A stretch of 40,184 nucleotides of DNA from Candidatus Nanohaloarchaea archaeon. Lineage in GTDB: Archaea; Nanohalarchaeota; Nanosalinia; Nanosalinales; Nanosalinaceae. Each line of letters starts with the position of its first letter. Within the stretch, counting starts at the first letter, position 1. The stretch spans positions 1-40,184 of the forward strand of contig JAWOFP010000029.1 in the NCBI GenBank assembly GCA_046497485.1. The letters are read 5' to 3'. The translations under genes were made by a program, and so were the position numbers. This document shows positions 1-40,184 of this stretch, in pieces. A model generated the notes under the pieces. That model had not been told where the DNA came from. It did no database searches and was given only the letters and a program-made list of their open reading frames with translations.

Positions 1-488
1 GTGCCGTGCTGATCGTCATGGAAAACTGGCACATTTAATCTATTCTTCAAAGCATCCTCAATTCTGAAGCATTCCGGAGCGGAAATATCCTCTAAATTGA
101 CTGCGCCAAAAGTTGGAGAAACATTCTCGACTGTTTCAATTATCTCTTCTGGCTCATCTGTATCCACTACAAGAGGAAATCCATCTACTTCTCCAAATTT
201 CTTCATTAGATTGGCTTTTCCTTCCATCACCGGCATAGAAGCTTCAGAACCGATATCTCCAAGGCCTAAAACTGCGCTGCCATCGCTTACGACTGCTACA
301 AGGTTTCCTTTACTTGTATATTCGTAGGCCTTTTCTTTATTTTTACTTATTTCTTTACAGGGTTCAGCAACTCCTGGTGTATAAACTAGGCCTAAGTCTT
401 CTTTCCCATTAATTTCGACAGAAGGTTCGACCGAAATTTTTCCAGGATTTTTACGGTGAAGTTCCAGTGCTTCTTCTCTATTTGTCAT
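1..488 (-). CDS. NAD(P)-dependent malic enzyme, N-terminal part (runs off the window)
   Basis: Not in the ORF track. Manual translation from ATG at 488 gives MTNREEALELHRKNPGKISVEP...LGLVYTPGVAEPC...GNLVAVVSDGSAVLGLGDIG...PVMEGKA...VNLEDISAPECF...PVFHDDQHG, which are canonical malic enzyme motifs. Confidence 0.95.
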   Translation of the reverse strand, partial: MTNREEALELHRKNPGKISVEPSVEINGKEDLGLVYTPGVAEPCKEISKNKEKAYEYTSKGNLVAVVSDGSAVLGLGDIGSEASMPVMEGKANLMKKFGEVDGFPLVVDTDEPEEIIETVENVSPTFGAVNLEDISAPECFRIEDALKNRLNVPVFHDDQHG

Positions 489-568
489 AGAATATAGATG
501 TTTGTAAAATTGGTAAATACTCTTTGAATAACCAAATAATATTTAAATGTTGTTACTAATTAGTTAAT

Positions 569-1060
569 ATGGCAAATACCAAAGTCTTCGACAATGATGT
601 TGTAGAATATGAAACTCCTGAAACCGGAGAATACAAAGTTGAAACAGATTCTACAGTTCTAGTAGACAGAGGAGAAGAACTTCAGACAATTGAAGAAAAC
701 ACAAATATATTTCTCGAAGAAGGAACGGAAGTTTATATTCCAAATGATGGAGAAACACAAGTTTACAACCCGGATAAGCCAGAAGAAACTAAAATATGGA
801 GTCCTGAAAACACTGAAGAGACAAAAATCTGGGATAATCCAACAAGCGATAACCCAAGTAATACTCAGCCTTATGACTCTTCAGAAGACACTGACTGGCC
901 AACACCTAATTTCACAAATCCAGAAATAAATACGATTAAAAATAACTATGACTGGATGTTCCAAAAAAGCCTAGAATCGGGAGCAAGTCCAAAAGAATCA
1001 GCAGAAGCGGCATCCGAAATGGCGATGACGATGGCCGATGTAGTAGACCGGCTTGAATGA
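569..1060 (+). CDS. Hypothetical acidic protein with short internal repeats
   Basis: 163-aa ORF with TTTAAA box about 25 bp upstream (542-547); repeats TEVYIP / ETQVYNP / EETKIWSP / EETKIWDNP. Confidence 0.7.
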   Translation: MANTKVFDNDVVEYETPETGEYKVETDSTVLVDRGEELQTIEENTNIFLEEGTEVYIPNDGETQVYNPDKPEETKIWSPENTEETKIWDNPTSDNPSNTQPYDSSEDTDWPTPNFTNPEINTIKNNYDWMFQKSLESGASPKESAEAASEMAMTMADVVDRLE

Positions 1061-1067
1061 TATTGTA

Positions 1068-2849
1068 TTACTCCGAACTCGATCCCCGTTTAACTATAAA
1101 TCCTCGGTAAGTTGGATGCCGATAGTAACTATCATTATCTTTGTATTCTTTGGATTCGGGAAGGTTATTCTCATTTCTAAACTCATCTAGCCTACTGAGT
1201 ACTTCTTCAGAAGCATTTTCATGAATATAAATTATTACTATATTTACAGGACTGCTATTATCTTGGAATTTGAACAGTTTCTCATCAAATTTCATCTGAA
1301 AGTCTATTCCGAGACCTGATAGAATACTTAGAGCTTGCTTGAACATTTTACCTGTCAAGTCAGGCCTGTCTTGACAGTAATGTATTTTGAATACCTCATC
1401 ACCCCTATTATTTTTATTTAAATTGCTAATTTGGTTTCCTTTGAGAGTCCAAAACCATGCCATTTCAGGATTAGCCCCATCACCTCTTGGAGAGTAAGCA
1501 TATTTTATACCATCCGCCTCCATAGTATCTGAAAGAGATTTGAGATCTCCAAAAGTTGTATCTGCGGTTATGTTTTCTGATTTAAGATAATCGAAAGTTC
1601 CCACAAGATCATTCTGTTCAATATTTCTTTGATTTTCTCTCTGATCCTCAGCCTCAATTTTTTCTTCAGCTTCTGAAAGCTCTCTTTCTTCTCTATCCAC
1701 CTGCCCCGAAACTTCCTGTTCAGCTTCTGAGGCCTCTTCTTGTATCTGTTCTTCTTCCTGTTCTTCTGTTTCTAGGTCTGCCCCTAAAGTATTCAAGACC
1801 TGTTTCAATTTTTCGGTTACTTCTAATATTTTGTTTTTCTGATTCTCAGTAAGATCTGATCTTTCCCAGGCCTGTTGAGCTAAATTTTCTACAGAGTTCG
1901 CTCCTTCAAGTACTGTTTTTATCTCATTTATCTCTTCCTGTGTAGTTTTCTCTGTCTGTTGTTCTATTTGTCGGAGTTCTTCTAATTTTTCAACTATATT
2001 TTCTTCCATTCCAAGAATCTGTTCAATTGTCGATTCAATTTTCTGAATTTCTTGATTAGTTAACTGAAGATCATGATGACTTTGGGCTTTATTCGTCATC
2101 CGAGATATCGCTTCTTCAACTTCTGAAGTCTGTGAAATAGCATCTATACAGACCTCAATATCTTTGAGTGATCTCATATTTTGTTTCATATCATTAACTA
2201 ATTGATGTTCTTCTTGACTCAGTAAATCTTCATAATTGGACTGATTGGACTCAATTTCTTCTATCGCAGATTCTATAGATTCTATATTGTTAATTATGTT
2301 ATTAGCTATGTTATCCTCGGTTCCAGCAACTACATCTTCTCTGCCTGAAAGCTGTCTCAGTTTGTAAACAATACCTTTTCCAGGACCTAAGGCCTCATTA
2401 ATAGTATTTAGCTTTTCTTTTTCGTCATTTCTAAGCTGCAGAAAAGTTTTGGATTTTTGGAGGATGTCCTCTAAATCTCTTCCTGAAGACTCGACCATGA
2501 GTTTAAACGCGTTAATAGGTTCTTCCATATTCACTACAGCTTCATAGAGATCACTTGGTTCTGGTGCATCGCTTTCAGGCCTTTGACCTGAGCTAACCTT
2601 TGAGGCTCTTTCTCGCATATCTGTGATAGTTGAATCTGATTGCTGTGTAGCTGTTTCAGCTGAGCCCATATTTACATCACTAGCAGAATTTCCAGAAGAT
2701 CGGCCTGACAGAAGCTTGTAAAGTAGGCCTCCGCCCACTATTCCTCCTATAAGACCTGCAAAGAATCCTGAGCCATTATTTTTTCTGGAGATTGATAGAA
2801 TCAGAAAAAGTAGAATTAAAAGCACCAAAGTACCTATAATCCTCTCCAT
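1068..2849 (-). CDS. Membrane-anchored coiled-coil protein with C-terminal globular domain
   Basis: Long ORF, probable start MERIIG at 2849. N-terminal hydrophobic helix plus Gly-rich helix, a long E/Q/I/L heptad region, then a C-terminal ~170 aa domain. Confidence 0.8.
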   Translation of the reverse strand: MERIIGTLVLLILLFLILSISRKNNGSGFFAGLIGGIVGGGLLYKLLSGRSSGNSASDVNMGSAETATQQSDSTITDMRERASKVSSGQRPESDAPEPSDLYEAVVNMEEPINAFKLMVESSGRDLEDILQKSKTFLQLRNDEKEKLNTINEALGPGKGIVYKLRQLSGREDVVAGTEDNIANNIINNIESIESAIEEIESNQSNYEDLLSQEEHQLVNDMKQNMRSLKDIEVCIDAISQTSEVEEAISRMTNKAQSHHDLQLTNQEIQKIESTIEQILGMEENIVEKLEELRQIEQQTEKTTQEEINEIKTVLEGANSVENLAQQAWERSDLTENQKNKILEVTEKLKQVLNTLGADLETEEQEEEQIQEEASEAEQEVSGQVDREERELSEAEEKIEAEDQRENQRNIEQNDLVGTFDYLKSENITADTTFGDLKSLSDTMEADGIKYAYSPRGDGANPEMAWFWTLKGNQISNLNKNNRGDEVFKIHYCQDRPDLTGKMFKQALSILSGLGIDFQMKFDEKLFKFQDNSSPVNIVIIYIHENASEEVLSRLDEFRNENNLPESKEYKDNDSYYRHPTYRGFIVKRGSSSE

Positions 2850-2957
2850 TGATACCAATTTAGCAATCAATATTTATACTATTTCGGACTTTCGGACAGC
2901 CCCGAATCGCCTTATTAGGGCCTGAACGATAACTTATGGATAGAAGGTGGAAAAACT

Positions 2958-3071
2958 ATGACTACTGCAAACCAGTTCCAGGACCCTGACTTCGTGCCGA
3001 CTCATGTAAACCTTGACCTGCTTGAGGAGAGAAAAAATGGAGGCCTACTGCAGCGAATGCGGCTACCCTAA
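2958..3071 (+). CDS. Putative 37-aa small protein
   Basis: AGGTGG SD-like sequence upstream; MTTANQFQDPDFVPTHVNLDLLEERKNGGLLQRMRLP. Confidence 0.3.
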   Translation: MTTANQFQDPDFVPTHVNLDLLEERKNGGLLQRMRLP

Positions 3072-3108
3072 ACTATCAGAGATTTGCGATAGATGCGGAG
3101 CAAAATAA
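3037..3108 (+). CDS. Putative 23-aa zinc-ribbon microprotein
   Basis: GAGGAG SD at 3024-3029; MEAYCSECGYPKLSEICDRCGAK contains two CxxCG knuckles. Confidence 0.55.
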   Translation: MEAYCSECGYPKLSEICDRCGAK

Positions 3109-3150
3109 ATACCCTTTCACTTTATTTCTTTACAGATCTAATTAATTAGT

Positions 3151-3519
3151 ATGACAGAGCTTGACGAAAAAGAGAAAAAAGTAATCGAACAATGCGGCAC
3201 AGAACCTCGATTCTCATCCGATTTACTCGATGAAAAGAGAGACGGAAAGTTCAAATGCAAAAAATGTGGACAGGCCTTGTTCTCATCAGACCACAAGTTT
3301 GAATCCGGAAGCGGTTGGCCAAGTTTCTACAATGTGCTAGACGCAGAAAATATTGAGAAAAGAGAAGATAATTCTCACGGAATGAAACGGACAGAAGTAG
3401 TCTGTTCAAACTGTGAGGCGCATCTAGGCCACCTATTCAAAGATGGACCGGAAGAAGAGACAGGCCTTCGCTACTGTATAAATGGAATAGCGCTAGAATT
3501 TGAGGTGGAAGGACAATGA
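3151..3519 (+). CDS. msrB: Peptide methionine-(R)-sulfoxide reductase MsrB
   Basis: CKKC and CSNC zinc ligands, KFESGSGWPSF, HLGHLFKDGP, RYCING. Confidence 0.97.
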   Translation: MTELDEKEKKVIEQCGTEPRFSSDLLDEKRDGKFKCKKCGQALFSSDHKFESGSGWPSFYNVLDAENIEKREDNSHGMKRTEVVCSNCEAHLGHLFKDGPEEETGLRYCINGIALEFEVEGQ

Positions 3520-4034
3520 ATGACGAAATTGTGTTAGGCGGAGGATGTTTCTGGTGCACAGAGGCTGCGTTCAAAGAAGTAGATGGAGTCAAATCAGTTA
3601 CCTCAGGATATGCCGGAGGCCATACAGAGAATCCTTCCTACCGGGAAGTATGTTCGGGAGACACAGGGCATGCCGAAGTAGTCAAGATAGAATATAATGA
3701 GGAAGAATTAGGCCTGGAAAAAATTCTCGATCTTTTCTTTAGGATTCATGATCCTACTACAGAAGATCGTGAAGGCCCGGACATCGGCTCCCAGTACCGA
3801 TCAATAATTCTCTACCAAGATGAGGAGGAAAAAGAGGTTATTGAGGCCTTTATAGAGGATCAGCAAGAAGATTATGAAGGTGAAATTGTGACAGAAGTGA
3901 AGGAGTTAGAGAATTTTTATATTGCTGAGGACAAGCATCAGGACTACTTTGAGAAAAATCCTGAAGATGCTTACTGCCGTATAAATGCGAGCCCTAAAGT
4001 AGAGAGAGCCAGAGATTTTAGTTCCAAAAATTAG
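3516..4034 (+). CDS. msrA: Peptide methionine-(S)-sulfoxide reductase MsrA
   Basis: GGGCFWC, GYAGG, TGHAEVV, HDPT, QYRS, AEDKHQDY; ATGA overlap with msrB. Confidence 0.97.
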   Translation: MNDEIVLGGGCFWCTEAAFKEVDGVKSVTSGYAGGHTENPSYREVCSGDTGHAEVVKIEYNEEELGLEKILDLFFRIHDPTTEDREGPDIGSQYRSIILYQDEEEKEVIEAFIEDQQEDYEGEIVTEVKELENFYIAEDKHQDYFEKNPEDAYCRINASPKVERARDFSSKN

Positions 4035-4061
4035 ATAACATTCAGGCCTAAAAACTAGTTT

Positions 4062-4832
4062 ATGAGCGATGAACGCGATCCTGAGGAAGAGCTTCAAGAT
4101 GGAAAGGAGCAGCTTCAGGAAGGCGCCCAGAAAATCATGCAAGGCGGTATTGCAAAGGGTAAACGCCAGAAAGAAAGCTTGAAATACTATCACAGGAATC
4201 GTTCAGAAGTTCTCGAAGACTTGGGATTCAAGTTCGGACAGCAAAAGAAGCCTGCAGCTCAAGGCCTCATTGTTTTGCTTCCAATCTTTGTTGTTGGACT
4301 TATTGTTGACTGGCTTTTCAGCAAAATTGAGCAAGTGCCTTACAACGAAATACTAAATATAACCTCTTACTATGTCATTAATCAGTCCATCAAGCTGGCA
4401 GCGCTTCTAACTATAGGGACAATAGCAGTCACAGTTACAGGTCAAGCAGTTAAGACAAAATCAGGCTTTGAACTTGAGAAACTAGTAGATAGAATCATAG
4501 GAGGAATTCCATTTCTAGGAGCTATCTACAGAATAACAAAAGTAACGACCGAAACAGTCATAGAGGGTACAGAAGAACTCAGCAAACCTGTCAAAATCGA
4601 AGTCGCAGGCATGCAAATGACAGCCTTCAAAACCGGAAATACTACAGAAGAAGGAAGAGAAATACTTTTCATGCCGACAGCACCAAATATCAGCTCAGGT
4701 CTAATACTCGAAGTCAAACCAGAAAACATCATAGAAACAGACGAATCACCAGAACAGGCCTTAACAAGAACGTTAAGCGCAGGATTTGGGCAAAGCAAAC
4801 CTGTTGTAGAAGATGATTCGGATACCAGTTAA
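4062..4832 (+). CDS. DUF502-family membrane protein
   Basis: Two TM helices, IPFLGAIY, FMPTAPNISSG, LSAGFG. Confidence 0.85.
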   Translation: MSDERDPEEELQDGKEQLQEGAQKIMQGGIAKGKRQKESLKYYHRNRSEVLEDLGFKFGQQKKPAAQGLIVLLPIFVVGLIVDWLFSKIEQVPYNEILNITSYYVINQSIKLAALLTIGTIAVTVTGQAVKTKSGFELEKLVDRIIGGIPFLGAIYRITKVTTETVIEGTEELSKPVKIEVAGMQMTAFKTGNTTEEGREILFMPTAPNISSGLILEVKPENIIETDESPEQALTRTLSAGFGQSKPVVEDDSDTS

Positions 4833-4851
4833 ACGAACTTAAACACCCGGA

Positions 4852-6885
4852 TCATTTCAAATCTATTTCTATATCTGCTACATAGGCCTTTTCTTTCTTC
4901 AGAATCAATGGATTAATGTCGATTTCTTGGATCTCTTCATGGTTCAGGGAAAGCTCTCCAAGTTTGATGATTGCTTCTTTTACTGCTGCCATTGAATGTT
5001 CCTCCCCTCTTACTCCTTCAAATAGGTCTGAGGCCTGTAGTTCTTGTATCATTTGTTCTGCTTCTTGCTCTGAAATCGGCGCAATTCCAAAGGATATATC
5101 GTGAAGCGCTTCTATGTATATCCCTCCCAGGCCCACCATTATCATAGGCCCAAACTGCGGATCTCTTTTCATTCCAAGTGCTACTTCTAATCCATCGAGC
5201 TGTTCCTGTACTATTACTCCGTTGATCTTTGATCCAGGCTTTTCGTGGTGAACATTATTTACGATCTGGTTGAAGGAGTCATTGACTTCCTGTCTGCTTG
5301 ATACCCCTGTCTTTATCCCTCCGATATCTGTCTTATGAGATACATCCGGAGAGTTGATTTTCATGACTACAGGATATCCTATATTGACGGCGGCTTCCTC
5401 TGCTGGATGCGGCGCCTCACCGTTTTCTGTCATCGGCATATCAAAGCCGTAGGCCTCAAGCAGTTCGTGGCCGTCCATGTAACCATCATAGTCCTGTAAT
5501 GCGTTATGTGCTTTCTCACCGTCGTAGTCTACATCAATATAGTTTCTGTCTGTCTCTAGGAAGCTTCTGTAATTATTCATTTCCTTGAAGGCCTTTACTG
5601 CGTCCACTGGATCTTCAAAGTCCGGAATATTGTTTTCCTCCAGTATCTCGATTCCAGGCCCTACATCCTGTTCACCCATGAAGCATGCGAGAATCGGTTT
5701 ATCAATTTCTTTCTCGGCTCTTGCAATGGTTTTAGCCGTCTTTTCTATCCCAGTGTTGGCCTGAGGGGTTAAAAGCACTAAAATTCCATCCACATTCTCA
5801 TCTTTTCCGATAGTTTTCAAGGCCTTCTTGTAACGGTCATGTCCTGCGTCCCCAATCAAATCCAATGGATTTCTGATTGTGGATTCCTCAGGCATAAACT
5901 CGTGTAAATCCATTTTAGTCTCAGTATCTAATTCAGCTAGTCTAAGATTGTGCTGGGCTACTTCATCTGTTGAAATAACTCCAGGGCCTCCAGCATTTGT
6001 AATTATCATTATATTTTTCCCTGAAGGTAATGGCTGGTAGGCAAAGCTTCTACCATAATCTAGCAGTTCTCTATTTGATTCTGCCTCAATTATCCCTGCT
6101 TTTCTGAAAGCTGCTTTGTAGGCCTGATAGCTCCCTGCGATACTTCCTGTATGAGAGGATGCTGCTTCGCCTCCTTTACTTGTCCGGCCTGATTTAACTG
6201 TAATTATAGGTTTTTCTCGAGAAGTCTCTTCAGCTTCTTCCATATATTCTCTGCCGTTTTCTATACCTTCCGTGTAGGATAAAATTGCTTCTGTGTCGTC
6301 TTCCCTCCATTTTTTCAGGAAGTCTACTTCATCTAGCATTGATTTGTTTCCTAACGAGACAAAATGCCGGAATCCAATATGCTCAGCCTTTGCATAGTCC
6401 AGTATTGCTGTGCAGAAAGCTCCGCTCTGACTCATGAAAGAGATATTACCCTCTTCTGGCATCTTTGAGGCAAAGGAAGCGTTCATTGAGTTCTCAGTAT
6501 TAATCAGGCCTAATACATTTGGTCCTAGAAGATCAATTTCGTTTTCTTCAGCTATTTCAACTATTTCTTCTTCAAGCTTTTTTTCTCCTGTCTCAGAGAA
6601 TCCTGCTGAAATTATTATCGCTGCCTCAACTTCTTTCTCTGCAGCATCCTTCATTACATCGGGAACTATCTTTGCTGGAACCGCGACAACGGCTAATTCA
6701 GAGTCTTCTGGGATTTCATCGTAGGCCTTTTCCCCTTCAACCTCATCCGCGCGAGGATTCACAGGGTATACTTCTCCTTCGAAATCATGATGTAAATTAT
6801 CGAATACCTCGTGGCCAGTCTTTCCTTCATGTCGAGAGGCTCCGACTACCGCAATTTTCTCAGGCCTGAAAAGTTTCTCCAGCAT
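4852..6885 (-). CDS. Acetate--CoA ligase (ADP-forming), fused alpha/beta chain
   Basis: IAVVGAS, ISAGFSE, LLGPNVLG, SQSGA, phospho-His motif ASSHTGS, TNAGGPG, NPLDL, C-terminal ATP-grasp (HKTDIGG, DPQFGP, DINPL). Confidence 0.95.
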   Translation of the reverse strand: MLEKLFRPEKIAVVGASRHEGKTGHEVFDNLHHDFEGEVYPVNPRADEVEGEKAYDEIPEDSELAVVAVPAKIVPDVMKDAAEKEVEAAIIISAGFSETGEKKLEEEIVEIAEENEIDLLGPNVLGLINTENSMNASFASKMPEEGNISFMSQSGAFCTAILDYAKAEHIGFRHFVSLGNKSMLDEVDFLKKWREDDTEAILSYTEGIENGREYMEEAEETSREKPIITVKSGRTSKGGEAASSHTGSIAGSYQAYKAAFRKAGIIEAESNRELLDYGRSFAYQPLPSGKNIMIITNAGGPGVISTDEVAQHNLRLAELDTETKMDLHEFMPEESTIRNPLDLIGDAGHDRYKKALKTIGKDENVDGILVLLTPQANTGIEKTAKTIARAEKEIDKPILACFMGEQDVGPGIEILEENNIPDFEDPVDAVKAFKEMNNYRSFLETDRNYIDVDYDGEKAHNALQDYDGYMDGHELLEAYGFDMPMTENGEAPHPAEEAAVNIGYPVVMKINSPDVSHKTDIGGIKTGVSSRQEVNDSFNQIVNNVHHEKPGSKINGVIVQEQLDGLEVALGMKRDPQFGPMIMVGLGGIYIEALHDISFGIAPISEQEAEQMIQELQASDLFEGVRGEEHSMAAVKEAIIKLGELSLNHEEIQEIDINPLILKKEKAYVADIEIDLK

Positions 6886-7013
6886 AAATCCTAGTTTAGA
6901 CTGACCGGATTAATAGGTTAGTGAAGTAATTCTACAGTGACAATTGGAAACCAAGAATCTTATCGCAACTAAAATCAGACTGATTCAACATAGAAATATT
7001 ATTCAATTTTTGC

Positions 7014-7421
7014 TTACTCCTCAACGCTCCACCTAGATAGTGAAAAGCCTGCTTTTCCTAAATCATTTACTGCTTGACTATGCGTATTAAGAGAATAGTT
7101 TATCTCACCGGATTCTCTATCTATTATCCTTGATATCACTCCATATTCTTCCCAGTCCTCGGCAAACTCTGGAAGCTTCAAAGCTTCTTTAGAATCCAAC
7201 CCCGCATACCTACAAAGCTCGTCCTCTCTAAGATTTTGCCCTTTGTTAGTTAGTAATGCCTCAACTGCTCTACTCTTAGGATGATTTCCAAGGACCTTCA
7301 TCATTGGAGAGCCTTCAGTTAGAGCTTCTGAGCCATATTTTCCAGTAGAAGCAATTTGACTGTATCTTCGATTTAATCTTTCCCAATATTTGAATAAATC
7401 ATCATTGAACTGGGATTCCAT
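7014..7421 (-). CDS. Hypothetical protein, possible winged helix
   Basis: 135-aa ORF; helix pattern followed by YGVISR...INYSLN beta wing. Confidence 0.6.
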   Translation of the reverse strand: MESQFNDDLFKYWERLNRRYSQIASTGKYGSEALTEGSPMMKVLGNHPKSRAVEALLTNKGQNLREDELCRYAGLDSKEALKLPEFAEDWEEYGVISRIIDRESGEINYSLNTHSQAVNDLGKAGFSLSRWSVEE

Positions 7422-7483
7422 ATAGCAGCCATTAATACTAAATTGTTAAATTAATGAGTTCACCGAAAAGTCGCAAACGATTT

Positions 7484-7491
7484 TTTATATA
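7484..7491 (+). promoter_or_regulatory. TATA box of the pdh operon (likely leaderless mRNA)
   Basis: TTTATATA about 26 bp upstream of ATG 7517, preceded by a purine-rich BRE-like sequence. Confidence 0.6.
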
Positions 7492-7516
7492 CAATCAGAG
7501 GCCTTTCCAAAGTATA

Positions 7517-8575
7517 ATGGCGCGTGAAGAAGTATATTCTGGTTCGATCCAGCGAATCGAAGTGATGGGAACGGAAGACGACGAAGACTTTCCATGGATC
7601 GAGGAGGACGAGTACAGGGAACTCTACAAGAAAATGATGATTGCAAGAAAATTTGATGAAAAGGCCTTCTCCCTACAGAGACGAGGAGAAATATCTACTT
7701 ACGCACCTCATAAAGGACAAGAGGCCTGCCAGATCGGAGCTATTTTTGCTTTACAGGAAGATGACTGGATGGTTCCTTCTTTCAGAGAGACGGCCGCATT
7801 TATTCAGAGAGGCGCGCCACTAGAAAAAATATTTCAGAGATGGATGGGAGACGCAAACGGACAGAAAGGCTTGTCAGACCTGAATACATTACCTGTTGCG
7901 ATCCCCGTAGGGACTCAGAATCTACATACAGCCGGTCTTGGGATGGCGATGGAGTTCGAAGAAGATGGAAACGCAGTTATAGGGTTTACAGGCGATGGAT
8001 CAACTTCACAAGGAGACTTCCATGAATCTTTGAATTTCTCAGGAGTACACGATGCGCATTCCGTCTTCTTTGTTCAGAATAACAAGTTTGCGATTTCCAT
8101 GCCTGTTGAGAGACAGACTAATTCTCAGACTATAGCTCAGAAGGCATTAGCTTATGGAATTGATGGGATACAGGTCGATGGAAATGATATTTTAGCAGTT
8201 ATTAAAGCTACTCAAGAGGCATTGGAAAAAGCTCGTAACGGAGAACCTGTACTGATTGAGGCCGATACCTATCGCCTGGAAGACCATACTACTTCGGACG
8301 ACTCCACTCGTTACAGAGATGAGGAAGATGTAGAAGAATGGAGCAAACATGATCCATTAAAGCGATTTAGAGAATACCTGAAAGAACATGGAATGTGGGA
8401 TGAAGAATTAGAGGCCTTTGAAGATGAAGCCAAGGAAATGGTGAATGAGGCTGCCAATAAAGCGATGGAGATGGATGATCCTGAGTTCGATGAGTTATTT
8501 GACTTTGTCTACAAGGATATGCCAGATCTTCTCAAGAAGGAGAAAGAAGAACTGAGAGAAGAGGTGACAGAATGA
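7517..8575 (+). CDS. pdhA: Pyruvate/2-oxoacid dehydrogenase E1 alpha
   Basis: LQRRGEI, GQEA, TPP motif GDGSTSQGDFHE...QNN, YRLEDHTTSDD. Start moved to MAREE (7517) because of promoter spacing. Confidence 0.95.
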   Translation: MAREEVYSGSIQRIEVMGTEDDEDFPWIEEDEYRELYKKMMIARKFDEKAFSLQRRGEISTYAPHKGQEACQIGAIFALQEDDWMVPSFRETAAFIQRGAPLEKIFQRWMGDANGQKGLSDLNTLPVAIPVGTQNLHTAGLGMAMEFEEDGNAVIGFTGDGSTSQGDFHESLNFSGVHDAHSVFFVQNNKFAISMPVERQTNSQTIAQKALAYGIDGIQVDGNDILAVIKATQEALEKARNGEPVLIEADTYRLEDHTTSDDSTRYRDEEDVEEWSKHDPLKRFREYLKEHGMWDEELEAFEDEAKEMVNEAANKAMEMDDPEFDELFDFVYKDMPDLLKKEKEELREEVTE

Positions 8576-8628
8576 TCGAAACTCATAGAGTTTCTGGTCA
8601 TCCAGAAAATCAGGTGATTTTCGAATGA
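8572..8628 (+). CDS. Putative 18-aa bridging mini-ORF between pdhA and pdhB
   Basis: MIETHRVSGHPENQVIFE; ATGA overlaps with both the pdhA stop and the pdhB start; GAGGTGA at 8561-8567. Confidence 0.45.
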   Translation: MIETHRVSGHPENQVIFE

Positions 8629-9593
8629 CAGAAAAAATGAATATAATTGAAGCTGTGAACGCAGCACTCGAAGACGAAATGGAAGAAGACGAAAAAGTAA
8701 TAGCCTATGGAGAAGATGTCGGAGAAGACGGCGGAGTCTTCCGCGCGACGGAAGGCCTCCAAGAAAAATTCGGGGAAAAGAGATGCTTTTCTTCACCATT
8801 AGCCGAATCCGGTATCGCGGGCACAGCAATCGGGATGAGCCTTTACGGTTTTAGGCCTGTAATTGAGATGCAGTTCTCCGGATTCTCATACCTAGCTTTC
8901 TATCAAATAAAGGAGCATGCATCAAGAATGAGGATCAGAAGTCGTGGAGACTACGAAGTTCCTCTGACAATGAGAGCGCCTTACGGAGGAGGAATCTCAG
9001 CGCTCGAACACCACCAAGAATCTCCTGAAGCATTTTACGCACATGCACAAGGCCTTCATGTCGTGATACCGAGCACACCTCAAGATACCTATTCTCTGCT
9101 CAGGAAATCGATTCAGATGGATGATCCTGTGGTTTTCCTTGAACCTAAAAAGACCTATAGAGCGTTCAAGGAGGAAGTAGATAGAGATAAAGAAGTAGAA
9201 CTTGAAGACTCTAGAGTTGTTCAAGAGGGAAGCGATGTTACACTGATAGCTTGGGGAGCTATGGTCCCTGTAGCTGAAGATGCGGCAGATGAAGTAGATG
9301 CAGATGTCGAGATAATCGATCCAAGAACAATCTATCCAATGGATTTTGATACTATAACAGAATCAGTTAAGAAGACTGGAAGAGCTATGATTCTTCACGA
9401 AGCCCAGAAATCTGGCGGTTTCGGAGCAGAAATCAGTTCTAGAATCCAGGAAAACGCGATTCTTAACATGGAAGCGCCAGTTGAGCGAGTGACAGCGCCA
9501 GATGTGCCTTATCCGCTTTACACTTTGGAAGATTTCTACATGCCGAATAAGAAGAGAGCAGTCAAAGGCCTCGAAAGAGTCCTTGATTTTTAG
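8625..9593 (+). CDS. pdhB: Pyruvate/2-oxoacid dehydrogenase E1 beta
   Basis: GEDVG..GGVFRATEGL, PLAESGI, EMQFSGF, HHQESPE, FLEPK. Confidence 0.96.
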   Translation: MTEKMNIIEAVNAALEDEMEEDEKVIAYGEDVGEDGGVFRATEGLQEKFGEKRCFSSPLAESGIAGTAIGMSLYGFRPVIEMQFSGFSYLAFYQIKEHASRMRIRSRGDYEVPLTMRAPYGGGISALEHHQESPEAFYAHAQGLHVVIPSTPQDTYSLLRKSIQMDDPVVFLEPKKTYRAFKEEVDRDKEVELEDSRVVQEGSDVTLIAWGAMVPVAEDAADEVDADVEIIDPRTIYPMDFDTITESVKKTGRAMILHEAQKSGGFGAEISSRIQENAILNMEAPVERVTAPDVPYPLYTLEDFYMPNKKRAVKGLERVLDF

Positions 9594-9603
9594 GTGATTC
9601 AAC

Positions 9604-11196
9604 TTGAAATTCGAATTCCCTGACACCGGTGAAGGAGTAACAGAAGGACAGTTCCTCGAATGGAAGATAGAAGAAGGAGACGAGGTCGAGGAAGATCAAA
9701 TAGTTGGGGAAGCGGAGACGGACAAAGCAGTAGTAGATGTTCCGGCGCCTGCTGACGGAACTGTGAAAGAATTGAGGGCATCACCCGGCGACAATGTGAA
9801 AGTCGGCGATGTTATAATGATACTAGATAAAGAAGGGAGCTCAGATGAAGATTCCCAAGAGACCTCAAATCGATCAGAGGATGCTGAAGTAGACAAAGAT
9901 TCAGATGAGAGCAGCAGTAAAGAAACTCGGAGTAAAGAGTCAAGTAAGACGGATGCTATAATGGGAGGATCGCCTTCAGCAAGTTCATACGACGATGAAG
10001 AGGAACAAGAAGAAACAGATGATAATGAAGGGGGCTCAGAATCAAGTTCTGGCGATGTTCTAGCATTGCCGAAAGTTAGAAAGTTAGCGGAAGAGAAAGG
10101 AGTAAATCTTGGTGCTCTTGATATTAATGGAAGAATTACTGAAGAAGATGTGTTAGAGGCCTCAGAATCAGGCGAAGTAGTAGAAAATGAAGCCGAACCT
10201 GAAGAAGAAGTTGAATCTGAGAGCTCAGAACCTGAGACAACAACCGATGAAACAGTAAAACAGGACATGAGTGATGTGAATGCTAGACCTTCAGTTAGAA
10301 AATTAGCGCGGAAACATGATATCGAAATCTCTATGCTAGACGGTAGCGGAAGAGATGGCGAGATTACTAGAGAGGATGTGCTTGAGGCAGCGGGAGAGAC
10401 TGAGCCTAAAGAAACAAAGGAGAAATCCGAAGAAGAATCTAAGAAATCAGAAACTGAAGGCGTTAAAGAAGAGAATACTGACAGGCCTGAGATAGAGCAT
10501 GAAGGAGATGTTGAAAGAGTTGAGATGTCAGGAGTTAGGAAAGTTACCGCGGAAAGGATGGCCCAGTCAAAGGATGAAGCCGCCCATGTAACTCATATTG
10601 AGAAAGCTGATATCACGGAACTCGTGGAGCTCCGGGAATCTGTTAAAAGCGATGTAGATGCACATCTAACTTATCTGCCTTTCATCATGAAGGCCTGTGT
10701 CGCCGCTCTAAGAGAGCATCCAAACCTGAATTCCGAGCTTGACGCTGAGCACGATGAGATAATTCAGAAGAATTTCTACGACTTCAATATAGCAGTGGAT
10801 ACCGAGAAAGGCCTTTTAGTGCCTAAAATCGAGAATATTGATGGCAAGAACATGATTGAACTGGCTCAGGATATCGGCGATAAAGCTTCGAGAGCTCAGA
10901 ACGGAGAGCTAGATAGAGAAGAGATGGAGCCCGGCACCTTCTCGATAACCAACCTTGGAGTAATAGGGGGAGAGGCCTTCACCCCAATAATCTATCCTCC
11001 TCAGTCCGCGATCTTAGGAATTGGAAAGATTCAGGAGACTGCAGAAGTAGTAGATGGGGAGGTTGTTCCAAGAACGACCGTTAAATTAAGTTTAAGCTAT
11101 GATCACCGTGTAGTAGACGGTGCAGAAGCCGCTCGTTTCATGAACAAAGTAGTTAAAGATCTTGAAAACCCGAGAAACTTGATAATCGATATGTGA
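9604..11196 (+). CDS. pdhC: Dihydrolipoamide acyltransferase E2
   Basis: Lipoyl domain ETDKAVV, two subunit-binding domains, catalytic DHRVVDG; TTG start with AGGTGA SD. Confidence 0.96.
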   Translation: MKFEFPDTGEGVTEGQFLEWKIEEGDEVEEDQIVGEAETDKAVVDVPAPADGTVKELRASPGDNVKVGDVIMILDKEGSSDEDSQETSNRSEDAEVDKDSDESSSKETRSKESSKTDAIMGGSPSASSYDDEEEQEETDDNEGGSESSSGDVLALPKVRKLAEEKGVNLGALDINGRITEEDVLEASESGEVVENEAEPEEEVESESSEPETTTDETVKQDMSDVNARPSVRKLARKHDIEISMLDGSGRDGEITREDVLEAAGETEPKETKEKSEEESKKSETEGVKEENTDRPEIEHEGDVERVEMSGVRKVTAERMAQSKDEAAHVTHIEKADITELVELRESVKSDVDAHLTYLPFIMKACVAALREHPNLNSELDAEHDEIIQKNFYDFNIAVDTEKGLLVPKIENIDGKNMIELAQDIGDKASRAQNGELDREEMEPGTFSITNLGVIGGEAFTPIIYPPQSAILGIGKIQETAEVVDGEVVPRTTVKLSLSYDHRVVDGAEAARFMNKVVKDLENPRNLIIDM

Positions 11197-11203
11197 TAAA
11201 TAA

Positions 11204-12607
11204 ATGGTAGTAGGAGACATCGAGACAGGTACAGAACTTCTAGTAATAGGAGGAGGTCCTGGAGGATATGCAGCAGCGATTAGAGCTGCGCAGAAAGGCC
11301 TAGATGTAACATTAGTTGAGAAAGAGGATATCGGCGGAACCTGTCTAAACAGAGGCTGTATCCCTGCAAAGGCCTTAATTCATGCCGCAGGATTCCAGAA
11401 AGATATGGAAAGCTGGGACGAGATTGGCATCCATAATGAAGGTTTAGATGTTGAGTTCAGTGAAGTTCAGGAGTGGAAAAATGATATTGTAGAAAAGTTG
11501 AATATTGGAGTTAAGAATAAGCTTGATGCTGTAGGGGTTGAAGTAATGAAAGGTGAAGCACATTTCATCGATGATTCAACTGTTCGAGTAGAGGAAGAAC
11601 ATAGAACCGACAAGTTAAATTTTGAGAAATGCATAGTTGCGACCGGAAGCAGGCCTATAGAGGTTCCAGGCCTGGAATTTGAGAAAGAAGGCATAATATC
11701 GTCGCGAGAAATGCTGAATCTGGAGGAAGTTCCAGATGAACTTGTCGTTGTTGGTGGGGGCTACATAGGAATGGAGGCAGTGACTAAATTCTGCAAGTTC
11801 GGCTCTCATGTAAAAATCGTGGAAGCAGAGGACCGAGTTCTTCCTAACTTTGATGAAGAGATTGTCAATAATATTCAGGAGACTTCTGACTGTTACAATG
11901 ACGAGATTTATACCGGCACAAAGGCCTCAGAAGTTAGAGAAGGAGAAGATCCTGTTCTTGTAGCAGATCAGAATGGTGAGAAAGTTGAAATTGATGGAGA
12001 TTATATCTTAGTTGCTGTAGGCCGTGAAGCCCATTCAGGGCTTGAAAGCGTAAAATTGGAGAACGCAGGACTAGAAGTCAATGAGAGCGGGTTTGTGGAT
12101 ACAGATTCTCAGATGAAGGCTTCTGAAAATATTTTTGTGATTGGTGATGCCGCAGGACAGCCAATGCTAGCTCATAAGGCCTATATGGAGGGAAAAGTAG
12201 CTGGAGAAGTAGCAGCCGGGGAAAATACTGGAATGGATTCACAGTTTATCCCGAAAGTTATGTATACTGATCCTGAGGTCGCTGTTGTAGGTCTTACAGA
12301 ACAAGAAGCCAAAGAGGAAAATGAAGATGTTAAAGTTGGAAGGTTTTCTATGAAGCATTCTGGCCGAGCTTTGACAACTAACGGTGGAGAAGGATTTGTG
12401 AAAGTTATAGCCTCCAAAGAGAACAAGTTGCTTGGCGTTACAATTATCTCCGAGAGAGCATCTGACATGATTGGAGAAGCGACTTTAGCGCTTGAGATGC
12501 AGGCCTATCTCGATGATATTATAGGCACAGTTCATGCACACCCTACATTCCCCGAGGCGTTTCAGGAGGCCTGTGAAGACGCCTTGAATAAAAGTATTCA
12601 TACATAG
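11204..12607 (+). CDS. lpdA: Dihydrolipoamide dehydrogenase E3
   Basis: GGGPGGY, GGTCLNRGCIP, GGGYIG, HAHPTFPE. Confidence 0.97.
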   Translation: MVVGDIETGTELLVIGGGPGGYAAAIRAAQKGLDVTLVEKEDIGGTCLNRGCIPAKALIHAAGFQKDMESWDEIGIHNEGLDVEFSEVQEWKNDIVEKLNIGVKNKLDAVGVEVMKGEAHFIDDSTVRVEEEHRTDKLNFEKCIVATGSRPIEVPGLEFEKEGIISSREMLNLEEVPDELVVVGGGYIGMEAVTKFCKFGSHVKIVEAEDRVLPNFDEEIVNNIQETSDCYNDEIYTGTKASEVREGEDPVLVADQNGEKVEIDGDYILVAVGREAHSGLESVKLENAGLEVNESGFVDTDSQMKASENIFVIGDAAGQPMLAHKAYMEGKVAGEVAAGENTGMDSQFIPKVMYTDPEVAVVGLTEQEAKEENEDVKVGRFSMKHSGRALTTNGGEGFVKVIASKENKLLGVTIISERASDMIGEATLALEMQAYLDDIIGTVHAHPTFPEAFQEACEDALNKSIHT

Positions 12608-12654
12608 GAGTGACTTATTGTTTTTTATTCCTTTGAACCTAATTTTCTACTGTT

Positions 12655-13458
12655 ATGGTTAAAGACGATAAATATAGTGACAAAGAGTTTGACTCCGAAG
12701 AGGACATGCACCTTTACTGGGGAGAAAACCTCATGGACGAGTTGAGCTCTCATGATAGTGAGAAGGCTAAGAAGGCCTTGAGAAATAAGAAGGAAGCCAA
12801 GTCTCAGAAGAAGGAATGGCGTAAAAAGATGATGTTTAGAGGCACAGCAGGTATTGTAGCCGTTGTACTGGTATATCTTGCTGCGCCTGCAATTGCCGGC
12901 ATGTTCTCTGGAGGAGGAACCGTTAATTATGATGATCTGAATTTGGAAGAGCAGCCTATGCTGGGTGAAGAAGATGCTCCAGTTACAGTTGTAGAGTTCG
13001 GAGACTACATGTGTGGAGCATGCCAGTCATTCAACCAGGATGTGAAGCCTGAGATGCAGAGCCTGATTGACAGCGGAGATGTAAAATTCCATTACATGGA
13101 TATCAATCTCCCGCAGTTCCAGCCAAACAACGGCCAGGCCTCGGTAGCCGCCGAATGTGTTTACCAGCAGGATGAAGAAGCGTTCTGGAGTTTCCATGAT
13201 GCGCTTTACGAAAACCAAGGTCAGACAGCTTATACAGCTGAAGGCCTAACAACATTGGCTGAGGAAAACACTGAAGGTCTTAATACGACGGAGCTTCAGG
13301 CCTGTATAGACAACGGAGAGACTTCCGATGCAGTCGATTCAGACAACGAGATCGCCAGAGAAAACGGAGTTAGCGCCACACCGACAGTCTTCGTGAACGG
13401 CGATAGAGTTGGTAACACCAACAACTTGGTTTCGATCATTGAAGACAACTACCTATGA
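12655..13458 (+). CDS. Membrane-anchored DsbA/thioredoxin-fold protein
   Basis: TM helix, GEEDAPVTVVEFGDYMCGAC, GVSATPTVFVNG. Confidence 0.9.
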   Translation: MVKDDKYSDKEFDSEEDMHLYWGENLMDELSSHDSEKAKKALRNKKEAKSQKKEWRKKMMFRGTAGIVAVVLVYLAAPAIAGMFSGGGTVNYDDLNLEEQPMLGEEDAPVTVVEFGDYMCGACQSFNQDVKPEMQSLIDSGDVKFHYMDINLPQFQPNNGQASVAAECVYQQDEEAFWSFHDALYENQGQTAYTAEGLTTLAEENTEGLNTTELQACIDNGETSDAVDSDNEIARENGVSATPTVFVNGDRVGNTNNLVSIIEDNYL

Positions 13459-14111
13459 ACAGGCAGGAAGTCCTGAAACACTACAAAGAAAACAGGTCTG
13501 AGATAGAATCCAGACTGAAAGATTTTGAAGACCTGCGTGAGGCCTCCGAGAGGAGGCTTTTCCAGGAACTTTCTTTCGTTATTTTTTCTTCACAGAGCTC
13601 AGCTGAAAACTCTTGGAAAGCCGCAGAGAGAATAGGAAAAGATGGTTTAATACATAAATCCAAGTCTGAAATCTCAGAAATTCTTGCTCAGGAAGAAGTT
13701 CAGTTCGAGAACAGAAAAGCAGACTACATAATTAAAAATAGAAATCTTCTATCACAGCCAACCTTTGATAATCCTTCTACAGATCTAAAAATAAAATCCA
13801 GAATCAAAACTGAGAACCTCAATAAGACAAGAGACTGGTTCTCTGAGAACATTTCAGGCCTGTCCTGGAAAGGAGCATCACATTTCCTGAGAAATATAGG
13901 TAATGGGGATAACTTCGCTATCCTCTCACAACACACCGTATCAGCTCTAGCAGACCTAGAAGTAATCAAAACAGTAGAACCTCCAAAAAATAGAGAAGAA
14001 TACCTGAATATTGAATCTAAAGTCCAGGAATTTTCAGAGGAAATAAACATTGATATTAAGGCCTTAGATCTAGTTCTATGGTCGATGAGAACTGGTAAAG
14101 TCTTTAAATAA
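13455..14111 (+). CDS. ogg: Archaeal Ogg2-type 8-oxoguanine N-glycosylase/DNA lyase homolog
   Basis: LFQELSF, HhH motif GLSWKGASHFLRNIG, LDLVLW, C-terminal TGKVFK. Confidence 0.85.
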   Translation: MNRQEVLKHYKENRSEIESRLKDFEDLREASERRLFQELSFVIFSSQSSAENSWKAAERIGKDGLIHKSKSEISEILAQEEVQFENRKADYIIKNRNLLSQPTFDNPSTDLKIKSRIKTENLNKTRDWFSENISGLSWKGASHFLRNIGNGDNFAILSQHTVSALADLEVIKTVEPPKNREEYLNIESKVQEFSEEINIDIKALDLVLWSMRTGKVFK

Positions 14112-14119
14112 ACTTTATT

Positions 14120-16513
14120 TTAGAACTGTCCTAGGCCTGACTGTTTACCTTTGCCCTTTAATTGGTCTTCTGTGTATCCAAAGACTTTCAGCACTCTCAT
14201 AGTCACAGGGATAATCTGGTTATCCACATAGTAATCCGCATCGTAATTCTCCGCATACTTAGTTAATTCCGCCTGTTCTGAGATTGACTTACCTGTTCTT
14301 GTAATCACATAATCTATTGTGGTTTCAGGCTCTATCTCGTCTCCGCGCTTCATCGCTTTTTTCGCGGCCTCTACATGAGGGGCTGTATTCCCATATTCTT
14401 CAGGAGGCTTAGTTAAAGTAGTGTAAATCTTGAGCTCTTCAACATCTACTTCTCCCGACTTCAAGGCCTCAATCGTATCCTTAACAATATCTACTGCTTC
14501 ATCTACATCATCTTCCAATACTTTCCTCAGTACTTTTTCCTGAGTGTCTTTAGCTATAGGGCTCCAGTCCCTTCTGACCTGTTCGAACCCTGTTATCTTC
14601 ATTGATCCATCTTCATCGATCAATGCATACTTCTTTTTAGCTCCTTCTCCAGACTCTTTTGAAGTAAAGAATCCTCGCTTAAAAAGGCCTTCAAACTCCA
14701 TTTCCATAAACTCTGGTAATTCAGAGTTCACTCTGTCAAGGAATTCATCTAAATATTCTTCTAAGTCGTCTTTCCTCAACATCACAGAATCTGTGTCGCC
14801 ATAGGTCATTTCAAAGCCCATATCTTCCGCTATTTCTATGGCGTCTTTGATGTATTCTCGTCCTAGGTATGTTGTTGCTTCGGCGCTCTCTCTAGAGTAC
14901 CAGCGCGCACCACTATATCCAAGATATCCGTAGAAAGAGTTTGCAAGAATTTTTTGCGCCTGCTGTCTATTATCTACTGACTTATACTCCTTTGAATCTT
15001 CTTCCAAATCTTTCAATTTTTTCTTCAAATCGTAACGCGAGCTTACTAAGTCTTCGACCAGTTCGGGGAAAAATCCTTGCTGATCCTGACAGAAGTTATA
15101 ATCGAACTCCTCTAGCTCAAACCTGTCATCACATTCATCTAAGTTCAATGTGTCAGGCGAAATATTGTGAGCCACCATCACCGTCGGATACAGCGACCTA
15201 AAGTCGAATACTGCTACATTTTCGTAAAGGCCTTCTTCAGGAGTGTAGACAAATCCTCCAGTGTAGGCCTGTTCTCGGTCGCGTTTACTTCTCTTCTGCT
15301 GGGAAGGCCTGTTACGAGTTAACATGTTCCTGTTGTAGGCCTCTCGAATCAGATAGTTCTCTGTCAGCTGGCCATAGGTGAGCCTTGAAGAGTCGAAAGG
15401 AATCAACCCAGTGATCTTCGAGAGCTCCATCACTTGCGGAGTAATCTCATTTCCTAACTCGTATGTAATGTCGGCATCTTTCATCGCATATTCTGCGAAC
15501 TTCTCTAAATTCTCTTCAGTTTCCCAAATTTCCTTCATCTCACTCCATGAAAGATCGTCTTTGTTCAGGCCCAACATCTCTTCAGCAACAGAATCTAAAT
15601 CCAATGTCTCAGAATCTATTCCAGGCGCTAAAATATGAGTAATAAATGGATAGAGATCAATATGCATCCTCCCTTTGATTCTTGCTCCTTTAAATCTCCC
15701 TCGGCGGTTGAACTTCATTCTCTCACCGTTTCTACCTAGAGAAAGCTCAACATTGTTTCTGTTGGCAGCTTCTCTCAGGATGGAGAAATCATATTCATCT
15801 GTATTATATCCTGTAAGTATATCGACATTTTCGTCTTCTATTATCTCTATAAATCTCTCTAACATCTCTGTCTCATCTTCTACTTTCTCAGCGAAATCTA
15901 GGTCTACTTCTTTCATCGTTAGAAGTTTTCTAAAGTTCTCAGACCTGAAAGACGCCATCACAACCCGGTCATCGATTACCTCGAGATCAAAGGCCATACT
16001 GTTCCACTCAAAACCGTCTTCTTTTTCCACAGAGCTTATATCTTCGATTATTATCTCTTTCTCAAAATTGTCAGAGTCTTTTTCTTCACCCTCTATCTCT
16101 ACCCAGCTACCAGGCCTAACTCCTTTGTCAATTAGATACCGTCTGTAGAACGGAATATCAAACTCTAAGCATCTTCTAACCGATTCCAGATCCCAAAGCT
16201 CATTTTTTAGTTTAGGAACGCTTGCAGGTATATCCGTTACAACCTTCAAGGCCTCTACTGTTTCCTGACCATACTTCTTCTCTTCGACTTCTGTCTCAAG
16301 AATTTCAAGTTCTTCGCCTTTATCCGACTCGAAATCATTCTCTTTAACATCCTCTTTCAACTGTTCAAGGTCTGTCGGCATAGCATAGAAGTAGGGTTTG
16401 AAGCTCTCATCCACTAGCTTATAGCAGCCCTCTTGATTCTTTCCGTAGAGTATAACTCTCAATGGATCTGTTTCATATTCTGCGTCAAAGACCTGAAACT
16501 CCATAACATTCAT
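14120..16513 (-). CDS. polB: Family B DNA polymerase with 3'-5' exonuclease
   Basis: Exo motifs FDLE, YNTDEYD, YAMKDA; polymerase motifs DFRSLYPT, KILANSFYGY, YGDTDS, KKKY; no intein. Confidence 0.97.
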   Translation of the reverse strand: MNVMEFQVFDAEYETDPLRVILYGKNQEGCYKLVDESFKPYFYAMPTDLEQLKEDVKENDFESDKGEELEILETEVEEKKYGQETVEALKVVTDIPASVPKLKNELWDLESVRRCLEFDIPFYRRYLIDKGVRPGSWVEIEGEEKDSDNFEKEIIIEDISSVEKEDGFEWNSMAFDLEVIDDRVVMASFRSENFRKLLTMKEVDLDFAEKVEDETEMLERFIEIIEDENVDILTGYNTDEYDFSILREAANRNNVELSLGRNGERMKFNRRGRFKGARIKGRMHIDLYPFITHILAPGIDSETLDLDSVAEEMLGLNKDDLSWSEMKEIWETEENLEKFAEYAMKDADITYELGNEITPQVMELSKITGLIPFDSSRLTYGQLTENYLIREAYNRNMLTRNRPSQQKRSKRDREQAYTGGFVYTPEEGLYENVAVFDFRSLYPTVMVAHNISPDTLNLDECDDRFELEEFDYNFCQDQQGFFPELVEDLVSSRYDLKKKLKDLEEDSKEYKSVDNRQQAQKILANSFYGYLGYSGARWYSRESAEATTYLGREYIKDAIEIAEDMGFEMTYGDTDSVMLRKDDLEEYLDEFLDRVNSELPEFMEMEFEGLFKRGFFTSKESGEGAKKKYALIDEDGSMKITGFEQVRRDWSPIAKDTQEKVLRKVLEDDVDEAVDIVKDTIEALKSGEVDVEELKIYTTLTKPPEEYGNTAPHVEAAKKAMKRGDEIEPETTIDYVITRTGKSISEQAELTKYAENYDADYYVDNQIIPVTMRVLKVFGYTEDQLKGKGKQSGLGQF

Positions 16514-16557
16514 TTGTTTAACAAGGAATTTATTACTGGAATTTTGAAAACTTAGTT

Positions 16558-17214
16558 ATGAGACTTCTACTTTTGACAGACATCCATGGAGATACAGCAA
16601 AACTGGAGAAAATCCTTTCAAGAGAAGAATTTGATGGCATCCTCTGCGCCGGAGATCTGAGCGATGCCTCCGAGTTTGAAGACTATCAGTCCAGCCTTAA
16701 TGAAGTATTAACATTGATGGAGGAGAGTTCAGGCCTGGTTAAAGCAGTTCCTGGAAACATGGATCCTGAAGAGAAATGTGTCAGATCTCTTATAGATAGG
16801 AAAATGAATATTCACAAGAAGATCGCAAGCTTCGAAGAGTTTGATGTCGTAGGATTTGGCGGAGGCCTTACACCTTTTGGGACGCCTTTTGAGCCGTCCG
16901 GAGAAGATATCAGAGATTCACTGGAAGTTTTGCACGGTAGAATGAGTTCAGGCCTCAAAGCTGCTGTGATTCATCAGCCGCCGAAAGACACTGATCTTGA
17001 CATAGCTGATGGCAATCATGTAGGCTCAGAGGAGGTTAGAGAGCTTTTAGAAAATAATGATTTCGACTTCTTGCTCACAGGCCACATACATGAATCATTT
17101 GGAACTGATGAAATAGGAGATACGCTTATGGTGAATCCTGGGCCTGTGATGGAAGGACATTATGGCATACTGGAAGTGGAAGATGATTTTGAGGTCGAGT
17201 TAAATACAATTTAA
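16558..17214 (+). CDS. Calcineurin-like metallophosphoesterase
   Basis: DIHG, GDLS, PGNMD, HQPP, GHIHE, NPG motifs. Confidence 0.92.
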   Translation: MRLLLLTDIHGDTAKLEKILSREEFDGILCAGDLSDASEFEDYQSSLNEVLTLMEESSGLVKAVPGNMDPEEKCVRSLIDRKMNIHKKIASFEEFDVVGFGGGLTPFGTPFEPSGEDIRDSLEVLHGRMSSGLKAAVIHQPPKDTDLDIADGNHVGSEEVRELLENNDFDFLLTGHIHESFGTDEIGDTLMVNPGPVMEGHYGILEVEDDFEVELNTI

Positions 17215-17415
17215 CTTAAGACAATTTCAGGTCTCCCGATATTTACCGGTCTTTTCTTTCTATTTTACATTGACTGATTGGGACAATGTTTCATGTGCTT
17301 GAGATATTTCTGACTTACTGCATTCATCATTAAAGTTTTCAAGGCCTCAGAGCAGGAAAGACTTTTATAGGTGGTTAAATAACATTTAGATAAGAAAGCC
17401 GAAAGGCATTACCAA

Positions 17416-17423
17416 GGAGGTGA
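17416..17423 (+). promoter_or_regulatory. Strong Shine-Dalgarno site of the histone gene
   Basis: GGAGGTGA 10 nt before ATG 17434; upstream TTTTATA box (~17363) and GCC-GAAA-GGC hairpin in the 5' UTR. Confidence 0.7.
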
Positions 17424-17433
17424 AAAATTAATT

Positions 17434-17631
17434 ATGGCAGAACTACCACTAGCACCTGTAAAAAGAATCATCAAGCAGTCCGGAGCAGCAAGAGTTTCAG
17501 AAGATGCTGTTGAAGAACTAAGAGACGAACTTGAAGCTCACGCAGAAGATAGAGCAAGAGAATCCAAGCAGTTCGCAGAACACGCAGGTCGTAAGACCGT
17601 CCAGGCTGCAGACGTCCGAACTTCCAGATAA
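17434..17631 (+). CDS. Archaeal histone (single histone fold, HMf type)
   Basis: MAELPLAPVKRIIK...ARVSEDA...AEHAGRKTVQAADV. Confidence 0.96.
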   Translation: MAELPLAPVKRIIKQSGAARVSEDAVEELRDELEAHAEDRARESKQFAEHAGRKTVQAADVRTSR

Positions 17632-17675
17632 ATCTGGAAGCAACTTTTTAACCCCTCCCCTACATCTTTTTTCTT

Positions 17676-18416
17676 ATGAAGATCGAAAATTCTTTCATCC
17701 ATATCCCTGGAATAGGCAAAAAAACAGAGAAGAAATACTGGAAGAAAGGCCTAACACACTGGGACCAGCTAAGAGACTCAGGAAGTCTAAGCGACAATAA
17801 AAAGCAGCACTTAGAGAAGGCTGAAAAGAATTTAGAGGTCGGAAACTCACTTTACTTCAAACAACAATTACCCTCCAAATCACTTTGGAGGCTCTACGAA
17901 AACTTTGCGGAACAAGCCTGCTTCTTCGATATAGAGACCACAGGCCTTTCAGCAAAAAAGAACAAGACCACTACAGTAAGCTTCTATAGGAACGGAGAGT
18001 CTAAAACATTGATTAGAGGTCAAGACCTAACTAGGGAAAGATTAGAGGAAGAACTTTTCGAGTCAAAGATTCTTGTCAGCTTTAACGGTAAGAGATTTGA
18101 CGCTCCTTTCCTTGAACAAAACTTTGACTTAGATATTGAAACCCCACATATTGACTTAATGTATCCTGCGAAGAGAATTGGCTTGAGCGGAGGCCTGAAG
18201 AAGATTGAGAAAGAGCTTCAAATTCAGAGAGAGTTAGAGGATATCGATGGACGAGAAGCAGTCAGGCTGTGGAAAAAATACGAGAAAAACAATAACGAAG
18301 ACGCGTTAGAAAAGCTGGTTAGGTATAATCAGTACGATGCTGTAAACCTCAAAGAGCTGACAGAGATAATAGTTGATAAGCTGGATAACGAGGTTTTCAG
18401 GCCTCACATTGAGTAA
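17676..18416 (+). CDS. RNase H-like (YprB/DEDD) exonuclease with N-terminal HhH
   Basis: IPGIGKK, FFDIETTGL, SFNGKRFDAPFL, GGLKKIE, YNQYDAV. Confidence 0.88.
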   Translation: MKIENSFIHIPGIGKKTEKKYWKKGLTHWDQLRDSGSLSDNKKQHLEKAEKNLEVGNSLYFKQQLPSKSLWRLYENFAEQACFFDIETTGLSAKKNKTTTVSFYRNGESKTLIRGQDLTRERLEEELFESKILVSFNGKRFDAPFLEQNFDLDIETPHIDLMYPAKRIGLSGGLKKIEKELQIQRELEDIDGREAVRLWKKYEKNNNEDALEKLVRYNQYDAVNLKELTEIIVDKLDNEVFRPHIE

Positions 18417-18821
18417 TTAAATCATATTCAAGGCCTTCAATGATTTGAGCTGGCCCATTGTCTCATGAGTTTTTAGTTCTTCCAAGGTAAGCCATTTGAA
18501 ATCAGAATGTTCATAATCTAGCTCTAATTCCTTATTATCAACTTCAATATGAAAAGGATAAATATTCCAGAGGCCTAGTTCTCCTTCTCCAATGTGGGAG
18601 TCTCCTAAATCGATTATTTCTCCTTTAAGACCTGTCTCTTCTTTCAGTTCGCGAAGGGCTGCTTCTTTTGCAGACTCTCCTTCTTCTATTTTTCCTCCTG
18701 GAAAAGTCCATTCGCCGGAGCTGGAGTTTTCCTGGCTTCTTTTCAGCAGTAGAAACTCTCCGTCTTTTTCTGGTACTGCTAATGCTACTTCGCCATTTAT
18801 CTCTCTTTCAGGCTTATCCAT
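18417..18821 (-). CDS. Nudix hydrolase (MutT-like)
   Basis: Nudix box GGKIEEGESAKEAALRELKEETGL. Confidence 0.93.
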   Translation of the reverse strand: MDKPEREINGEVALAVPEKDGEFLLLKRSQENSSSGEWTFPGGKIEEGESAKEAALRELKEETGLKGEIIDLGDSHIGEGELGLWNIYPFHIEVDNKELELDYEHSDFKWLTLEELKTHETMGQLKSLKALNMI

Positions 18822-18911
18822 GCTTTATTTCAGGTATTGAAGGTTTTTAGTTGTTTTTCAGAGCGTTATGGAACTAAAGATTTTTAAGTAGGGGGCGGCA
18901 ATTGTTAGATG

Positions 18912-19393
18912 AAAATGGCCCTAGTTGCTAATACTAAATGGCTGACCGGAAACATGTCCATGTCAATGGATCTGGTGAGACCTAGCTTTAACCATAGGGC
19001 CAAGACTAAATTCTCCATTATTAATTATCTGGCAGAGTAAAGCGGGATGAAGTCTTGGTCCGATTGGTGGACCAACGACCGACCGCGAATACTCAAAAAA
19101 TTACAAAAGCTTAGTTGACCTCTGCTTCTGCGGAACAGATTAGGTTAGAGGACAACTAGCAAGGGCAGGTCTGGCTTGCAAGGTGAGGCCTGCTCTTCGA
19201 CCCCTCTTATCAACGACTTAAACTTTGATAGATTAGAAGAGGTGCCAACCAAAAAATGAACGCCAACACACGCGACTTTGAAGCCGAACTTGAAGCACAG
19301 GACTTAGAGGTACGAGAAGCTCCTAAAGTTAATTCGGAAGCAGAAGTAGTTACAGCGACCGCTCTCTAAGAACATAAAAGCAGTGCTGCCAGA
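18912..19393 (+). ncRNA. Putative large structured RNA or structured leader, class unknown
   Basis: TTTTTAAG box at 18881-18888 followed by at least six helices (see findings) in an otherwise gene-dense region. Ends are approximate. Confidence 0.65.
19256..19369 (+). CDS. Unannotated 37-aa peptide inside the structured RNA
   Basis: GAGGTG SD at 19239-19244; MNANTRDFEAELEAQDLEVREAPKVNSEAEVVTATAL; acidic with host-like codon usage. Confidence 0.6.
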   Translation: MNANTRDFEAELEAQDLEVREAPKVNSEAEVVTATAL

Positions 19394-19426
19394 GAAAAAG
19401 GAAAGAATTCCTCCAGAGGAAAAGAT

Positions 19427-19903
19427 TTATTCCTGATTACTGTAGGCAGCAGACTCGAAAGCAGCCCAGCCGTTAGCCATAGAATCCAGTATCGAAGTAA
19501 AAGACTTAGCTGGCTTCACGACTTTTCGACGGCCTTGAGACCCTTCATTCGAATCACGATACTCCAAATATTCATACTGAATCACGCCTAGACGACGCAA
19601 CTTTGGCAAAATATTGTTCTTAAGATTTGACAGGCCTTTCTCATGACCCCATTCACCGAAATTATTTAATTTTTCTGAATCAATCTCTCCTTCAGCCTTT
19701 AATTCTCGCAGAAAGATTTTTGCGTACTTGTTCCGTTTCGGCGATTGTTCATGTGGGAAGAAAAGATCGACGAGTTTCTCCCAGTTCCAGGCCCTTTCAC
19801 TTAACTTGTATTTTTGTCTATCTTCAGGGATGGCTATAGAGTTTTTAGTTACAATAGTAGAGGTCTTTCGTGCTTCCTCATCTACAAATGGATGATCTGA
19901 CAT
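19427..19903 (-). CDS. Hypothetical protein, probable winged-helix DNA/RNA-binding fold
   Basis: 158 aa; NILPKLRRLGVIQY...GRRKVVK recognition helix and wing pattern; unusually non-acidic for this proteome. Confidence 0.75.
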   Translation of the reverse strand: MSDHPFVDEEARKTSTIVTKNSIAIPEDRQKYKLSERAWNWEKLVDLFFPHEQSPKRNKYAKIFLRELKAEGEIDSEKLNNFGEWGHEKGLSNLKNNILPKLRRLGVIQYEYLEYRDSNEGSQGRRKVVKPAKSFTSILDSMANGWAAFESAAYSNQE

Positions 19904-19976
19904 AAAGAAAGTATAACTTCTCTAATTGATAAAGTTCTTGGAAACTGATTAAAACCGCGAGGCCTCATTCAAATTT

Positions 19977-20402
19977 ATGAAGGGAATCACCCCTGTAGTC
20001 GCTATCGTCCTATTAATGGCTGTTACTGTAGCTGCAGCAGGAACGCTTTGGACTATGATAGAGGATACTCAGGAATCAGCTCAGGAAAATGCTCCTATGA
20101 TCGAATTCAATACAGATATTCTAAATGTAGAGAGCTGCTGGTACAACAATGCTGAAGACCAAGTTAGGCTTCAGATCAGAAACGAACACTCAACGGATGC
20201 ATTGAACATCAGCAGAGTCAATTACTACTATGAGTACGATTTAACCGAAGTAGATATAGAAGGAAATGAAGAAATAATAGGGCCGCAGAGATCCTGGAGA
20301 GTATATATAAACGATTCCAGCCCTGAAGATGTTCCAACCATCGAGATCAGTAATCAAGGGAACACAATGACCCACAGATGCTTCAATCTTGACACATCTT
20401 AA
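19977..20402 (+). CDS. Archaeal type IV pilin (class III signal peptide)
   Basis: MKG|ITPVVAIVLLMAVTVAAAG prepilin peptidase motif. Confidence 0.9.
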   Translation: MKGITPVVAIVLLMAVTVAAAGTLWTMIEDTQESAQENAPMIEFNTDILNVESCWYNNAEDQVRLQIRNEHSTDALNISRVNYYYEYDLTEVDIEGNEEIIGPQRSWRVYINDSSPEDVPTIEISNQGNTMTHRCFNLDTS

Positions 20403-20441
20403 GCATTTCTTTATTTCAAATTTTTCACCCCATCTTTCTAC

Positions 20442-20930
20442 ATGAGCTACGAAGAACTCTCAGAGGAACAGAAGATAGAGGCCTTAAATCAGATGGAGAA
20501 AGAACTAGATCAAGCACAGGAACAGGCCTCAGAATGGGAGGAGAAAGCCAAAAAAGTCAAAGCCGACTTTGAAAACTTCAAGAAAAAACAGGATGAAAGA
20601 AAAGAGAAATGGCAGCACCAAGCCAAAGAAGATCTGGCGGAGGAAATGATTGAAGTAATCGACAATTTGGAAAGAGCAATTTTATCTGCCGATGAGGACT
20701 CAGCGCTTCTTCAAGGTGTGAAGATGGTAGCAGACCAGTTATATGATAAGTTAGAAAGCGAAGGCCTTGAAAGAATCGATGCAGAAGGAGAAGAGTTCGA
20801 TCCTAACCTTCATAAAGCAGTAGAGAAGAAAGAAGATGGAAAGAAAGTGATTGAAGAAAAGAGAAAGGGTTACATGTTCGGCGATAAAGTCCTGAGAGAA
20901 GCAGAAGTAGTAGTTGGAGATACAGAATAG
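20442..20930 (+). CDS. grpE: Nucleotide exchange factor GrpE
   Basis: ADFENFKK, IDNLERA, FDPNLHKA, KGY...VLREAEVVV. Confidence 0.96.
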   Translation: MSYEELSEEQKIEALNQMEKELDQAQEQASEWEEKAKKVKADFENFKKKQDERKEKWQHQAKEDLAEEMIEVIDNLERAILSADEDSALLQGVKMVADQLYDKLESEGLERIDAEGEEFDPNLHKAVEKKEDGKKVIEEKRKGYMFGDKVLREAEVVVGDTE

Positions 20931-20984
20931 GCGAGTTTAAAAATTTTTATTCATGTAAGTAAAAATGTGGTGAATTAGAAAACA

Positions 20985-22922
20985 ATGGCAGCTATAATCG
21001 GAATCGATCTAGGTACGACAAGAAGCGCAGTAGCACACATCAAAGACGGAGAACCAGAAATAATTGAAAACTCAGAGGGAGAAAGAGTAACTCCTTCAAT
21101 CGTTGCATTCGATGATGGAGAACGGCTTGTTGGAAAACCGGCAAAGAACCAGATGGTAACTAACGAAGAAAACACAGTTAAATCCATCAAGAGACATATG
21201 GGAGAGGATTATACTGTCACGCTTGAAGGAGAAGAATACACTCCACAAGAAATCTCCTCAATGATCTTACAGAAGCTAAAGCAGGACGCAGAAGACAAAA
21301 TTGGCGAAGAAGTTACAAAAGCAGTTATCACAGTTCCAGCACACTTCGACGATACTCAGAGACAGGCAACAAAAGATGCTGGAGAAATCGCAGGCCTAGA
21401 AGTCGAAAGAATACTTAACGAACCAACAGCTGCTTCTCTAGCCTATGGATTAGATGACGACCAAGATAAACAGGTTCTAGTCTACGACTTTGGCGGAGGA
21501 ACCTTCGACGTAACAGTACTGGAAATGGGAGATGGAATCTACGAAGTCCAGTCCACAGAAGGAGACAACGACCTGGGGGGAGACGACTTTGACGAAGAAA
21601 TAGTCGGATGGATCCTCGACAAGTTCGAGGAAGAAAACGATATCAGACTTGATAACGATGAGGCTTTACAGCGAATCAGAGAAAAAGCAGAAGAAGTTAA
21701 GAAAGAATTAAGCTCTAAAAAATCCGCCAAGATAAACATTCCATTCATCCACCAAGAAGACGGCGAAACATACAACATTGACTATGAACTCACGCGTTCA
21801 AAGTTTGAGGATTTAGTAGAAGATCTTATCCAGAGAACAACCAATCCGGTTGAGACCGCGATGGACGATGCCGGAGTAGACTCTTCTGACCTCGATGAAG
21901 TTATTCTTGTTGGAGGAACAACTCGAGTTCCAGCCGTCAGAGAACACGTTCAGGCAATTACAGGCCTTGAGCCAAGCCAAGAAGTGAGCCCTGATGAAGC
22001 AGTAGCTATGGGCGCATCAATTCAGGCAGGTTCAATCGAAGGCGAGATGGACGACATCCTTCTCCTCGATGTAGCGCCTCTTTCCCTGGGAGTAGAGGTC
22101 AAAGGAGGCCTAACAGAAACATTAATCGAAAAGAACACCACAATCCCTGCAGAGGAAAGTAAAACTTTCACCACGGCTCAGGACAACCAGTCCATGGTAA
22201 CTGTGCATGTAGTCCAGGGAGAAAGGGAGATGGCTAGCGACAACAAATCTCTTGGCCAGTTTAATCTCCAGGGCCTACCTCCAGCACCAGCAGGACGACC
22301 TCAAATCGAAGTTACTTTCGAAATCGATTCCGACGGCATTTTACAGGTTTCCGCTAAGGAAAAGCAGTCGGGAGAAGAAGCAAGCATTTCAATCGACGAT
22401 GCTTCCAGACTTGACGACGAGGAAATTGAAGACATGAAAGAGGAAGCAGAGAAACACGCAGAGGAAGATGAGAAGAGAAGAGACTTTATCGAGACCAAGA
22501 ACAAGGCCGATCAAATCGTCAGTCAGGCCGAGTCCCAGATAGAGAACTTTGAGGACCAAGTAGATGAAGAACTGATTGAAGGCATTAAAGAAGCGATCGA
22601 AGATGTTCAAACTGCAAAGGAAGAAGCAGAAGATATAGATGATTTAGAAGAGGCCTCTGAGCACATTGATGAGGCTATTGAAGAGCTTGAGCAGGAGCTT
22701 CAGGAGATCGGTAAAGAGATGTATGATGGCGAAGGTCAGGGCGCTCCCGGTGGAATGGGAGGTATGGGAGGAGTCGATCCATCCAACATGAGTGAAGAAG
22801 ATCTCAAAGAGGCAGCTCAGAACATAAATATGGGCGGCGCAGCAGGCCAGTCAGGCGACGATGTAGTCGATGCCGACTACGAGGAAGTAGATACTGAAGA
22901 AGAGGGTAAGGAGGACGAATAG
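20985..22922 (+). CDS. dnaK: Chaperone DnaK (Hsp70)
   Basis: [45 protein letters not shown]. Confidence 0.98.
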
Positions 22923-23375
22923 ATGTCCTCTCCTTCTCTTTTAGCCGAGATTAAGGAGATTGAAGAACAATACAGTTACCAAGAGGATGTATTTGAGCAG
23001 TCAGTAAGAATCTCCCCATCTGGCCTAGAAGAGATATCAATTTTTGATAAAAAAGTATTAGTGGATGACTCAAATGTAGGAGAAGCTCTAGAACTAGAGA
23101 TAAGTCTGACACATTTCGAAGAGCCTAAACTAACTGAAAGAGAACCAGGTTTTTACAGGCCTGAAGATCCTTCAAACCAGTGGAATTATGAGGTAGTTGG
23201 AAACGTAGTCCAAATTGAGGAAGTAGAATTGACTTCAGATAACGGAGAGGAAATGATTCTAAATATTGGAGACCACAATGTAAGCGTCACAACTCGCCAA
23301 GAATTTGAAAATTTAGAAAAAGGTCAAAGAATTATCCTATCTAACAATAGAGTAGACTTAGAATCGATTAGGTGA
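22923..23375 (+). CDS. Hypothetical acidic beta-rich protein inside the dnaK-dnaJ operon
   Basis: 150-aa ORF directly abutting the dnaK stop (TAGATG); GGAGGA upstream. Confidence 0.7.
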   Translation: MSSPSLLAEIKEIEEQYSYQEDVFEQSVRISPSGLEEISIFDKKVLVDDSNVGEALELEISLTHFEEPKLTEREPGFYRPEDPSNQWNYEVVGNVVQIEEVELTSDNGEEMILNIGDHNVSVTTRQEFENLEKGQRIILSNNRVDLESIR

Positions 23376-23381
23376 TAAAAA

Positions 23382-24446
23382 GTGAGCAAGGAATACTATG
23401 ATTTACTCGGAGTAAGCGAGAACGCTTCTCAGGATGAAATCAAGAAGGCCTATCGCAAGAAGGCAAAGAAATACCATCCTGACAGTAACGGAGATGATGC
23501 TGACGAAGAGAAGTTCAAGAAAATTAACAAGGCCTACGATGTTCTCTCTGATGAAGATAAGCGTAAAAAATACGATCAGTACGGTAAGCAGGGCGTAGAA
23601 GGTCATGCGGGCAGAGGTCAGCGCCAGGCTGCATCCAATTTTCAGGACCTTTTTGAGGAGATATTTGGAGGAGGCGGCTCAAGAAGAAAGAGCCGCGGCC
23701 AGGACATGAAAATCAATACTACAATATCTCTGGGAGAGGCCTATAATGGTGTCGAGAAAACTGTGAAGGTTTCAAGAAATTCTCAGTGTGAGGCCTGTAA
23801 TGGCTCGGGCGCAGAAGATGGAAACACTGAGACCTGTCCAGAATGTAACGGAGAAGGACGCGTCCGAGAAGTTGAAAGATCTATTTTTGGAAGACGCCAA
23901 GTTGTGAAGGAATGTTCTAGATGTAATGGTCGAGGAGAGATCCCTGAGACAGACTGTTCTGAGTGTAATGGAGAAGGTGTAAGGGAAGTTGAGGAGACTA
24001 TCACATTTGATATTCCCTCGGGCGTCCAGGATGGTCAGAGGCTGCGTTTAGAGGGTAAAGGCCATGAGAACCGTGAAGGCAGGAGCGGCGATCTCTATGT
24101 GTTCATTACTGTTGAAGCTCATGATTCTCTTGAAAGAAGAGGTAGTGACCTGTACACTGTAAAGAAGATAGGTGTCGGAGACGCAGCACTTGGCTGTGAG
24201 GTCACAGTCGACCACCCTGAGAAGCAGATCAGTGTCGATGTACCCTCTGGGACACAGCCAGGACAAGTTCTTAGAGTGAAAGGAAAAGGTATGCCTGAAA
24301 GGTTTAGTAGTGGAGACCTCTATGTAAAAATCGATGTGGATATACCAGAAAGATTGGAAGAAGATGAAAAAGAAGTATTTGAAGAGTTCAGGAGAAAACC
24401 TGAAAGCTCTAAGAGCTTCTTTGAATCAGTCAAAGACTTCATATAA
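23382..24446 (+). CDS. dnaJ: Chaperone DnaJ
   Basis: J domain HPD, four CxxCxGxG repeats, GDLYV; GTG start with AGGTGA SD. Confidence 0.97.
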
Positions 24447-24460
24447 ACCCTAAAAAAGGC

Positions 24461-25195
24461 CTATACCAGGCCTTTTACATAGGGTACAGCGTACATTACT
24501 GCTACTCCTGTCGAAAACATAATTGAGTGAAGCAGTAGATTGTCATCTGTCTTGAACCGCGGCAATAAGTCGCTTCCTGCTATATAGACAAAGTTACCAA
24601 TTACAAGCGGCAGTAGAAACACATTAACATTTTGAGCGATCGATGCAAGGCCTAATACTATTCCTGCGCCCATAAACATGAATAGAGAGATTCCTGCGTT
24701 GAATAGGACTGCTTTTACTCTTGAAAACCCGCTTTCTACCAGTATTCCGAAGTCGCCGGCTTCTTTTGGAACTTTATGTAGTGCGACTCCTACTGTTGCT
24801 GCGATTCCTGCAGGAGATCCTGCCAAGAAACTTGAAGCGATTAAGATGCCGTCTAATACGTTGTGAACTGCGTCTCCTGCTAATAAGACATATGAGAAGG
24901 CCTCGATGTGATGATTCTGGTTGTGGCAGTGCCAGTGGACACCCCTCTCCAGGAGAAGAGACATGAACATTCCTCCAAGTACTAGGAGTCCAGTCTCTCT
25001 AGTATATCCTAAATTATTTGCTAATTTGAATACTAAATGGATAAAGACTCCGCCGAATATTGTTCCTGCAGATAATGAAATTAGGTATGGTGTTAGTTTT
25101 TCTGTTCTGTCCTTGCTTAGGCCTAGAAATAGTGCTCCGAGACCTGATAGTAGCGATGTTGCGATAAGTGCTGCGATTATTGTTGTGAATACCAT
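24461..25195 (-). CDS. ZIP-family metal (Zn) transporter
   Basis: HWHCH loop, HNVLDG, LHKVPKEAGDF, multiple TM helices. Confidence 0.92.
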   Translation of the reverse strand: MVFTTIIAALIATSLLSGLGALFLGLSKDRTEKLTPYLISLSAGTIFGGVFIHLVFKLANNLGYTRETGLLVLGGMFMSLLLERGVHWHCHNQNHHIEAFSYVLLAGDAVHNVLDGILIASSFLAGSPAGIAATVGVALHKVPKEAGDFGILVESGFSRVKAVLFNAGISLFMFMGAGIVLGLASIAQNVNVFLLPLVIGNFVYIAGSDLLPRFKTDDNLLLHSIMFSTGVAVMYAVPYVKGLV

Positions 25196-25247
25196 ATTGA
25201 ATTAAAGCAGTTATTAAGTTTTTAAGTAATGCTATTAATTTTCGTTT

Positions 25248-25637
25248 ATGGAAGTAATAAGCCTATCAATTGACGAAGAAACACTTGAGAAAATCGACGA
25301 AATTCAAGAAAAAGGAAGCTTCAACGGTCGAAGCGAGTTAATCAGAAAAGCGGTCGAAGGCCTACACCAACAGGTAAACGACAGAGACAAGTTAAGAGGG
25401 AAGATGTCCGCAGTAATAGTCGTAAGACATCCCCACAAACACGAACATGGAATCTCGGAGATTTCACATGAATTCGACAACATTGTGACCACTCAGCTCC
25501 ACAGCAAGTTAAGCGAGGAAAAATGCCTGGAAGTATTCCACACCAATGGCTCAGCCGAAGAGATCATCGATTTCTACAACCAGTTGGAAGGTAGCAAACA
25601 CACAGAGTCAGTAAACATTCTACCCCAAGACACCTGA
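25248..25637 (+). CDS. NikR/CopG-family ribbon-helix-helix metal regulator
   Basis: ISLSID...RSELIRKA RHH; C-terminal HEF, QLHSK, CLEV metal-binding domain. Confidence 0.88.
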   Translation: MEVISLSIDEETLEKIDEIQEKGSFNGRSELIRKAVEGLHQQVNDRDKLRGKMSAVIVVRHPHKHEHGISEISHEFDNIVTTQLHSKLSEEKCLEVFHTNGSAEEIIDFYNQLEGSKHTESVNILPQDT

Positions 25638-25667
25638 TTAAAAAGTAAGCAAGTTGAAACAAGTTTT

Positions 25668-26336
25668 GTGAAGAGAAAACTGCAGTATCTTTCCGGGGCT
25701 TTCCTTTTAGGCCTAATTTATTTCGTCTCAACACTAGAGCTATCCTTATTCACGGAGCTTCTAAGCCCTGAGAAAGTAGCTGAAATACTTGGCCCTTACG
25801 GACCTGCAGGAATAATCGCAGGACAAATCGGACAAGTAATACTTGCACCGATCCCTCCAGTAACTGCTGTAGCCTCAGGAACGCTTTACGGCCCTTTCCT
25901 CGGCGCATTTTACTCAATAATCGGTGCAACAATAGGAACAGTAATAGCAATCTACGTATCCGACAGATACGGAAGGCCTCTAGTCGAAAGATTTGTATCC
26001 GAGGAAAACATGAATAAATTTGATGAATTAACAAAGAAAACAGGCTATCTACCCTTCATCATACTGTTTGTACTCCCAGGATTCCCTGATGACGCATTAT
26101 GCTTTATAGTAGGCCTCACAAATCTCGACTGGAAAAAGCTAGCCTTTATTGCTTCAATTGGAAGACTTCCAGGAATCCTGATGCTGACAACCACAGGACA
26201 TTCAATCGCCGAAGCCAACACACTTCTATTCATAGTTGCTTCCGCCTCAGTCTTAGTTGTAAGCACTTTATCAGTTAGTTACAGAAAACAGATTGAGGCC
26301 ATAACTTCTCAGAGACTTAAGGCGAAACCGTTCTAA
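25668..26336 (+). CDS. DedA/VTT (TVP38/TMEM64) membrane protein
   Basis: QVILAPIP, GTLYGPFLG, LPGFPDDALCF, GRLPG. Confidence 0.88.
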   Translation: MKRKLQYLSGAFLLGLIYFVSTLELSLFTELLSPEKVAEILGPYGPAGIIAGQIGQVILAPIPPVTAVASGTLYGPFLGAFYSIIGATIGTVIAIYVSDRYGRPLVERFVSEENMNKFDELTKKTGYLPFIILFVLPGFPDDALCFIVGLTNLDWKKLAFIASIGRLPGILMLTTTGHSIAEANTLLFIVASASVLVVSTLSVSYRKQIEAITSQRLKAKPF

Positions 26337-26360
26337 AGATCAGCTCTCAAAAATTATGAT

Positions 26361-26738
26361 ATGAAATTAGCTCACACTATGCTGAGAACCGGAAGCCCAG
26401 ATGAAATGATAGAATTCTACAGGGAGGCCTTCGGGTTCGAACTACGGGAAAAGAAGGAAATGGAAACCTTTACACTTTACTTCTTGAAGTCAGAGGATCA
26501 AACTGCTGAAATCGAACTGACATACAACCACGGCGAAGACGATAGATACGAAAAGGGTGAAGGCTTCGGACATATAGCGATCCACACAGATGAAGACCAA
26601 GATTTACAGGAAGCATACGATGAAGCTGTAAACGCTGGTGGAGAAGACTACAGGCCTCCAGAAGAATGTCCTGGAAACTACGGATTTGTAAAGGATCCCG
26701 AAGGATATGAAGTGGAAATTCTGGCGCGCAGCGCCTAA
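26361..26738 (+). CDS. Glyoxalase I (lactoylglutathione lyase)/VOC protein
   Basis: HTMLR, IELTYN, GFGHIAI, FVKDPEGYEVEI. Confidence 0.9.
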   Translation: MKLAHTMLRTGSPDEMIEFYREAFGFELREKKEMETFTLYFLKSEDQTAEIELTYNHGEDDRYEKGEGFGHIAIHTDEDQDLQEAYDEAVNAGGEDYRPPEECPGNYGFVKDPEGYEVEILARSA

Positions 26739-26802
26739 TTCCTCCTTTTTTGTTTTATCAAACTATAGATAATTTTATACGGATAGAAACTCTAACTCAC
26801 TT

Positions 26803-27873
26803 ATGGTGAAACCACAGCTAGTTTTAATTACAGCTTTACTGCTCTTGACTTCAGGAGTGGCCGCACAGGAACAAGCACCAAATCAATCAGAGGATAGTGT
26901 GCTTGGAGAGGATGTAATTGCATCTAACTTTGTGATGCGAGGCCTTCCAGGAAGCAGCCAGGAAGAAGTCGAGGCAGACCGAAGCTTTGAAAGAGAAGCT
27001 GACAGTGACGAATCCTACAATTTAAGTGAGGATGAAGCGCTGGAAGTTGCTCGTGATGAGCTTGGAAGCAGTGAATGGAATTTGGAAGATTCAGAAAGAT
27101 CTGAAGGCCTTTACGAATTCAGTTTCGTAAGAGGAGAATCAGAAGCAGAAGTATCAGTCGATGGATCCTCAGGCCGTATAGTAGAGTTTGAGGCAGAAAT
27201 CGAATGGGAACCTGAAAACGAAGAACCTTCAGCAGTTCTATCAGGATTCATCCAGTTCTCCAGAGAAGGCTATGAAGTCGATACAGACATCGATGTAGAT
27301 GAAGAAAACAATGAGGCCTTATTTGAAGTGGAGATTGAACAGGATGACGAAGTTGGTGCAGAAGTAATTACTCGAGAAGAGATTAGAGAATTCGAGGACG
27401 CAGCACCAGGAAACTACACAGGGAGACTTGAAGTAGTCAGAGATGACGAAGTAGTACACACTGAGGAACAAGAGTTTAGAGTTCCAGGACCAGTAGAGAA
27501 CGAATCAGAAGATGAAGAATCTGAAGACGATGAGTCTGAAGATGAATCTGAGGAAAGTCTCGAAGATATGAGTAGAGAAGACTTGATTGAAGAAGTAAGA
27601 TCGCTCAGAGAACAGGTTCAGTCACTTCAGAACAGAAACGATTCAGACAATTCTGAAGCACCTGGAAATCGTCCTGATGGAATAGAAACTCCAGAAGATT
27701 CAGATGAAGAATCAGAAGACGATTCTGAAGACTCAGAGAATGAGACTGAGGAAACTGAATCCGAGAACGAATCAGAAGATAGTGAAAGTTCAGGACCTCC
27801 AACAGAGGCTCCAGGAAACTCAGATCAGAGACCTGGATTCGTGAACAGAATGCTTTCCGGAATCTTCGGTTAA
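26803..27873 (+). CDS. Secreted acidic protein with PepSY-like domain
   Basis: Signal peptide; LSEDEALEVA...YEFSF...EVSVDGSSGRIV; D/E/S-rich tail. Confidence 0.8.
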   Translation: MVKPQLVLITALLLLTSGVAAQEQAPNQSEDSVLGEDVIASNFVMRGLPGSSQEEVEADRSFEREADSDESYNLSEDEALEVARDELGSSEWNLEDSERSEGLYEFSFVRGESEAEVSVDGSSGRIVEFEAEIEWEPENEEPSAVLSGFIQFSREGYEVDTDIDVDEENNEALFEVEIEQDDEVGAEVITREEIREFEDAAPGNYTGRLEVVRDDEVVHTEEQEFRVPGPVENESEDEESEDDESEDESEESLEDMSREDLIEEVRSLREQVQSLQNRNDSDNSEAPGNRPDGIETPEDSDEESEDDSEDSENETEETESENESEDSESSGPPTEAPGNSDQRPGFVNRMLSGIFG

Positions 27874-27955
27874 AAAATTCCACACAAATTTCCTTTTCTT
27901 TTCTTTAATTTATGATTAAAATTCAAGAAAGAGAAAGAATAATAGAAATTAATTT

Positions 27956-28060
27956 CTAAATTATTTTTACAGTTTCAGGCCTTTTAGGCATTTTAACTTG
28001 TCCCTCAGTTTGCTTGTCTGCCATTAGCTCAACTTCAAAATTTTTGGAATTTGCATCCAT
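27956..28060 (-). CDS. Putative 34-aa small protein
   Basis: Strong SD GAGGAGGCGA upstream; MDANSKNFEVELMADKQTEGQVKMPKRPETVKII. Confidence 0.45.
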   Translation of the reverse strand: MDANSKNFEVELMADKQTEGQVKMPKRPETVKII

Positions 28061-28063
28061 AAA

Positions 28064-28144
28064 TTAATCGCCTCCTCTTTGTGCTGCGGATTTTATCCAA
28101 GATTTCCCAGAAATGGCTTTCCTCTTGTTCAGCTTCTTAACCAT
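28064..28144 (-). CDS. Putative 26-aa basic peptide
   Basis: MVKKLNKRKAISGKSWIKSAAQRGGD; stops 3 nt before the next ATG. Confidence 0.3.
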   Translation of the reverse strand: MVKKLNKRKAISGKSWIKSAAQRGGD

Positions 28145-28336
28145 TACAGAAAAATTAGGATCTGCCTAATTAAGCTATAGTTACACTAAATTATACCTAA
28201 ATAACCACAAACCAAATGATTTAAACTTTTTAACCACCCATTAGCTCTCTATAAAGCTGCAGAATATTATATATATTCTTTCAGGTCTTTTTACCTGTAA
28301 TTAAAGGTATTTATTAGGGACTCCAACTTTATTTCT

Positions 28337-29335
28337 ATGAATTCTACTACGACTCAGCCATCAGGCCTTCAGTTTGAATCCAGCGTTAAGAAAATCCGTG
28401 AGAAAACCGATGACCCAGTCGACAGTACAGATGAGTTAGGCGGTCTATTGGAAAGAGTTAGGAGGCATGCTGAGGCGCCTTTAAGAGAAAATCAAAAGTG
28501 GGATAAGCCATCAGACAGAAGCGCTCCAAATCCAGAGTATGAAAGCTTGATGGATTTCGCCCAAATGTCATCTTCTGAGTTAGAAGCGATTGAAAACGAT
28601 ATCGCTATGCTAGATAAAATAGGAGAAGAAGCAAATAGAGAGGCCTACTCAAGCATGCTGGGTATAACAGAAGGCAGTAACCCTAGAAGAGCTCTTGAAA
28701 GTGATGAACGAGTCGTGGACAAGTTAAGACATGAGGCCTTGGAAGCCGGCCATGATGAAGCTGTTGCAGATAATATTAATGAAAGTATTTCCAATAATAT
28801 CGAATCTCTGGAGGAAAATGTAGAGGACACAGTAGAAGATCTAAATCAGTCCCTGGCCCCTTATGCTGAAGATTTTGAGGGATATGTTGAGGAGATGGCA
28901 GGCCTTGCACGAGATGAGTACGGTGCTATGGCCCAGCTGACAGATTATCTCCAGGACTTGGATCAAATAGATACTGAATCAGAACTAGGAGAAATGACTG
29001 TCGATTATCTAATGAATGAAACTGCCGATATTCTAGCAGTCCAGACTCAAAATGTCTCTGAAATATACAGCGAGATCGTGAAAGCCACTAACTCCACGAA
29101 AAGGTTGAGAGACAATATTGATAGCGATATCGCAGACCAGCATAATATCAACATAGAGAGGCTTGAAGAATCAATAGCGTATGCGGAAGAGACCTTAGGA
29201 AATATGGCAGGAGATTACGATGACTTCTCTGAGAGAGCAGAAGCAATGGTTGAGGAAAACACTCGGAATATAGACTCATTCGATCTTTCAGCCATTGAAA
29301 GATGGGACTCAATAGGAGAGTCGGAGAAGGCTTAG
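28337..29335 (+). CDS. Hypothetical acidic alpha-helical/coiled-coil protein
   Basis: 332-aa ORF with host-like composition; first of three co-oriented genes. Confidence 0.75.
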   Translation: MNSTTTQPSGLQFESSVKKIREKTDDPVDSTDELGGLLERVRRHAEAPLRENQKWDKPSDRSAPNPEYESLMDFAQMSSSELEAIENDIAMLDKIGEEANREAYSSMLGITEGSNPRRALESDERVVDKLRHEALEAGHDEAVADNINESISNNIESLEENVEDTVEDLNQSLAPYAEDFEGYVEEMAGLARDEYGAMAQLTDYLQDLDQIDTESELGEMTVDYLMNETADILAVQTQNVSEIYSEIVKATNSTKRLRDNIDSDIADQHNINIERLEESIAYAEETLGNMAGDYDDFSERAEAMVEENTRNIDSFDLSAIERWDSIGESEKA

Positions 29336-29347
29336 AGGTGATTAAAA

Positions 29348-30154
29348 ATGACTGATCCTAGACCTGAAGACGATGAACAATGGACTGTTGATGATGAACT
29401 TGAAGGAGACGGCGGCGAAGAAATAGAAACTGAAGAAGAAGAACTTGAAGAAGATGACGGGTTAAATATAAGCCGGAGGCAGGCTTTAGGCCTAGGTGCT
29501 CTAGGCCTTGGAGGCTGGGTGGCTGCTGGCGCATACCTCTACGATGGAGGAGATGTAGCACCCGGAATAGGTAATAATTCATCTGATCCTGGAACATCGC
29601 CAATACCAGGAGGCTCTGATGAAAACCCCCCCGAGGATAGTAGCGTTTACGAATTATCAAGTGAGGTTTCCGTTGATTTGGACTATCTTGACCCTATTTT
29701 CAATGACTCAGAAGTAGAAATCGGCATCCAGGAGAGCGGAGACCTAGTGGCCTGGAACCAGAATGTAGAAATCGGAGAAGGAGATGACGCTTACAATCCG
29801 CTTTACAGATTCAGAACCGAGAGATTCCCGGATCGAGGGTTCTTCGATGTCGATGGAGATCACCCTATAGAAGAGCTATACAATGATATTGATGCTGAAG
29901 TAGATGAGATGAGTGAAGGCATGGTGAAAGTGTTTTACGATGAGGCCATCGATGATGGAACTTGGAGAGATCATCAAGATTATAAGCCTATCGACTTTGA
30001 AGAACTAAAAGAAGGACTTCTCGAGCATTCAGGCCCTGGACCAACTCAGGATTACTTCTTTAACAGATATGAGACCCTAGAGGAGGGCGAAGAGGTGCTA
30101 GAAGATGAATGGGAAGAACTGGTTAGAGATGGGCTTGAAGCAAATCAGGGCTAG
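29348..30154 (+). CDS. Hypothetical membrane-anchored/exported protein with twin-arginine-like motif
   Basis: GAGGTGA SD; ISRRQALGLGALGLGGWVAAGAYL after an acidic N-terminus. Confidence 0.75.
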   Translation: MTDPRPEDDEQWTVDDELEGDGGEEIETEEEELEEDDGLNISRRQALGLGALGLGGWVAAGAYLYDGGDVAPGIGNNSSDPGTSPIPGGSDENPPEDSSVYELSSEVSVDLDYLDPIFNDSEVEIGIQESGDLVAWNQNVEIGEGDDAYNPLYRFRTERFPDRGFFDVDGDHPIEELYNDIDAEVDEMSEGMVKVFYDEAIDDGTWRDHQDYKPIDFEELKEGLLEHSGPGPTQDYFFNRYETLEEGEEVLEDEWEELVRDGLEANQG

Positions 30155-30159
30155 AAGAG

Positions 30160-31929
30160 GTGATGAAATTGAATAGAAAGCTTGTGATAACAGTTCTTTC
30201 AGTTTTATTTATAGGTATTTTAGCAACGCCATTGGCTGCGGCACAGTTTGGCGGAGGAAACTCCGGCAATAATGAAAACGGAGACTTAGGAACTGATGAC
30301 GAAGATTTAGATTCTGGCACAGAAAGCGATGATTCCGATTATGACGGCGGTAATGCTGATTCAGGAGATTTTGGTTCAGATTCATCTAGTGAGCCTGATA
30401 GCATTGATGGAGGAGGCTCTGAAGATAATGAGGGTACAGATTCCAGTAGCGATGACAGCAGTTCAGAACAAAATGATAGTCCTTTTGATGACTTAGAGGA
30501 TTCTGATAGTTCAGATAGTGACTCAAATTATGATGGCGGCGACTCCACTAATAATGATGATTATGGAGGAGGAGACTCCACCAATAATGATGGATCAACA
30601 GAGGATTCTAATGATGCAGATACCGATTCTGACAGTGAGTCAAACTATGATGGCGGAGATTCTGAAGACAATGAAGACAGTTCTACAGAGGATAATTTTG
30701 ATGATGGAGACTCTGGGGACGCTGAGAACAACGAAGAGGCCTCTAACTTTGATGGCGGTGACTCAGAAAATAATGAAGAAGAAAGTTCTACGGAAGATGA
30801 CTTTGGTGGAGGGGACTCCGGAAATAATGAGGATGGCTCAAGTTTCGACGGAGGAGATTCACAGAATAATGATGATACCGGTTTCAATGGAGGCGACTCG
30901 GAGAATAACGAAAATGAGACAGATTATGATGGGGGAGACTCAGAAAATAATGAACCTGGGTTTGATGGAGGAGACTCAGAAAATAATGAAAACGAAACAG
31001 ATAATTCAGATCCGACAGATCCTAATGACGACAATAATAACGATAATAATGGCTCAGGAGACGACAACAACGATTCAGAAGATGATGGAGAGGATTCTGA
31101 AAACAGCGGTTCAGATGATCGAGGGCCAGATGATGAAAACGGTGAAAGCGGAAACGATGATAACGAAGATAATGGCACTGATGAATCTAATGGTGATGAG
31201 GATGACAGCAGATCTTCCTCAAGCGGAGGCAGTTCAGGTCAGACACATTATATTGCTCCCGAACCCGAGAGCGAGATAGAAGCAGAGGTCGATCCAGATA
31301 ATATCCGGTTCGGCGAATCGGCAATAGTCTCTGGAACTATAACTGGCGGAGACAACCCAAACCAGGAAGTTGAAATATTACTGAACGGGCGTCTAGAGAC
31401 TACTGCCTTCACAGATGATGAAGGAGAATTTAAAGTCAAGATCAGGCCTTCGGAAGCTGGAAATAATGAAATAACAGTTAGGACTGATGAAGCTGAGAAA
31501 ATTCTATCTATTAATGTGAGGCCTACTGTAAGCATCGATTCTATGTATACTTCGCTTGAAAGCTCTGCTGGAGACTCTATTGAAGTCTGCGCCGATATCA
31601 GATCGCAGACAGATGCAAGAGTTACACTGTATCATAATGGCCAAGAATTTGAGTCAAAAAATGGTCGTGGAGAACTATGTTTTAGGCCTGATTTAGATCA
31701 GGGAGGTAACAGTTATCGTGCGGTCGCAGTCGTAGATGGAGATAGAGATGAAAGAGAGATAAGTAGGAACACCTTCTCGAACGGGCCTAGAGCCGCTTCA
31801 ATGGCAACAGGGGCTTTTGCCGCCCCCACGGCAAATAGGATCCCTCAGTTAGTAGCCATAGTTGCAGGGGCACTAGGAGTTATAATGAGAATGATGGGTG
31901 TCAGGCCTCTAAGAATATTTACTAATTAA
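30160..31929 (+). CDS. Secreted surface protein with D/N/G/S repeats, Ig-like domains and C-terminal TM anchor
   Basis: Signal peptide, repeated (F/Y)DGGDSENN, beta-rich region (TDDEGEF), C-terminal hydrophobic helix. Confidence 0.85.
   Translation: MMKLNRKLVITVLSVLFIGILATPLAAAQFGGGNSGNNENGDLGTDDEDLDSGTESDDSDYDGGNADSGDFGSDSSSEPDSIDGGGSEDNEGTDSSSDDSSSEQNDSPFDDLEDSDSSDSDSNYDGGDSTNNDDYGGGDSTNNDGSTEDSNDADTDSDSESNYDGGDSEDNEDSSTEDNFDDGDSGDAENNEEASNFDGGDSENNEEESSTEDDFGGGDSGNNEDGSSFDGGDSQNNDDTGFNGGDSENNENETDYDGGDSENNEPGFDGGDSENNENETDNSDPTDPNDDNNNDNNGSGDDNNDSEDDGEDSENSGSDDRGPDDENGESGNDDNEDNGTDESNGDEDDSRSSSSGGSSGQTHYIAPEPESEIEAEVDPDNIRFGESAIVSGTITGGDNPNQEVEILLNGRLETTAFTDDEGEFKVKIRPSEAGNNEITVRTDEAEKILSINVRPTVSIDSMYTSLESSAGDSIEVCADIRSQTDARVTLYHNGQEFESKNGRGELCFRPDLDQGGNSYRAVAVVDGDRDEREISRNTFSNGPRAASMATGAFAAPTANRIPQLVAIVAGALGVIMRMMGVRPLRIFTN
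30244..31000 (+). repeat. Degenerate coding tandem repeat (F/Y)-(D/G/N)-G-G-D-S-x-N-N
   Basis: About a dozen units, e.g. gatggcggtgactcagaaaataatgaa and gatggaggagactcagaaaataatgaa. Confidence 0.8.
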
Positions 31930-31948
31930 TCAAAATGGAAATTTAGTT

Positions 31949-32515
31949 TTATTTTCCGCCGAATCCTGCGCTCAGTAATCTTTCTAAGGCCTCTTCAGTT
32001 GATTCATCTGTCTCAATAATGTTCTCTGGTTCAACTTCTATTACAAAGCCCGAGGTAATGTTCGGTGAGGTCGGCATGAAAAGCACCTCCCTTCCATCTG
32101 AGGTTTGGCCTGTTTTGAAAGCAGTTCTCCGGATATTACCTGTCTGTACTTTGACAGGTTTCTTGAACTTCTCTGAGCCATCGAATACTTCTCGTGAAGT
32201 GGACTTCGCCATACTGTAGACCGTACCGATGACCGGTACTTTCTCAAACAGGATATCTATTTTTTCCTCAGCCTTCCTTCCTAAGTAGCTCTTGAACACA
32301 AACCCTAGAATAATGACCAGGAAAATTGAGATAAAACTCACAATTACCAGGCCTATAACTTGATTGGCCGTTGAATACTGAGTAAACCTGAATAGGCCTG
32401 ACGGGATTACAGAAGATGCTGTGGAAAACAACCAGTCTAATAATATGATTACAGATGCTACAGGCACAGTTACTATTAGGCCTGCAATGAATGATCTCTT
32501 CAGCTCTTCTCTCAT
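31949..32515 (-). CDS. DUF502-family membrane protein (paralog of 4062..4832)
   Basis: VPVIGTVY, FMPTSPNITSG, LLSAGFG. Confidence 0.87.
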   Translation of the reverse strand: MREELKRSFIAGLIVTVPVASVIILLDWLFSTASSVIPSGLFRFTQYSTANQVIGLVIVSFISIFLVIILGFVFKSYLGRKAEEKIDILFEKVPVIGTVYSMAKSTSREVFDGSEKFKKPVKVQTGNIRRTAFKTGQTSDGREVLFMPTSPNITSGFVIEVEPENIIETDESTEEALERLLSAGFGGK

Positions 32516-33262
32516 AGATCTCCTGTATAGATGATTTGATTCTTTCTACTTTATAACAAATGGACGGTCATATAGTGGTTGATTGTAGACTGTAGACTCA
32601 CATAGATCTAAGAATGTTGAAATTATTCCAACAACATGGTGTTTATTTGTAGCGAACATTCCATTCTTTTTAATACTTTTTGAGACTGTCAGTTAGTAAC
32701 TACATAAAATAGGAGAGTTCACACATGACGAACACTCACTTGGTTTAGGATCTTACAAATCGCGTTAGACAGGGCGAAACCACTCTAAAACCCTATAAGC
32801 TCAAACAGAAGTCCAGAGATTATGTGGCCCTAATCTGAAGAGGCCTAACTATTAGACACATTTAAGGTTAGTAGACATATAGATGATTAAGCGCTGTAGG
32901 TCTCAATGTGCTTCAATGCATAATCGGCCTCAGCCACCCACTTTTACTTTTGATTTTCCTTGAGATCTATCAAATACTCTGATTTTCATCAGTAATGAGT
33001 GTGAAAACTTTTTGAACACTTGCAGATTTTGGCCATTATCTCAAAATATGCCAACACAAAGAAGGTATAATAGAAATGAGTGAACGAGTGACTCACCCAG
33101 ACAATAAGAAAACATACCTTCTTTATTATATAGGTAATCTGGACCGCGACCCCTTGATGAAGCGTCAAGGATATACCAAGAAACACGAACTTCCCTACAT
33201 TGAATATACCTTCTTTATGCTGAGGCCTTTCTGGAAAAGACGATTTTCAGGCCTCAATATCC

Positions 33263-33667
33263 TTGAGTGTTTGGCTAAATCAAACACCCGCCAAAGAAAT
33301 TATTAAATTTCTTACAATACAAATATTTGCAGTGGACTCTATTAAGAATCTAGATTATGAAATAGATGGAGAACAAATCTATGTAATTATCAAGACTAAC
33401 TCTAAAACGCACGAATTAGAAGGATTCAAGACATTAATGAGAGAAAACCTATGGAAAGTAATAGAATCTGACTTTGAAGATTCAGTTTTATTCTTTAGAG
33501 AACAGCCTTATCAAAAGCTGAAAATGTCGAACAATAGAGATTCTTTAGAACTTAAATTAACTTATCCAGATGGAGAACTAGAAGATGCTACAATGAGCGT
33601 GAGTAAATCCAGATTTAAAGAGTTTCTTAAAGATATAAACCAAGCAGTAGGCGGAAAAGTTTCGTAA
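33263..33667 (+). CDS. Hypothetical protein (start uncertain)
   Basis: Open frame with protein-like composition in an AT-rich region. Confidence 0.5.
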   Translation: MSVWLNQTPAKEIIKFLTIQIFAVDSIKNLDYEIDGEQIYVIIKTNSKTHELEGFKTLMRENLWKVIESDFEDSVLFFREQPYQKLKMSNNRDSLELKLTYPDGELEDATMSVSKSRFKEFLKDINQAVGGKVS

Positions 33668-33820
33668 AAGAGAATTATATCTTTTTTAGAGAATATCGCG
33701 TATTCTGAAGATTCAATACACTTTAATCCATATAGAATGAAGTTTTTATAGAAATATATCTGAACTATAGAAATAATCTGTATGTTAATAGAAATAAAAT
33801 AGTTTGTTGAGTTGGTGAAA

Positions 33821-33973
33821 ATGGCTAAAAAATACACTTGCGACGAATGCAGCCGTGAAATGTTTGCGGATAGAGAATCGGTTCTGGTAGAGGAAGTCCA
33901 AGATCATGCGAAAAAAGAGCATGGAATGGAGATGGAAGCTGAACAGGTGAGAGAAGGTATAGAAGATACCTAG
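33821..33973 (+). CDS. DUF1059-like small metal-binding protein (50 aa)
   Basis: Not in the ORF track; GGTGA SD; MAKKYTCDECSREMFADRESVLVEEVQDHAKKEHGMEM... with CxxC and HxxxxH. Confidence 0.8.
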   Translation: MAKKYTCDECSREMFADRESVLVEEVQDHAKKEHGMEMEAEQVREGIEDT

Positions 33974-34210
33974 AAACTCTGTCTAAACATATTATTTTTG
34001 CTTCTTAAAGATTGTGAATTTTGACTGAACACTCAGCGAAAGTCTAATTTAACTTTATAGCAACAACAAAGTATTTTAAAAAGTATTGAATGTTCGTTTT
34101 TTATCAACATATTATTGTGTGGAAAATTTGAACACTCTTAATCTATTTTGTGAGTATAAACAACCCAAATATGGGAAAATTTCTTCAGGCCTAGAGAGTA
34201 AAACTGTAAC

Positions 34211-34831
34211 ATGAGCGAGGATCTGGTGTTAGAGAAAAATCCTGAGTCAAGTAGAGGCCTGATAATTATTCCAGGCATTAGTAGTGGTCCTTTCGGCAGC
34301 CCTTTTGATGAAGTAGTGGAAGAAGTATCTGATGACTATAGTATTGTGAGGATAAATGGCTGGGAAGACACAGAAGATCTAGAGAAAATGACTTTGAAGG
34401 ATCTGCATGATCTGATTGATGAGGGCTGTGAGTTGTTGAGTAGTAATGGATGTGAGAGTATCAGTATTTTGAGTAAGAGTTTTGGAGGCCAGCTCGCATT
34501 AACTTATCCTGTGAACAATATTTTTGAGAAAATGGTTCTCTGGGCCCCAGCTATAGGAATTGGAGAGAATAATGTGGAGAAGTGGAGATCTACCCAGCTT
34601 GAGCATGCCCAGACAGCTACAGATATCTCAGTCGACAAGGCCTACCTAGAGAAAATCAATTCTGAAGTGAGAATTATCCATGGCACAGAAGATCAAGTAG
34701 TAGACATAGAAAATTCCACGAAAATCTGTGAGGCCTTACCAAAATGTGAGTTTTCAGAGATAGAAGACACAGATCATTCATTTAAGCAGAAACATTATTG
34801 GATTAAAGTTAGGACTAATGATTTTCTCTAA
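34211..34831 (+). CDS. Alpha/beta hydrolase
   Basis: Nucleophile elbow SKSFGG, IIHGTEDQVV, DTDHSF (Ser-Asp-His triad). Confidence 0.85.
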   Translation: MSEDLVLEKNPESSRGLIIIPGISSGPFGSPFDEVVEEVSDDYSIVRINGWEDTEDLEKMTLKDLHDLIDEGCELLSSNGCESISILSKSFGGQLALTYPVNNIFEKMVLWAPAIGIGENNVEKWRSTQLEHAQTATDISVDKAYLEKINSEVRIIHGTEDQVVDIENSTKICEALPKCEFSEIEDTDHSFKQKHYWIKVRTNDFL

Positions 34832-34906
34832 CCACAAAAATTTTCTCAGTATAAAACCTGTTATATTATTTAGGTTGAAACCTTTTCTAATAGAGGAATT
34901 ATAGAA

Positions 34907-36742
34907 ATGGCTGAGACAGAACTAATATTAATTGTAATCACGATTTTTGCATTAGGGATAGCATCTCAAATTCTGGCAGATAAATACAAAATTCCGAGCA
35001 TCATTTTTCTATTGACAGCAGGAATACTCACAGGTCCTGAAGGCCTTAATATTGTGAATCCGGATGCTTTTGGGGCAGGCCTACAGTTAGTAGTTGGATT
35101 AAGCGTTTCAATAATTGTTTTTGAAGGAGCATTCCATCTTAAGCTAAGTAAGCTTAAAGCCGCCCAGAATGAAGCAGTTATGTTGGGAACAGTCGGGGCA
35201 GTTTTGTCCTGTGTGCTTACAGCAGTAGCTGCTTTCTACACATTAAATGTTTCTTGGGGAATCGCTTTCCTGATAGGTGCTTTACTCATTGCAACAGGAC
35301 CTACTGTAATTAAGCCTATTCTTGATGTAGTTCATGTAAGACAGCGAGTTGAAGCAGCTTTGGAAACTGAAGGAATAGTCAATGATGTCACGGCAGCCAT
35401 ACTAGCTTTAGTAGTTTATGAATTCGTAGTTCTAGAATCAATGCCTTTCAGCAGCGTAGCAAGCCATTTTATCACACGCTGGGGTTCAGGAGTATTCATA
35501 GGCATTATGGCGGCCGCAGCAGCATGGTACTTACTCACTCAAATTAAAATCGATAGCAGCAAACAAGCACAGGAAGCCAGAATCATAATCCTAGGTACAG
35601 CATTAATTTCATGGGGGTTAGCTGAACTAGTCCTCACTGAGGCAGGAATCGCCGCAGCAGCCACAGCAGGCCTAATACTTGGAAACTTAGACATACCATA
35701 CAAAAAAGAAATCAAAGATTTTGAAGATGCAGTATCAGTACTGGTGCTTTCCTTCGTATTCATAGCATTAGCCGCATTATTGACATTTGAAGACTTGATA
35801 GCTTTAGGAGCCGGAGGTCTACTATTCATCTTAGCCGTCACATTGATAATCAGGCCTTTAACAGTTTATTTCTCTACACGCGGGGGCAGCTTCAACAATA
35901 GAGAAAAAGTATTCATAAGCTTAGTAGGTCCAAGAGGGATAATACCAGCATCCGTAGCGACATTATTTGCTTTAGAGCTTCAAAATATGGGTAGGCCTGA
36001 TGCCGCAGCAACAATCGTCGGAGCCGTTTTCCTTATAATTCTAGCGACATCATTCGTTGAAGGAGGGCTGGCAAAAATGCTAGCTCGAAAACTTGATGTG
36101 ATACCAATGCATACAATAATTGTGGGCGCAGGAGAAGCAGGCCTAGGACTGGCAGAAAGACTGGATAAAAGAGGAGAAAATGTTGTAATAATAGACTCTG
36201 ACAGCTCAGAGGTAGAGAAAGCAAGGAAAAAAGGATTTAACGCGATTCATGGAGATGGTAGAGATATCGATGTCTTGGAAAATGCCGAAGCCGATAAGGC
36301 AAAAATTGTAGCAGCAACAACCCATGACGACGATGTAAATATTGTAGTAGCCCAGATGGCAAAATCAAAGTTTGATATAGAAAATATAATCGCTAGAGTC
36401 AACGAACCTGAGAACAAGACTGCTTTCGAAGATTTAGATGTCAATTATATAACTTCTCCAGATGCGATAGTTGATGCATTCGAAAACATTCTGGAAAACC
36501 CTGCGTTATGGAAGCAGTTGACAGAACACAGAGACAATATTGAAATCGGAGAGATTGAGATACAAGGGAATATAAGGCTCTCTGAACTGGAAGATGAGAT
36601 GCCTCCAGGATCAATGATCAACCTAATCACCCGAAATAGAGAAGGCCTCAACCCTGAGGAAGTAGAAAAATTAAGAAGAGGAGATATAGTTACAATAATG
36701 GGGCGGAAAAAAGCCGTTAAAAAAGCTATAGAACTATTCTAA
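34907..36742 (+). CDS. Cation:proton antiporter (NhaP/CPA1) with TrkA-N/TrkA-C domains
   Basis: ATGPTVI, LETEGIVND, GPRGII, then IIVGAGEAG Rossmann (RCK) domain. Confidence 0.93.
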   Translation: MAETELILIVITIFALGIASQILADKYKIPSIIFLLTAGILTGPEGLNIVNPDAFGAGLQLVVGLSVSIIVFEGAFHLKLSKLKAAQNEAVMLGTVGAVLSCVLTAVAAFYTLNVSWGIAFLIGALLIATGPTVIKPILDVVHVRQRVEAALETEGIVNDVTAAILALVVYEFVVLESMPFSSVASHFITRWGSGVFIGIMAAAAAWYLLTQIKIDSSKQAQEARIIILGTALISWGLAELVLTEAGIAAAATAGLILGNLDIPYKKEIKDFEDAVSVLVLSFVFIALAALLTFEDLIALGAGGLLFILAVTLIIRPLTVYFSTRGGSFNNREKVFISLVGPRGIIPASVATLFALELQNMGRPDAAATIVGAVFLIILATSFVEGGLAKMLARKLDVIPMHTIIVGAGEAGLGLAERLDKRGENVVIIDSDSSEVEKARKKGFNAIHGDGRDIDVLENAEADKAKIVAATTHDDDVNIVVAQMAKSKFDIENIIARVNEPENKTAFEDLDVNYITSPDAIVDAFENILENPALWKQLTEHRDNIEIGEIEIQGNIRLSELEDEMPPGSMINLITRNREGLNPEEVEKLRRGDIVTIMGRKKAVKKAIELF

Positions 36743-36802
36743 ACAGAGCCCAACTTCTTTTAATCCCTGATAGAGGGATTTTTCTTCATTTAAAGCCATA
36801 AA

Positions 36803-37030
36803 TTATCTTGTATTTCTATACTCAGAACTATTATCGTCATTTCCTAAGAGGCCTCCTCCAGCCAACAATAGTATGGCTAAGAGACCGAATACTGGCGACA
36901 ACCATTCATTTGTTACGATATACTCTGTCAGTATAGCTAGGGAAATAACTCCTGAAATAGCTCCTAACAGAATCATTACCAGTTTTTCGCCCATATACTC
37001 TTCATCCATATCGTTATCAGAATCAACCAT
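36803..37030 (-). CDS. Small two-TM membrane protein
   Basis: 75 aa with two hydrophobic helices. Confidence 0.6.
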   Translation of the reverse strand: MVDSDNDMDEEYMGEKLVMILLGAISGVISLAILTEYIVTNEWLSPVFGLLAILLLAGGGLLGNDDNSSEYRNTR

Positions 37031-37186
37031 ACCAAATTAATATTTTTACAGGTTTTTAACCAATTACATCTTCTCTAAAATGCAAAAATATGTATTCATA
37101 CAACCAAACATATAGAAAAAATAAAATAAAGCCTAAAAATTTAATATCTCTCTTTTTACGGCTTTTACACTCATAAACAAGTTGAC

Positions 37187-38320
37187 TCAACTCTTCAGTT
37201 TTATTTTCTCAGCGACCTTCCCTATTACCAGCATCGGCACTAAAAGGCCTATAATGACATAGGTTTCTACATTCAGTGATGTCAACGCGAGTAATGGAAT
37301 CACTAAAATGTTGACCATTACTAGGAATTTTGAGAAGGTCCAGCCGTTGATCATTCTCTCATTAGGGTTGAGGCCTGATTCAAACATTGTAATAGACCCG
37401 ATATAATATGCGGTAGTGAGAGCAATTGCCAATGCTAGGATCAGGTTTCCGCCCATTAATCCATAAGCCACTAGGATGAATGAGATCACAATTATTGCGC
37501 TGATTAGCTTGAAGGCCTGGAACTTCGATCTCAGTAGTTCTGCTTCATTTATTGGAAGATGCTGGTAATTTTCTAGGTCATCATAAGTGTTCAGCCAGTT
37601 GTAGACTGTGACTGACATCATTCCAAGCACTACTGCAAACGACATTAACGGGCTTGAAAGCAGGTATGATGCCAGTGGAATATAGTTTACGATATACCAG
37701 TACAGGCCTAACAGGATGAACATCGACATGAGTATTTTGAAGAGGCCTCCGCTGCTTCTGGAGACATCTAGAACCGATTTTCTGGCTAGAGAAGGGATCG
37801 GCAAGTTATTATAATTCAAAATTGATGCTCTTGAAGGAATGTGAACTGCTGTGCTTGCAGTGATCAAGCTCAATGTAAGCCCTCCTACAAAAAGAAGCCC
37901 CATGTAAATCACAGGATTAAGCATCTGAGTGGAGACCAATAGCATCGCGGCCGCTACAGGGAGCAGGTAAAGGCCTAGATAGAACACCAAATCCTTGATC
38001 AGAAAACCTGCAATCAAGGAAGTCTTGCTAACCGGCAATGTTCTAGAGCTGAAAATCAGGAAATTAGAATCTCCTAAAACATTTTGGGCAGCATCACTGC
38101 TGTTAAACCCTATTGATCCTGCTGCAAGGCCTGTGAAAAATCCGAACGCCATAACTAATAGACCTAGATCTGTTACTGGTGCTGTCGAAAAATTAATAAC
38201 TAATTGTCCGCCGAAGTAAGTGAGTAAAAATATTATTACAGGTAAAGCAGCCAAGTAACGGCCTCTATACATCTTAGACTGTGTCCTCCACTCTTCTTTA
38301 AGCATCCTCTTCAGAATCAT
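37187..38320 (-). CDS. ABC-2 type transporter permease
   Basis: Multi-TM protein directly downstream of an ABC ATPase; internal duplication (TLPVS / HLPIN). Confidence 0.8.
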   Translation of the reverse strand: MILKRMLKEEWRTQSKMYRGRYLAALPVIIFLLTYFGGQLVINFSTAPVTDLGLLVMAFGFFTGLAAGSIGFNSSDAAQNVLGDSNFLIFSSRTLPVSKTSLIAGFLIKDLVFYLGLYLLPVAAAMLLVSTQMLNPVIYMGLLFVGGLTLSLITASTAVHIPSRASILNYNNLPIPSLARKSVLDVSRSSGGLFKILMSMFILLGLYWYIVNYIPLASYLLSSPLMSFAVVLGMMSVTVYNWLNTYDDLENYQHLPINEAELLRSKFQAFKLISAIIVISFILVAYGLMGGNLILALAIALTTAYYIGSITMFESGLNPNERMINGWTFSKFLVMVNILVIPLLALTSLNVETYVIIGLLVPMLVIGKVAEKIKLKS

Positions 38321-38324
38321 ATCT

Positions 38325-39005
38325 TTATTCCTCCTCAGAACTGATAAACTGTTCTTTTAGGTTCTCTGGCTCAGTGACTTCCTCTATAACTTCTCCATCC
38401 TTCAGGAAAAGCACCCTATCACATAATTCTTCAGCAAGCGAGACTAAGTGAGTCGATAACACCATTGAACCGCCTCTTTCTCTATGCTCTCTGAAGACCT
38501 CTTTGACTTCCTCCTGAATCAATGGATCCAAATTAATCAATGGCTCATCAATAAACACTAGCTCTGGCTCATGGAAAAAGGCCTGAATAACCATTAATTT
38601 CTGTCTTTCACCTTTTGACAATTCCCGAGTCTGTTGATCAAGTAAATGATCATTCAAGTTCATTCTCTCAGGGAACTCCCAGTCCATAACCTCTTCCCTG
38701 ATATCGGATACGAAATTTAGGTATTCTCTTCCTGTCAAGAAGCTTGGAGGATCCTCCCTTTCCGGTAAAACTCCGATCTTTGCTCTCAAGTTTACAGAAT
38801 CTTCCTGTGGATCAATGCCTAAAACCTCTAAATCACCAGAATCTCTTTCAATCTGGCCTGTTAGAATCTTCATAAAAGTGGATTTTCCAGCACCATTAGG
38901 GCCTAAAACCCCTACAATCTCTCCTTCATTTACCTCAAAATCAACATTCTTCAGTTTGAAATCAGAGTATTCCTTTGAAATATCAGAGGCCTCAATCAAG
39001 CTCAT
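38325..39005 (-). CDS. ABC transporter ATP-binding protein
   Basis: GPNGAGKST, LSKGERQK, FIDEP, STH; probable start MSLIE at 39005. Confidence 0.95.
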   Translation of the reverse strand: MSLIEASDISKEYSDFKLKNVDFEVNEGEIVGVLGPNGAGKSTFMKILTGQIERDSGDLEVLGIDPQEDSVNLRAKIGVLPEREDPPSFLTGREYLNFVSDIREEVMDWEFPERMNLNDHLLDQQTRELSKGERQKLMVIQAFFHEPELVFIDEPLINLDPLIQEEVKEVFREHRERGGSMVLSTHLVSLAEELCDRVLFLKDGEVIEEVTEPENLKEQFISSEEE

Positions 39006-39053
39006 GTAATCTACTTGATAATGCTCCAATTTAATCCTTATGAAAAATAAGGA

Positions 39054-39782
39054 TTAGAAAAATGAGGTGACGAAACCATATACTCTAGTACCGGTATTAA
39101 CTACTCCGAAAGCCACTTTATTTCTAAAAGAGTAGGCCTCTACATCTATTCCTTCCCCATTATAGGCCTCTGTGAATTCCTCACTTGGATTCTCTGACTC
39201 CATTACTCTCTGGATGGTTTCGCTGTCCATGTTGATGTGGAGATCAGGGTTCTCAAATCCGCCTTCCTGGACATCCGTTACCCCTGTACTGTTGGTCTCT
39301 ATTCCAATAGTTGTATTATCAATCTGGAAATTAACGTCGTCCCCGAGAATAATTCCTGCAATCCTATCTGGAAGTGCCTCATCAATTACTTGATTAACTT
39401 GATCAAGATTTTCTTCAATCTGTTCAGTATCGTTTAACGCTTCTTTTACAGGAACTTCAGTCTCCGGAAGATCGGTCTCAAGCTCTTCATTTGTACTCAT
39501 TACATCCTCAAGGACTCCTTGTTCTCCTGCAGGAACCTCCATGAAACCAGAGTCACAGACCAGTACAAGGCCGCCATCCTCTGCCACACTTACCTCTTGA
39601 TCAGTAGCGATCTCCATATCCTGAGCAAGAGCCTCAGGACCTTCTTCGTTTATTATCTCTGCATTTTGGGCTTCAAGAACCGTACATGAGGCCTGAACAT
39701 CAGTGTTTTGAGAGGTTTGGGCGACTGCTGTAAAGCTAGTTAAAATTATTAGAGATAACAAGAACACAGATTTGGCTTTCAT
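39054..39782 (-). CDS. Secreted acidic protein, possible SCP2-like C-terminal domain
   Basis: Signal peptide MKAKSVFLLSLIIL; NPDLHINMDSETI...AYNGEGIDV pattern. Confidence 0.7.
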   Translation of the reverse strand: MKAKSVFLLSLIILTSFTAVAQTSQNTDVQASCTVLEAQNAEIINEEGPEALAQDMEIATDQEVSVAEDGGLVLVCDSGFMEVPAGEQGVLEDVMSTNEELETDLPETEVPVKEALNDTEQIEENLDQVNQVIDEALPDRIAGIILGDDVNFQIDNTTIGIETNSTGVTDVQEGGFENPDLHINMDSETIQRVMESENPSEEFTEAYNGEGIDVEAYSFRNKVAFGVVNTGTRVYGFVTSFF

Positions 39783-39845
39783 ACATGAATAGAACTCAGA
39801 GAATATAATAAAACTAACCCGGAACCATATCAAAAACCTAATTCT

Positions 39846-40184
39846 TCAGCCCTCAGGCCTTTTCCCAATGAATTTCTCTACTTCCTCTATAGCGGCTCCC
39901 TTATTGGAGAATCCATACATCGGATTATCTAATTCTTCTCCAAACTTCTCCGATTTCAAAGTCCAGAAACCGTTATCTTTCTTTTCCAATTTAATTGAGG
40001 CCTCAGTCTTTGAATGAATCCATTCATTATCCTTTCTAACCCATTCTCCGACTTTTCTCAAGTCTTTGCAGTAAGAAGAGTATTTCCTGTTTCCAGGCTT
40101 CGCAACTAATTGTGTATTACCGTCATAGTAGATCTCATATTCTCCTCCTGAAGGTCCGGTAACTTTCATCTCCTCCTCTTTCAC
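39846..40184 (-). CDS. Hypothetical protein (probably truncated by the window edge)
   Basis: Open frame extends to the window end. Confidence 0.6.
   Translation of the reverse strand: MKEEEMKVTGPSGGEYEIYYDGNTQLVAKPGNRKYSSYCKDLRKVGEWVRKDNEWIHSKTEASIKLEKKDNGFWTLKSEKFGEELDNPMYGFSNKGAAIEEVEKFIGKRPEG

Follow-up and report, generated by a model that had tools for sequence, protein, structure and literature searches.

Known Chi words are short and over-represented and differ between species; they are also asymmetric and strand-skewed, and are enriched only a few-fold. The uptake signals USS and DUS are 9–12 nt long and non-palindromic, and can spread by drive alone. Very-short-patch repair is represented by Dcm and Vsr in E. 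coli and by a GGCC methyltransferase with the Mig T/G glycosylase on plasmid pFV1; in E. coli, its effect on word frequency is far smaller than 20-fold. For cyanobacteria, Elhai (2015) ties a methyltransferase to the highly iterated palindrome (HIP) HIP1, GCGATCGC, and to every alternate HIP (PMC4390886), and Xu, Lawrence and Durand (2018) take the positional conservation of HIP1 to favor selection rather than biased repair and argue for a role in the nucleoid (PMC5861425). The motif of the nanohaloarchaeal methylome is given as GDGCHC (PMC11001535). No paper on AGGCCT in nanohaloarchaea was found in the literature.

Abundance of AGGCCT

The window, that is, the whole stretch of 40,184 nucleotides analyzed here, comes from a salt-loving symbiotic archaeon whose closest named relatives are Nanohaloarchaea MAGs, in keeping with its initial annotation as a DPANN archaeon. 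AGGCCT occurs exactly 147 times between positions 262 and 40003 (first start at 262, last copy at 39998–40003), as a manual count had suggested, with a mean spacing of 272 bp (median 217.5, range 11–1234). Base composition (GC about 0.415) predicts about 6.4 copies, which makes the excess 23-fold, and the original estimate of about 25-fold was therefore close; relative to dinucleotide expectation the excess is 16-fold (mean 9.06, sd 3.05 and maximum 18 in 100 dinucleotide-preserving shuffles, none of which reached 147).

Called ORFs contain 138 of the sites and nine lie outside. All three frames are used (59 sites as xxA-GGC-CTx, 58 as xAG-GCC-Txx and 21 as AGG-CCT), in genes on both strands (85 sites on plus and 53 on minus), just as the initial annotation had it. 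The pyruvate dehydrogenase genes for E1 beta, E2 and lpdA (8625–12604, plus strand), which are annotated in orthologous form in a second enriched genome, G005, carry the word in several frames and show it written into conserved genes. It is likewise present in the family-B DNA polymerase gene (14120–16513, minus strand), which was used to find the named relatives and a syntenic locus of the same genus (L013). Pfam matches in the window confirm the assignments of polB, lpdA, dnaJ and the pdhB-type E1 beta, and add dnaK. On the other hand, no ORF corresponding to the msrA gene proposed to carry sites was found, and the ORF with sites 262, 326 and 388 (3–488, minus strand) is an N-terminal fragment of malic enzyme by Pfam. 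Of the four sites described as intergenic or promoter-borne, three lie outside every called ORF: 4044–4049 (between ORFs 3516–4034 and 4062–4832), 17342–17347 (between 16558–17214 and 17676–18416) and the divergently flanked 19960–19965 (between 19427–19903, minus, and 19977–20402, plus). The fourth, at 7499, is present but falls 45 nt inside the longest ORF at 7454–8572, the true start of which is uncertain. The doublet at 29488–29508 is real, with starts at 29488 and 29503, 15 nt apart, in ORF 29348–30151 (plus strand); the closest pair (24457–24473) has starts at 24457 and 24468, 11 nt apart, and the longest AGGCCT-free stretch (29509–30736) corresponds to a 1234-nt gap between successive starts.

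The enrichment extends throughout the source genome (G000, 0.97 Mb), where AGGCCT is the top 6-mer, with 3249 copies or 21.1 times the composition expectation; the runner-up palindrome reaches only 2.15 times. It is found on 66 of 66 contigs at 1.8–5.8 sites per kb, so that the enrichment is not limited to a single contig. Coding and non-coding DNA are about equally dense (3.31 vs 3.67 per kb), with a GC content of just 35% in the latter. In coding sequence there are 2950 sites, compared to 412.5 ± 19.3 (maximum 459) in 30 within-gene synonymous-codon shuffles; the enrichment thus survives the codon shuffle that had been proposed as a check, and codon-order shuffles likewise fall far below the observed count. 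Coding positions at which the protein permits the word are filled in 2950 of 4430 cases (66.6%) in the source genome and 3624 of 4995 (72.6%) in G005, but only in 277 of 3063 (9.0%) in G056 and 51 of 1514 (3.4%) in partial G047, two non-enriched relatives. This gives odds ratios of roughly 20–57 and, by arithmetic, a scaled bias of about 3–4. The pressure is about as strong at unconstrained non-coding positions as at synonymous-permissive coding ones. It also shifts amino-acid sequences: 536 of 691 R-P dipeptides in the source genome are spelled AGGCCT (68.5 expected), and the dipeptides themselves are inflated, R-P to an O/E of 1.60 and G-L to 1.44.

Could composition, codon usage, amino-acid content or assembly have produced this signal? 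None of the dinucleotide, synonymous or codon-order shuffles comes anywhere near the observed counts, and non-coding DNA is just as dense. The signal recurs in 13 different assemblies, including four single-contig ones, and re-analysis of G005 from raw sequence repeats it (4131 sites, 19.6-fold). AGG, CCT, GCC and GGC are ordinary codons in the source genome, and no point in favor of an artefact was found; there is virtually no chance that the enrichment is one. The data support AGGCCT as a genuine highly iterated palindrome, blind to frame, strand and coding status, and comparable to HIP1 in magnitude, as first proposed.

Distribution and conservation of the sites

Thirteen of 70 genomes of the class are enriched, with AGGCCT at 4.3–17 times the reversed-word control; the other 57 do not exceed 1.63 times. 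All 13 belong to four genera of one family, and within one of these, g2, two of six species are enriched, so that the word is on or off within a single genus. In a quartet tree, enriched G005 groups with non-enriched G056 with 100% bootstrap (2329 informative columns vs 1079 and 987). At least two switches of state, on or off, have taken place within the family. There is also a dialect of flanks: GAGGCCTC makes up 17–18% of the sites in enriched g2, compared to 4.7–11.8% elsewhere.

AGGCCT sites stay in place between species. Within the genus, 30 of 53 sites are conserved, compared to 78 of 314 flanking hexamers matched for phase. Between enriched genera, 34% of aligned sites are shared (578 of 1720), vs 0.5% of flanking positions (66 of 13160). 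In the source genome, 3249 of the 4608 occurrences of GGCC are AGGCCT. The flanks are AT-rich and, in non-coding DNA, symmetric, with T at −3 at a frequency of 0.47 in both genomes and T-A-G preceding the word in G005. Among the one-base deviations in G005, outer-base variants are raised (GGGCCT/AGGCCC, 1071 per Mb vs 177 and 52) and inner ones lowered (AGACCT/AGGTCT, 337 and 689 per Mb vs 868 and 790); in the source genome, one-off neighbors are not depleted relative to composition (O/E 0.77–1.54). Pairs of sites 6–12 nt apart are too few by a genome-wide permissive-position model, with 4 vs 21.1 expected in the source genome (z −5.1) and 12 vs 33.0 in G005 (z −6.2). No spacing periodicity was found up to 1.5 kb, and that at 10–90 kb in G005 is marginal (52.3 kb peak, P = 0.046).

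Candidate genes

None of four DNA-methyltransferase families matched the contig that holds the window (C38), which agrees with the initial annotation. The source genome encodes a single C5 methyltransferase, on contig C53, and it is the only one among the 12 enriched genomes tested for this family (all but G055; the other 11 have none). The N4/N6 family PF01555 is found in one of 13 enriched genomes. Six were tested for the remaining families: PF02384 gives strong hits in just two, PF02086 has none above cut-off, and Vsr is absent from all six. The PF02384 copy of G005 sits in an AGGCCT-poor island at 669–686 kb, and in G010 and G054, two enriched genomes assembled as single contigs, the hits are no more than marginal (about 23 bits). 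The second hit of G010, like the hits in G053 and G057, is in an ORF of 308–309 aa that matches the same region of the model as a THUMP/UPF0020 RNA methyltransferase ORF of the source genome; the remaining marginal hits are in uncharacterized ORFs, of 829 aa in G010 and 416 aa in G054. Neither a HIP1-style methyltransferase link nor the methylation-directed repair proposed at the outset is supported; as a whole, the initial interpretation is partly supported.

No enriched-specific gene or DNA-binding protein emerged when the source genome and G005 were screened for differences from G056 and from 59% of G047. Of the 53 candidates that remained, seven proteins from six loci were followed, and all seven failed: a small methyltransferase, uncharacterized proteins of 402 and 240 aa, a 1236-aa protein confined to G005, a type-IV-pilus/archaellum-like platform protein present in 61 of 70 genomes, and the two proteins of a helicase-nuclease pair. 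A screen at the level of alleles returned nothing beyond tRNA synthetases and similar genes. ComEC is found in none of the 70 class genomes, and DprA in one, which is non-enriched.

The helicase-nuclease pair (C62:17323–22496 in the source genome) consists of an AddA-like protein, with a UvrD-type helicase and a PD-(D/E)XK domain, and an AddB-like protein with PD-(D/E)XK. All 13 enriched genomes encode the AddB-like nuclease, and none of the four non-enriched g2 species, the congeners of G005, does. The association of enzyme and word has a naive Fisher P of 0.00017, which treats related genomes as independent and draws on only four genera. However, the enzyme also occurs in 26 of 57 non-enriched genomes and is therefore not the switch. 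One of these, G047, has no enriched 5–8-mer in the 573 kb examined. Identity to the AddB-like protein of G005 is 41–46% in enriched g1, g7 and g25, and 43–45% in non-enriched G007 and G047.

What keeps the word in place?

The best reading, which we hold tentatively, is a genome-wide, DNA-level, sequence-specific fixation bias from a putative symmetric recognizer, with AGGCCT as a lineage-specific highly iterated palindrome. Such a force would act on DNA rather than on proteins or RNA signals, favoring the fixation and retention of the exact hexamer wherever it arises. Our best guess is that a symmetric (dimeric) protein recognizes the GGCC core, the A/T outer bases and the weak symmetric flanks, and that, when heteroduplex or damaged DNA undergoes repair or gene conversion, it would tip the outcome towards the full site. 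Such a molecular drive would be fed through recombinational repair, with the AddAB-type helicase-nuclease processing DNA ends, and would be independent of a canonical DNA methyltransferase. On the other hand, pure per-site drive does not predict the mutual avoidance of sites (4 vs 21.1 and 12 vs 33.0), one-off neighbors are not depleted in the source genome (O/E 0.77–1.54), no enriched-specific gene emerged from the two-genome screen and the seven candidates followed, the AddAB-type enzyme is not the switch, and positional conservation was read as selection over biased repair in the case of HIP1 (PMC5861425). That same shortage of close pairs is expected by the main rival, in which a second nearby site is redundant: AGGCCT would be the recognition word of the AddAB-type enzyme, a dense, orientation-free tag that protects the symbiont's DNA and steers breaks to repair while word-poor DNA is degraded, kept by selection and not by drive. 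Positional conservation and the presence of the gene pair in all enriched genomes and in no non-enriched g2 species also fit, as do the brevity, species specificity and over-representation of Chi words. Such a tag is nevertheless rather doubtful, given the 26 non-enriched genomes with the enzyme (G047, with no enriched 5–8-mer, among them), AddB-like sequences that do not group the enriched genomes by identity to the G005 protein, and known Chi words that are asymmetric, strand-skewed and enriched few-fold, not 20-fold.

Selection is also invoked if the sites form a binding array for an abundant nucleoid or chromosome-organizing protein, maintained at about one site per 300 bp. The symmetry of the palindrome and of its flanks fits a dimeric binder, the close-pair deficit could reflect its footprint, and conserved sites, equal coding and non-coding density and the nucleoid role argued for HIP1 (PMC5861425) are in line with it. 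Yet the screen yielded no enriched-specific DNA-binding protein, periodicity is absent to 1.5 kb and marginal at 10–90 kb in G005 (52.3 kb, P = 0.046), close relatives manage without the word, and weak selection on some 3000 single sites would be demanding for a small-population symbiont; such an array is quite improbable. A HIP1-type origin is an unlikely one as well. Here, a GGCC- or AGGCCT-specific methyltransferase with methyl-dependent mismatch correction would create and keep the sites, the enzyme being non-canonical, a product of the haloarchaeal host, or encoded by plasmid or viral DNA that escaped binning. Magnitude, independence of frame and coding status, conservation and the outer-base bias of deviations in G005 all match the cyanobacterial HIPs described by Elhai (PMC4390886); patchiness suits a mobile gene, the source genome does have its C5 methyltransferase, and transfer of a methyltransferase between a nanohaloarchaeon and its host has been proposed (PMC11001535). 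Against this stand the methyltransferase and Vsr tallies in the enriched genomes and a published methylome with GDGCHC, not AGGCCT (PMC11001535). Finally, biased uptake of word-bearing DNA followed by recombination could spread AGGCCT in the manner of bacterial USS and DUS. Hyper-abundance in genes and spacers, proteome effects, AT-rich flanks, few close pairs and lineage-specific flank preferences are traits shared with those signals, which can spread by drive alone. But known uptake signals are 9–12 nt long and not palindromic, a 6-mer would discriminate poorly against foreign DNA, the canonical uptake genes are absent (ComEC 0/70; DprA 1/70, non-enriched), and the pilus/archaellum-like platform protein (61/70) does not track the trait, all of which makes an uptake signal very improbable.

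Comparison with known systems

With Chi of RecBCD/AddAB (E. coli, B. subtilis, Lactococcus), AGGCCT shares a short, lineage-specific, over-represented word and an AddAB-type enzyme in 13 of 13 enriched genomes, but it is palindromic and therefore has no strand orientation, its enrichment is about 20-fold rather than few-fold, and 26 of the 57 genomes that lack the enriched word have the enzyme as well. Like USS of Pasteurellaceae and DUS of Neisseriaceae, its copies number in the thousands, both within genes and between them, and it has protein effects, AT-rich flanks, lineage dialects and a short-range spacing more even than random; unlike these, it is 6 nt long and palindromic, and occurs without ComEC (0/70), and with DprA in no enriched genome. 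A repair bias at a short palindrome, as with Dcm/Vsr in E. coli or the GGCC methyltransferase and Mig glycosylase of Methanothermobacter plasmid pFV1, could enrich a word, and the core here is GGCC, but a C5 methyltransferase is found in only one of 12 and Vsr in none of six enriched genomes tested. In contrast to HIP1, an 8-mer, AGGCCT is an archaeal 6-mer with a short-range deficit of adjacent sites; no methyltransferase co-occurs with it in the enriched genomes tested, and a 10–90 kb periodicity is not established, the evidence in G005 being marginal. It is nonetheless a GC-rich palindrome over-represented 20–21-fold, where the cyanobacterial HIPs are reported at 15–300-fold (PMC4390886; PMC5861425), and, like HIP1 as described in those papers, it is found in spacers and in every frame, takes precedence over codon choice, is positionally conserved between genomes, is patchy among relatives and, in G005, has its one-base deviations biased to the outer positions that flank a core of four bases.

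Abundance of AGGCCT in the window and its genome

AGGCCT occurs 147 times in the window, the very number that the initial annotation had offered as an approximation, against 9.06 ± 3.05 (maximum 18) in 100 dinucleotide-preserving shuffles. The window is one entire contig (C38) of a genome, G000, that comprises 967,558 bases in 66 contigs with a GC content of 41.5%. Throughout this genome AGGCCT is the first-ranking 6-mer, with 3249 copies observed and 153.8 expected from composition (21.1-fold); the second-ranking palindrome, CTGCAG, reaches merely 2.15-fold. The word is present on all 66 contigs, at 1.8–5.8 sites per kb, and in other assemblies, so the artefact envisaged in that annotation, an enrichment confined to the window's own contig, does not apply. 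Of the 4608 GGCC tetramers in G000, 3249 belong to AGGCCT.

The 138 window sites that fall within ORFs use all three frames (59 as xxA-GGC-CTx, 58 as xAG-GCC-Txx and 21 as AGG-CCT), 85 of them in plus-strand genes and 53 in minus-strand genes, and nine more, among them those at 4044, 17342 and 19960, lie outside called ORFs. Pfam agrees with the gene names first assigned to pdhB, lpdA, polB and dnaJ. The name msrA has to be given up: the first ORF of the window (3–488, minus strand), which is cut by the contig end and carries the sites at 262–388, is a malic-enzyme fragment with the N-terminal domain by Pfam. The window also harbors a pyruvate-dehydrogenase operon (7454–12604; E1 alpha, E1 beta, E2 and lpdA) with orthologues in G005, an enriched genome of another genus, where the counterpart of E1 alpha has an in-frame stop close to its start. 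None was found in G056, a non-enriched congener of G005 available at 82% completeness, 52 kb being masked; no match at all came up there for E1 beta or E2, and the best for lpdA was 33% identical.

A pressure on DNA

In the non-coding DNA of G000, where GC is just 35%, AGGCCT has a density of 3.67 per kb, compared with 3.31 per kb in coding DNA; by arithmetic from these densities, the non-coding excess is about 37-fold over composition. The coding tests used 1128 simple ORFs (92% of G000), with 2950 sites divided over the frames as 536, 992 and 1422. Thirty within-gene synonymous-codon shuffles gave 412.5 ± 19.3 sites, with a maximum of 459, so the enrichment survives, against the earlier proviso that it might vanish under an amino-acid- and codon-pair-preserving shuffle; shuffling codon order left 190.4 ± 12.2. 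Arg-Pro dipeptides are spelled AGG-CCT in 536 of 691 cases, when codon usage predicts 68.5. Both R-P and G-L are also more common as dipeptides than expected (observed/expected 1.60 and 1.44), and the pressure thus extends to protein sequence. If permissive positions are defined as R-P, [A-ending-capable]-G-L and [E/K/Q]-A-[T-starting], 2950 of the 4430 in G000 (66.6%) bear the word, and the odds ratios for such positions between enriched and non-enriched genomes, again by arithmetic, are 20–57. The pressure works on DNA, spacers and synonymous positions feel it at similar strength, and what it favors is the exact hexamer, built on a GGCC core and set between symmetric flanks.

In G000, sites are evenly distributed over the length of genes. 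Near start codons, site starts are slightly over-represented 11–20 nt upstream (58 in a 10-nt bin vs about 30) and drop to 13 and 14 per bin between −10 and +10; in the upstream peak, the GAGG of GAGGCCT may act as a ribosome-binding-like element.

Spacing in G000 is under-dispersed even in the raw data, with a CV of 0.90 and 197 gaps shorter than 50 bp where an exponential distribution gives about 502. As a null, the sites of each gene were re-dealt over its own permissive positions, with overlaps barred. Against this null, pairs 6–12 nt apart numbered 4 vs 21.1 expected in G000 (z −5.1) and 12 vs 33.0 in G005 (z −6.2), and in G000 the deficit continues weakly to about 75 nt and is followed by an excess at 100–400 nt. 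Permissive positions within 25 nt of another site are filled in 30% (G000) or 55% (G005) of cases, compared with about 75% at 100–400 nt. There is no spacing periodicity up to 1.5 kb. HIP1, the highly iterated palindrome of cyanobacteria, is described in the accessible text of Xu 2018 (PMC5861425) as periodic, with periods of 10–90 kb; in G005 a long-range peak at 52.3 kb is marginal (P = 0.046, 500 bin shuffles), and the largest G000 contig is 59 kb.

Site conservation, variants and flanks

Within the genus, conservation was assessed between the window and a single syntenic locus of 15 kb, reached via the family-B DNA polymerase and 73.6% identical at the nucleotide level; here 30 of 53 sites are conserved, compared with 78 of 314 phase-matched flanking hexamers. 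Between G000 and G005, whose orthologues have a median amino-acid identity of 59.9%, 578 of 1720 aligned sites (33.6%) occupy the same position. Flanking positions coincide with a site in the other genome in 66 of 13,160 cases (0.5%), and control hexamers are identical in 1107 of the 13,160 (8.4%). As both genomes have the word at two thirds of their permissive positions, much of this sharing may be convergent, and the shared sites do not prove that the trait descends from a common ancestor.

At the site positions of enriched genomes, AGGCCT is found in 4.0% of cases in G056 and 0.8% in G047, a partial non-enriched genome; non-enriched genomes have synonymous alternatives there, such as AGGACT, AGGTCT, AGACCT and AAGCAT. 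Between enriched and non-enriched genomes, codon conservation is lower inside sites than on average (0.564 vs 0.640 for G005 and G056), which fits motif-driven replacements.

The outer variants GGGCCT/AGGCCC reach 1071 per Mb in G005 vs 177 and 52 in non-enriched genomes, and NGGCCT variants as a whole are 2–20 times as frequent in G005 as in non-enriched genomes, with a weak effect in G000. The inner variants AGACCT/AGGTCT stand at 337 and 689 per Mb in enriched genomes vs 868 and 790 in non-enriched ones. GGCC outside AGGCCT amounts to 2882 per Mb in G005 vs 1398 and 640. Together, these counts form a two-tier pattern around the GGCC core, which in G005 is like that of HIP1 in the available text of Elhai 2015 (PMC4390886), with one-base deviations skewed to the first and last bases. 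In G000, the nine classes of one-base variants have observed/expected values of 0.77–1.54 against composition.

The flanks of all G000 sites are weakly biased, with T at −3/−4 and A at +3/+4. Fully non-coding sites have symmetric flanks, the frequency of T at −3 being 0.47 in both G000 and G005, and T-A-G precedes the word at the non-coding sites of G005. The form GAGGCCTC makes up 16.7–18.1% of sites in the enriched genomes of the G005 genus and 4.7–11.8% elsewhere; this preference is a lineage "dialect".

Distribution and switching within the class

The closest named relatives by family-B polymerase are Nanohaloarchaea MAGs. A relative at 84% identity has 51 sites in 14.9 kb, and one at 62% identity has 6 sites in 22 kb. 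Among 70 genomes of the class, AGGCCT is 4.3–17 times as frequent as the reversed word in 13, and in the remaining 57 this ratio does not exceed 1.63. All 13 belong to one family, in which the genera are enriched in five of five genomes (g1, the genus of G000), three of three (g7), three of three (g25) and two of six (g2, the genus of G005). One g1 genome, G004, is intermediate, with 762 copies in about 0.8 Mb, or 5.05 times the control word, compared with 12.7–17.2 times in its four congeners, and offers the best natural case for distinguishing loss of the word from its accumulation. In g2, the enriched G005 has 4131 sites (19.6-fold, again the first-ranking 6-mer), and the non-enriched G056 has 325 copies and no enriched word of 5–8 bases, nor is there one in 573 kb of G047.

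A tree built from 194 concatenated four-way orthologues (58,185 columns) joined G005 and G056 with 100% bootstrap, and 2329 informative columns favored this grouping vs 1079 and 987 for the others. The two enriched genomes G000 and G005 are consequently not sisters, and at least two state changes of the trait are required: even among species of one genus, the pressure can arise or disappear. G005 also has AGGCCT-poor islands, at 669000–686000 and in seven smaller stretches (in one case, 17 kb with 21 sites, where genome density predicts about 68), which are probably recently acquired DNA still pending conversion; the largest has a strong N6_Mtase match of type I-like character at 683444–684397.

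Methyltransferases and Vsr

According to the accessible text of Elhai 2015 (PMC4390886), every abundant highly iterated palindrome is accompanied by a methyltransferase cognate to the word or its core. This defining association does not extend to AGGCCT with the known families, and the methyltransferase link suggested by the initial annotation is not supported. The C5 family (PF00145) was found in one of the 12 enriched genomes searched (all but G055), namely G000, and also in three non-enriched genomes. The N4/N6 family (PF01555) occurs in one of 13 enriched genomes. Of six enriched genomes searched in each case, two have strong matches to the N6 family (PF02384), the G005 copy lying inside its AGGCCT-poor 17-kb island, and none has a D12 methyltransferase (PF02086) above the cut-off or a Vsr endonuclease. 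These distributions do not follow the trait, and the N4/N6, N6 and D12 methyltransferases and Vsr were rejected as its cause. A weak amino-methyltransferase match in G000 (PF01555/PF02384, sub-threshold; C62:22818–23789) is a THUMP/UPF0020 RNA methyltransferase.

The sole C5 methyltransferase of G000 (388 aa, C53:101–1264), which lies beside a McrB-like AAA_5 ATPase, has no homologue in G001–G005 or G010 and was rejected as the cause, being without a counterpart in the 11 other enriched genomes searched. Its surroundings look like a defence island (C53:98–4274) that also encodes the divergently transcribed 536-aa McrB-like AAA_5 protein and a 452-aa protein without a family. C53 is the G000 contig poorest in AGGCCT, at 1.83 per kb. 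Words containing ACGT are strongly shunned in G000: they make up almost all of the 30 lowest-ranking 6-mers, whose observed/expected values are about 0.08–0.17, and GTGCAC and CACGTG stand at 0.13; this scarcity looks like restriction avoidance. In the nanohaloarchaeal methylome of Ca. Nanohalococcus, the methylated motif given in the accessible text is GDGCHC, not AGGCCT (PMC11001535), and the rare GTGCAC fits this motif.

Candidate driver genes

A screen for G000 proteins with a good match in G005 and none in G056 yielded 106, or 53 after removal of those found in 59% of G047, and these 53 were annotated through their G005 orthologues (Pfam, NCBIfam, PADLOC). The one result that stands out among them is an AddAB-type pair recognized by its Pfam domains (C62:17323–22496 in G000, 498840–504147 in G005). 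The AddA-like protein (889 aa) has UvrD-helicase, UvrD_C and C-terminal PDDEXK_1 (PD-(D/E)XK) domains, and its AddB-like partner (836/865 aa) has a PDDEXK_1 (PD-(D/E)XK) domain and no sequence match among solved structures. AddAB-type end-processing is usually a bacterial trait; scored by the nuclease subunit, the system is present in 39 of the 70 nanohaloarchaeal genomes. All 13 enriched genomes encode this subunit; of the 57 non-enriched genomes 26 do, with the four from g2 all lacking it (Fisher P = 0.00017, a naive value, since the genomes are related and represent four genera only, so that the association is suggestive at most). One carrier, G047, is without any enriched word in 573 kb. 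The enzyme is perhaps necessary for the trait, but it is not sufficient.

Other candidates were discarded on their distribution. Strong orthologues of a small Methyltransf_25 protein beside an Ogt-like gene are limited to G000, G005, G022 and G049, and a pilus/archaellum platform protein occurs in 61 of 70 genomes. Two proteins of no known function also failed, one of 402 aa (missing from G001–G004, G010 and G042, and found in the non-enriched G044, G068 and G050) and one of 240 aa (found in the non-enriched G065), as did a protein of 1236 aa from G005 that faintly matches N6-methyltransferases and has no homologue in G000. When orthologues were screened for unusual similarity between G000 and G005, the screen returned SerRS, MetRS, NMD3, Trm56 and similar proteins, and nothing DNA-related. 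Prolyl-tRNA synthetase (C36:9097–10683 in G000, 429309–430784 in G005) is 86.7% identical between the two, compared with about 60% for the median orthologue, and its matches in G056 and the partial G047 have just 23–24% identity, which suggests a different ProRS type or transfer between enriched lineages.

Possible causes and significance

Why did AGGCCT accumulate? Highly iterated palindromes have been a cyanobacterial puzzle for three decades, with methylation-linked biased repair set against selection for a chromosomal function. For AGGCCT, the likeliest cause, which we advance tentatively, is a fixation bias towards the word imposed by a symmetric, sequence-specific protein, a candidate that would act by way of gene conversion or recombinational repair. 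The saturation seen in a symbiont with a small genome, and the speed at which the trait switches on and off, suit such a drive better than they suit readings in which the word is a selected tag; on the other hand, short-range site avoidance and positional conservation fit a selected tag better than a pure per-site drive. One tag of this kind, a Chi-like self-mark read by the AddAB-type enzyme, accords with the presence of that enzyme in every enriched genome, but is rather unlikely given the many non-enriched carriers. A HIP1-type methylation mechanism, whose methyltransferase would be unseen, non-canonical or external, would suit the outer-base bias of variants in G005 and is less probable again, with the published nanohaloarchaeal methylome (PMC11001535, accessible text) giving GDGCHC instead of AGGCCT. 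A binding array for a nucleoid protein is more doubtful still, and a DNA uptake signal would be very improbable: of the uptake and processing proteins, ComEC (PF03772) was found in none of 70 genomes and DprA (PF02481) in one, non-enriched. Archaeal uptake machinery is, to our knowledge, poorly known, which makes these absences weak evidence.

Speculatively, and with somewhat less confidence than for the fixation bias, AGGCCT may represent a methylation-independent DPANN system in which a palindromic hexamer is a genome-wide mark read by the recombinational repair machinery, either as a counterpart of Chi, free of orientation, for the AddAB-type enzyme or as the site at which a new, sequence-specific drive by gene conversion acts. 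If true, such a system could overwrite two of every three permissive positions, along with part of the proteome, over no more divergence than is found in one genus. For the question of cause, the archaeal case provides a cleaner system, with genomes of about 1 Mb, a word that no canonical methyltransferase accompanies, natural on/off pairs inside one genus (4131 vs 325 copies) and one intermediate species. AGGCCT also skews codon usage, the frequencies of dipeptides and the similarity that enriched lineages appear to have in sequence, and it can serve as a simple marker in binning and in tracing mobile elements to these uncultured symbionts.

Comparison with known systems

No description of AGGCCT abundance in archaea was found in the literature, subscription journals and supplements aside. 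VSP repair of the Dcm/Vsr type depends on a C5 methyltransferase and the Vsr endonuclease, and the AGGCCT genomes are unlike it in having Vsr in none of six and the methyltransferase in one of 12 enriched genomes. The USS/DUS uptake sequences are present in thousands of copies, affect the proteome and are spaced more evenly than at random, and AGGCCT likewise has thousands of copies, a proteome effect and a deficit of close pairs. Chi words are asymmetric and strand-skewed along the replication arms, neither of which AGGCCT can show, being its own reverse complement; the AddAB-type helicase-nuclease that Chi systems require is encoded by all 13 enriched genomes, yet also by 26 of 57 non-enriched ones, including G047.

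The closest resemblance claimed by the initial annotation, that to HIP1, survives in part. The cognate methyltransferase is lacking among the families searched, and that side of the likeness falls away. Other parts of it stand: highly iterated palindromes are defined in the accessible text of Xu 2018 (PMC5861425) as GC-rich palindromes over-represented 15–300-fold, a range that includes the values for G000 (21.1-fold) and G005 (19.6-fold), and, like HIP1, AGGCCT occurs inside ORFs, in every frame, as well as between them, and more often than codon usage predicts, at sites conserved above background both within the genus and between genera.

Follow-up and report, generated by a model that had tools for sequence, protein, structure and literature searches.

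A conserved nanohaloarchaeal intergenic locus predicted to combine a structured RNA, a K-turn, and two micro-proteins

What is encoded in a 600-bp gap between two minus-strand genes of a nanohaloarchaeal genome, and is it, as a preliminary description of the locus proposed, a new noncoding RNA class or a large regulatory leader? The gap (positions 18822 to 19426) lies in a window of 40,184 nucleotides from a Candidatus Nanohaloarchaea archaeon (contig JAWOFP010000029.1), the whole stretch of DNA analyzed here, and its flanks are, as described, both minus-strand open reading frames: a NUDIX gene (18417 to 18821) and a gene coding for a 158-aa protein (19427 to 19903). Nanohaloarchaea, which are tiny and depend on a host, have genomes of about 1 Mb, and this single-copy locus was previously unannotated. 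The leader comes closer of the two options; the locus is not a purely noncoding RNA class because ORF-A and ORF-B, which account for about half of the transcript, are conserved small reading frames, the first of them predicted to occupy the 5′ part. Our favored reading, with a probability of roughly 0.55, is that the gap specifies a single ∼0.5-kb transcript serving at once as a folded RNA and as an mRNA with two micro-protein cistrons, with an L7Ae/K-turn toggle.

The proposal that the gap has its own promoter holds up well. The TATA-like box TTTTTAAG (18881 to 18888, plus strand) has a counterpart 30 to 40 nt 5′ of a conserved ATG in all 21 aligned loci, 19 recognized by pattern and 2 by eye in the alignment. 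Archaeal transcription starts follow the TATA box at a usual distance, which would place the start near 18911 and give a leader of only ∼4 nt. The elements beyond the box are arranged on the plus strand in the order ORF-A, overlapped by helices P1 and P2, a K-turn hairpin, hairpins HP3 and HP4, a Shine-Dalgarno sequence, and ORF-B. The predicted plus-strand fold (−156.3 kcal/mol; z = −3.41) is equaled by none of 100 shuffles, compared with z = −2.15 and 1 shuffle in 100 for the minus strand, in keeping with the initial view of a highly structured plus-strand RNA.

The locus is a core, single-copy component of one nanohaloarchaeal family. A model of the K-turn hairpin (R1) finds one match per genome in 45 of 49 genomes of that family (f1), and matches in 1/10 genomes of f3, 0/1 of f2, 0/8 of f4, and 0/1 of f5; ORF-B and the 158-aa neighbor gene have the same distribution. 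The neighbor (minus strand, convergent) is found in 44 of 49 f1 genomes and 1 of 10 f3 genomes, is absent from the other families searched, and always adjoins the module; the preliminary description had advised collecting homologs beside a winged-helix gene. Its basic product has a mean column identity of 88%, and a winged-helix-like fold is suggested by weak fold matches to PadR, MarR, and TFE-alpha (best E value, 0.011); a predicted complex with the ORF-B product scored 0.00, which bears neither way. DNA identity across genera is 69 to 83%. A salt-lake metatranscriptome contig of 364 nt covers 18924 to 19287 and joins ORF-A to ORF-B, and more RNA-library contigs span 18945 to 19206, 19087 to 19237, and 19233 to 19383, all of these being assembled contigs that can neither show transcript ends nor exclude DNA carry-over. 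These contigs leave the flanking genes uncovered in X1, X2, and X4, with uneven depths in X3, and expression cannot be ranked from them. The locus is probably important to nanohaloarchaea, being single copy, better conserved than most of their proteins, and present in RNA libraries.

Does the region simply correspond to a known structured RNA? The Rfam search suggested at the outset returned no known family, and neither tRNA nor tmRNA was found in the window, consistent with the original statement that signatures of SRP RNA, RNase P RNA, tRNA, and riboswitches are missing. A divergent universal RNA, either RNase P RNA or SRP RNA, is a very improbable identity. RNase P RNA was a first suspicion, raised by what we took to be look-alikes of conserved regions CR-I and CR-V, and the size (∼330 nt) and K-turn are presumably reminiscent of archaeal RNase P RNA; searches of the whole 97%-complete genome recovered no RNase P RNA. 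However, the archaeal model (RNaseP_arch, RF00373) is unmatched in the region even at E values of ≤10 and has no match at its gathering score in the window or genome, Pop5, Rpp30, Rpp21, and Rpp29 were not found in the genome, and a HARP protein (PIN_5, 201.7 bits), which is a protein-only RNase P, is encoded there. We reject RNase P RNA on these model searches, the missing protein partners, and the presence of HARP; in addition, P1 closes after only ∼85 nt and two predicted reading frames occupy the RNA. As for SRP RNA, the genome's copy (RF01857, 105 bits) is on another contig (C59:2023-2304), and the region itself has no match. C/D box and H/ACA guide sRNAs were rejected by alignment inspection and for want of an Rfam guide-RNA match: the one K-turn has its two strands connected through a hairpin, spacers of guide length and a pseudouridylation pocket are missing, and no ACA is conserved 3′ of the stem.

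ORF-A (18915 to 19040, plus strand; MALVANTKWLTGNMSMSMDLVRPSFNHRAKTKFSIINYLAE) is a near-leaderless frame of 41 codons plus TAA with a basic product. The frame is open in all 45 homologs with a complete 5′ end (43/43 plus 2/2), and the eight distinct lengths among 21 loci differ only by multiples of 3. Stops interrupt the ORF-A region in frame 0 in none of these 21 loci, in frame +1 in 20, and in frame +2 in all 21. The peptide sequence is weakly constrained (pN/pS, 0.66), and the codon-position entropy (0.79/0.95/0.99) is without the usual coding periodicity; the peptide may be functionless on both counts, and ORF-A may act mainly by being translated, since conservation seems higher for its frame and end point than for its peptide. 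The coding signature is frame conservation only, and we regard translation as predicted. The window's own product is the sole match in a set of 5.8 billion proteins, and 21 ORF-A members have no Pfam match above the cut-off. A PDB profile match to eL13 (E value, 2e-4) derives from two stretches in a duplicated segment, scoring 11 bits apiece and giving individual E values of 3.8 to 6.6, and is taken as chance; an L13e family search with ORF-A gave no match, the controls being likewise silent.

The same nucleotides form a folded domain (18916 to 19002, plus strand) lying wholly inside ORF-A. P1 (18916 to 18923/18995 to 19002), which pairs the U and G of the ORF-A start codon, and P2 (18940 to 18950/18971 to 18982; ACCGGA/TCTGGT) had both been proposed as helices, and both covary: cognate strands form more stable duplexes than noncognate ones for P1 (−16.37 versus −14.30) and for P2 (−14.47 versus −12.02), a difference reached in 0 of 5,000 permutations in each case. 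The third proposed helix, TCCAT/ATGGA, turns out to be an insert found in a subset of relatives only. Two constraints, the reading frame and the covarying helices, appear to act on the ORF-A coding sequence.

A K-turn hairpin (19042 to 19086, plus strand) begins 1 nt past the ORF-A stop. The third base of the stop codon is position −6b in all 45 sequences, 1 nt ahead of the 4-bp C-stem. This stem (GCGG/CCGC) is canonical Watson-Crick and ends in G-C next to the bulge, with G-C at positions −1 and −2 in 45/45; −3 is CG in 35, UG in 8, and UA in 2, and −4 is GC in 40, GU in 4, and AU in 1. The three-nucleotide loop (GAU in 40, AAU in 5) is followed by tandem G·A and A·G pairs (19049 to 19050/19081 to 19082), 1b·1n being G·A and 2b·2n A·G in 45/45, with a geometry that the sequence suggests is sheared. 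Beyond a variable and mostly non-Watson-Crick 3b·3n (AC 22, CC 13, AU 4, UG 2, AG 2, CU 1, CG 1) is an NC stem with a variable loop, 4b·4n being paired in 45/45 and 5b·5n being CG in 34 and UA in 11. The ORF-A stop triplet is TAA in 33, TAG in 7, and TGA in 5 of the 45, and we note that this pattern could also reflect purines varying within non-Watson-Crick pairs beneath the C-stem.

Both stems covary, and the NC stem beats all 5,000 permutations in the duplex test. Over the hairpin as a whole 91.9% of cells are paired and 10 of 13 pairs have changed on both sides; pairing falls to 31 to 42% when the partners are slid, and 0 of 500 shuffles are as good. The preliminary description had paired GAGTA..GCGG with CCGC..TACTC around GTCTTGGTCC/GGACCAACGAC; GCGG/CCGC and the enclosed stem survive as the stems of the K-turn hairpin, and GAGTA/TACTC is not kept in relatives. 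The GAGUAA of the GAGTA strand contains a stop codon. That a K-turn abuts the ORF-A stop had gone unrecognized. The genome codes for an L7Ae-family protein (PF01248, 97.5 bits), and the K-turn, which is of canonical type, is a candidate L7Ae site with predicted binding.

SECIS elements, known in eukaryotes and Asgard archaea, are likewise K-turn hairpins with an AUGA/GA core, and the AUGA...GA core here lies right behind a small reading frame; in the most divergent genome the ORF-A stop is itself the UGA within this AUGA. A SECIS-like element for recoding, whether by selenocysteine insertion or stop readthrough, is nonetheless largely refuted and has a next-to-negligible probability. Neither ORF-A nor ORF-B has an in-frame UGA (0 internal stops), the predominance of TAA as the ORF-A stop (33/45) does not suit UGA recoding, and there is no conserved readthrough frame because the hairpin length (53 to 63 nt) is not a multiple of three. 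Furthermore, the best tRNA-Sec candidate scores 36.6 bits against a cut-off of 47 bits, and no SECIS family in Rfam matches the region at E values of ≤10.

Two further hairpins separate the K-turn from ORF-B. HP3 (19109 to 19160, plus strand) combines a variable stem with a large apical region that is rich in pyrimidines and occurs in two sequence types, and the helix reported at 19109 to 19123/19147 to 19160 is recovered as a predicted hairpin in all 41 homologs folded, though its stem sequence varies. HP4 (19163 to 19195, plus strand) has a covarying stem and a conserved 13-nt loop (consensus UGCUUGCAAGGUG), with CCGGAAC past it in relatives. Of the 12-bp stem originally drawn at 19161 to 19172/19186 to 19197, 10 bp (19163 to 19172/19186 to 19195) are paired in 389 of 410 cells with three to six pair types per position, and the cognate duplex energy is −15.69 versus −8.03 for noncognate strands (0/5,000 permutations). 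A genome search for a trans target of the HP4 loop gave only complements with 2 mismatches and no good base-pairing target. The long-range closing stem postulated between 19028 to 19035 and 19386 to 19393, which would pair the end of ORF-A with the 3′ side of ORF-B, shows no covariation (−10.35 versus −10.26; 1,883/5,000) and is discarded. Covariation among homologs, looked for as originally advised, therefore backs P1, P2, the K-turn stems, and HP4 and fails for the long-range stem.

ORF-B (19256 to 19369, plus strand; MNANTRDFEAELEAQDLEVREAPKVNSEAEVVTATAL) is predicted to be an acidic micro-protein of 37 aa plus TAA, and it is preceded by a Shine-Dalgarno sequence, GAGGUG (19239 to 19244, plus strand), complementary to the 16S 3′ end ...GGAUCACCUCC on contig C54. 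Its length is 37 to 38 aa in 20/20 homologs, and it is intact in 44/44, three of which run 36, 39, and 39 aa. With a pN/pS of 0.43 and a codon-position entropy of 0.87/0.53/1.38, lowest at position 2, its comparative coding signature is strong. It has 39 representatives in a 1.84-billion-protein library and no Pfam or NCBIfam family. A tmRNA-like reading, raised by a non-AUG start in some genomes and an ...ATAL end, was dropped because the Shine-Dalgarno sequence is normally spaced and a tRNA-like portion is missing.

These coding patterns bear on whether the RNA is a new noncoding RNP RNA, bound by L7Ae and perhaps also by the winged-helix-like neighbor, with both frames untranslated. Five covarying helices and conserved loops, the DNA identity across genera, the lack of an Rfam match, and strict co-occurrence with a very conserved basic neighbor would all suit such an RNA, but it is unlikely, since an untranslated RNA would not be expected to keep the ORF-A frame open in 45/45 with lengths varying by whole codons only, nor to have an ORF-B with third-position variation, fixed length, and a Shine-Dalgarno sequence.

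A stronger, if still doubtful, alternative is that the RNA is the long regulatory leader of an ORF-B mRNA, with ORF-A as a regulatory uORF that does not act through its peptide and the K-turn as a brake operated by L7Ae. A normal coding signature is confined to ORF-B, what ORF-A preserves is its frame and end point rather than its peptide sequence, and L7Ae represses translation through K-turns in archaeal mRNA leaders (PMC5539422). However, ∼150 nt separate the K-turn from the downstream Shine-Dalgarno sequence of ORF-B, and we find neither a covarying contact with that sequence nor evolved sequestration of it. The HP3 loop was considered as an anti-Shine-Dalgarno partner and rejected, as the two do not covary and cognate pairs have no advantage (−10.89 versus −10.85; 2,174/5,000). 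The CCTCTT/AAGAGG hairpin once proposed at 19203 to 19242 fares no better, in that the Shine-Dalgarno sequence is paired at 0.82 compared with 0.83 with shuffled upstream sequence, the real value being higher in 19 of 41 genomes. In nucleotide sequence, the leader is also better conserved than ORF-B, which points to a role of its own.

Our best guess for the two-cistron folded RNA is that it functions as a translation-coupled L7Ae/K-turn switch. The L7Ae encoded by the genome would bind the K-turn, and a ribosome at the ORF-A stop would have the 5′ strand of the K-turn occupying its mRNA channel, so that ORF-A translation and a folded K-turn with L7Ae would be mutually exclusive. The RNA would alternate between being translated and forming a closed RNP in which P1, P2, and the K-turn are all formed, and this toggle would set the RNA's own stability and/or ORF-B output. 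We note, however, that the pairing of the start codon in P1 should hinder leaderless initiation and that the tests linking structure to ORF-B translation, through HP3 or through sequestration, are negative.

The core gene set of the family gains two predicted micro-proteins and one K-turn RNA, and a stop codon one base from a K-turn is a concrete case for possible coupling between termination and RNA-binding proteins in archaea. More speculatively, and with low confidence, a new archaeal class of micro-ORF/K-turn RNAs may have its first well-resolved example here, a class in which a leaderless frame is also the folded domain and ends one base before the K-turn, terminating ribosomes and L7Ae compete for the same nucleotides, and the RNA switches between mRNA and RNP. 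In DPANN genomes, structured gaps that seem free of ORFs call for a search for leaderless micro-ORFs before any assignment as noncoding RNA.

Among known systems, dual-function RNAs such as RNAIII/hld and SgrS/SgrT offer one comparison. RNAs of this kind and small-protein RNAs are described in bacteria, and as spRNAs in Methanosarcina mazei (PMC12612679, PMC12310071, and bioRxiv 10.1101/2025.10.28.685009). As such RNAs are described, the present RNA is similar in being a short, strongly structured, conserved transcript predicted to encode proteins of <50 aa, and it differs in having two ORFs instead of one, a K-turn, a coding sequence that forms covarying helices pairing its own start codon, and no base-pairing target in the genome for the HP4 loop. 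Another relative may be STRG.4577.1, a 266-nt conserved intergenic sRNA of nanohaloarchaea from a halite metatranscriptome (Gelsinger et al. 2020, PMC7002113), with no function assigned; it is alike in being expressed, conserved, intergenic, and of similar size, a likeness of description that leaves identity undecided. Our literature search found no paper with a micro-ORF ending one base before a protein-binding K-turn. L7Ae/K-turn translational control is known for the archaeal l7ae and nop5-fibrillarin transcripts (Daume et al. 2017, PMC5539422; Huang et al. 2019, PMC6298567). In those mRNAs the K-turn is reported to be in the 5′ UTR, whereas here it lies between two cistrons, one base past the stop of a leaderless micro-ORF, in genes that are not L7Ae partners and with L7Ae binding that is predicted. 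As in those mRNAs, a canonical K-turn is nevertheless located in an mRNA rather than in an rRNA or guide RNA, L7Ae is encoded in the genome, and by analogy a protein-operated translation switch is plausible.

The 605-bp gap at 18822-19426, between two minus-strand genes (a NUDIX gene at 18417-18821 and a gene for a basic 158-aa protein, here called the neighbor, at 19427-19903), holds a real and conserved locus, a folded plus-strand RNA with two micro-ORFs (ORF-A and ORF-B) and a K-turn adjacent to the stop codon of the first. That the plus strand is strongly structured had been proposed, and folding against shuffles bears this out, with 18881-19400 at -156.3 kcal/mol (z -3.41, 0/100 shuffles equally good) versus z -2.15 for the minus strand (1/100 shuffles equally good). 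The Rfam search suggested in the preliminary description was run and revealed no known family, with no match at the gathering score across the whole window, three chance-level rows only in 18700-19550 (E ≤ 10), and three unrelated, chance-level rows only in 19 homologous loci (E ≤ 5). The idea of a new noncoding RNA class thus holds as to a structured RNA outside Rfam, but not as to a purely noncoding one, as the frames of both ORFs are conserved.

Known RNAs do not account for the locus. ARAGORN found no tRNA or tmRNA, and SRP RNA is ruled out because that of the same genome (0.97 Mb, 97% complete) is on a different contig (105 bits). RNase P RNA was not found in this genome, nor were its partner proteins Pop5, Rpp30, Rpp21, and Rpp29, and a HARP-type protein-only RNase P is encoded (C62:16700-17284, PIN_5, 201.7 bits), which explains the missing RNA without recourse to the locus; we therefore reject this identity also. 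With HARP present and the RNA and its proteins not found, this nanohaloarchaeal genome may rely on HARP alone.

The K-turn hairpin (19042-19086, plus strand) starts one base past the ORF-A stop and shows every K-turn sequence feature in a position table of 45 sequences. All four C-stem positions are paired in 45/45 and two of the four covary; 40 sequences have a GAU bulge and 5 have AAU, the G.A and A.G pairs are present in all 45, and 3b.3n is variable and non-Watson-Crick for most. Every sequence pairs at 4b.4n, and the 5b.5n pair is CG in 34 sequences and UA in the other 11. In the homologue alignment, 91.9% of cells are paired and 10 of the 13 pairs have changes in both partners; this was not reached in any of 500 shuffles, and slid partners pair in just 31 to 42% of cells. 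The third base of the ORF-A stop is position -6b in every one of the 45 sequences, so the spacing from stop to K-turn is fixed. The most divergent genome (L071; G016:C1:120861-121824, reverse strand) differs: there ORF-A has no stop a single base ahead of the C-stem and ends instead at a UGA within the K-turn core GGGAUGA. An L7Ae-family protein is encoded in the source genome.

ORF-A (18915-19040, plus strand) has a reading frame conserved among homologues. Alignment of the window with 20 loci shows near-identical blocks, the two reading frames, and a retained TATA-like box starting 30 to 40 nt upstream of the conserved ATG, which, given the usual archaeal promoter geometry, suggests a transcript that is near-leaderless at ORF-A. 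Its eight different lengths in 21 loci (108 to 132 nt including the stop) are all multiples of three, and frame 0 is free of internal stops in 21/21, with stops present in the +1 frame in 20/21 and in the +2 frame in 21/21. In an extended set, ORF-A is open in all 43 loci whose 5' end is complete (two cut by contig ends are left out), as it is in 2 further loci read by eye, and the stop is TAA in 33, TAG in 7, and TGA in 5. The pN/pS of 0.66 and codon-position entropies of 0.79/0.95/0.99 (38 codons, 43 sequences) indicate that the peptide is under weak constraint only. Two helices are built from this same stretch: P1 (18916-23/18995-19002), in which the start codon's U and G are paired and compensatory variants are directly visible, and P2 (18940-50/18971-82). 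Cognate strand pairs score better than noncognate pairs for both (-16.37 versus -14.30 and -14.47 versus -12.02, each 0/5,000 permutations), a significance that is overstated because these permutations ignore phylogeny.

An A-rich linker joins the K-turn to the hairpin HP3 (19109-60, plus strand), present in 41/41 folded homologues; its stem varies, and its pyrimidine-rich apical region occurs in two types. The next hairpin, HP4 (19163-95), has a 10-bp stem with 389 of 410 cells paired, 3 to 6 pair types at each position, and a stem test of -15.69 versus -8.03 (0/5,000); its conserved 13-nt loop is the exact consensus in 12/41. A palindromic CCCCUUGCAAGGGG hairpin near position 30 (plus strand) of C54, at the end of this rRNA-bearing contig of the same genome, has a CUUGCAAGG core in common with the HP4 loop.

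ORF-B (19256-19369, plus strand) follows a Shine-Dalgarno sequence, GAGGUG (19239-44), that matches the 16S 3' end on C54. Its frame is conserved, coding for 37 to 38 aa in 20/20 loci and intact in 44/44, three of which code for 36, 39, and 39 aa, and its pN/pS of 0.43 and codon-position entropies of 0.87/0.53/1.38 read as a normal coding signature. The start codon is ATG in 28 loci, ATC in 8, ATT in 5, and ATA in 3; the 16 non-ATG loci retain a GGUG box at Shine-Dalgarno-like spacing, and in 14 of them a GTG lies in frame three codons upstream (absent in 2; read by eye), suggesting near-cognate initiation or a shifted start. ORF-B has 39 representatives in a library of 1.84 billion proteins, some annotated with false N-terminal extensions, and matches no Pfam or NCBIfam family. 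Another small unit of two ORFs lies at 27956-28144 (minus strand), with a 26-aa basic ORF (28064-28144) directly followed by a 34-aa ORF (27956-28060) whose N terminus (MDANSKNFEVEL...) is similar to that of ORF-B; no K-turn was seen there. Weak second matches to the ORF-B profile also occur in several relatives.

When 361 nt of DNA from the gap were used as a query, 22 of 41 genomes gave a match (the source genome among them), and these include 19 of the 24 that belong to its own family, at 69 to 83% identity. Among five families, the K-turn search model R1 matches 45/49 genomes of the nanohaloarchaeal family carrying the locus (f1), 1/10 of f3, 0/1 of f2, 0/8 of f4, and 0/1 of f5, with exactly one match per genome; the ORF-B profile gives the same counts apart from 1/8 in f4 (weak, E = 4e-4), and the convergent neighbor is present in 44/49, 1/10, 0/1, 0/8, and 0/1, respectively. 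The four f1 genomes without K-turn, ORF-B, and neighbor are 72 to 85% complete. The single f3 match, on a 2.5-kb contig (G039), may be misbinned, as probably are the only two named records with ORF-B that are not nanohaloarchaeal, a contig of a MAG labeled Colwellia polaris (L108) and a 2.9-kb contig labeled Asbonarchaeaceae (L125). Synteny is kept, from an RNase_H_2-like gene through the ORF-A/K-turn/ORF-B unit to the neighbor, and the NUDIX insertion is confined to the source genus. The neighbor is far better conserved than the flanking genes (88% mean column identity; 74 to 97% identical across genera versus about 60 to 70% for the RNase_H_2-like gene), belongs to no Pfam or NCBIfam family, and has a structural model (pLDDT 62.7) with weak likeness to winged-helix regulators (best E = 0.011). 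It is confined to the family that carries the RNA, of which it may be a partner or regulator.

Four RNA-library runs were compared with the window. Three of them, salt-lake metatranscriptomes of a single study in which DNA carry-over is possible, yield assembled contigs wholly within the unit: one of 364 nt (18924-19287) that reaches from ORF-A through the K-turn, HP3, and HP4 into the start of ORF-B, one of 262 nt (18945-19206), and two of 151 nt (19087-19237 and 19233-19383), none informative as to transcript ends, strand, or level. A run from a second study, possibly DNA, contains a relative at 90 to 95% identity.

We hypothesize that the unit acts as a switch. L7Ae would bind the K-turn, and a ribosome at the ORF-A stop would hold the 5' strand of the K-turn in its channel, such that the RNA would not be translated at ORF-A and folded as an RNP (P1, P2, and K-turn) at the same time. 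HP3 and the ORF-B Shine-Dalgarno sequence do not covary, no evolved sequestration of that sequence was found, and the long-range closing stem proposed earlier found no support; the model is thus without a link to ORF-B.

The locus is apparently undescribed; our literature search returned nothing on nanohaloarchaeal structured RNAs or on a small archaeal ORF whose stop codon abuts a K-turn. A 266-nt conserved intergenic nanohaloarchaeal sRNA is listed as uncharacterized (PMC7002113), L7Ae-operated K-turns are known in archaeal mRNA leaders (PMC5539422; PMC6298567), and dual-function RNAs and small-protein RNAs are already known.

Follow-up and report, generated by a model that had tools for sequence, protein, structure and literature searches.

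Does a member of the Nanohaloarchaea encode an RNA that exchanges one helix for another, and if so, what might decide between the two folds? The question is raised by a locus in contig JAWOFP010000029.1 of assembly GCA_046497485.1 (Candidatus Nanohaloarchaea archaeon), positions 1 to 40,184 of which, i.e., the whole 40,184-nucleotide stretch that was analysed, are referred to here as the window. To our knowledge, regulatory RNAs are almost unknown in DPANN archaea, and validated RNA switches of any kind are few in archaea. A preliminary description of the locus proposed that mutually exclusive helices form a conformational switch, with a possible sensor or aptamer domain at 18916-19002.

The pairings on which that proposal was built can be read directly from the sequence (segments A to D, Table 1). 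The stem closing the 5' domain, 18916-18923 UGGCCCUA with 18995-19002 UAGGGCCA, is a perfect 8 bp helix, and 18997-19007 GGGCCAAGACU can pair with 19051-19061 AGUCUUGGUCC over 11 bp with one G-U. The local hairpin 19052-19061:19069-19079 is present in the minimum-free-energy fold. As the 11-bp helix takes up bases of both the closing stem (18997-19002) and the hairpin (19051-19061), the competition is real. The 11-bp helix is the longest contiguous one in an exhaustive listing of helices in 18907-19100; a helix of at least 11 bp occurred in 93 of 1000 dinucleotide shuffles, and one with at most one G-U in only 6. In the window, the C:D state is the one with minimum free energy (energy gap +7.2 kcal/mol). 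An outer helix of that fold, GAGUA/UACUC (19035-19039/19090-19094), is not conserved (50.9% of cells paired).

Table 1. Features of the RNA element and the adjoining open reading frame, in window positions
Feature	Position	Strand	Description
BRE/TATA-like promoter AAAGAUUUUUAAGU	18876-18889	+	TATA-like hexamer 5' of a conserved AUGG in 44/44 homologs
Segment A UGGCCCUA	18916-18923	+	5' strand of the stem closing the 5' domain; GGCCUUGG in most homologs
5' domain inner helix and apical loop	18940-18982	+	18942-18950 CUGACCGGA with 18971-18979 UCUGGUGAG
Segment B	18995-19007	+	B1 (18995-19002), partner of A; B2 (18997-19007, GGGCCAAGACU), potential partner of C
Single-stranded linker	19008-19041	+	Highly conserved CUGGCAGAGUAAAG
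K-turn bulged strand	19042-19050	+	C-helix GCGG 19042-19045, bulge GAU 19046-19048, G19049, A19050
Segment C AGUCUUGGUCC	19051-19061	+	5' strand of the candidate K-turn non-canonical arm; B2 partner in the alternative fold
K-turn hairpin loop	19062-19068	+	
Segment D GGACCAACGACC	19069-19080	+	3' strand of the non-canonical arm, C19076 bulged
K-turn non-bulged strand	19081-19086	+	G19081, A19082, then CCGC
Downstream hairpin	19161-19197	+	Covarying stem, conserved 13-nt loop GGCUUGCAAGGUG (UGCUUGCAAGGUG in most)
AGGUG and conserved 37-aa ORF	19240-19244; 19256-19369 including stop	+	MNANTRDFEAELEAQ...VVTATAL

The locus carries a structured RNA family on the + strand, with a core at ~18908-19100, which is new and restricted to a lineage within the Nanohaloarchaea. 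A covariance model gave full-length, single-copy matches in 44 of 70 genomes of the class; family f1 accounts for 42 of them (out of its 49 other genomes) and f3 for one (out of 10), with none among the 10 genomes elsewhere. About 86% of the sampled family members keep a single copy, with a TATA box of its own. In a pattern scan that covered 185,579 species genomes, 29 loci were found, of which 23 were titled Nanohaloarchaea, Nanohalobium or Nanosalina, one Asbonarchaeaceae and five 'uncultured archaeon', and complete genomes exist for some of the members carrying the element. The + strand folds better than its shuffles (z -3.43, 0/200 as good) and better than the opposite strand (z -2.48), and the longer stretch 18908-19275 reaches z -6.0 (0/100 shuffles as good). 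The strand is fixed by the many G-U pairs of its helices, including those in the inner helix of the 5' domain, which would become A-C mismatches if read on the other strand.

The helices of the family are also retained. In the inner helix of the 5' domain 87.6% of cells are paired, with both-sided changes at 5/9 pairs; the conserved internal-loop and apical nucleotides are AAUACUA, CUAUAAC and GGAAACAUGU, the last of these in the apical loop. The columns of segment A are paired by RNAalifold, and cognate A:B duplexes are more stable than non-cognate ones (-17.43 vs -16.06 kcal/mol, permutation p 2e-4, 40 sequences). The same holds for the two strands of the downstream hairpin (-24.21 vs -13.28 kcal/mol, p 2e-4, 36 sequences), the loop of which is Shine-Dalgarno-like. 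The centre of the TATA-like hexamer lies a median 33 nt from the AUGG motif in the homologs, and usual archaeal promoter spacing would put the transcription start at ~18907-18911.

No Rfam match was obtained in the region at gathering threshold, and the E-value mode gave three chance-level matches well under their cut-offs, i.e., mir-2013 (18.7 vs 70 bits), NEAT1_2 and a viral pseudoknot. Literature searches found no published description of the element. A 364-nt metatranscriptome contig spans 18924-19287, from the RNA core into the ORF, and, being a contig, leaves the strand and a single transcript undefined. Across runs X1, X2 and X4 metatranscriptome contigs cover 18924-19383 only, and the uncovered flanking ORFs were given no weight because these are contigs.

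The hairpin formed by C and D had been described as a plain competitor of the 11-bp helix. That part of the description has to be revised, as the hairpin, judged by its sequence signature, forms the non-canonical arm in a K-turn of the box C/D-like kind (GCGG-GAU-GA / GA-CCGC). On the bulged strand G19044, G19045, A19047, U19048, G19049 and A19050 are invariant in 44/44 sequences, as are G19081, A19082, C19083 and C19084 on the other, and every sequence has either GAU or AAU as its bulge. At the sequence level the tandem G.A/A.G bases are present, and their sheared geometry is predicted. The C-helix GCGG/CCGC is paired in 100% of cells and covaries (GC 39, GU 4, AU 1; CG 34, UG 8, UA 2). Within the arm the 4b-4n pair is GC in 42 sequences and GU in 2, the 5b-5n pair is either CG (33 sequences) or UA (11), the counts for alignment pair 171-208 of segment D being CG 33 and UA 11, and all six apical pairs show compensatory changes. 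Overall, covariation of the K-turn hairpin is strong: pairing is 98.6%, there are 64 double-change cells, and the covariation score is 0.396 vs 0.222 in shuffles, values that none of 500 shuffles reached.

The -1b:-1n pair of this K-turn is G:C. According to one study (PMC6298567), G:C at this position blocks folding induced by ions, K-turns of this kind can still be folded by L7Ae, and a GAU bulge is likewise found in the l7ae 5' UTR K-turns. With a pair other than C:G, folding of the K-turn here should need the protein. A K-turn is a motif that proteins bind, and a protein effector therefore fits the hairpin better than a metabolite. A gene for L7Ae is present in the same genome, on another contig.

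A switch would be hard to maintain had only one of the two competing pairings been conserved. Both are retained in 44/44 homologs, the alternative helix mostly through invariant bases with few compensatory changes, and on this point the switch idea is not refuted. In a duplex search the alternative helix measured 8-12 bp in all 44, the weakest being that of L019 (8 bp, using another B site). When homologous columns are held constant, 91.2% of 456 B:C cells are paired vs 89.6% in shuffles; this slightly understates the pairing because L041, L042 and L044, misplaced by MAFFT in alignment A4, were counted as gaps at six B:C pairs. The covariation score is 0.156 vs 0.136 in shuffles (reached by 2/500), with 12 double-change cells vs 7.9, and is marginal because the columns are nearly invariant. 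Evidence for a function of the alternative helix is thus weaker than for the hairpin, on the covariation scores of both. The changes that do occur include a compensatory U-A for C-G in three sequences (L014, L018, L056) and A-U or G-C variants at three other pairs (the G-C change in L038). In a few homologs it is C:D and not B:C that is compensated: a 2-nt insertion causes a bulge in B:C in L009 and L010, and an A.C mismatch interrupts it in L040. Cognate B:C duplexes are stronger than non-cognate ones (p 2e-4), an effect not seen for 19 of 21 control segment pairs, and A:D pairing is weak (p 0.03 in the cognate test). The comparison of homologs thus shows an RNA family with its set of helices, a K-turn sequence signature and two retained pairings.

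The near invariance of B:C could instead reflect protein recognition of repeated CCUUGG/CCAAGG elements. On that account the molecule is a static ribonucleoprotein scaffold or small RNA, its shared CCUUGG/CCAAGG stems are repeated protein sites or relics of duplication, and that B2 can pair with C is incidental, with no role in switching. CCUUGG does occur twice in the RNA and CAAGG four times (B1, B2, D and the downstream loop), tandem CCAAGG copies lie in the segment B region of most homologs, and parallel changes in A and C are seen in some sequences (L038, L044); with columns almost invariant, pairing is inseparable from sequence-specific recognition. Against this, where homologs have two CCAAGG copies, no more than two B2 bases are paired with A, yet B2:C complementarity extends over 9-11 nt. 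The U-A and G-C replacements named above preserve B:C, and B:C has the cognate advantage that 19 of 21 control pairs lack. We regard a static scaffold as a minority explanation, although one that deserves to be taken seriously.

Predicted energies are in keeping with two accessible states. They lie no more than 3 kcal/mol apart in 19/44 homologs, and in transcripts cut after C and before D the minimum-free-energy fold contains B:C in 34/44, which agrees with the switch first suggested for this locus. The energy gap averages +3.2 kcal/mol (sd 5.8) over the 44 homologs with a range of -11.8 to +18.9, so the balance between states is not uniform among them. In the full core C:D dominates in 21/44 and B:C in 12/44. 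Such figures would also be expected if B:C were a transient co-transcriptional intermediate that guides or delays the K-turn hairpin and is always resolved, with no sensing or regulatory decision, and the C:D fold of the window with its +7.2 kcal/mol gap is in line with this. However, the B:C state is predicted to be lower in energy in 14/44 homologs, where no resolution would take place without help, and 10-11 bp exceeds the length that a folding guide would need. A purely transient intermediate of this kind therefore appears unlikely.

What the fold might act upon is suggested by the sequence downstream. The RNA is syntenic with a 37-45-aa ORF, found in 38 of 41 loci by a motif search, with entropies of 0.61, 0.41 and 1.15 at the three codon positions. 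Neither Pfam nor NCBIfam held a family matching the 37-aa product, a search with its 41-aa homolog, which covered proteins of 22-72 residues, gave no candidate, and an Atlas search with the mini-ORF protein returned no match above 0.79. The linker is complementary to the ribosome-binding region of the ORF in many homologs (cognate -10.24 vs non-cognate -8.83 kcal/mol, p 1e-4); the duplex reaches -11 kcal/mol or stronger in 15/40 homologs and is weak in the window (-9.8 kcal/mol). Linker-complementary 5-mers occur in 9/40 ribosome-binding regions vs 2.9 expected (1/2000 shuffles). Direct coupling of an expression platform to a terminator or ribosome-binding site was not found, and the linker complementarity is statistical and long-range: there is no U-tract 3' of 19086, hence no poly-U terminator behind the hairpin, and the ORF starts ~170 nt downstream of it with its Shine-Dalgarno at 19240. 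A second, weak TATA-like element lies 3' of the downstream hairpin, so the ORF may be driven by a promoter of its own, and the RNA may be a small RNA in its own right. A second relay was considered, in which pairing between the mid region and the downstream hairpin's 5' strand would free a CCUCC anti-Shine-Dalgarno. It was rejected, as a cognate signal was seen neither for this pairing (p 0.70) nor for that of the 3' strand of the hairpin with the ribosome-binding region (p 0.11).

Our preferred reading, which we put forward tentatively and as somewhat short of probable, is that a K-turn protein such as L7Ae, or the order of folding, gates a switch tied to translation of the mini-gene; the gating by a protein and the effect on translation are the parts that we infer. 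The RNA, which would be transcribed from its own TATA promoter, consists of a long irregular 5' hairpin, the conserved single-stranded linker, the K-turn hairpin and the covarying hairpin, followed by the ORF. Pairing of C with D would build the K-turn, and pairing of C with B2, the tail of the 5' domain, would destroy it and erode the closing stem. Since B2 and C are transcribed ahead of D, the alternative helix should form first and then need to be displaced. A K-turn-binding protein, most plausibly L7Ae, would capture and lock the K-turn fold with no small ligand involved, and which of the folds is adopted would determine how the neighbouring linker can reach the ribosome-binding region of the mini-ORF.

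The original form of the idea, a metabolite or ion riboswitch with its aptamer at 18916-19002 and the competing helices as expression platform, fares less well. The conserved, structured + strand RNA and its two retained pairings stand, and nothing points to a small-molecule or ion ligand. Overlapping alternative helices do resemble an expression platform, internal-loop and apical nucleotides are conserved in the 5' domain, and the leader is highly structured overall (z -6.0), but no Rfam riboswitch matched at either threshold and the associated gene, for a 37-aa protein outside known families, is not a metabolic, biosynthetic or transport gene. The 'platform' hairpin, moreover, appears to be one of those K-turns that fold only with protein (PMC6298567), and it is neither backed by a poly-U terminator nor near the distant start codon. 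We consider such a riboswitch quite improbable. An equally doubtful variant is a riboswitch-like sensor of a new archaeal class, in which the 5' domain (18916-19002) would read a physical or chemical signal such as a ligand or, these being extreme halophiles, ionic conditions, the exchange of strands between B:C and the K-turn hairpin would be tipped by that signal, and L7Ae binding would fix the outcome and thereby set translation of a lineage-specific microprotein.

A divergent housekeeping RNA missed by Rfam (RNase P RNA, SRP RNA, tmRNA or a box C/D guide) can practically be set aside: length and single-copy conservation look alike and the RNaseP_arch model tops out at 14.1 bits in this genome, but the element is confined to one family, the genome's own SRP RNA (RF01857) is on contig C59 at 105 bits, RNase P RNA (RF00373) has no match in the region even at E up to 10 and matches in relatives at loci other than those of the element (RNase P/element: C40/C34 in G003, C23/C13 in G004, 914713/35132 in G022, 127157/961251 in G005), ARAGORN finds no tRNA or tmRNA, and one C-like and one D-like box stand with no guide segment and no C'/D' pair between them. 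For RNase P RNA and SRP RNA, the positions of the loci refute such an identity.

Several known systems share features with the element. In box C/D sRNAs the C box is RUGAUGA, the D box is CUGA and guides measure 10-12 nt. Here GAUGAAG and CCGA flank the terminal 4-bp stem in the same geometry as C/D boxes, and the 3-nt bulge ends in U and is followed by G.A, A.G and G-C. In contrast to box C/D sRNAs, the element has no guides or C'/D' motif, a single continuous hairpin lies between the boxes, 3b.3n is A.C in place of U.U, and the motif is embedded in a much larger RNA. The logic of bacterial attenuators and expression platforms (1:2 / 2:3 / 3:4) is similar in that A:B plus C:D excludes B:C and the 2:3 helix can form ahead of transcription of segment 4. 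Unlike in those systems, neither a terminator U-tract nor a start codon lies directly behind segment 4, a leader peptide and a known aptamer are absent, the context is archaeal, and the 3:4 hairpin is, from its signature, a K-turn of the protein-binding type.

The closest parallel is with the l7ae 5' UTR K-turns of archaea, where the bound protein changes the conformation of the RNA and blocks the ribosome-binding site (Daume et al. 2017, PMC5539422; Huang, Ashraf and Lilley 2019, PMC6298567). The GAU bulge, the tandem G.A/A.G pairs and the short C-helix are common to both, as is a -1b:-1n pair other than C:G (PMC6298567). Unlike those K-turns, the present element is not upstream of l7ae, and with ~190-350 nt and a large extra 5' domain it differs from their simple stem-loop. 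Its unbound state is modelled as a competing 10-11-bp helix, compared with unstructured RNA in the l7ae 5' UTR; its ribosome-binding site lies ~160 nt from the K-turn, and L7Ae binding is putative. A further candidate relative is STRG.4577.1, a 266-nt conserved and structured intergenic small RNA assigned to Nanohaloarchaea and reported from halite metatranscriptomes (Gelsinger et al. 2020, PMC7002113). Compared by description only, it is from the same taxon, intergenic and of similar size (start to downstream hairpin is ~270-300 nt here), and the part of that paper on which the comparison draws gives no function, K-turn or alternative fold for it.

Few non-coding sequences are as well conserved as this RNA in these ~1-Mb genomes, from which most regulation has been lost. 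Should the switch idea fail, it would still be a new RNA family, worth modelling and adding to annotation pipelines. Should the sensor variant prove true, DPANN archaea would have their first described RNA switch with two inputs, a signal and a protein. If L7Ae gates the RNA, natural K-turn/L7Ae switching would extend past l7ae autoregulation to a two-state RNA, the element would be a natural counterpart of the synthetic L7Ae/K-turn switches used in biotechnology, and it would offer a handle on a conserved but unannotated 37-aa protein.

The RNA lies in a 434-nt gap flanked by a NUDIX gene (- strand) and a small ORF (+ strand), in a genome of ~0.97 Mb; the window encodes very acidic proteins, a family-B DNA polymerase and an archaeal pilin among them. 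Rfam returned no match to the region at the gathering threshold and chance-level matches only in E-value mode, while ARAGORN found no tRNA or tmRNA there. The stretch is strongly conserved, with blastn matches in 41/50 same-family genomes (21/23 of the high-quality ones). A covariance model made from 40 homologs gave full-length, single-copy matches in 44/70 genomes of the class, found in 42/49 other genomes of family f1, 1/10 of family f3 and none of three further families. A degenerate 24-nt pattern from the most conserved block hit 29 loci among 185,579 species genomes, of which 23 were titled Nanohaloarchaea, Nanohalobium or Nanosalina, one Asbonarchaeaceae and five 'uncultured archaeon'. 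Literature searches on RNase P, non-coding RNA, riboswitches and small RNA or transcriptomes in Nanohaloarchaeota/Nanohaloarchaea yielded no description of the RNA element. Gelsinger et al. 2020 (PMC7002113) mention STRG.4577.1, a nanohaloarchaeal small RNA that is intergenic, conserved and 266 nt long, and give it no function; it may be the present RNA. On these searches the structured RNA is a new one, restricted to one family.

Two housekeeping identities were rejected. The SRP RNA of the genome sits elsewhere (contig C59, 105 bits), and archaeal RNase P RNA (RNaseP_arch) matches in relatives lie at loci other than the homologs of the RNA, for example contig C40 vs C34 in genome G003, C23 vs C13 in G004, position 914713 vs 35132 in G022 and 127157 vs 961251 in G005. 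The best RNase P match in the window's own 97%-complete genome was 14.1 bits (contig C51:24368-24508), and most relatives scored under the family cut-off (9/41 genomes over it); these low scores indicate that the family's RNase P RNA is divergent and poorly covered by Rfam.

A TATA-like hexamer precedes the RNA in 44/44 homologs, its centre a median of 33 nt 5' of a conserved AUGG, which would place the transcription start ~5-9 nt ahead of the first helix. The + strand is fixed by the G-U pairs common in the supported helices, and it folds better than shuffles (z -3.43, 0/200 as good; - strand z -2.48). In most relatives a divergently oriented conserved gene, reading ATG/GTG AGG YTC GAA in reverse complement, starts ~30-40 nt 5' of the TATA box; the window's genus has the NUDIX gene in its place. 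Synteny of the RNA and mini-ORF module is kept while the left neighbour varies.

Features of the RNA and its downstream region
Feature	Position	Strand	Remarks
Conserved core	~18908-19100	+	three parts: 5' hairpin, linker, K-turn hairpin
Long irregular 5' hairpin	closing stem A:B1	+	internal and apical loops conserved
Inner helix of 5' hairpin	18942-18950 with 18971-18979	+	87.6% paired; two-sided changes in 5/9 pairs
Conserved single-stranded linker	adjoining K-turn	+	...CUGGCAGAGUAAAG
K-turn-based hairpin	3' part of core	+	C-helix GCGG/CCGC, bulge GAU, G.A and A.G
Downstream hairpin	19161-19197	+	between core and ORF; stem covaries heavily
Small ORF	19256-19369	+	unannotated, 37 aa; encodes MNANTRDFEAELEAQDLEVREAPKVNSEAEVVTATAL; MNANTRDFEAELEAQ...VVTATAL

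The mutually exclusive helices that the preliminary description had seen in the window were all read there again. Segment A, UGGCCCUA (18916-18923), is fully complementary to UAGGGCCA (18995-19002) in segment B, forming the closing stem; GGGCCAAGACU (18997-19007) forms an 11-bp helix, one of its pairs a G-U, with segment C, AGUCUUGGUCC (19051-19061); and segment C also forms a local hairpin with segment D (19069-19079), which is part of the minimum-free-energy fold. An exhaustive helix listing gave the 11-bp B:C helix as the longest contiguous one of 18907-19100, and helices of at least 11 bp arose in 6/1000 dinucleotide shuffles when at most one G-U was allowed and in 93/1000 with any number.

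Judged from its sequence, the C:D hairpin bears the signature of a K-turn. Ten positions are invariant in 44/44 homologs (G19044, G19045, A19047, U19048, G19049, A19050, G19081, A19082, C19083 and C19084), and beyond the G.A/A.G pairs the arm runs through G-C and Y-R pairs and a bulged C into an apical stem that covaries. Covariation is strong in the A:B stem, in C:D and in the downstream hairpin; for the K-turn hairpin, 98.6% paired with 64 double-change cells, the observed values were reached by 0/500 shuffles (two example pairs read CG 33/UA 11 and CG 21/UA 19/AU 2). The outer helix GAGUA/UACUC of the window fold is not conserved (50.9% paired), so the C-helix comprises 4 bp only. The -1b:-1n pair is G:C, which by section 5 of PMC6298567 blocks ion-induced K-turn folding, though L7Ae still folds such K-turns; the l7ae 5'-UTR K-turns covered there have a GAU bulge as well. 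The window's genome has an L7Ae gene, and its 5' leader (locus L086 1391-1462, contig C62) contains CCUUGAUGAAAAC...GGGAGAGGUU, a candidate for a K-turn-like element of autoregulation such as has been published; no clean K-turn could be drawn there by eye.

The B:C alternative is retained across homologs. Segment C (AAGYCUUGG...) provides the 5' strand of the non-canonical arm of the K-turn, and segment B has CCAAGG in one to three tandem copies; the first copy, together with the next two bases, pairs with A, and the last (B2, CCAAGRCU) is complementary to C. Both pairings are retained, with B:C helices of 8-12 bp in 44/44 homologs by duplex search; in the weakest, locus L019, a different B segment, UUUAGAG, matches an altered C, CUCUAAA. 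With fixed columns and B2 placed by motif alone, 91.2% of 456 cells were paired, the inner nine pairs reaching 95-100% when three rows misplaced by MAFFT were left out. Two-sided changes occur at four pairs, among them U-A in place of C-G in three sequences and G-C in place of A-U in one. The covariation score was 0.156 vs 0.136 in shuffles (2/500) and the paired cells 91.2% vs 89.6%, an excess that is small because the columns barely vary. Cognate B:C duplexes were more stable than non-cognate ones (-18.25 vs -17.16 kcal/mol, permutation p 2e-4, 40 sequences), and since the same comparison was null in 19/21 unrelated segment pairs, phylogeny or base composition alone is not the source of the effect. 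Against B:C, a 2-nt insertion in C of two loci is compensated by D and not by B, and in a third B:C has an A.C mismatch while D compensates. A static RNP that carries repeated sites for a protein is a serious rival to a switch; the two-sided B:C changes and the cognate preference speak against it.

When each state was forced, in a model without K-turn or protein terms, the energy gap (B:C minus C:D) averaged +3.2 kcal/mol (sd 5.8, range -11.8 to +18.9); B:C was the lower-energy state in 14/44 homologs and the gap lay within 3 kcal/mol in 19/44. In transcripts cut just past C, the minimum-free-energy fold contained B:C in 34/44, with A:B still paired in 30/44, whereas the full core contained C:D in 21/44 and B:C in 12/44. 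These folds imply that B:C should form first and that D must displace it, and a purely kinetic folding intermediate is the other serious rival.

The small ORF was found 3' of the RNA by motif search in 38/41 loci; of the three missed, one is cut off by the end of its contig and another shows a variant ORF by eye. It is conserved across the family, and its variation mainly at third codon positions (entropies 0.61, 0.41, 1.15) indicates coding. Several homologs have an apparent GTG start within AGGUG, with ATC, ATT or ATA where the window has its ATG. Pfam and NCBIfam have no family for the protein, and querying a protein database with a 41-aa homologue turned up nothing among entries of 22-72 residues. 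The strands of the downstream hairpin are strongly matched (cognate -24.21 vs non-cognate -13.28 kcal/mol), and its conserved 13-nt loop (UGCUUGCAAGGUG in most homologs) is Shine-Dalgarno-like, resembling the ORF's own AAGGUG. Past this hairpin come CUCCGGAAC and a weak T/A-rich, TATA-like element that may serve as a second promoter, the ORF's own, or as a termination site. Between the K-turn and downstream hairpins, many homologs have a small hairpin bearing CCUGCCAUCUCUACACCGUGG; the window has a different one at ~19110-19160, CCUCUGC...AGAGG.

In many lineages the linker and the ORF's ribosome-binding region are complementary. Cognate duplexes averaged -10.24 vs -8.83 kcal/mol for non-cognate ones (p 1e-4), 15/40 reached -11 kcal/mol or lower, and linker-complementary 5-mers occurred in 9/40 ribosome-binding regions vs 2.9 expected (1/2000 shuffles). 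Two-sided changes are seen in CUGGCUGAG with CACAGCCAG (L053) and CGUGGAG with CUCCACG (L020 and L045). The window's match is weak (-9.8 kcal/mol), and in its full-length fold linker UGGCA pairs with UGCCA directly 3' of the Shine-Dalgarno sequence.

One 364-nt metatranscriptome contig covers 18924-19287, and others cover 18945-19206, 19087-19237 and 19233-19383; such contigs show that the sequence occurs in RNA libraries and is bridged there, but say nothing of strand, of ends or of whether there is a single transcript. In a soda-lake run (X3, flagged 'RNA? (probably DNA)'), contigs were 90-95% identical over 19017-19502, and word depths of 226-872 over the RNA/ORF region vs 6-11 over the flanks could reflect high expression in a relative or conserved sequence summed over several organisms.

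The switch proposed in the preliminary description is upheld in part: a conformational switch is plausible, and a protein is a more likely effector than a ligand. A metabolite riboswitch is a less likely reading that nothing specific supports. In the proposed model a K-turn protein, most plausibly L7Ae, would lock C:D against the earlier-forming B:C, which would set how accessible the neighbouring linker is or how it stacks, and pairing of the linker with the ORF's ribosome-binding region is the proposed output route. The closest precedent (PMC5539422, PMC6298567) is L7Ae, which regulates itself via a K-turn stem-loop in the 5' UTR of its own mRNA. Unlike that element, the RNA here has another locus, another size, a defined competing helix and another distance to the ribosome-binding site; the RNA family is new, and as a regulator it would be a novel form of K-turn-based control.

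Follow-up and report, generated by a model that had tools for sequence, protein, structure and literature searches.

What is encoded where a very short reading frame lies within a folded RNA in the genome of a nanohaloarchaeon? The DNA considered here, referred to below as the window, is a stretch of 40,184 nucleotides from Candidatus Nanohaloarchaea archaeon (GCA_046497485.1, JAWOFP010000029.1:1-40184). Among the proteins it encodes are GrpE, DnaK, a family-B DNA polymerase and two archaeal proteins, a histone and a type IV pilin. A sequence-only reading had picked out a 37-codon frame whose Shine-Dalgarno sequence is held in a stem and whose peptide resembles the tag encoded by bacterial tmRNA, and had offered a structure-gated small protein or a RiPP-like precursor as alternatives. 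What is found is a lineage-specific, single-copy locus in which two micro-protein ORFs, ORF1 and ORF2, lie on one conserved, highly structured RNA with a kink-turn. The best reading, and a likely one, is a nanohaloarchaeal bicistronic structured mRNA for two micro-proteins, in which the spacer is folded, probably bound by L7Ae, and riboregulatory.

Distribution of the Locus

Nanohaloarchaea are obligate symbionts with genomes of ~1 Mb. The source genome (0.97 Mb, 97.35% complete) has the element among genes for an RNase_H_2-family protein, a NUDIX hydrolase, a winged-helix-like protein, a pilin, GrpE and DnaK. A Pfam scan of the neighbours returned NUDIX, RNase_H_2, histone and pilin, and a 158-aa protein without a match. 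The distance from the ORF1 stop to the ORF2 start is ~215 nt in the source genome, and across homologous loci the spacer between the two frames varies from 184 to 322 nt.

Twenty-seven homologous loci lie in named genomes, mostly labelled Nanohaloarchaea, Nanohalarchaeota or Nanohalobium, the complete genome of strain SG9 included. The minority labels among them are 'uncultured archaeon' (four loci), Asbonarchaeaceae (one) and 'Colwellia polaris' (one). By blastn, the region 18822-19426 is matched in 23 of the 24 other genomes of the same family. A profile of ORF2 finds a match in 47 of 70 genomes of the phylum, the source genome counted among the 47; with the source genome excluded, the matches by family are 44/49 in f1, 1/10 in f3, 1/8 (weak) in f4, and 0/1 in each of f2 and f5. 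A covariance model, R1, built on ORF1 and the kink-turn hairpin, gives one match per genome in 44 of the 70 phylum genomes (42/49 in f1), and in the pairs compared R1 and ORF2 share contig and strand and are separated by a few hundred nt. Because the locus is single-copy and kept in nearly every genome of a family with genomes of ~1 Mb, it is likely to be important. Where 29 distinct loci are counted below, the set leaves aside L044 and L047, which run into contig ends, and L046, where the motif is absent within 450 nt.

No Rfam, Pfam or NCBIfam family matches the RNA or either peptide in the window or the homologous loci searched, and annotations of Nanohaloarchaea therefore miss both micro-proteins and the ~340-nt folded RNA. 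Literature searches turned up no description of the element. One report (PMC7002113) describes a conserved 266-nt nanohaloarchaeal intergenic sRNA, STRG.4577.1, from halite metatranscriptomes. This sRNA may come from the same locus.

A Conserved 37-Residue Protein

The frame that raised the question, and the Shine-Dalgarno sequence in front of it, are the following.

19256..19369, + strand: ORF2, a 37-aa acidic micro-protein; conserved protein with a coding substitution pattern
19239..19244, + strand: Shine-Dalgarno sequence of ORF2, GAGGTG; GGTG kept in all 29 distinct loci (GGTA in one)

ORF2 begins with an ATG at 19256, ends with a TAA at 19367-19369 and has the product MNANTRDFEAELEAQDLEVREAPKVNSEAEVVTATAL. 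That this is a real ORF, as had been proposed, is borne out by the two checks suggested with the proposal, conservation by tblastn and dN/dS. The peptide is found at 18 of the 19 relatives' loci; the remaining one, L010, stops at a contig end. Median dN/dS is 0.25 over 19 sequences, and in the same number of sequences column entropy at the three codon positions is 0.84, 0.49 and 1.40, the third being ~3 times the second. The sole indel in the MAFFT nucleotide alignment is 3 nt long.

Conservation is concentrated at the two ends of the peptide. The N-terminus reads M/I-N/D-A-N-x-R-x-F-E-x-E-L-x-A, a variable acidic stretch makes up the middle, and the conserved hydrophobic end runs ..V-V-x-A-T-A-L up to the stop. 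Synonymous changes prevail at these conserved ends; for example, the terminal TAL is written ACC GCT CTC, ACA GCA CTT or ACG GCG CTA. Frame, stop position and Shine-Dalgarno sequence are kept across the 29 distinct loci. From the sequence evidence, ORF2 is very probably a translated gene.

A profile search of 1.84 billion representative proteins gave 39 clusters at E ≤ 0.001. In every case ORF2 corresponds to the C-terminal part of the predicted protein, which marks the longer database predictions as upstream mis-extensions. No Pfam or NCBIfam family matches ORF2. Its language-model neighbours in a protein atlas all score 0.79 or less, none reaching lead level. AlphaFold2, with a 19-row alignment, predicts a helix over residues 3-21 and leaves the rest unstructured (mean pLDDT 70.6); a predicted complex of ORF1 with ORF2 scores 0.00, the fold of the partner being uncertain, and so argues neither for nor against an interaction.

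The Start Codon of ORF2

The sequence-only reading had noted a normal ATG and Shine-Dalgarno sequence ahead of the peptide, and both are there. GGTG (GGTA in one locus) is present 9-16 nt upstream of ORF2 codon 1 in all 29 distinct loci. Codon 1 is ATG in 16 of them and ATC, ATA or ATT in the other 13. Of these 13, 11 have an in-frame GTG, supplied by the conserved GGTG, exactly 9 nt before codon 1 and without an intervening stop; a GTG so placed occurs in just 2 of the 16 ATG loci. Altogether an ATG or an in-frame GTG start is available in 27 of 29; L021 and L042, where codon 1 is ATT, are the two loci lacking any canonical start in frame. Since the non-ATG loci come mostly from one clade, they represent few independent events.

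The ordinary account for most non-ATG loci would be a GTG start that adds three residues, although one GGTG cannot be Shine-Dalgarno sequence and start codon at once. From its substitution pattern and the conserved Shine-Dalgarno sequence and start, ORF2 appears to be conventionally translated. The ATG missing from 13 of 29 loci is the single feature of the locus that looks 'tmRNA-like'. The A-rich context 5' of the ORF2 ATG, which had been likened to a tmRNA resume site, is not conserved among the homologues.

The Upstream Frame and Its Promoter

A second small frame, ORF1, lies 5' of the spacer and is preceded by a TATA-like box.

18881..18888, + strand: TATA-like box TTTTTAAG, ~27 nt 5' of the ORF1 ATG; conserved alignment block
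18915..19040, + strand: ORF1, 41 aa, MALVANTKW...FSIINYLAE; small conserved ORF, overlaps the 5' RNA domain

The TATA-like motif begins 30-42 nt upstream of the ORF1 ATG across loci, and a regular-expression count places its start within 28-38 nt of that ATG in 25 of 29 distinct loci. This spacing fits the usual archaeal distance from TATA box to transcription start, which puts the predicted start at or just before the ORF1 ATG. The transcript would then be leaderless or nearly so, beginning at ORF1.

None of the 29 distinct loci interrupts ORF1, whose length ranges from 35 to 43 aa. Every one of its 23 distinct gap runs is a multiple of three in a MAFFT nucleotide alignment that is not codon-aware. 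The corresponding figures for neighbouring non-coding sequence are 3/12 in the hairpin behind ORF1 and 23/80 in the spacer. This places the ORF1 frame itself under selection. With frame conservation set aside, the coding signal is weak (dN/dS 0.58; entropy by codon position 0.71/0.80/0.94), so the importance of ORF1 may lie solely in its being translated. ORF1 has 16 matching database proteins, and any that are named carry 'hypothetical protein'; no known family was matched in Pfam or NCBIfam.

Conserved Helices and a Kink-Turn Hairpin

The RNA is folded over ORF1 and much of the spacer. Five elements were delineated.

18917-18924 with 18994-19001 (span 18917..19001), + strand: helix P1; its 5' arm includes the G of the ORF1 ATG
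18942-18949 with 18972-18979 (span 18942..18979), + strand: helix P2, CUGGUGAG, plus a 3-bp extension
19042..19086, + strand: kink-turn hairpin, directly after the ORF1 stop codon
19109..19160, + strand: variable mid-spacer hairpin enclosing a conserved pyrimidine-rich ...CUCU..GYGGAAC; read from alignment A5 and the predicted fold
19163..19195, + strand: hairpin 2, with a near-invariant top UGCUUGCAAGGUG

Covariation demonstrates four of these as conserved helices: P1, P2, the kink-turn hairpin and the second long hairpin. The 5' domain was assessed on an alignment of 27 sequences (A4) with a written structure of 32 pairs made up of P1, P2 and the hairpin at 19042-19086. A4 and A5 leave out L043 and L051, where the hairpin end was not matched by the regular expression, and the kink-turn motif is visible by eye in both. 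Over 839 cells of A4, 90.2% are paired, and 14 of the 32 pairs show double changes (39 cells). As controls, 0-1 of 500 shuffles score as high, and sliding the partners by 1-3 columns leaves 28-48% paired. Helix P1 has 89% of cells paired and 3 of 8 pairs changed on both sides; for example, the source genome has GGCCCUAG/AUAGGGCC where most relatives have GGCCUUGG/CCAAGGCC. In P2 the corresponding values are 89.3% and 4 of 8, and this helix is also given by RNAalifold. Hairpin 2 has 94.8% of cells paired, with 10 of 15 pairs double-changed (52 cells), a level that none of 500 shuffles reaches. The helix of the mid-spacer hairpin differs in size between two clades.

The hairpin after ORF1 has the textbook layout of a kink-turn, with a short canonical stem leading through an asymmetric 3-nt bulge and two tandem G.A pairs to a non-canonical stem. 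The C-stem is GCGG (19042-45) with CCGC (19083-86), the bulge is GAU (19046-48), and the tandem G.A pairs are formed by GA (19049-50) and GA (19081-82), followed by a helix of ~10 bp and a loop. All 27 aligned sequences keep GG.AUGA and GACC unchanged. Pairing of the C-stem is complete (100%), with GUGG/CCAC in place of GCGG/CCGC in variants. In the NC-stem, pair 174/207 is CG in 21 sequences and UA in 6, and two pairs at the tip have nine double changes each. Box C/D sRNAs have a C box RUGAUGA and a D box CUGA on either side of single-stranded guide regions of at least 10 nt, and usually C'/D' boxes. A box C/D sRNA was considered here and rejected: the boxes read GGGAUGA and CCGA, and the intervening 30 nt are a covarying helix without guide or C'/D' boxes.

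The kink-turn definition used is that of PMC5539422, which also describes a GAU bulge in the kink-turn of the Sulfolobus acidocaldarius l7ae leader and treats regulation of mRNAs by L7Ae through kink-turns as established in Sulfolobus. An L7Ae-family gene is present in the source genome (97.5 bits, contig C62), and L7Ae probably binds the kink-turn at 19042-19086, although a good deal of doubt attaches to this step.

Pairing of the Shine-Dalgarno Sequence

The sequence-only reading had pointed to two stems around the frame.

19203..19242, + strand: stem CCTCTT/AAGAGG sequestering the Shine-Dalgarno sequence; source genome, not family
19028..19393, + strand: 8-bp closing helix; source genome, not family

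Both are present in the source genome. The first pairs 19203-19208 with 19237-19242, and the second pairs TCTGGCAG (19028-35) with CTGCCAGA (19386-93). The MFE fold of 19020-19400 contains both (z = -3.26 relative to shuffles), while the centroid fold of the same region keeps 6 of the 8 bp of the outer stem and drops the Shine-Dalgarno stem. Neither stem is conserved. The closing helix is absent from the closest relative, L009, and when duplex energies within a genome are set against those across genomes, the two do not differ (own -10.67 and cross-genome -10.43 kcal/mol, p = 0.27).

The GGUG of the Shine-Dalgarno sequence is predicted to be paired in most of 29 homologues, with partners at non-homologous places. 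Its mean pairing probability is 0.87; shuffling the spacer 5' of it gives 0.79, a value shared by other G residues, so that in these models pairing is barely above background. Two candidate partners, the CCUCU motif of the mid-spacer and the sequence following hairpin 2, showed no covariation with it, their own-genome duplexes being not significantly stronger than cross-genome ones (permutation p = 0.08 and 0.25). Of the 'structure-gated small protein', then, the small protein and a structured RNA in general stand; the stem that sequesters the Shine-Dalgarno sequence and the 365-nt closing helix do not.

RNA in Public Libraries

Part of the stretch is contained in 20 public runs, three of which are RNA libraries, and four runs were mapped to 18300-20000. 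Two metatranscriptome runs from one study yielded a 364-nt contig covering 18924-19287 and two 151-nt contigs within 19087-19383; assembled contigs of one study cannot show RNA ends, strand or a single transcript. None of the RNA contigs from that study falls on 18300-18923 or 19384-20000, and a DNA run covers all 30 bins. The third RNA run gave no contig, and uncovered parts are not evidence of silence. These data hint, weakly, that RNA of the element is far more plentiful than RNA of the genes beside it. Within ORF2 the RNA contigs carry D7N, one synonymous change and R20E, variants that fit a coding frame with a variable middle.

Searches for Known RNAs

Rfam has nothing at gathering score over the window. 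Over 18750-19500, with E values up to 10, there was no tmRNA match and nothing meaningful, and over 20 homologous loci, with E up to 0.1, there were no matches. Searched genome-wide, the tmRNA model reaches at best 21.9 bits (cut-off 47). These sub-threshold hits are all on other contigs, so the covariance-model check suggested for the tmRNA idea came back empty for the window.

Two other known RNAs were considered and rejected. RNase P RNA came into question since the source genome is without an RF00373 match. Relatives carry RF00373 at loci other than the element (contigs C40 and C34, respectively, in genome G003; positions 914713 and 35038 in G022), and the model has no match in the element region. 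Because blastn with an RNase P RNA from the same genus found nothing in the assembly, the RNase P RNA gene of the source genome is probably unassembled. SRP RNA is located elsewhere, on contig C59.

Alternative Readings

A tmRNA-like ribosome-rescue RNA, in which the frame is a tag, translation resumes at GCC and there is no normal gene, would account for a peptide that starts xNAN and ends in apolar ..ATAL, for the position of ORF2 within a conserved structured RNA, and for the 13 of 29 homologues with no ATG at the conserved first codon. Yet the features that define tmRNA are not there. ARAGORN finds no tRNA or tmRNA gene in the window, which agrees with the earlier remark that no convincing T-arm or tRNA-like domain could be seen. 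No Rfam model, all tmRNA models included, matches in the window or the 20 homologous loci. SmpB, already noted as lacking in the window by the sequence-only reading, is absent from the whole 97%-complete genome: PF01668 has no match, and the same search as a control gives matches in 10 bacterial genomes. The frame is not startless, the Shine-Dalgarno sequence being conserved in 29/29 loci and a canonical ATG or in-frame GTG in 27/29, and the residue before Ala (N or D) belongs to the conserved protein. The host, finally, is an archaeon, and tmRNA is not known outside bacteria and organelles. The idea is thus refuted on four counts, namely tRNA-like domain, SmpB, startless tag frame and a bacterial or organellar host, and its probability is close to nil. 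An 'AN...apolar end' peptide inside a structured RNA is insufficient to call a tmRNA.

Other readings grant less, or something different, to the peptide. ORF2 might be a chance ORF in a conserved non-coding region, the peptide never being made; it is short, it is unannotated in most records and many database predictions of it are mis-extended upstream. A dN/dS of 0.25, the dominance of synonymous changes at the conserved ends and a frame, stop position and Shine-Dalgarno sequence conserved over 29 distinct loci make this highly improbable. About as improbable, or slightly more so, is a RiPP-type precursor, a leader-core peptide processed by a modifying enzyme. Shortness, an acidic helical N-terminal part and a conserved T/A-rich C-terminal end would suit it, and a RiPP leader family turns up as one weak neighbour in the language-model search (score 0.76, below the lead threshold). 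The Pfam scan of the neighbouring genes lends this proposal no support, there being no modifying enzyme, protease or exporter among adjacent genes; ORF2 is also without Cys, its sole Ser/Thr cluster is TAT, and the genomes are reduced (~1 Mb). More weight belongs to a dual-function RNA whose main product would be the RNA itself, structural, non-coding and bound by L7Ae, as a new RNP or regulatory RNA, with the two frames secondary. Nucleotide conservation and covariation run across ORF1 and the spacer, the kink-turn is invariant, the coding signature of ORF1 is weak, the RNA-library contigs cover just the element, and the 266-nt sRNA of PMC7002113 is a candidate match only. Against it are the clear purifying selection on the ORF2 protein, which is still compatible with a dual role, the ORF1 frame kept in 23/23 gap runs, and the conserved Shine-Dalgarno sequence and start. 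It is considered rather unlikely as an account of the main product.

A Possible Switch in the Spacer

The bicistronic structured mRNA, the preferred reading, leaves room for a regulatory role of the fold, and one further pairing bears on it.

19000-19006 with 19052-19058 (span 19000..19058), + strand: possible alternative helix CCAAGAC/GUCUUGG; conserved pairing

This helix excludes the kink-turn hairpin and shares 2 nt with P1. It is paired in 99.5% of 189 cells, with 2 of 7 pairs changed on both sides: CG to UA in three sequences, and GC to AU in the source genome. Alignment column 104 covaries with its P1 partner and with its alternative partner in the same three sequences. The segments involved are near-repeats. 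One set consists of GGCCUUGG at the 5' end, spanning the ORF1 start codon, and GCCUUGG in the 5' strand of the kink-turn hairpin; the other consists of CCAAGGCC and CCAAGGC, both within ORF1, and the 3' strand of the kink-turn hairpin.

For 15 of the 27 A4 rows, folding under constraint puts the hairpin and alternative states -6.4 to +7.9 kcal/mol apart; in these rows the forced hairpin lies less than 10 kcal/mol above the unconstrained fold (L008, L009, L011, L012, L015, L016, L018, L019, L020, L022, L024, L037, L039, L055 and L060). In the other 12 rows the penalty for forcing the hairpin exceeds 10 kcal/mol, and these were set aside as distorted, probably by the alignment register. A true switch between the hairpin fold and the alternative pairing is doubtful on these models.

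In the preferred reading, the TATA-like box would drive an RNA of ~480 nt starting at or just before the ORF1 ATG, with ORF2 as the second cistron of this small transcript, which is specific to one family of Nanohaloarchaea. The archaeal kink-turn protein L7Ae would bind the kink-turn, and L7Ae binding together with translation of ORF1 would select either the hairpin fold or the alternative CCUUGG/CCAAGG pairing. With the four complementary segments numbered from the 5' end, the passage of ribosomes along ORF1 and the amount of unbound L7Ae would jointly set the fold of the 200-nt spacer, as 1:2 plus 3:4 or as 2:3. The choice of fold may set translation of ORF1, ORF2 or both, or the stability of the RNA. 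This would be an attenuation-like logic in Archaea, read out through translation or RNA stability. An A-rich sequence with no U-tract follows the kink-turn (3:4) hairpin, which is therefore not an intrinsic terminator. That the locus is a new archaeal riboregulator of this kind, with a leaderless mini-ORF and an L7Ae-bound kink-turn competing through the CCUUGG/CCAAGG repeats to set micro-protein output, is unlikely, more a speculation than an expectation.

Long structured leaders are rare in Archaea. The locus may be a case of uORF-coupled RNA switching in this domain, and it offers a testable case of mRNA control linked to kink-turns and L7Ae outside the genes for RNP proteins.

Comparison with Known Systems

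The likeness to tmRNA (RF00023 and permuted forms) is a superficial one of the peptide only, with ..AN.. near the start and an apolar end. Unlike tmRNA, the element has neither a tRNA-like domain nor SmpB, its host is archaeal, and it has a normal Shine-Dalgarno sequence and start codon. RNAIII/hld, SgrS/SgrT, SR1/SR1P and tmRNA itself are structured RNA and mRNA at once. The element shares with these dual-function RNAs a conserved structured RNA bearing one or more very short conserved ORFs, but it has no sequence or structure match to any of them.

Bacterial leader-peptide attenuators such as trp and his, and other uORF-coupled RNA switches, provide a parallel in architecture. In these, as in the arrangement proposed here, a short translated frame overlaps the first of several repeated complementary segments, which can pair as 1:2 and 3:4 or as 2:3. 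Unlike them, ORF1 has no run of regulatory codons (its alignment contains no conserved repeated codon) and the host is an archaeon; the likeness is one of layout only.

The l7ae and nop5-fibrillarin leaders of S. acidocaldarius (PMC5539422) have L7Ae-binding kink-turns. The kink-turn here follows the stop codon of an upstream small ORF, ~170 nt before the Shine-Dalgarno sequence, and does not lie over it as in the Sulfolobus leaders described there. It is also part of a larger conserved fold, the gene downstream encodes a micro-protein and not an RNP protein, and binding of L7Ae here is predicted. What the two have in common is the short Watson-Crick C-stem, the GAU bulge (in the l7ae leader), the tandem G.A pairs and the helix that follows, all within an mRNA near its translation signals and in a genome that has a gene for L7Ae.

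Recurrent RNA Motif and RNase P RNA

The motif YGGAA(A)C occurs three times in the RNA of the element, at the following places:

18946-18952, copy 1, CUGGAAAC, in the 5' domain
19132-19138, copy 2, GUGGAAC, in the mid-spacer
3' of hairpin 2, copy 3, CCGGAAC, in most relatives

Some genomes have a lone upstream GUUCC, which could pair with either the mid-spacer GUGGAAC or the CCGGAAC after hairpin 2.

RNase P RNA was not found in the own assembly, either in a search with the archaeal model RF00373 or by blastn with RNase P RNA of the same genus; 24 of 40 relatives gave a match. Its absence from the assembly is probably an assembly gap.

Loci and Neighbouring Genes

The sole match outside the family of the own genome (f1) is locus L027, in genome G039. 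The ORF1 and ORF2 of this locus are identical to those of L058, a locus whose record title is Asbonarchaeaceae. A further locus of the nanohaloarchaeal element, L041, lies on a 122-kb contig (JBLGBK010000002.1) filed in a MAG titled 'Colwellia polaris'; mislabelling or contamination of this bin is the probable cause.

The genes and ORF considered here are:

17676-18416, RNase_H_2-family gene
18417-18821, (-), NUDIX hydrolase gene
19427-19903, (-), gene for a 158-aa protein, convergent to the element
27956-28060, (-), 34-aa ORF beginning MDANSKNFEVELMADKQ, a profile match to the ORF2 family

In most relatives the RNase_H_2-family gene immediately precedes the promoter of the element; in the own genome the NUDIX hydrolase gene lies between them.

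The 34-aa ORF shares the N-terminal motif common to the ORF2 family (profile E = 1.8e-4), has a strong SD, GGAGG, and is preceded, 3 nt away, by a 26-aa basic ORF (28064-28144). Only in the own genome was it found, with one weak match in the family genomes (n = 49).

Synteny of the 158-aa protein gene with the element is kept in most relatives. The protein is unusually conserved (59 homologues, identity 65-91%), and no Pfam or NCBIfam family matched it. Most homologues are nameless and the names given are all 'hypothetical protein'; the records of the named ones are nanohaloarchaeal, except for one fragment labelled Aenigmatarchaeota. As modelled with AlphaFold2 (pLDDT 65, low over residues 1-38), the protein resembles a winged-helix fold in which the C-terminal helix is long. 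The top Foldseek rows for this model, weak at E = 0.014, are AbfR2 and LmrR/PadR.
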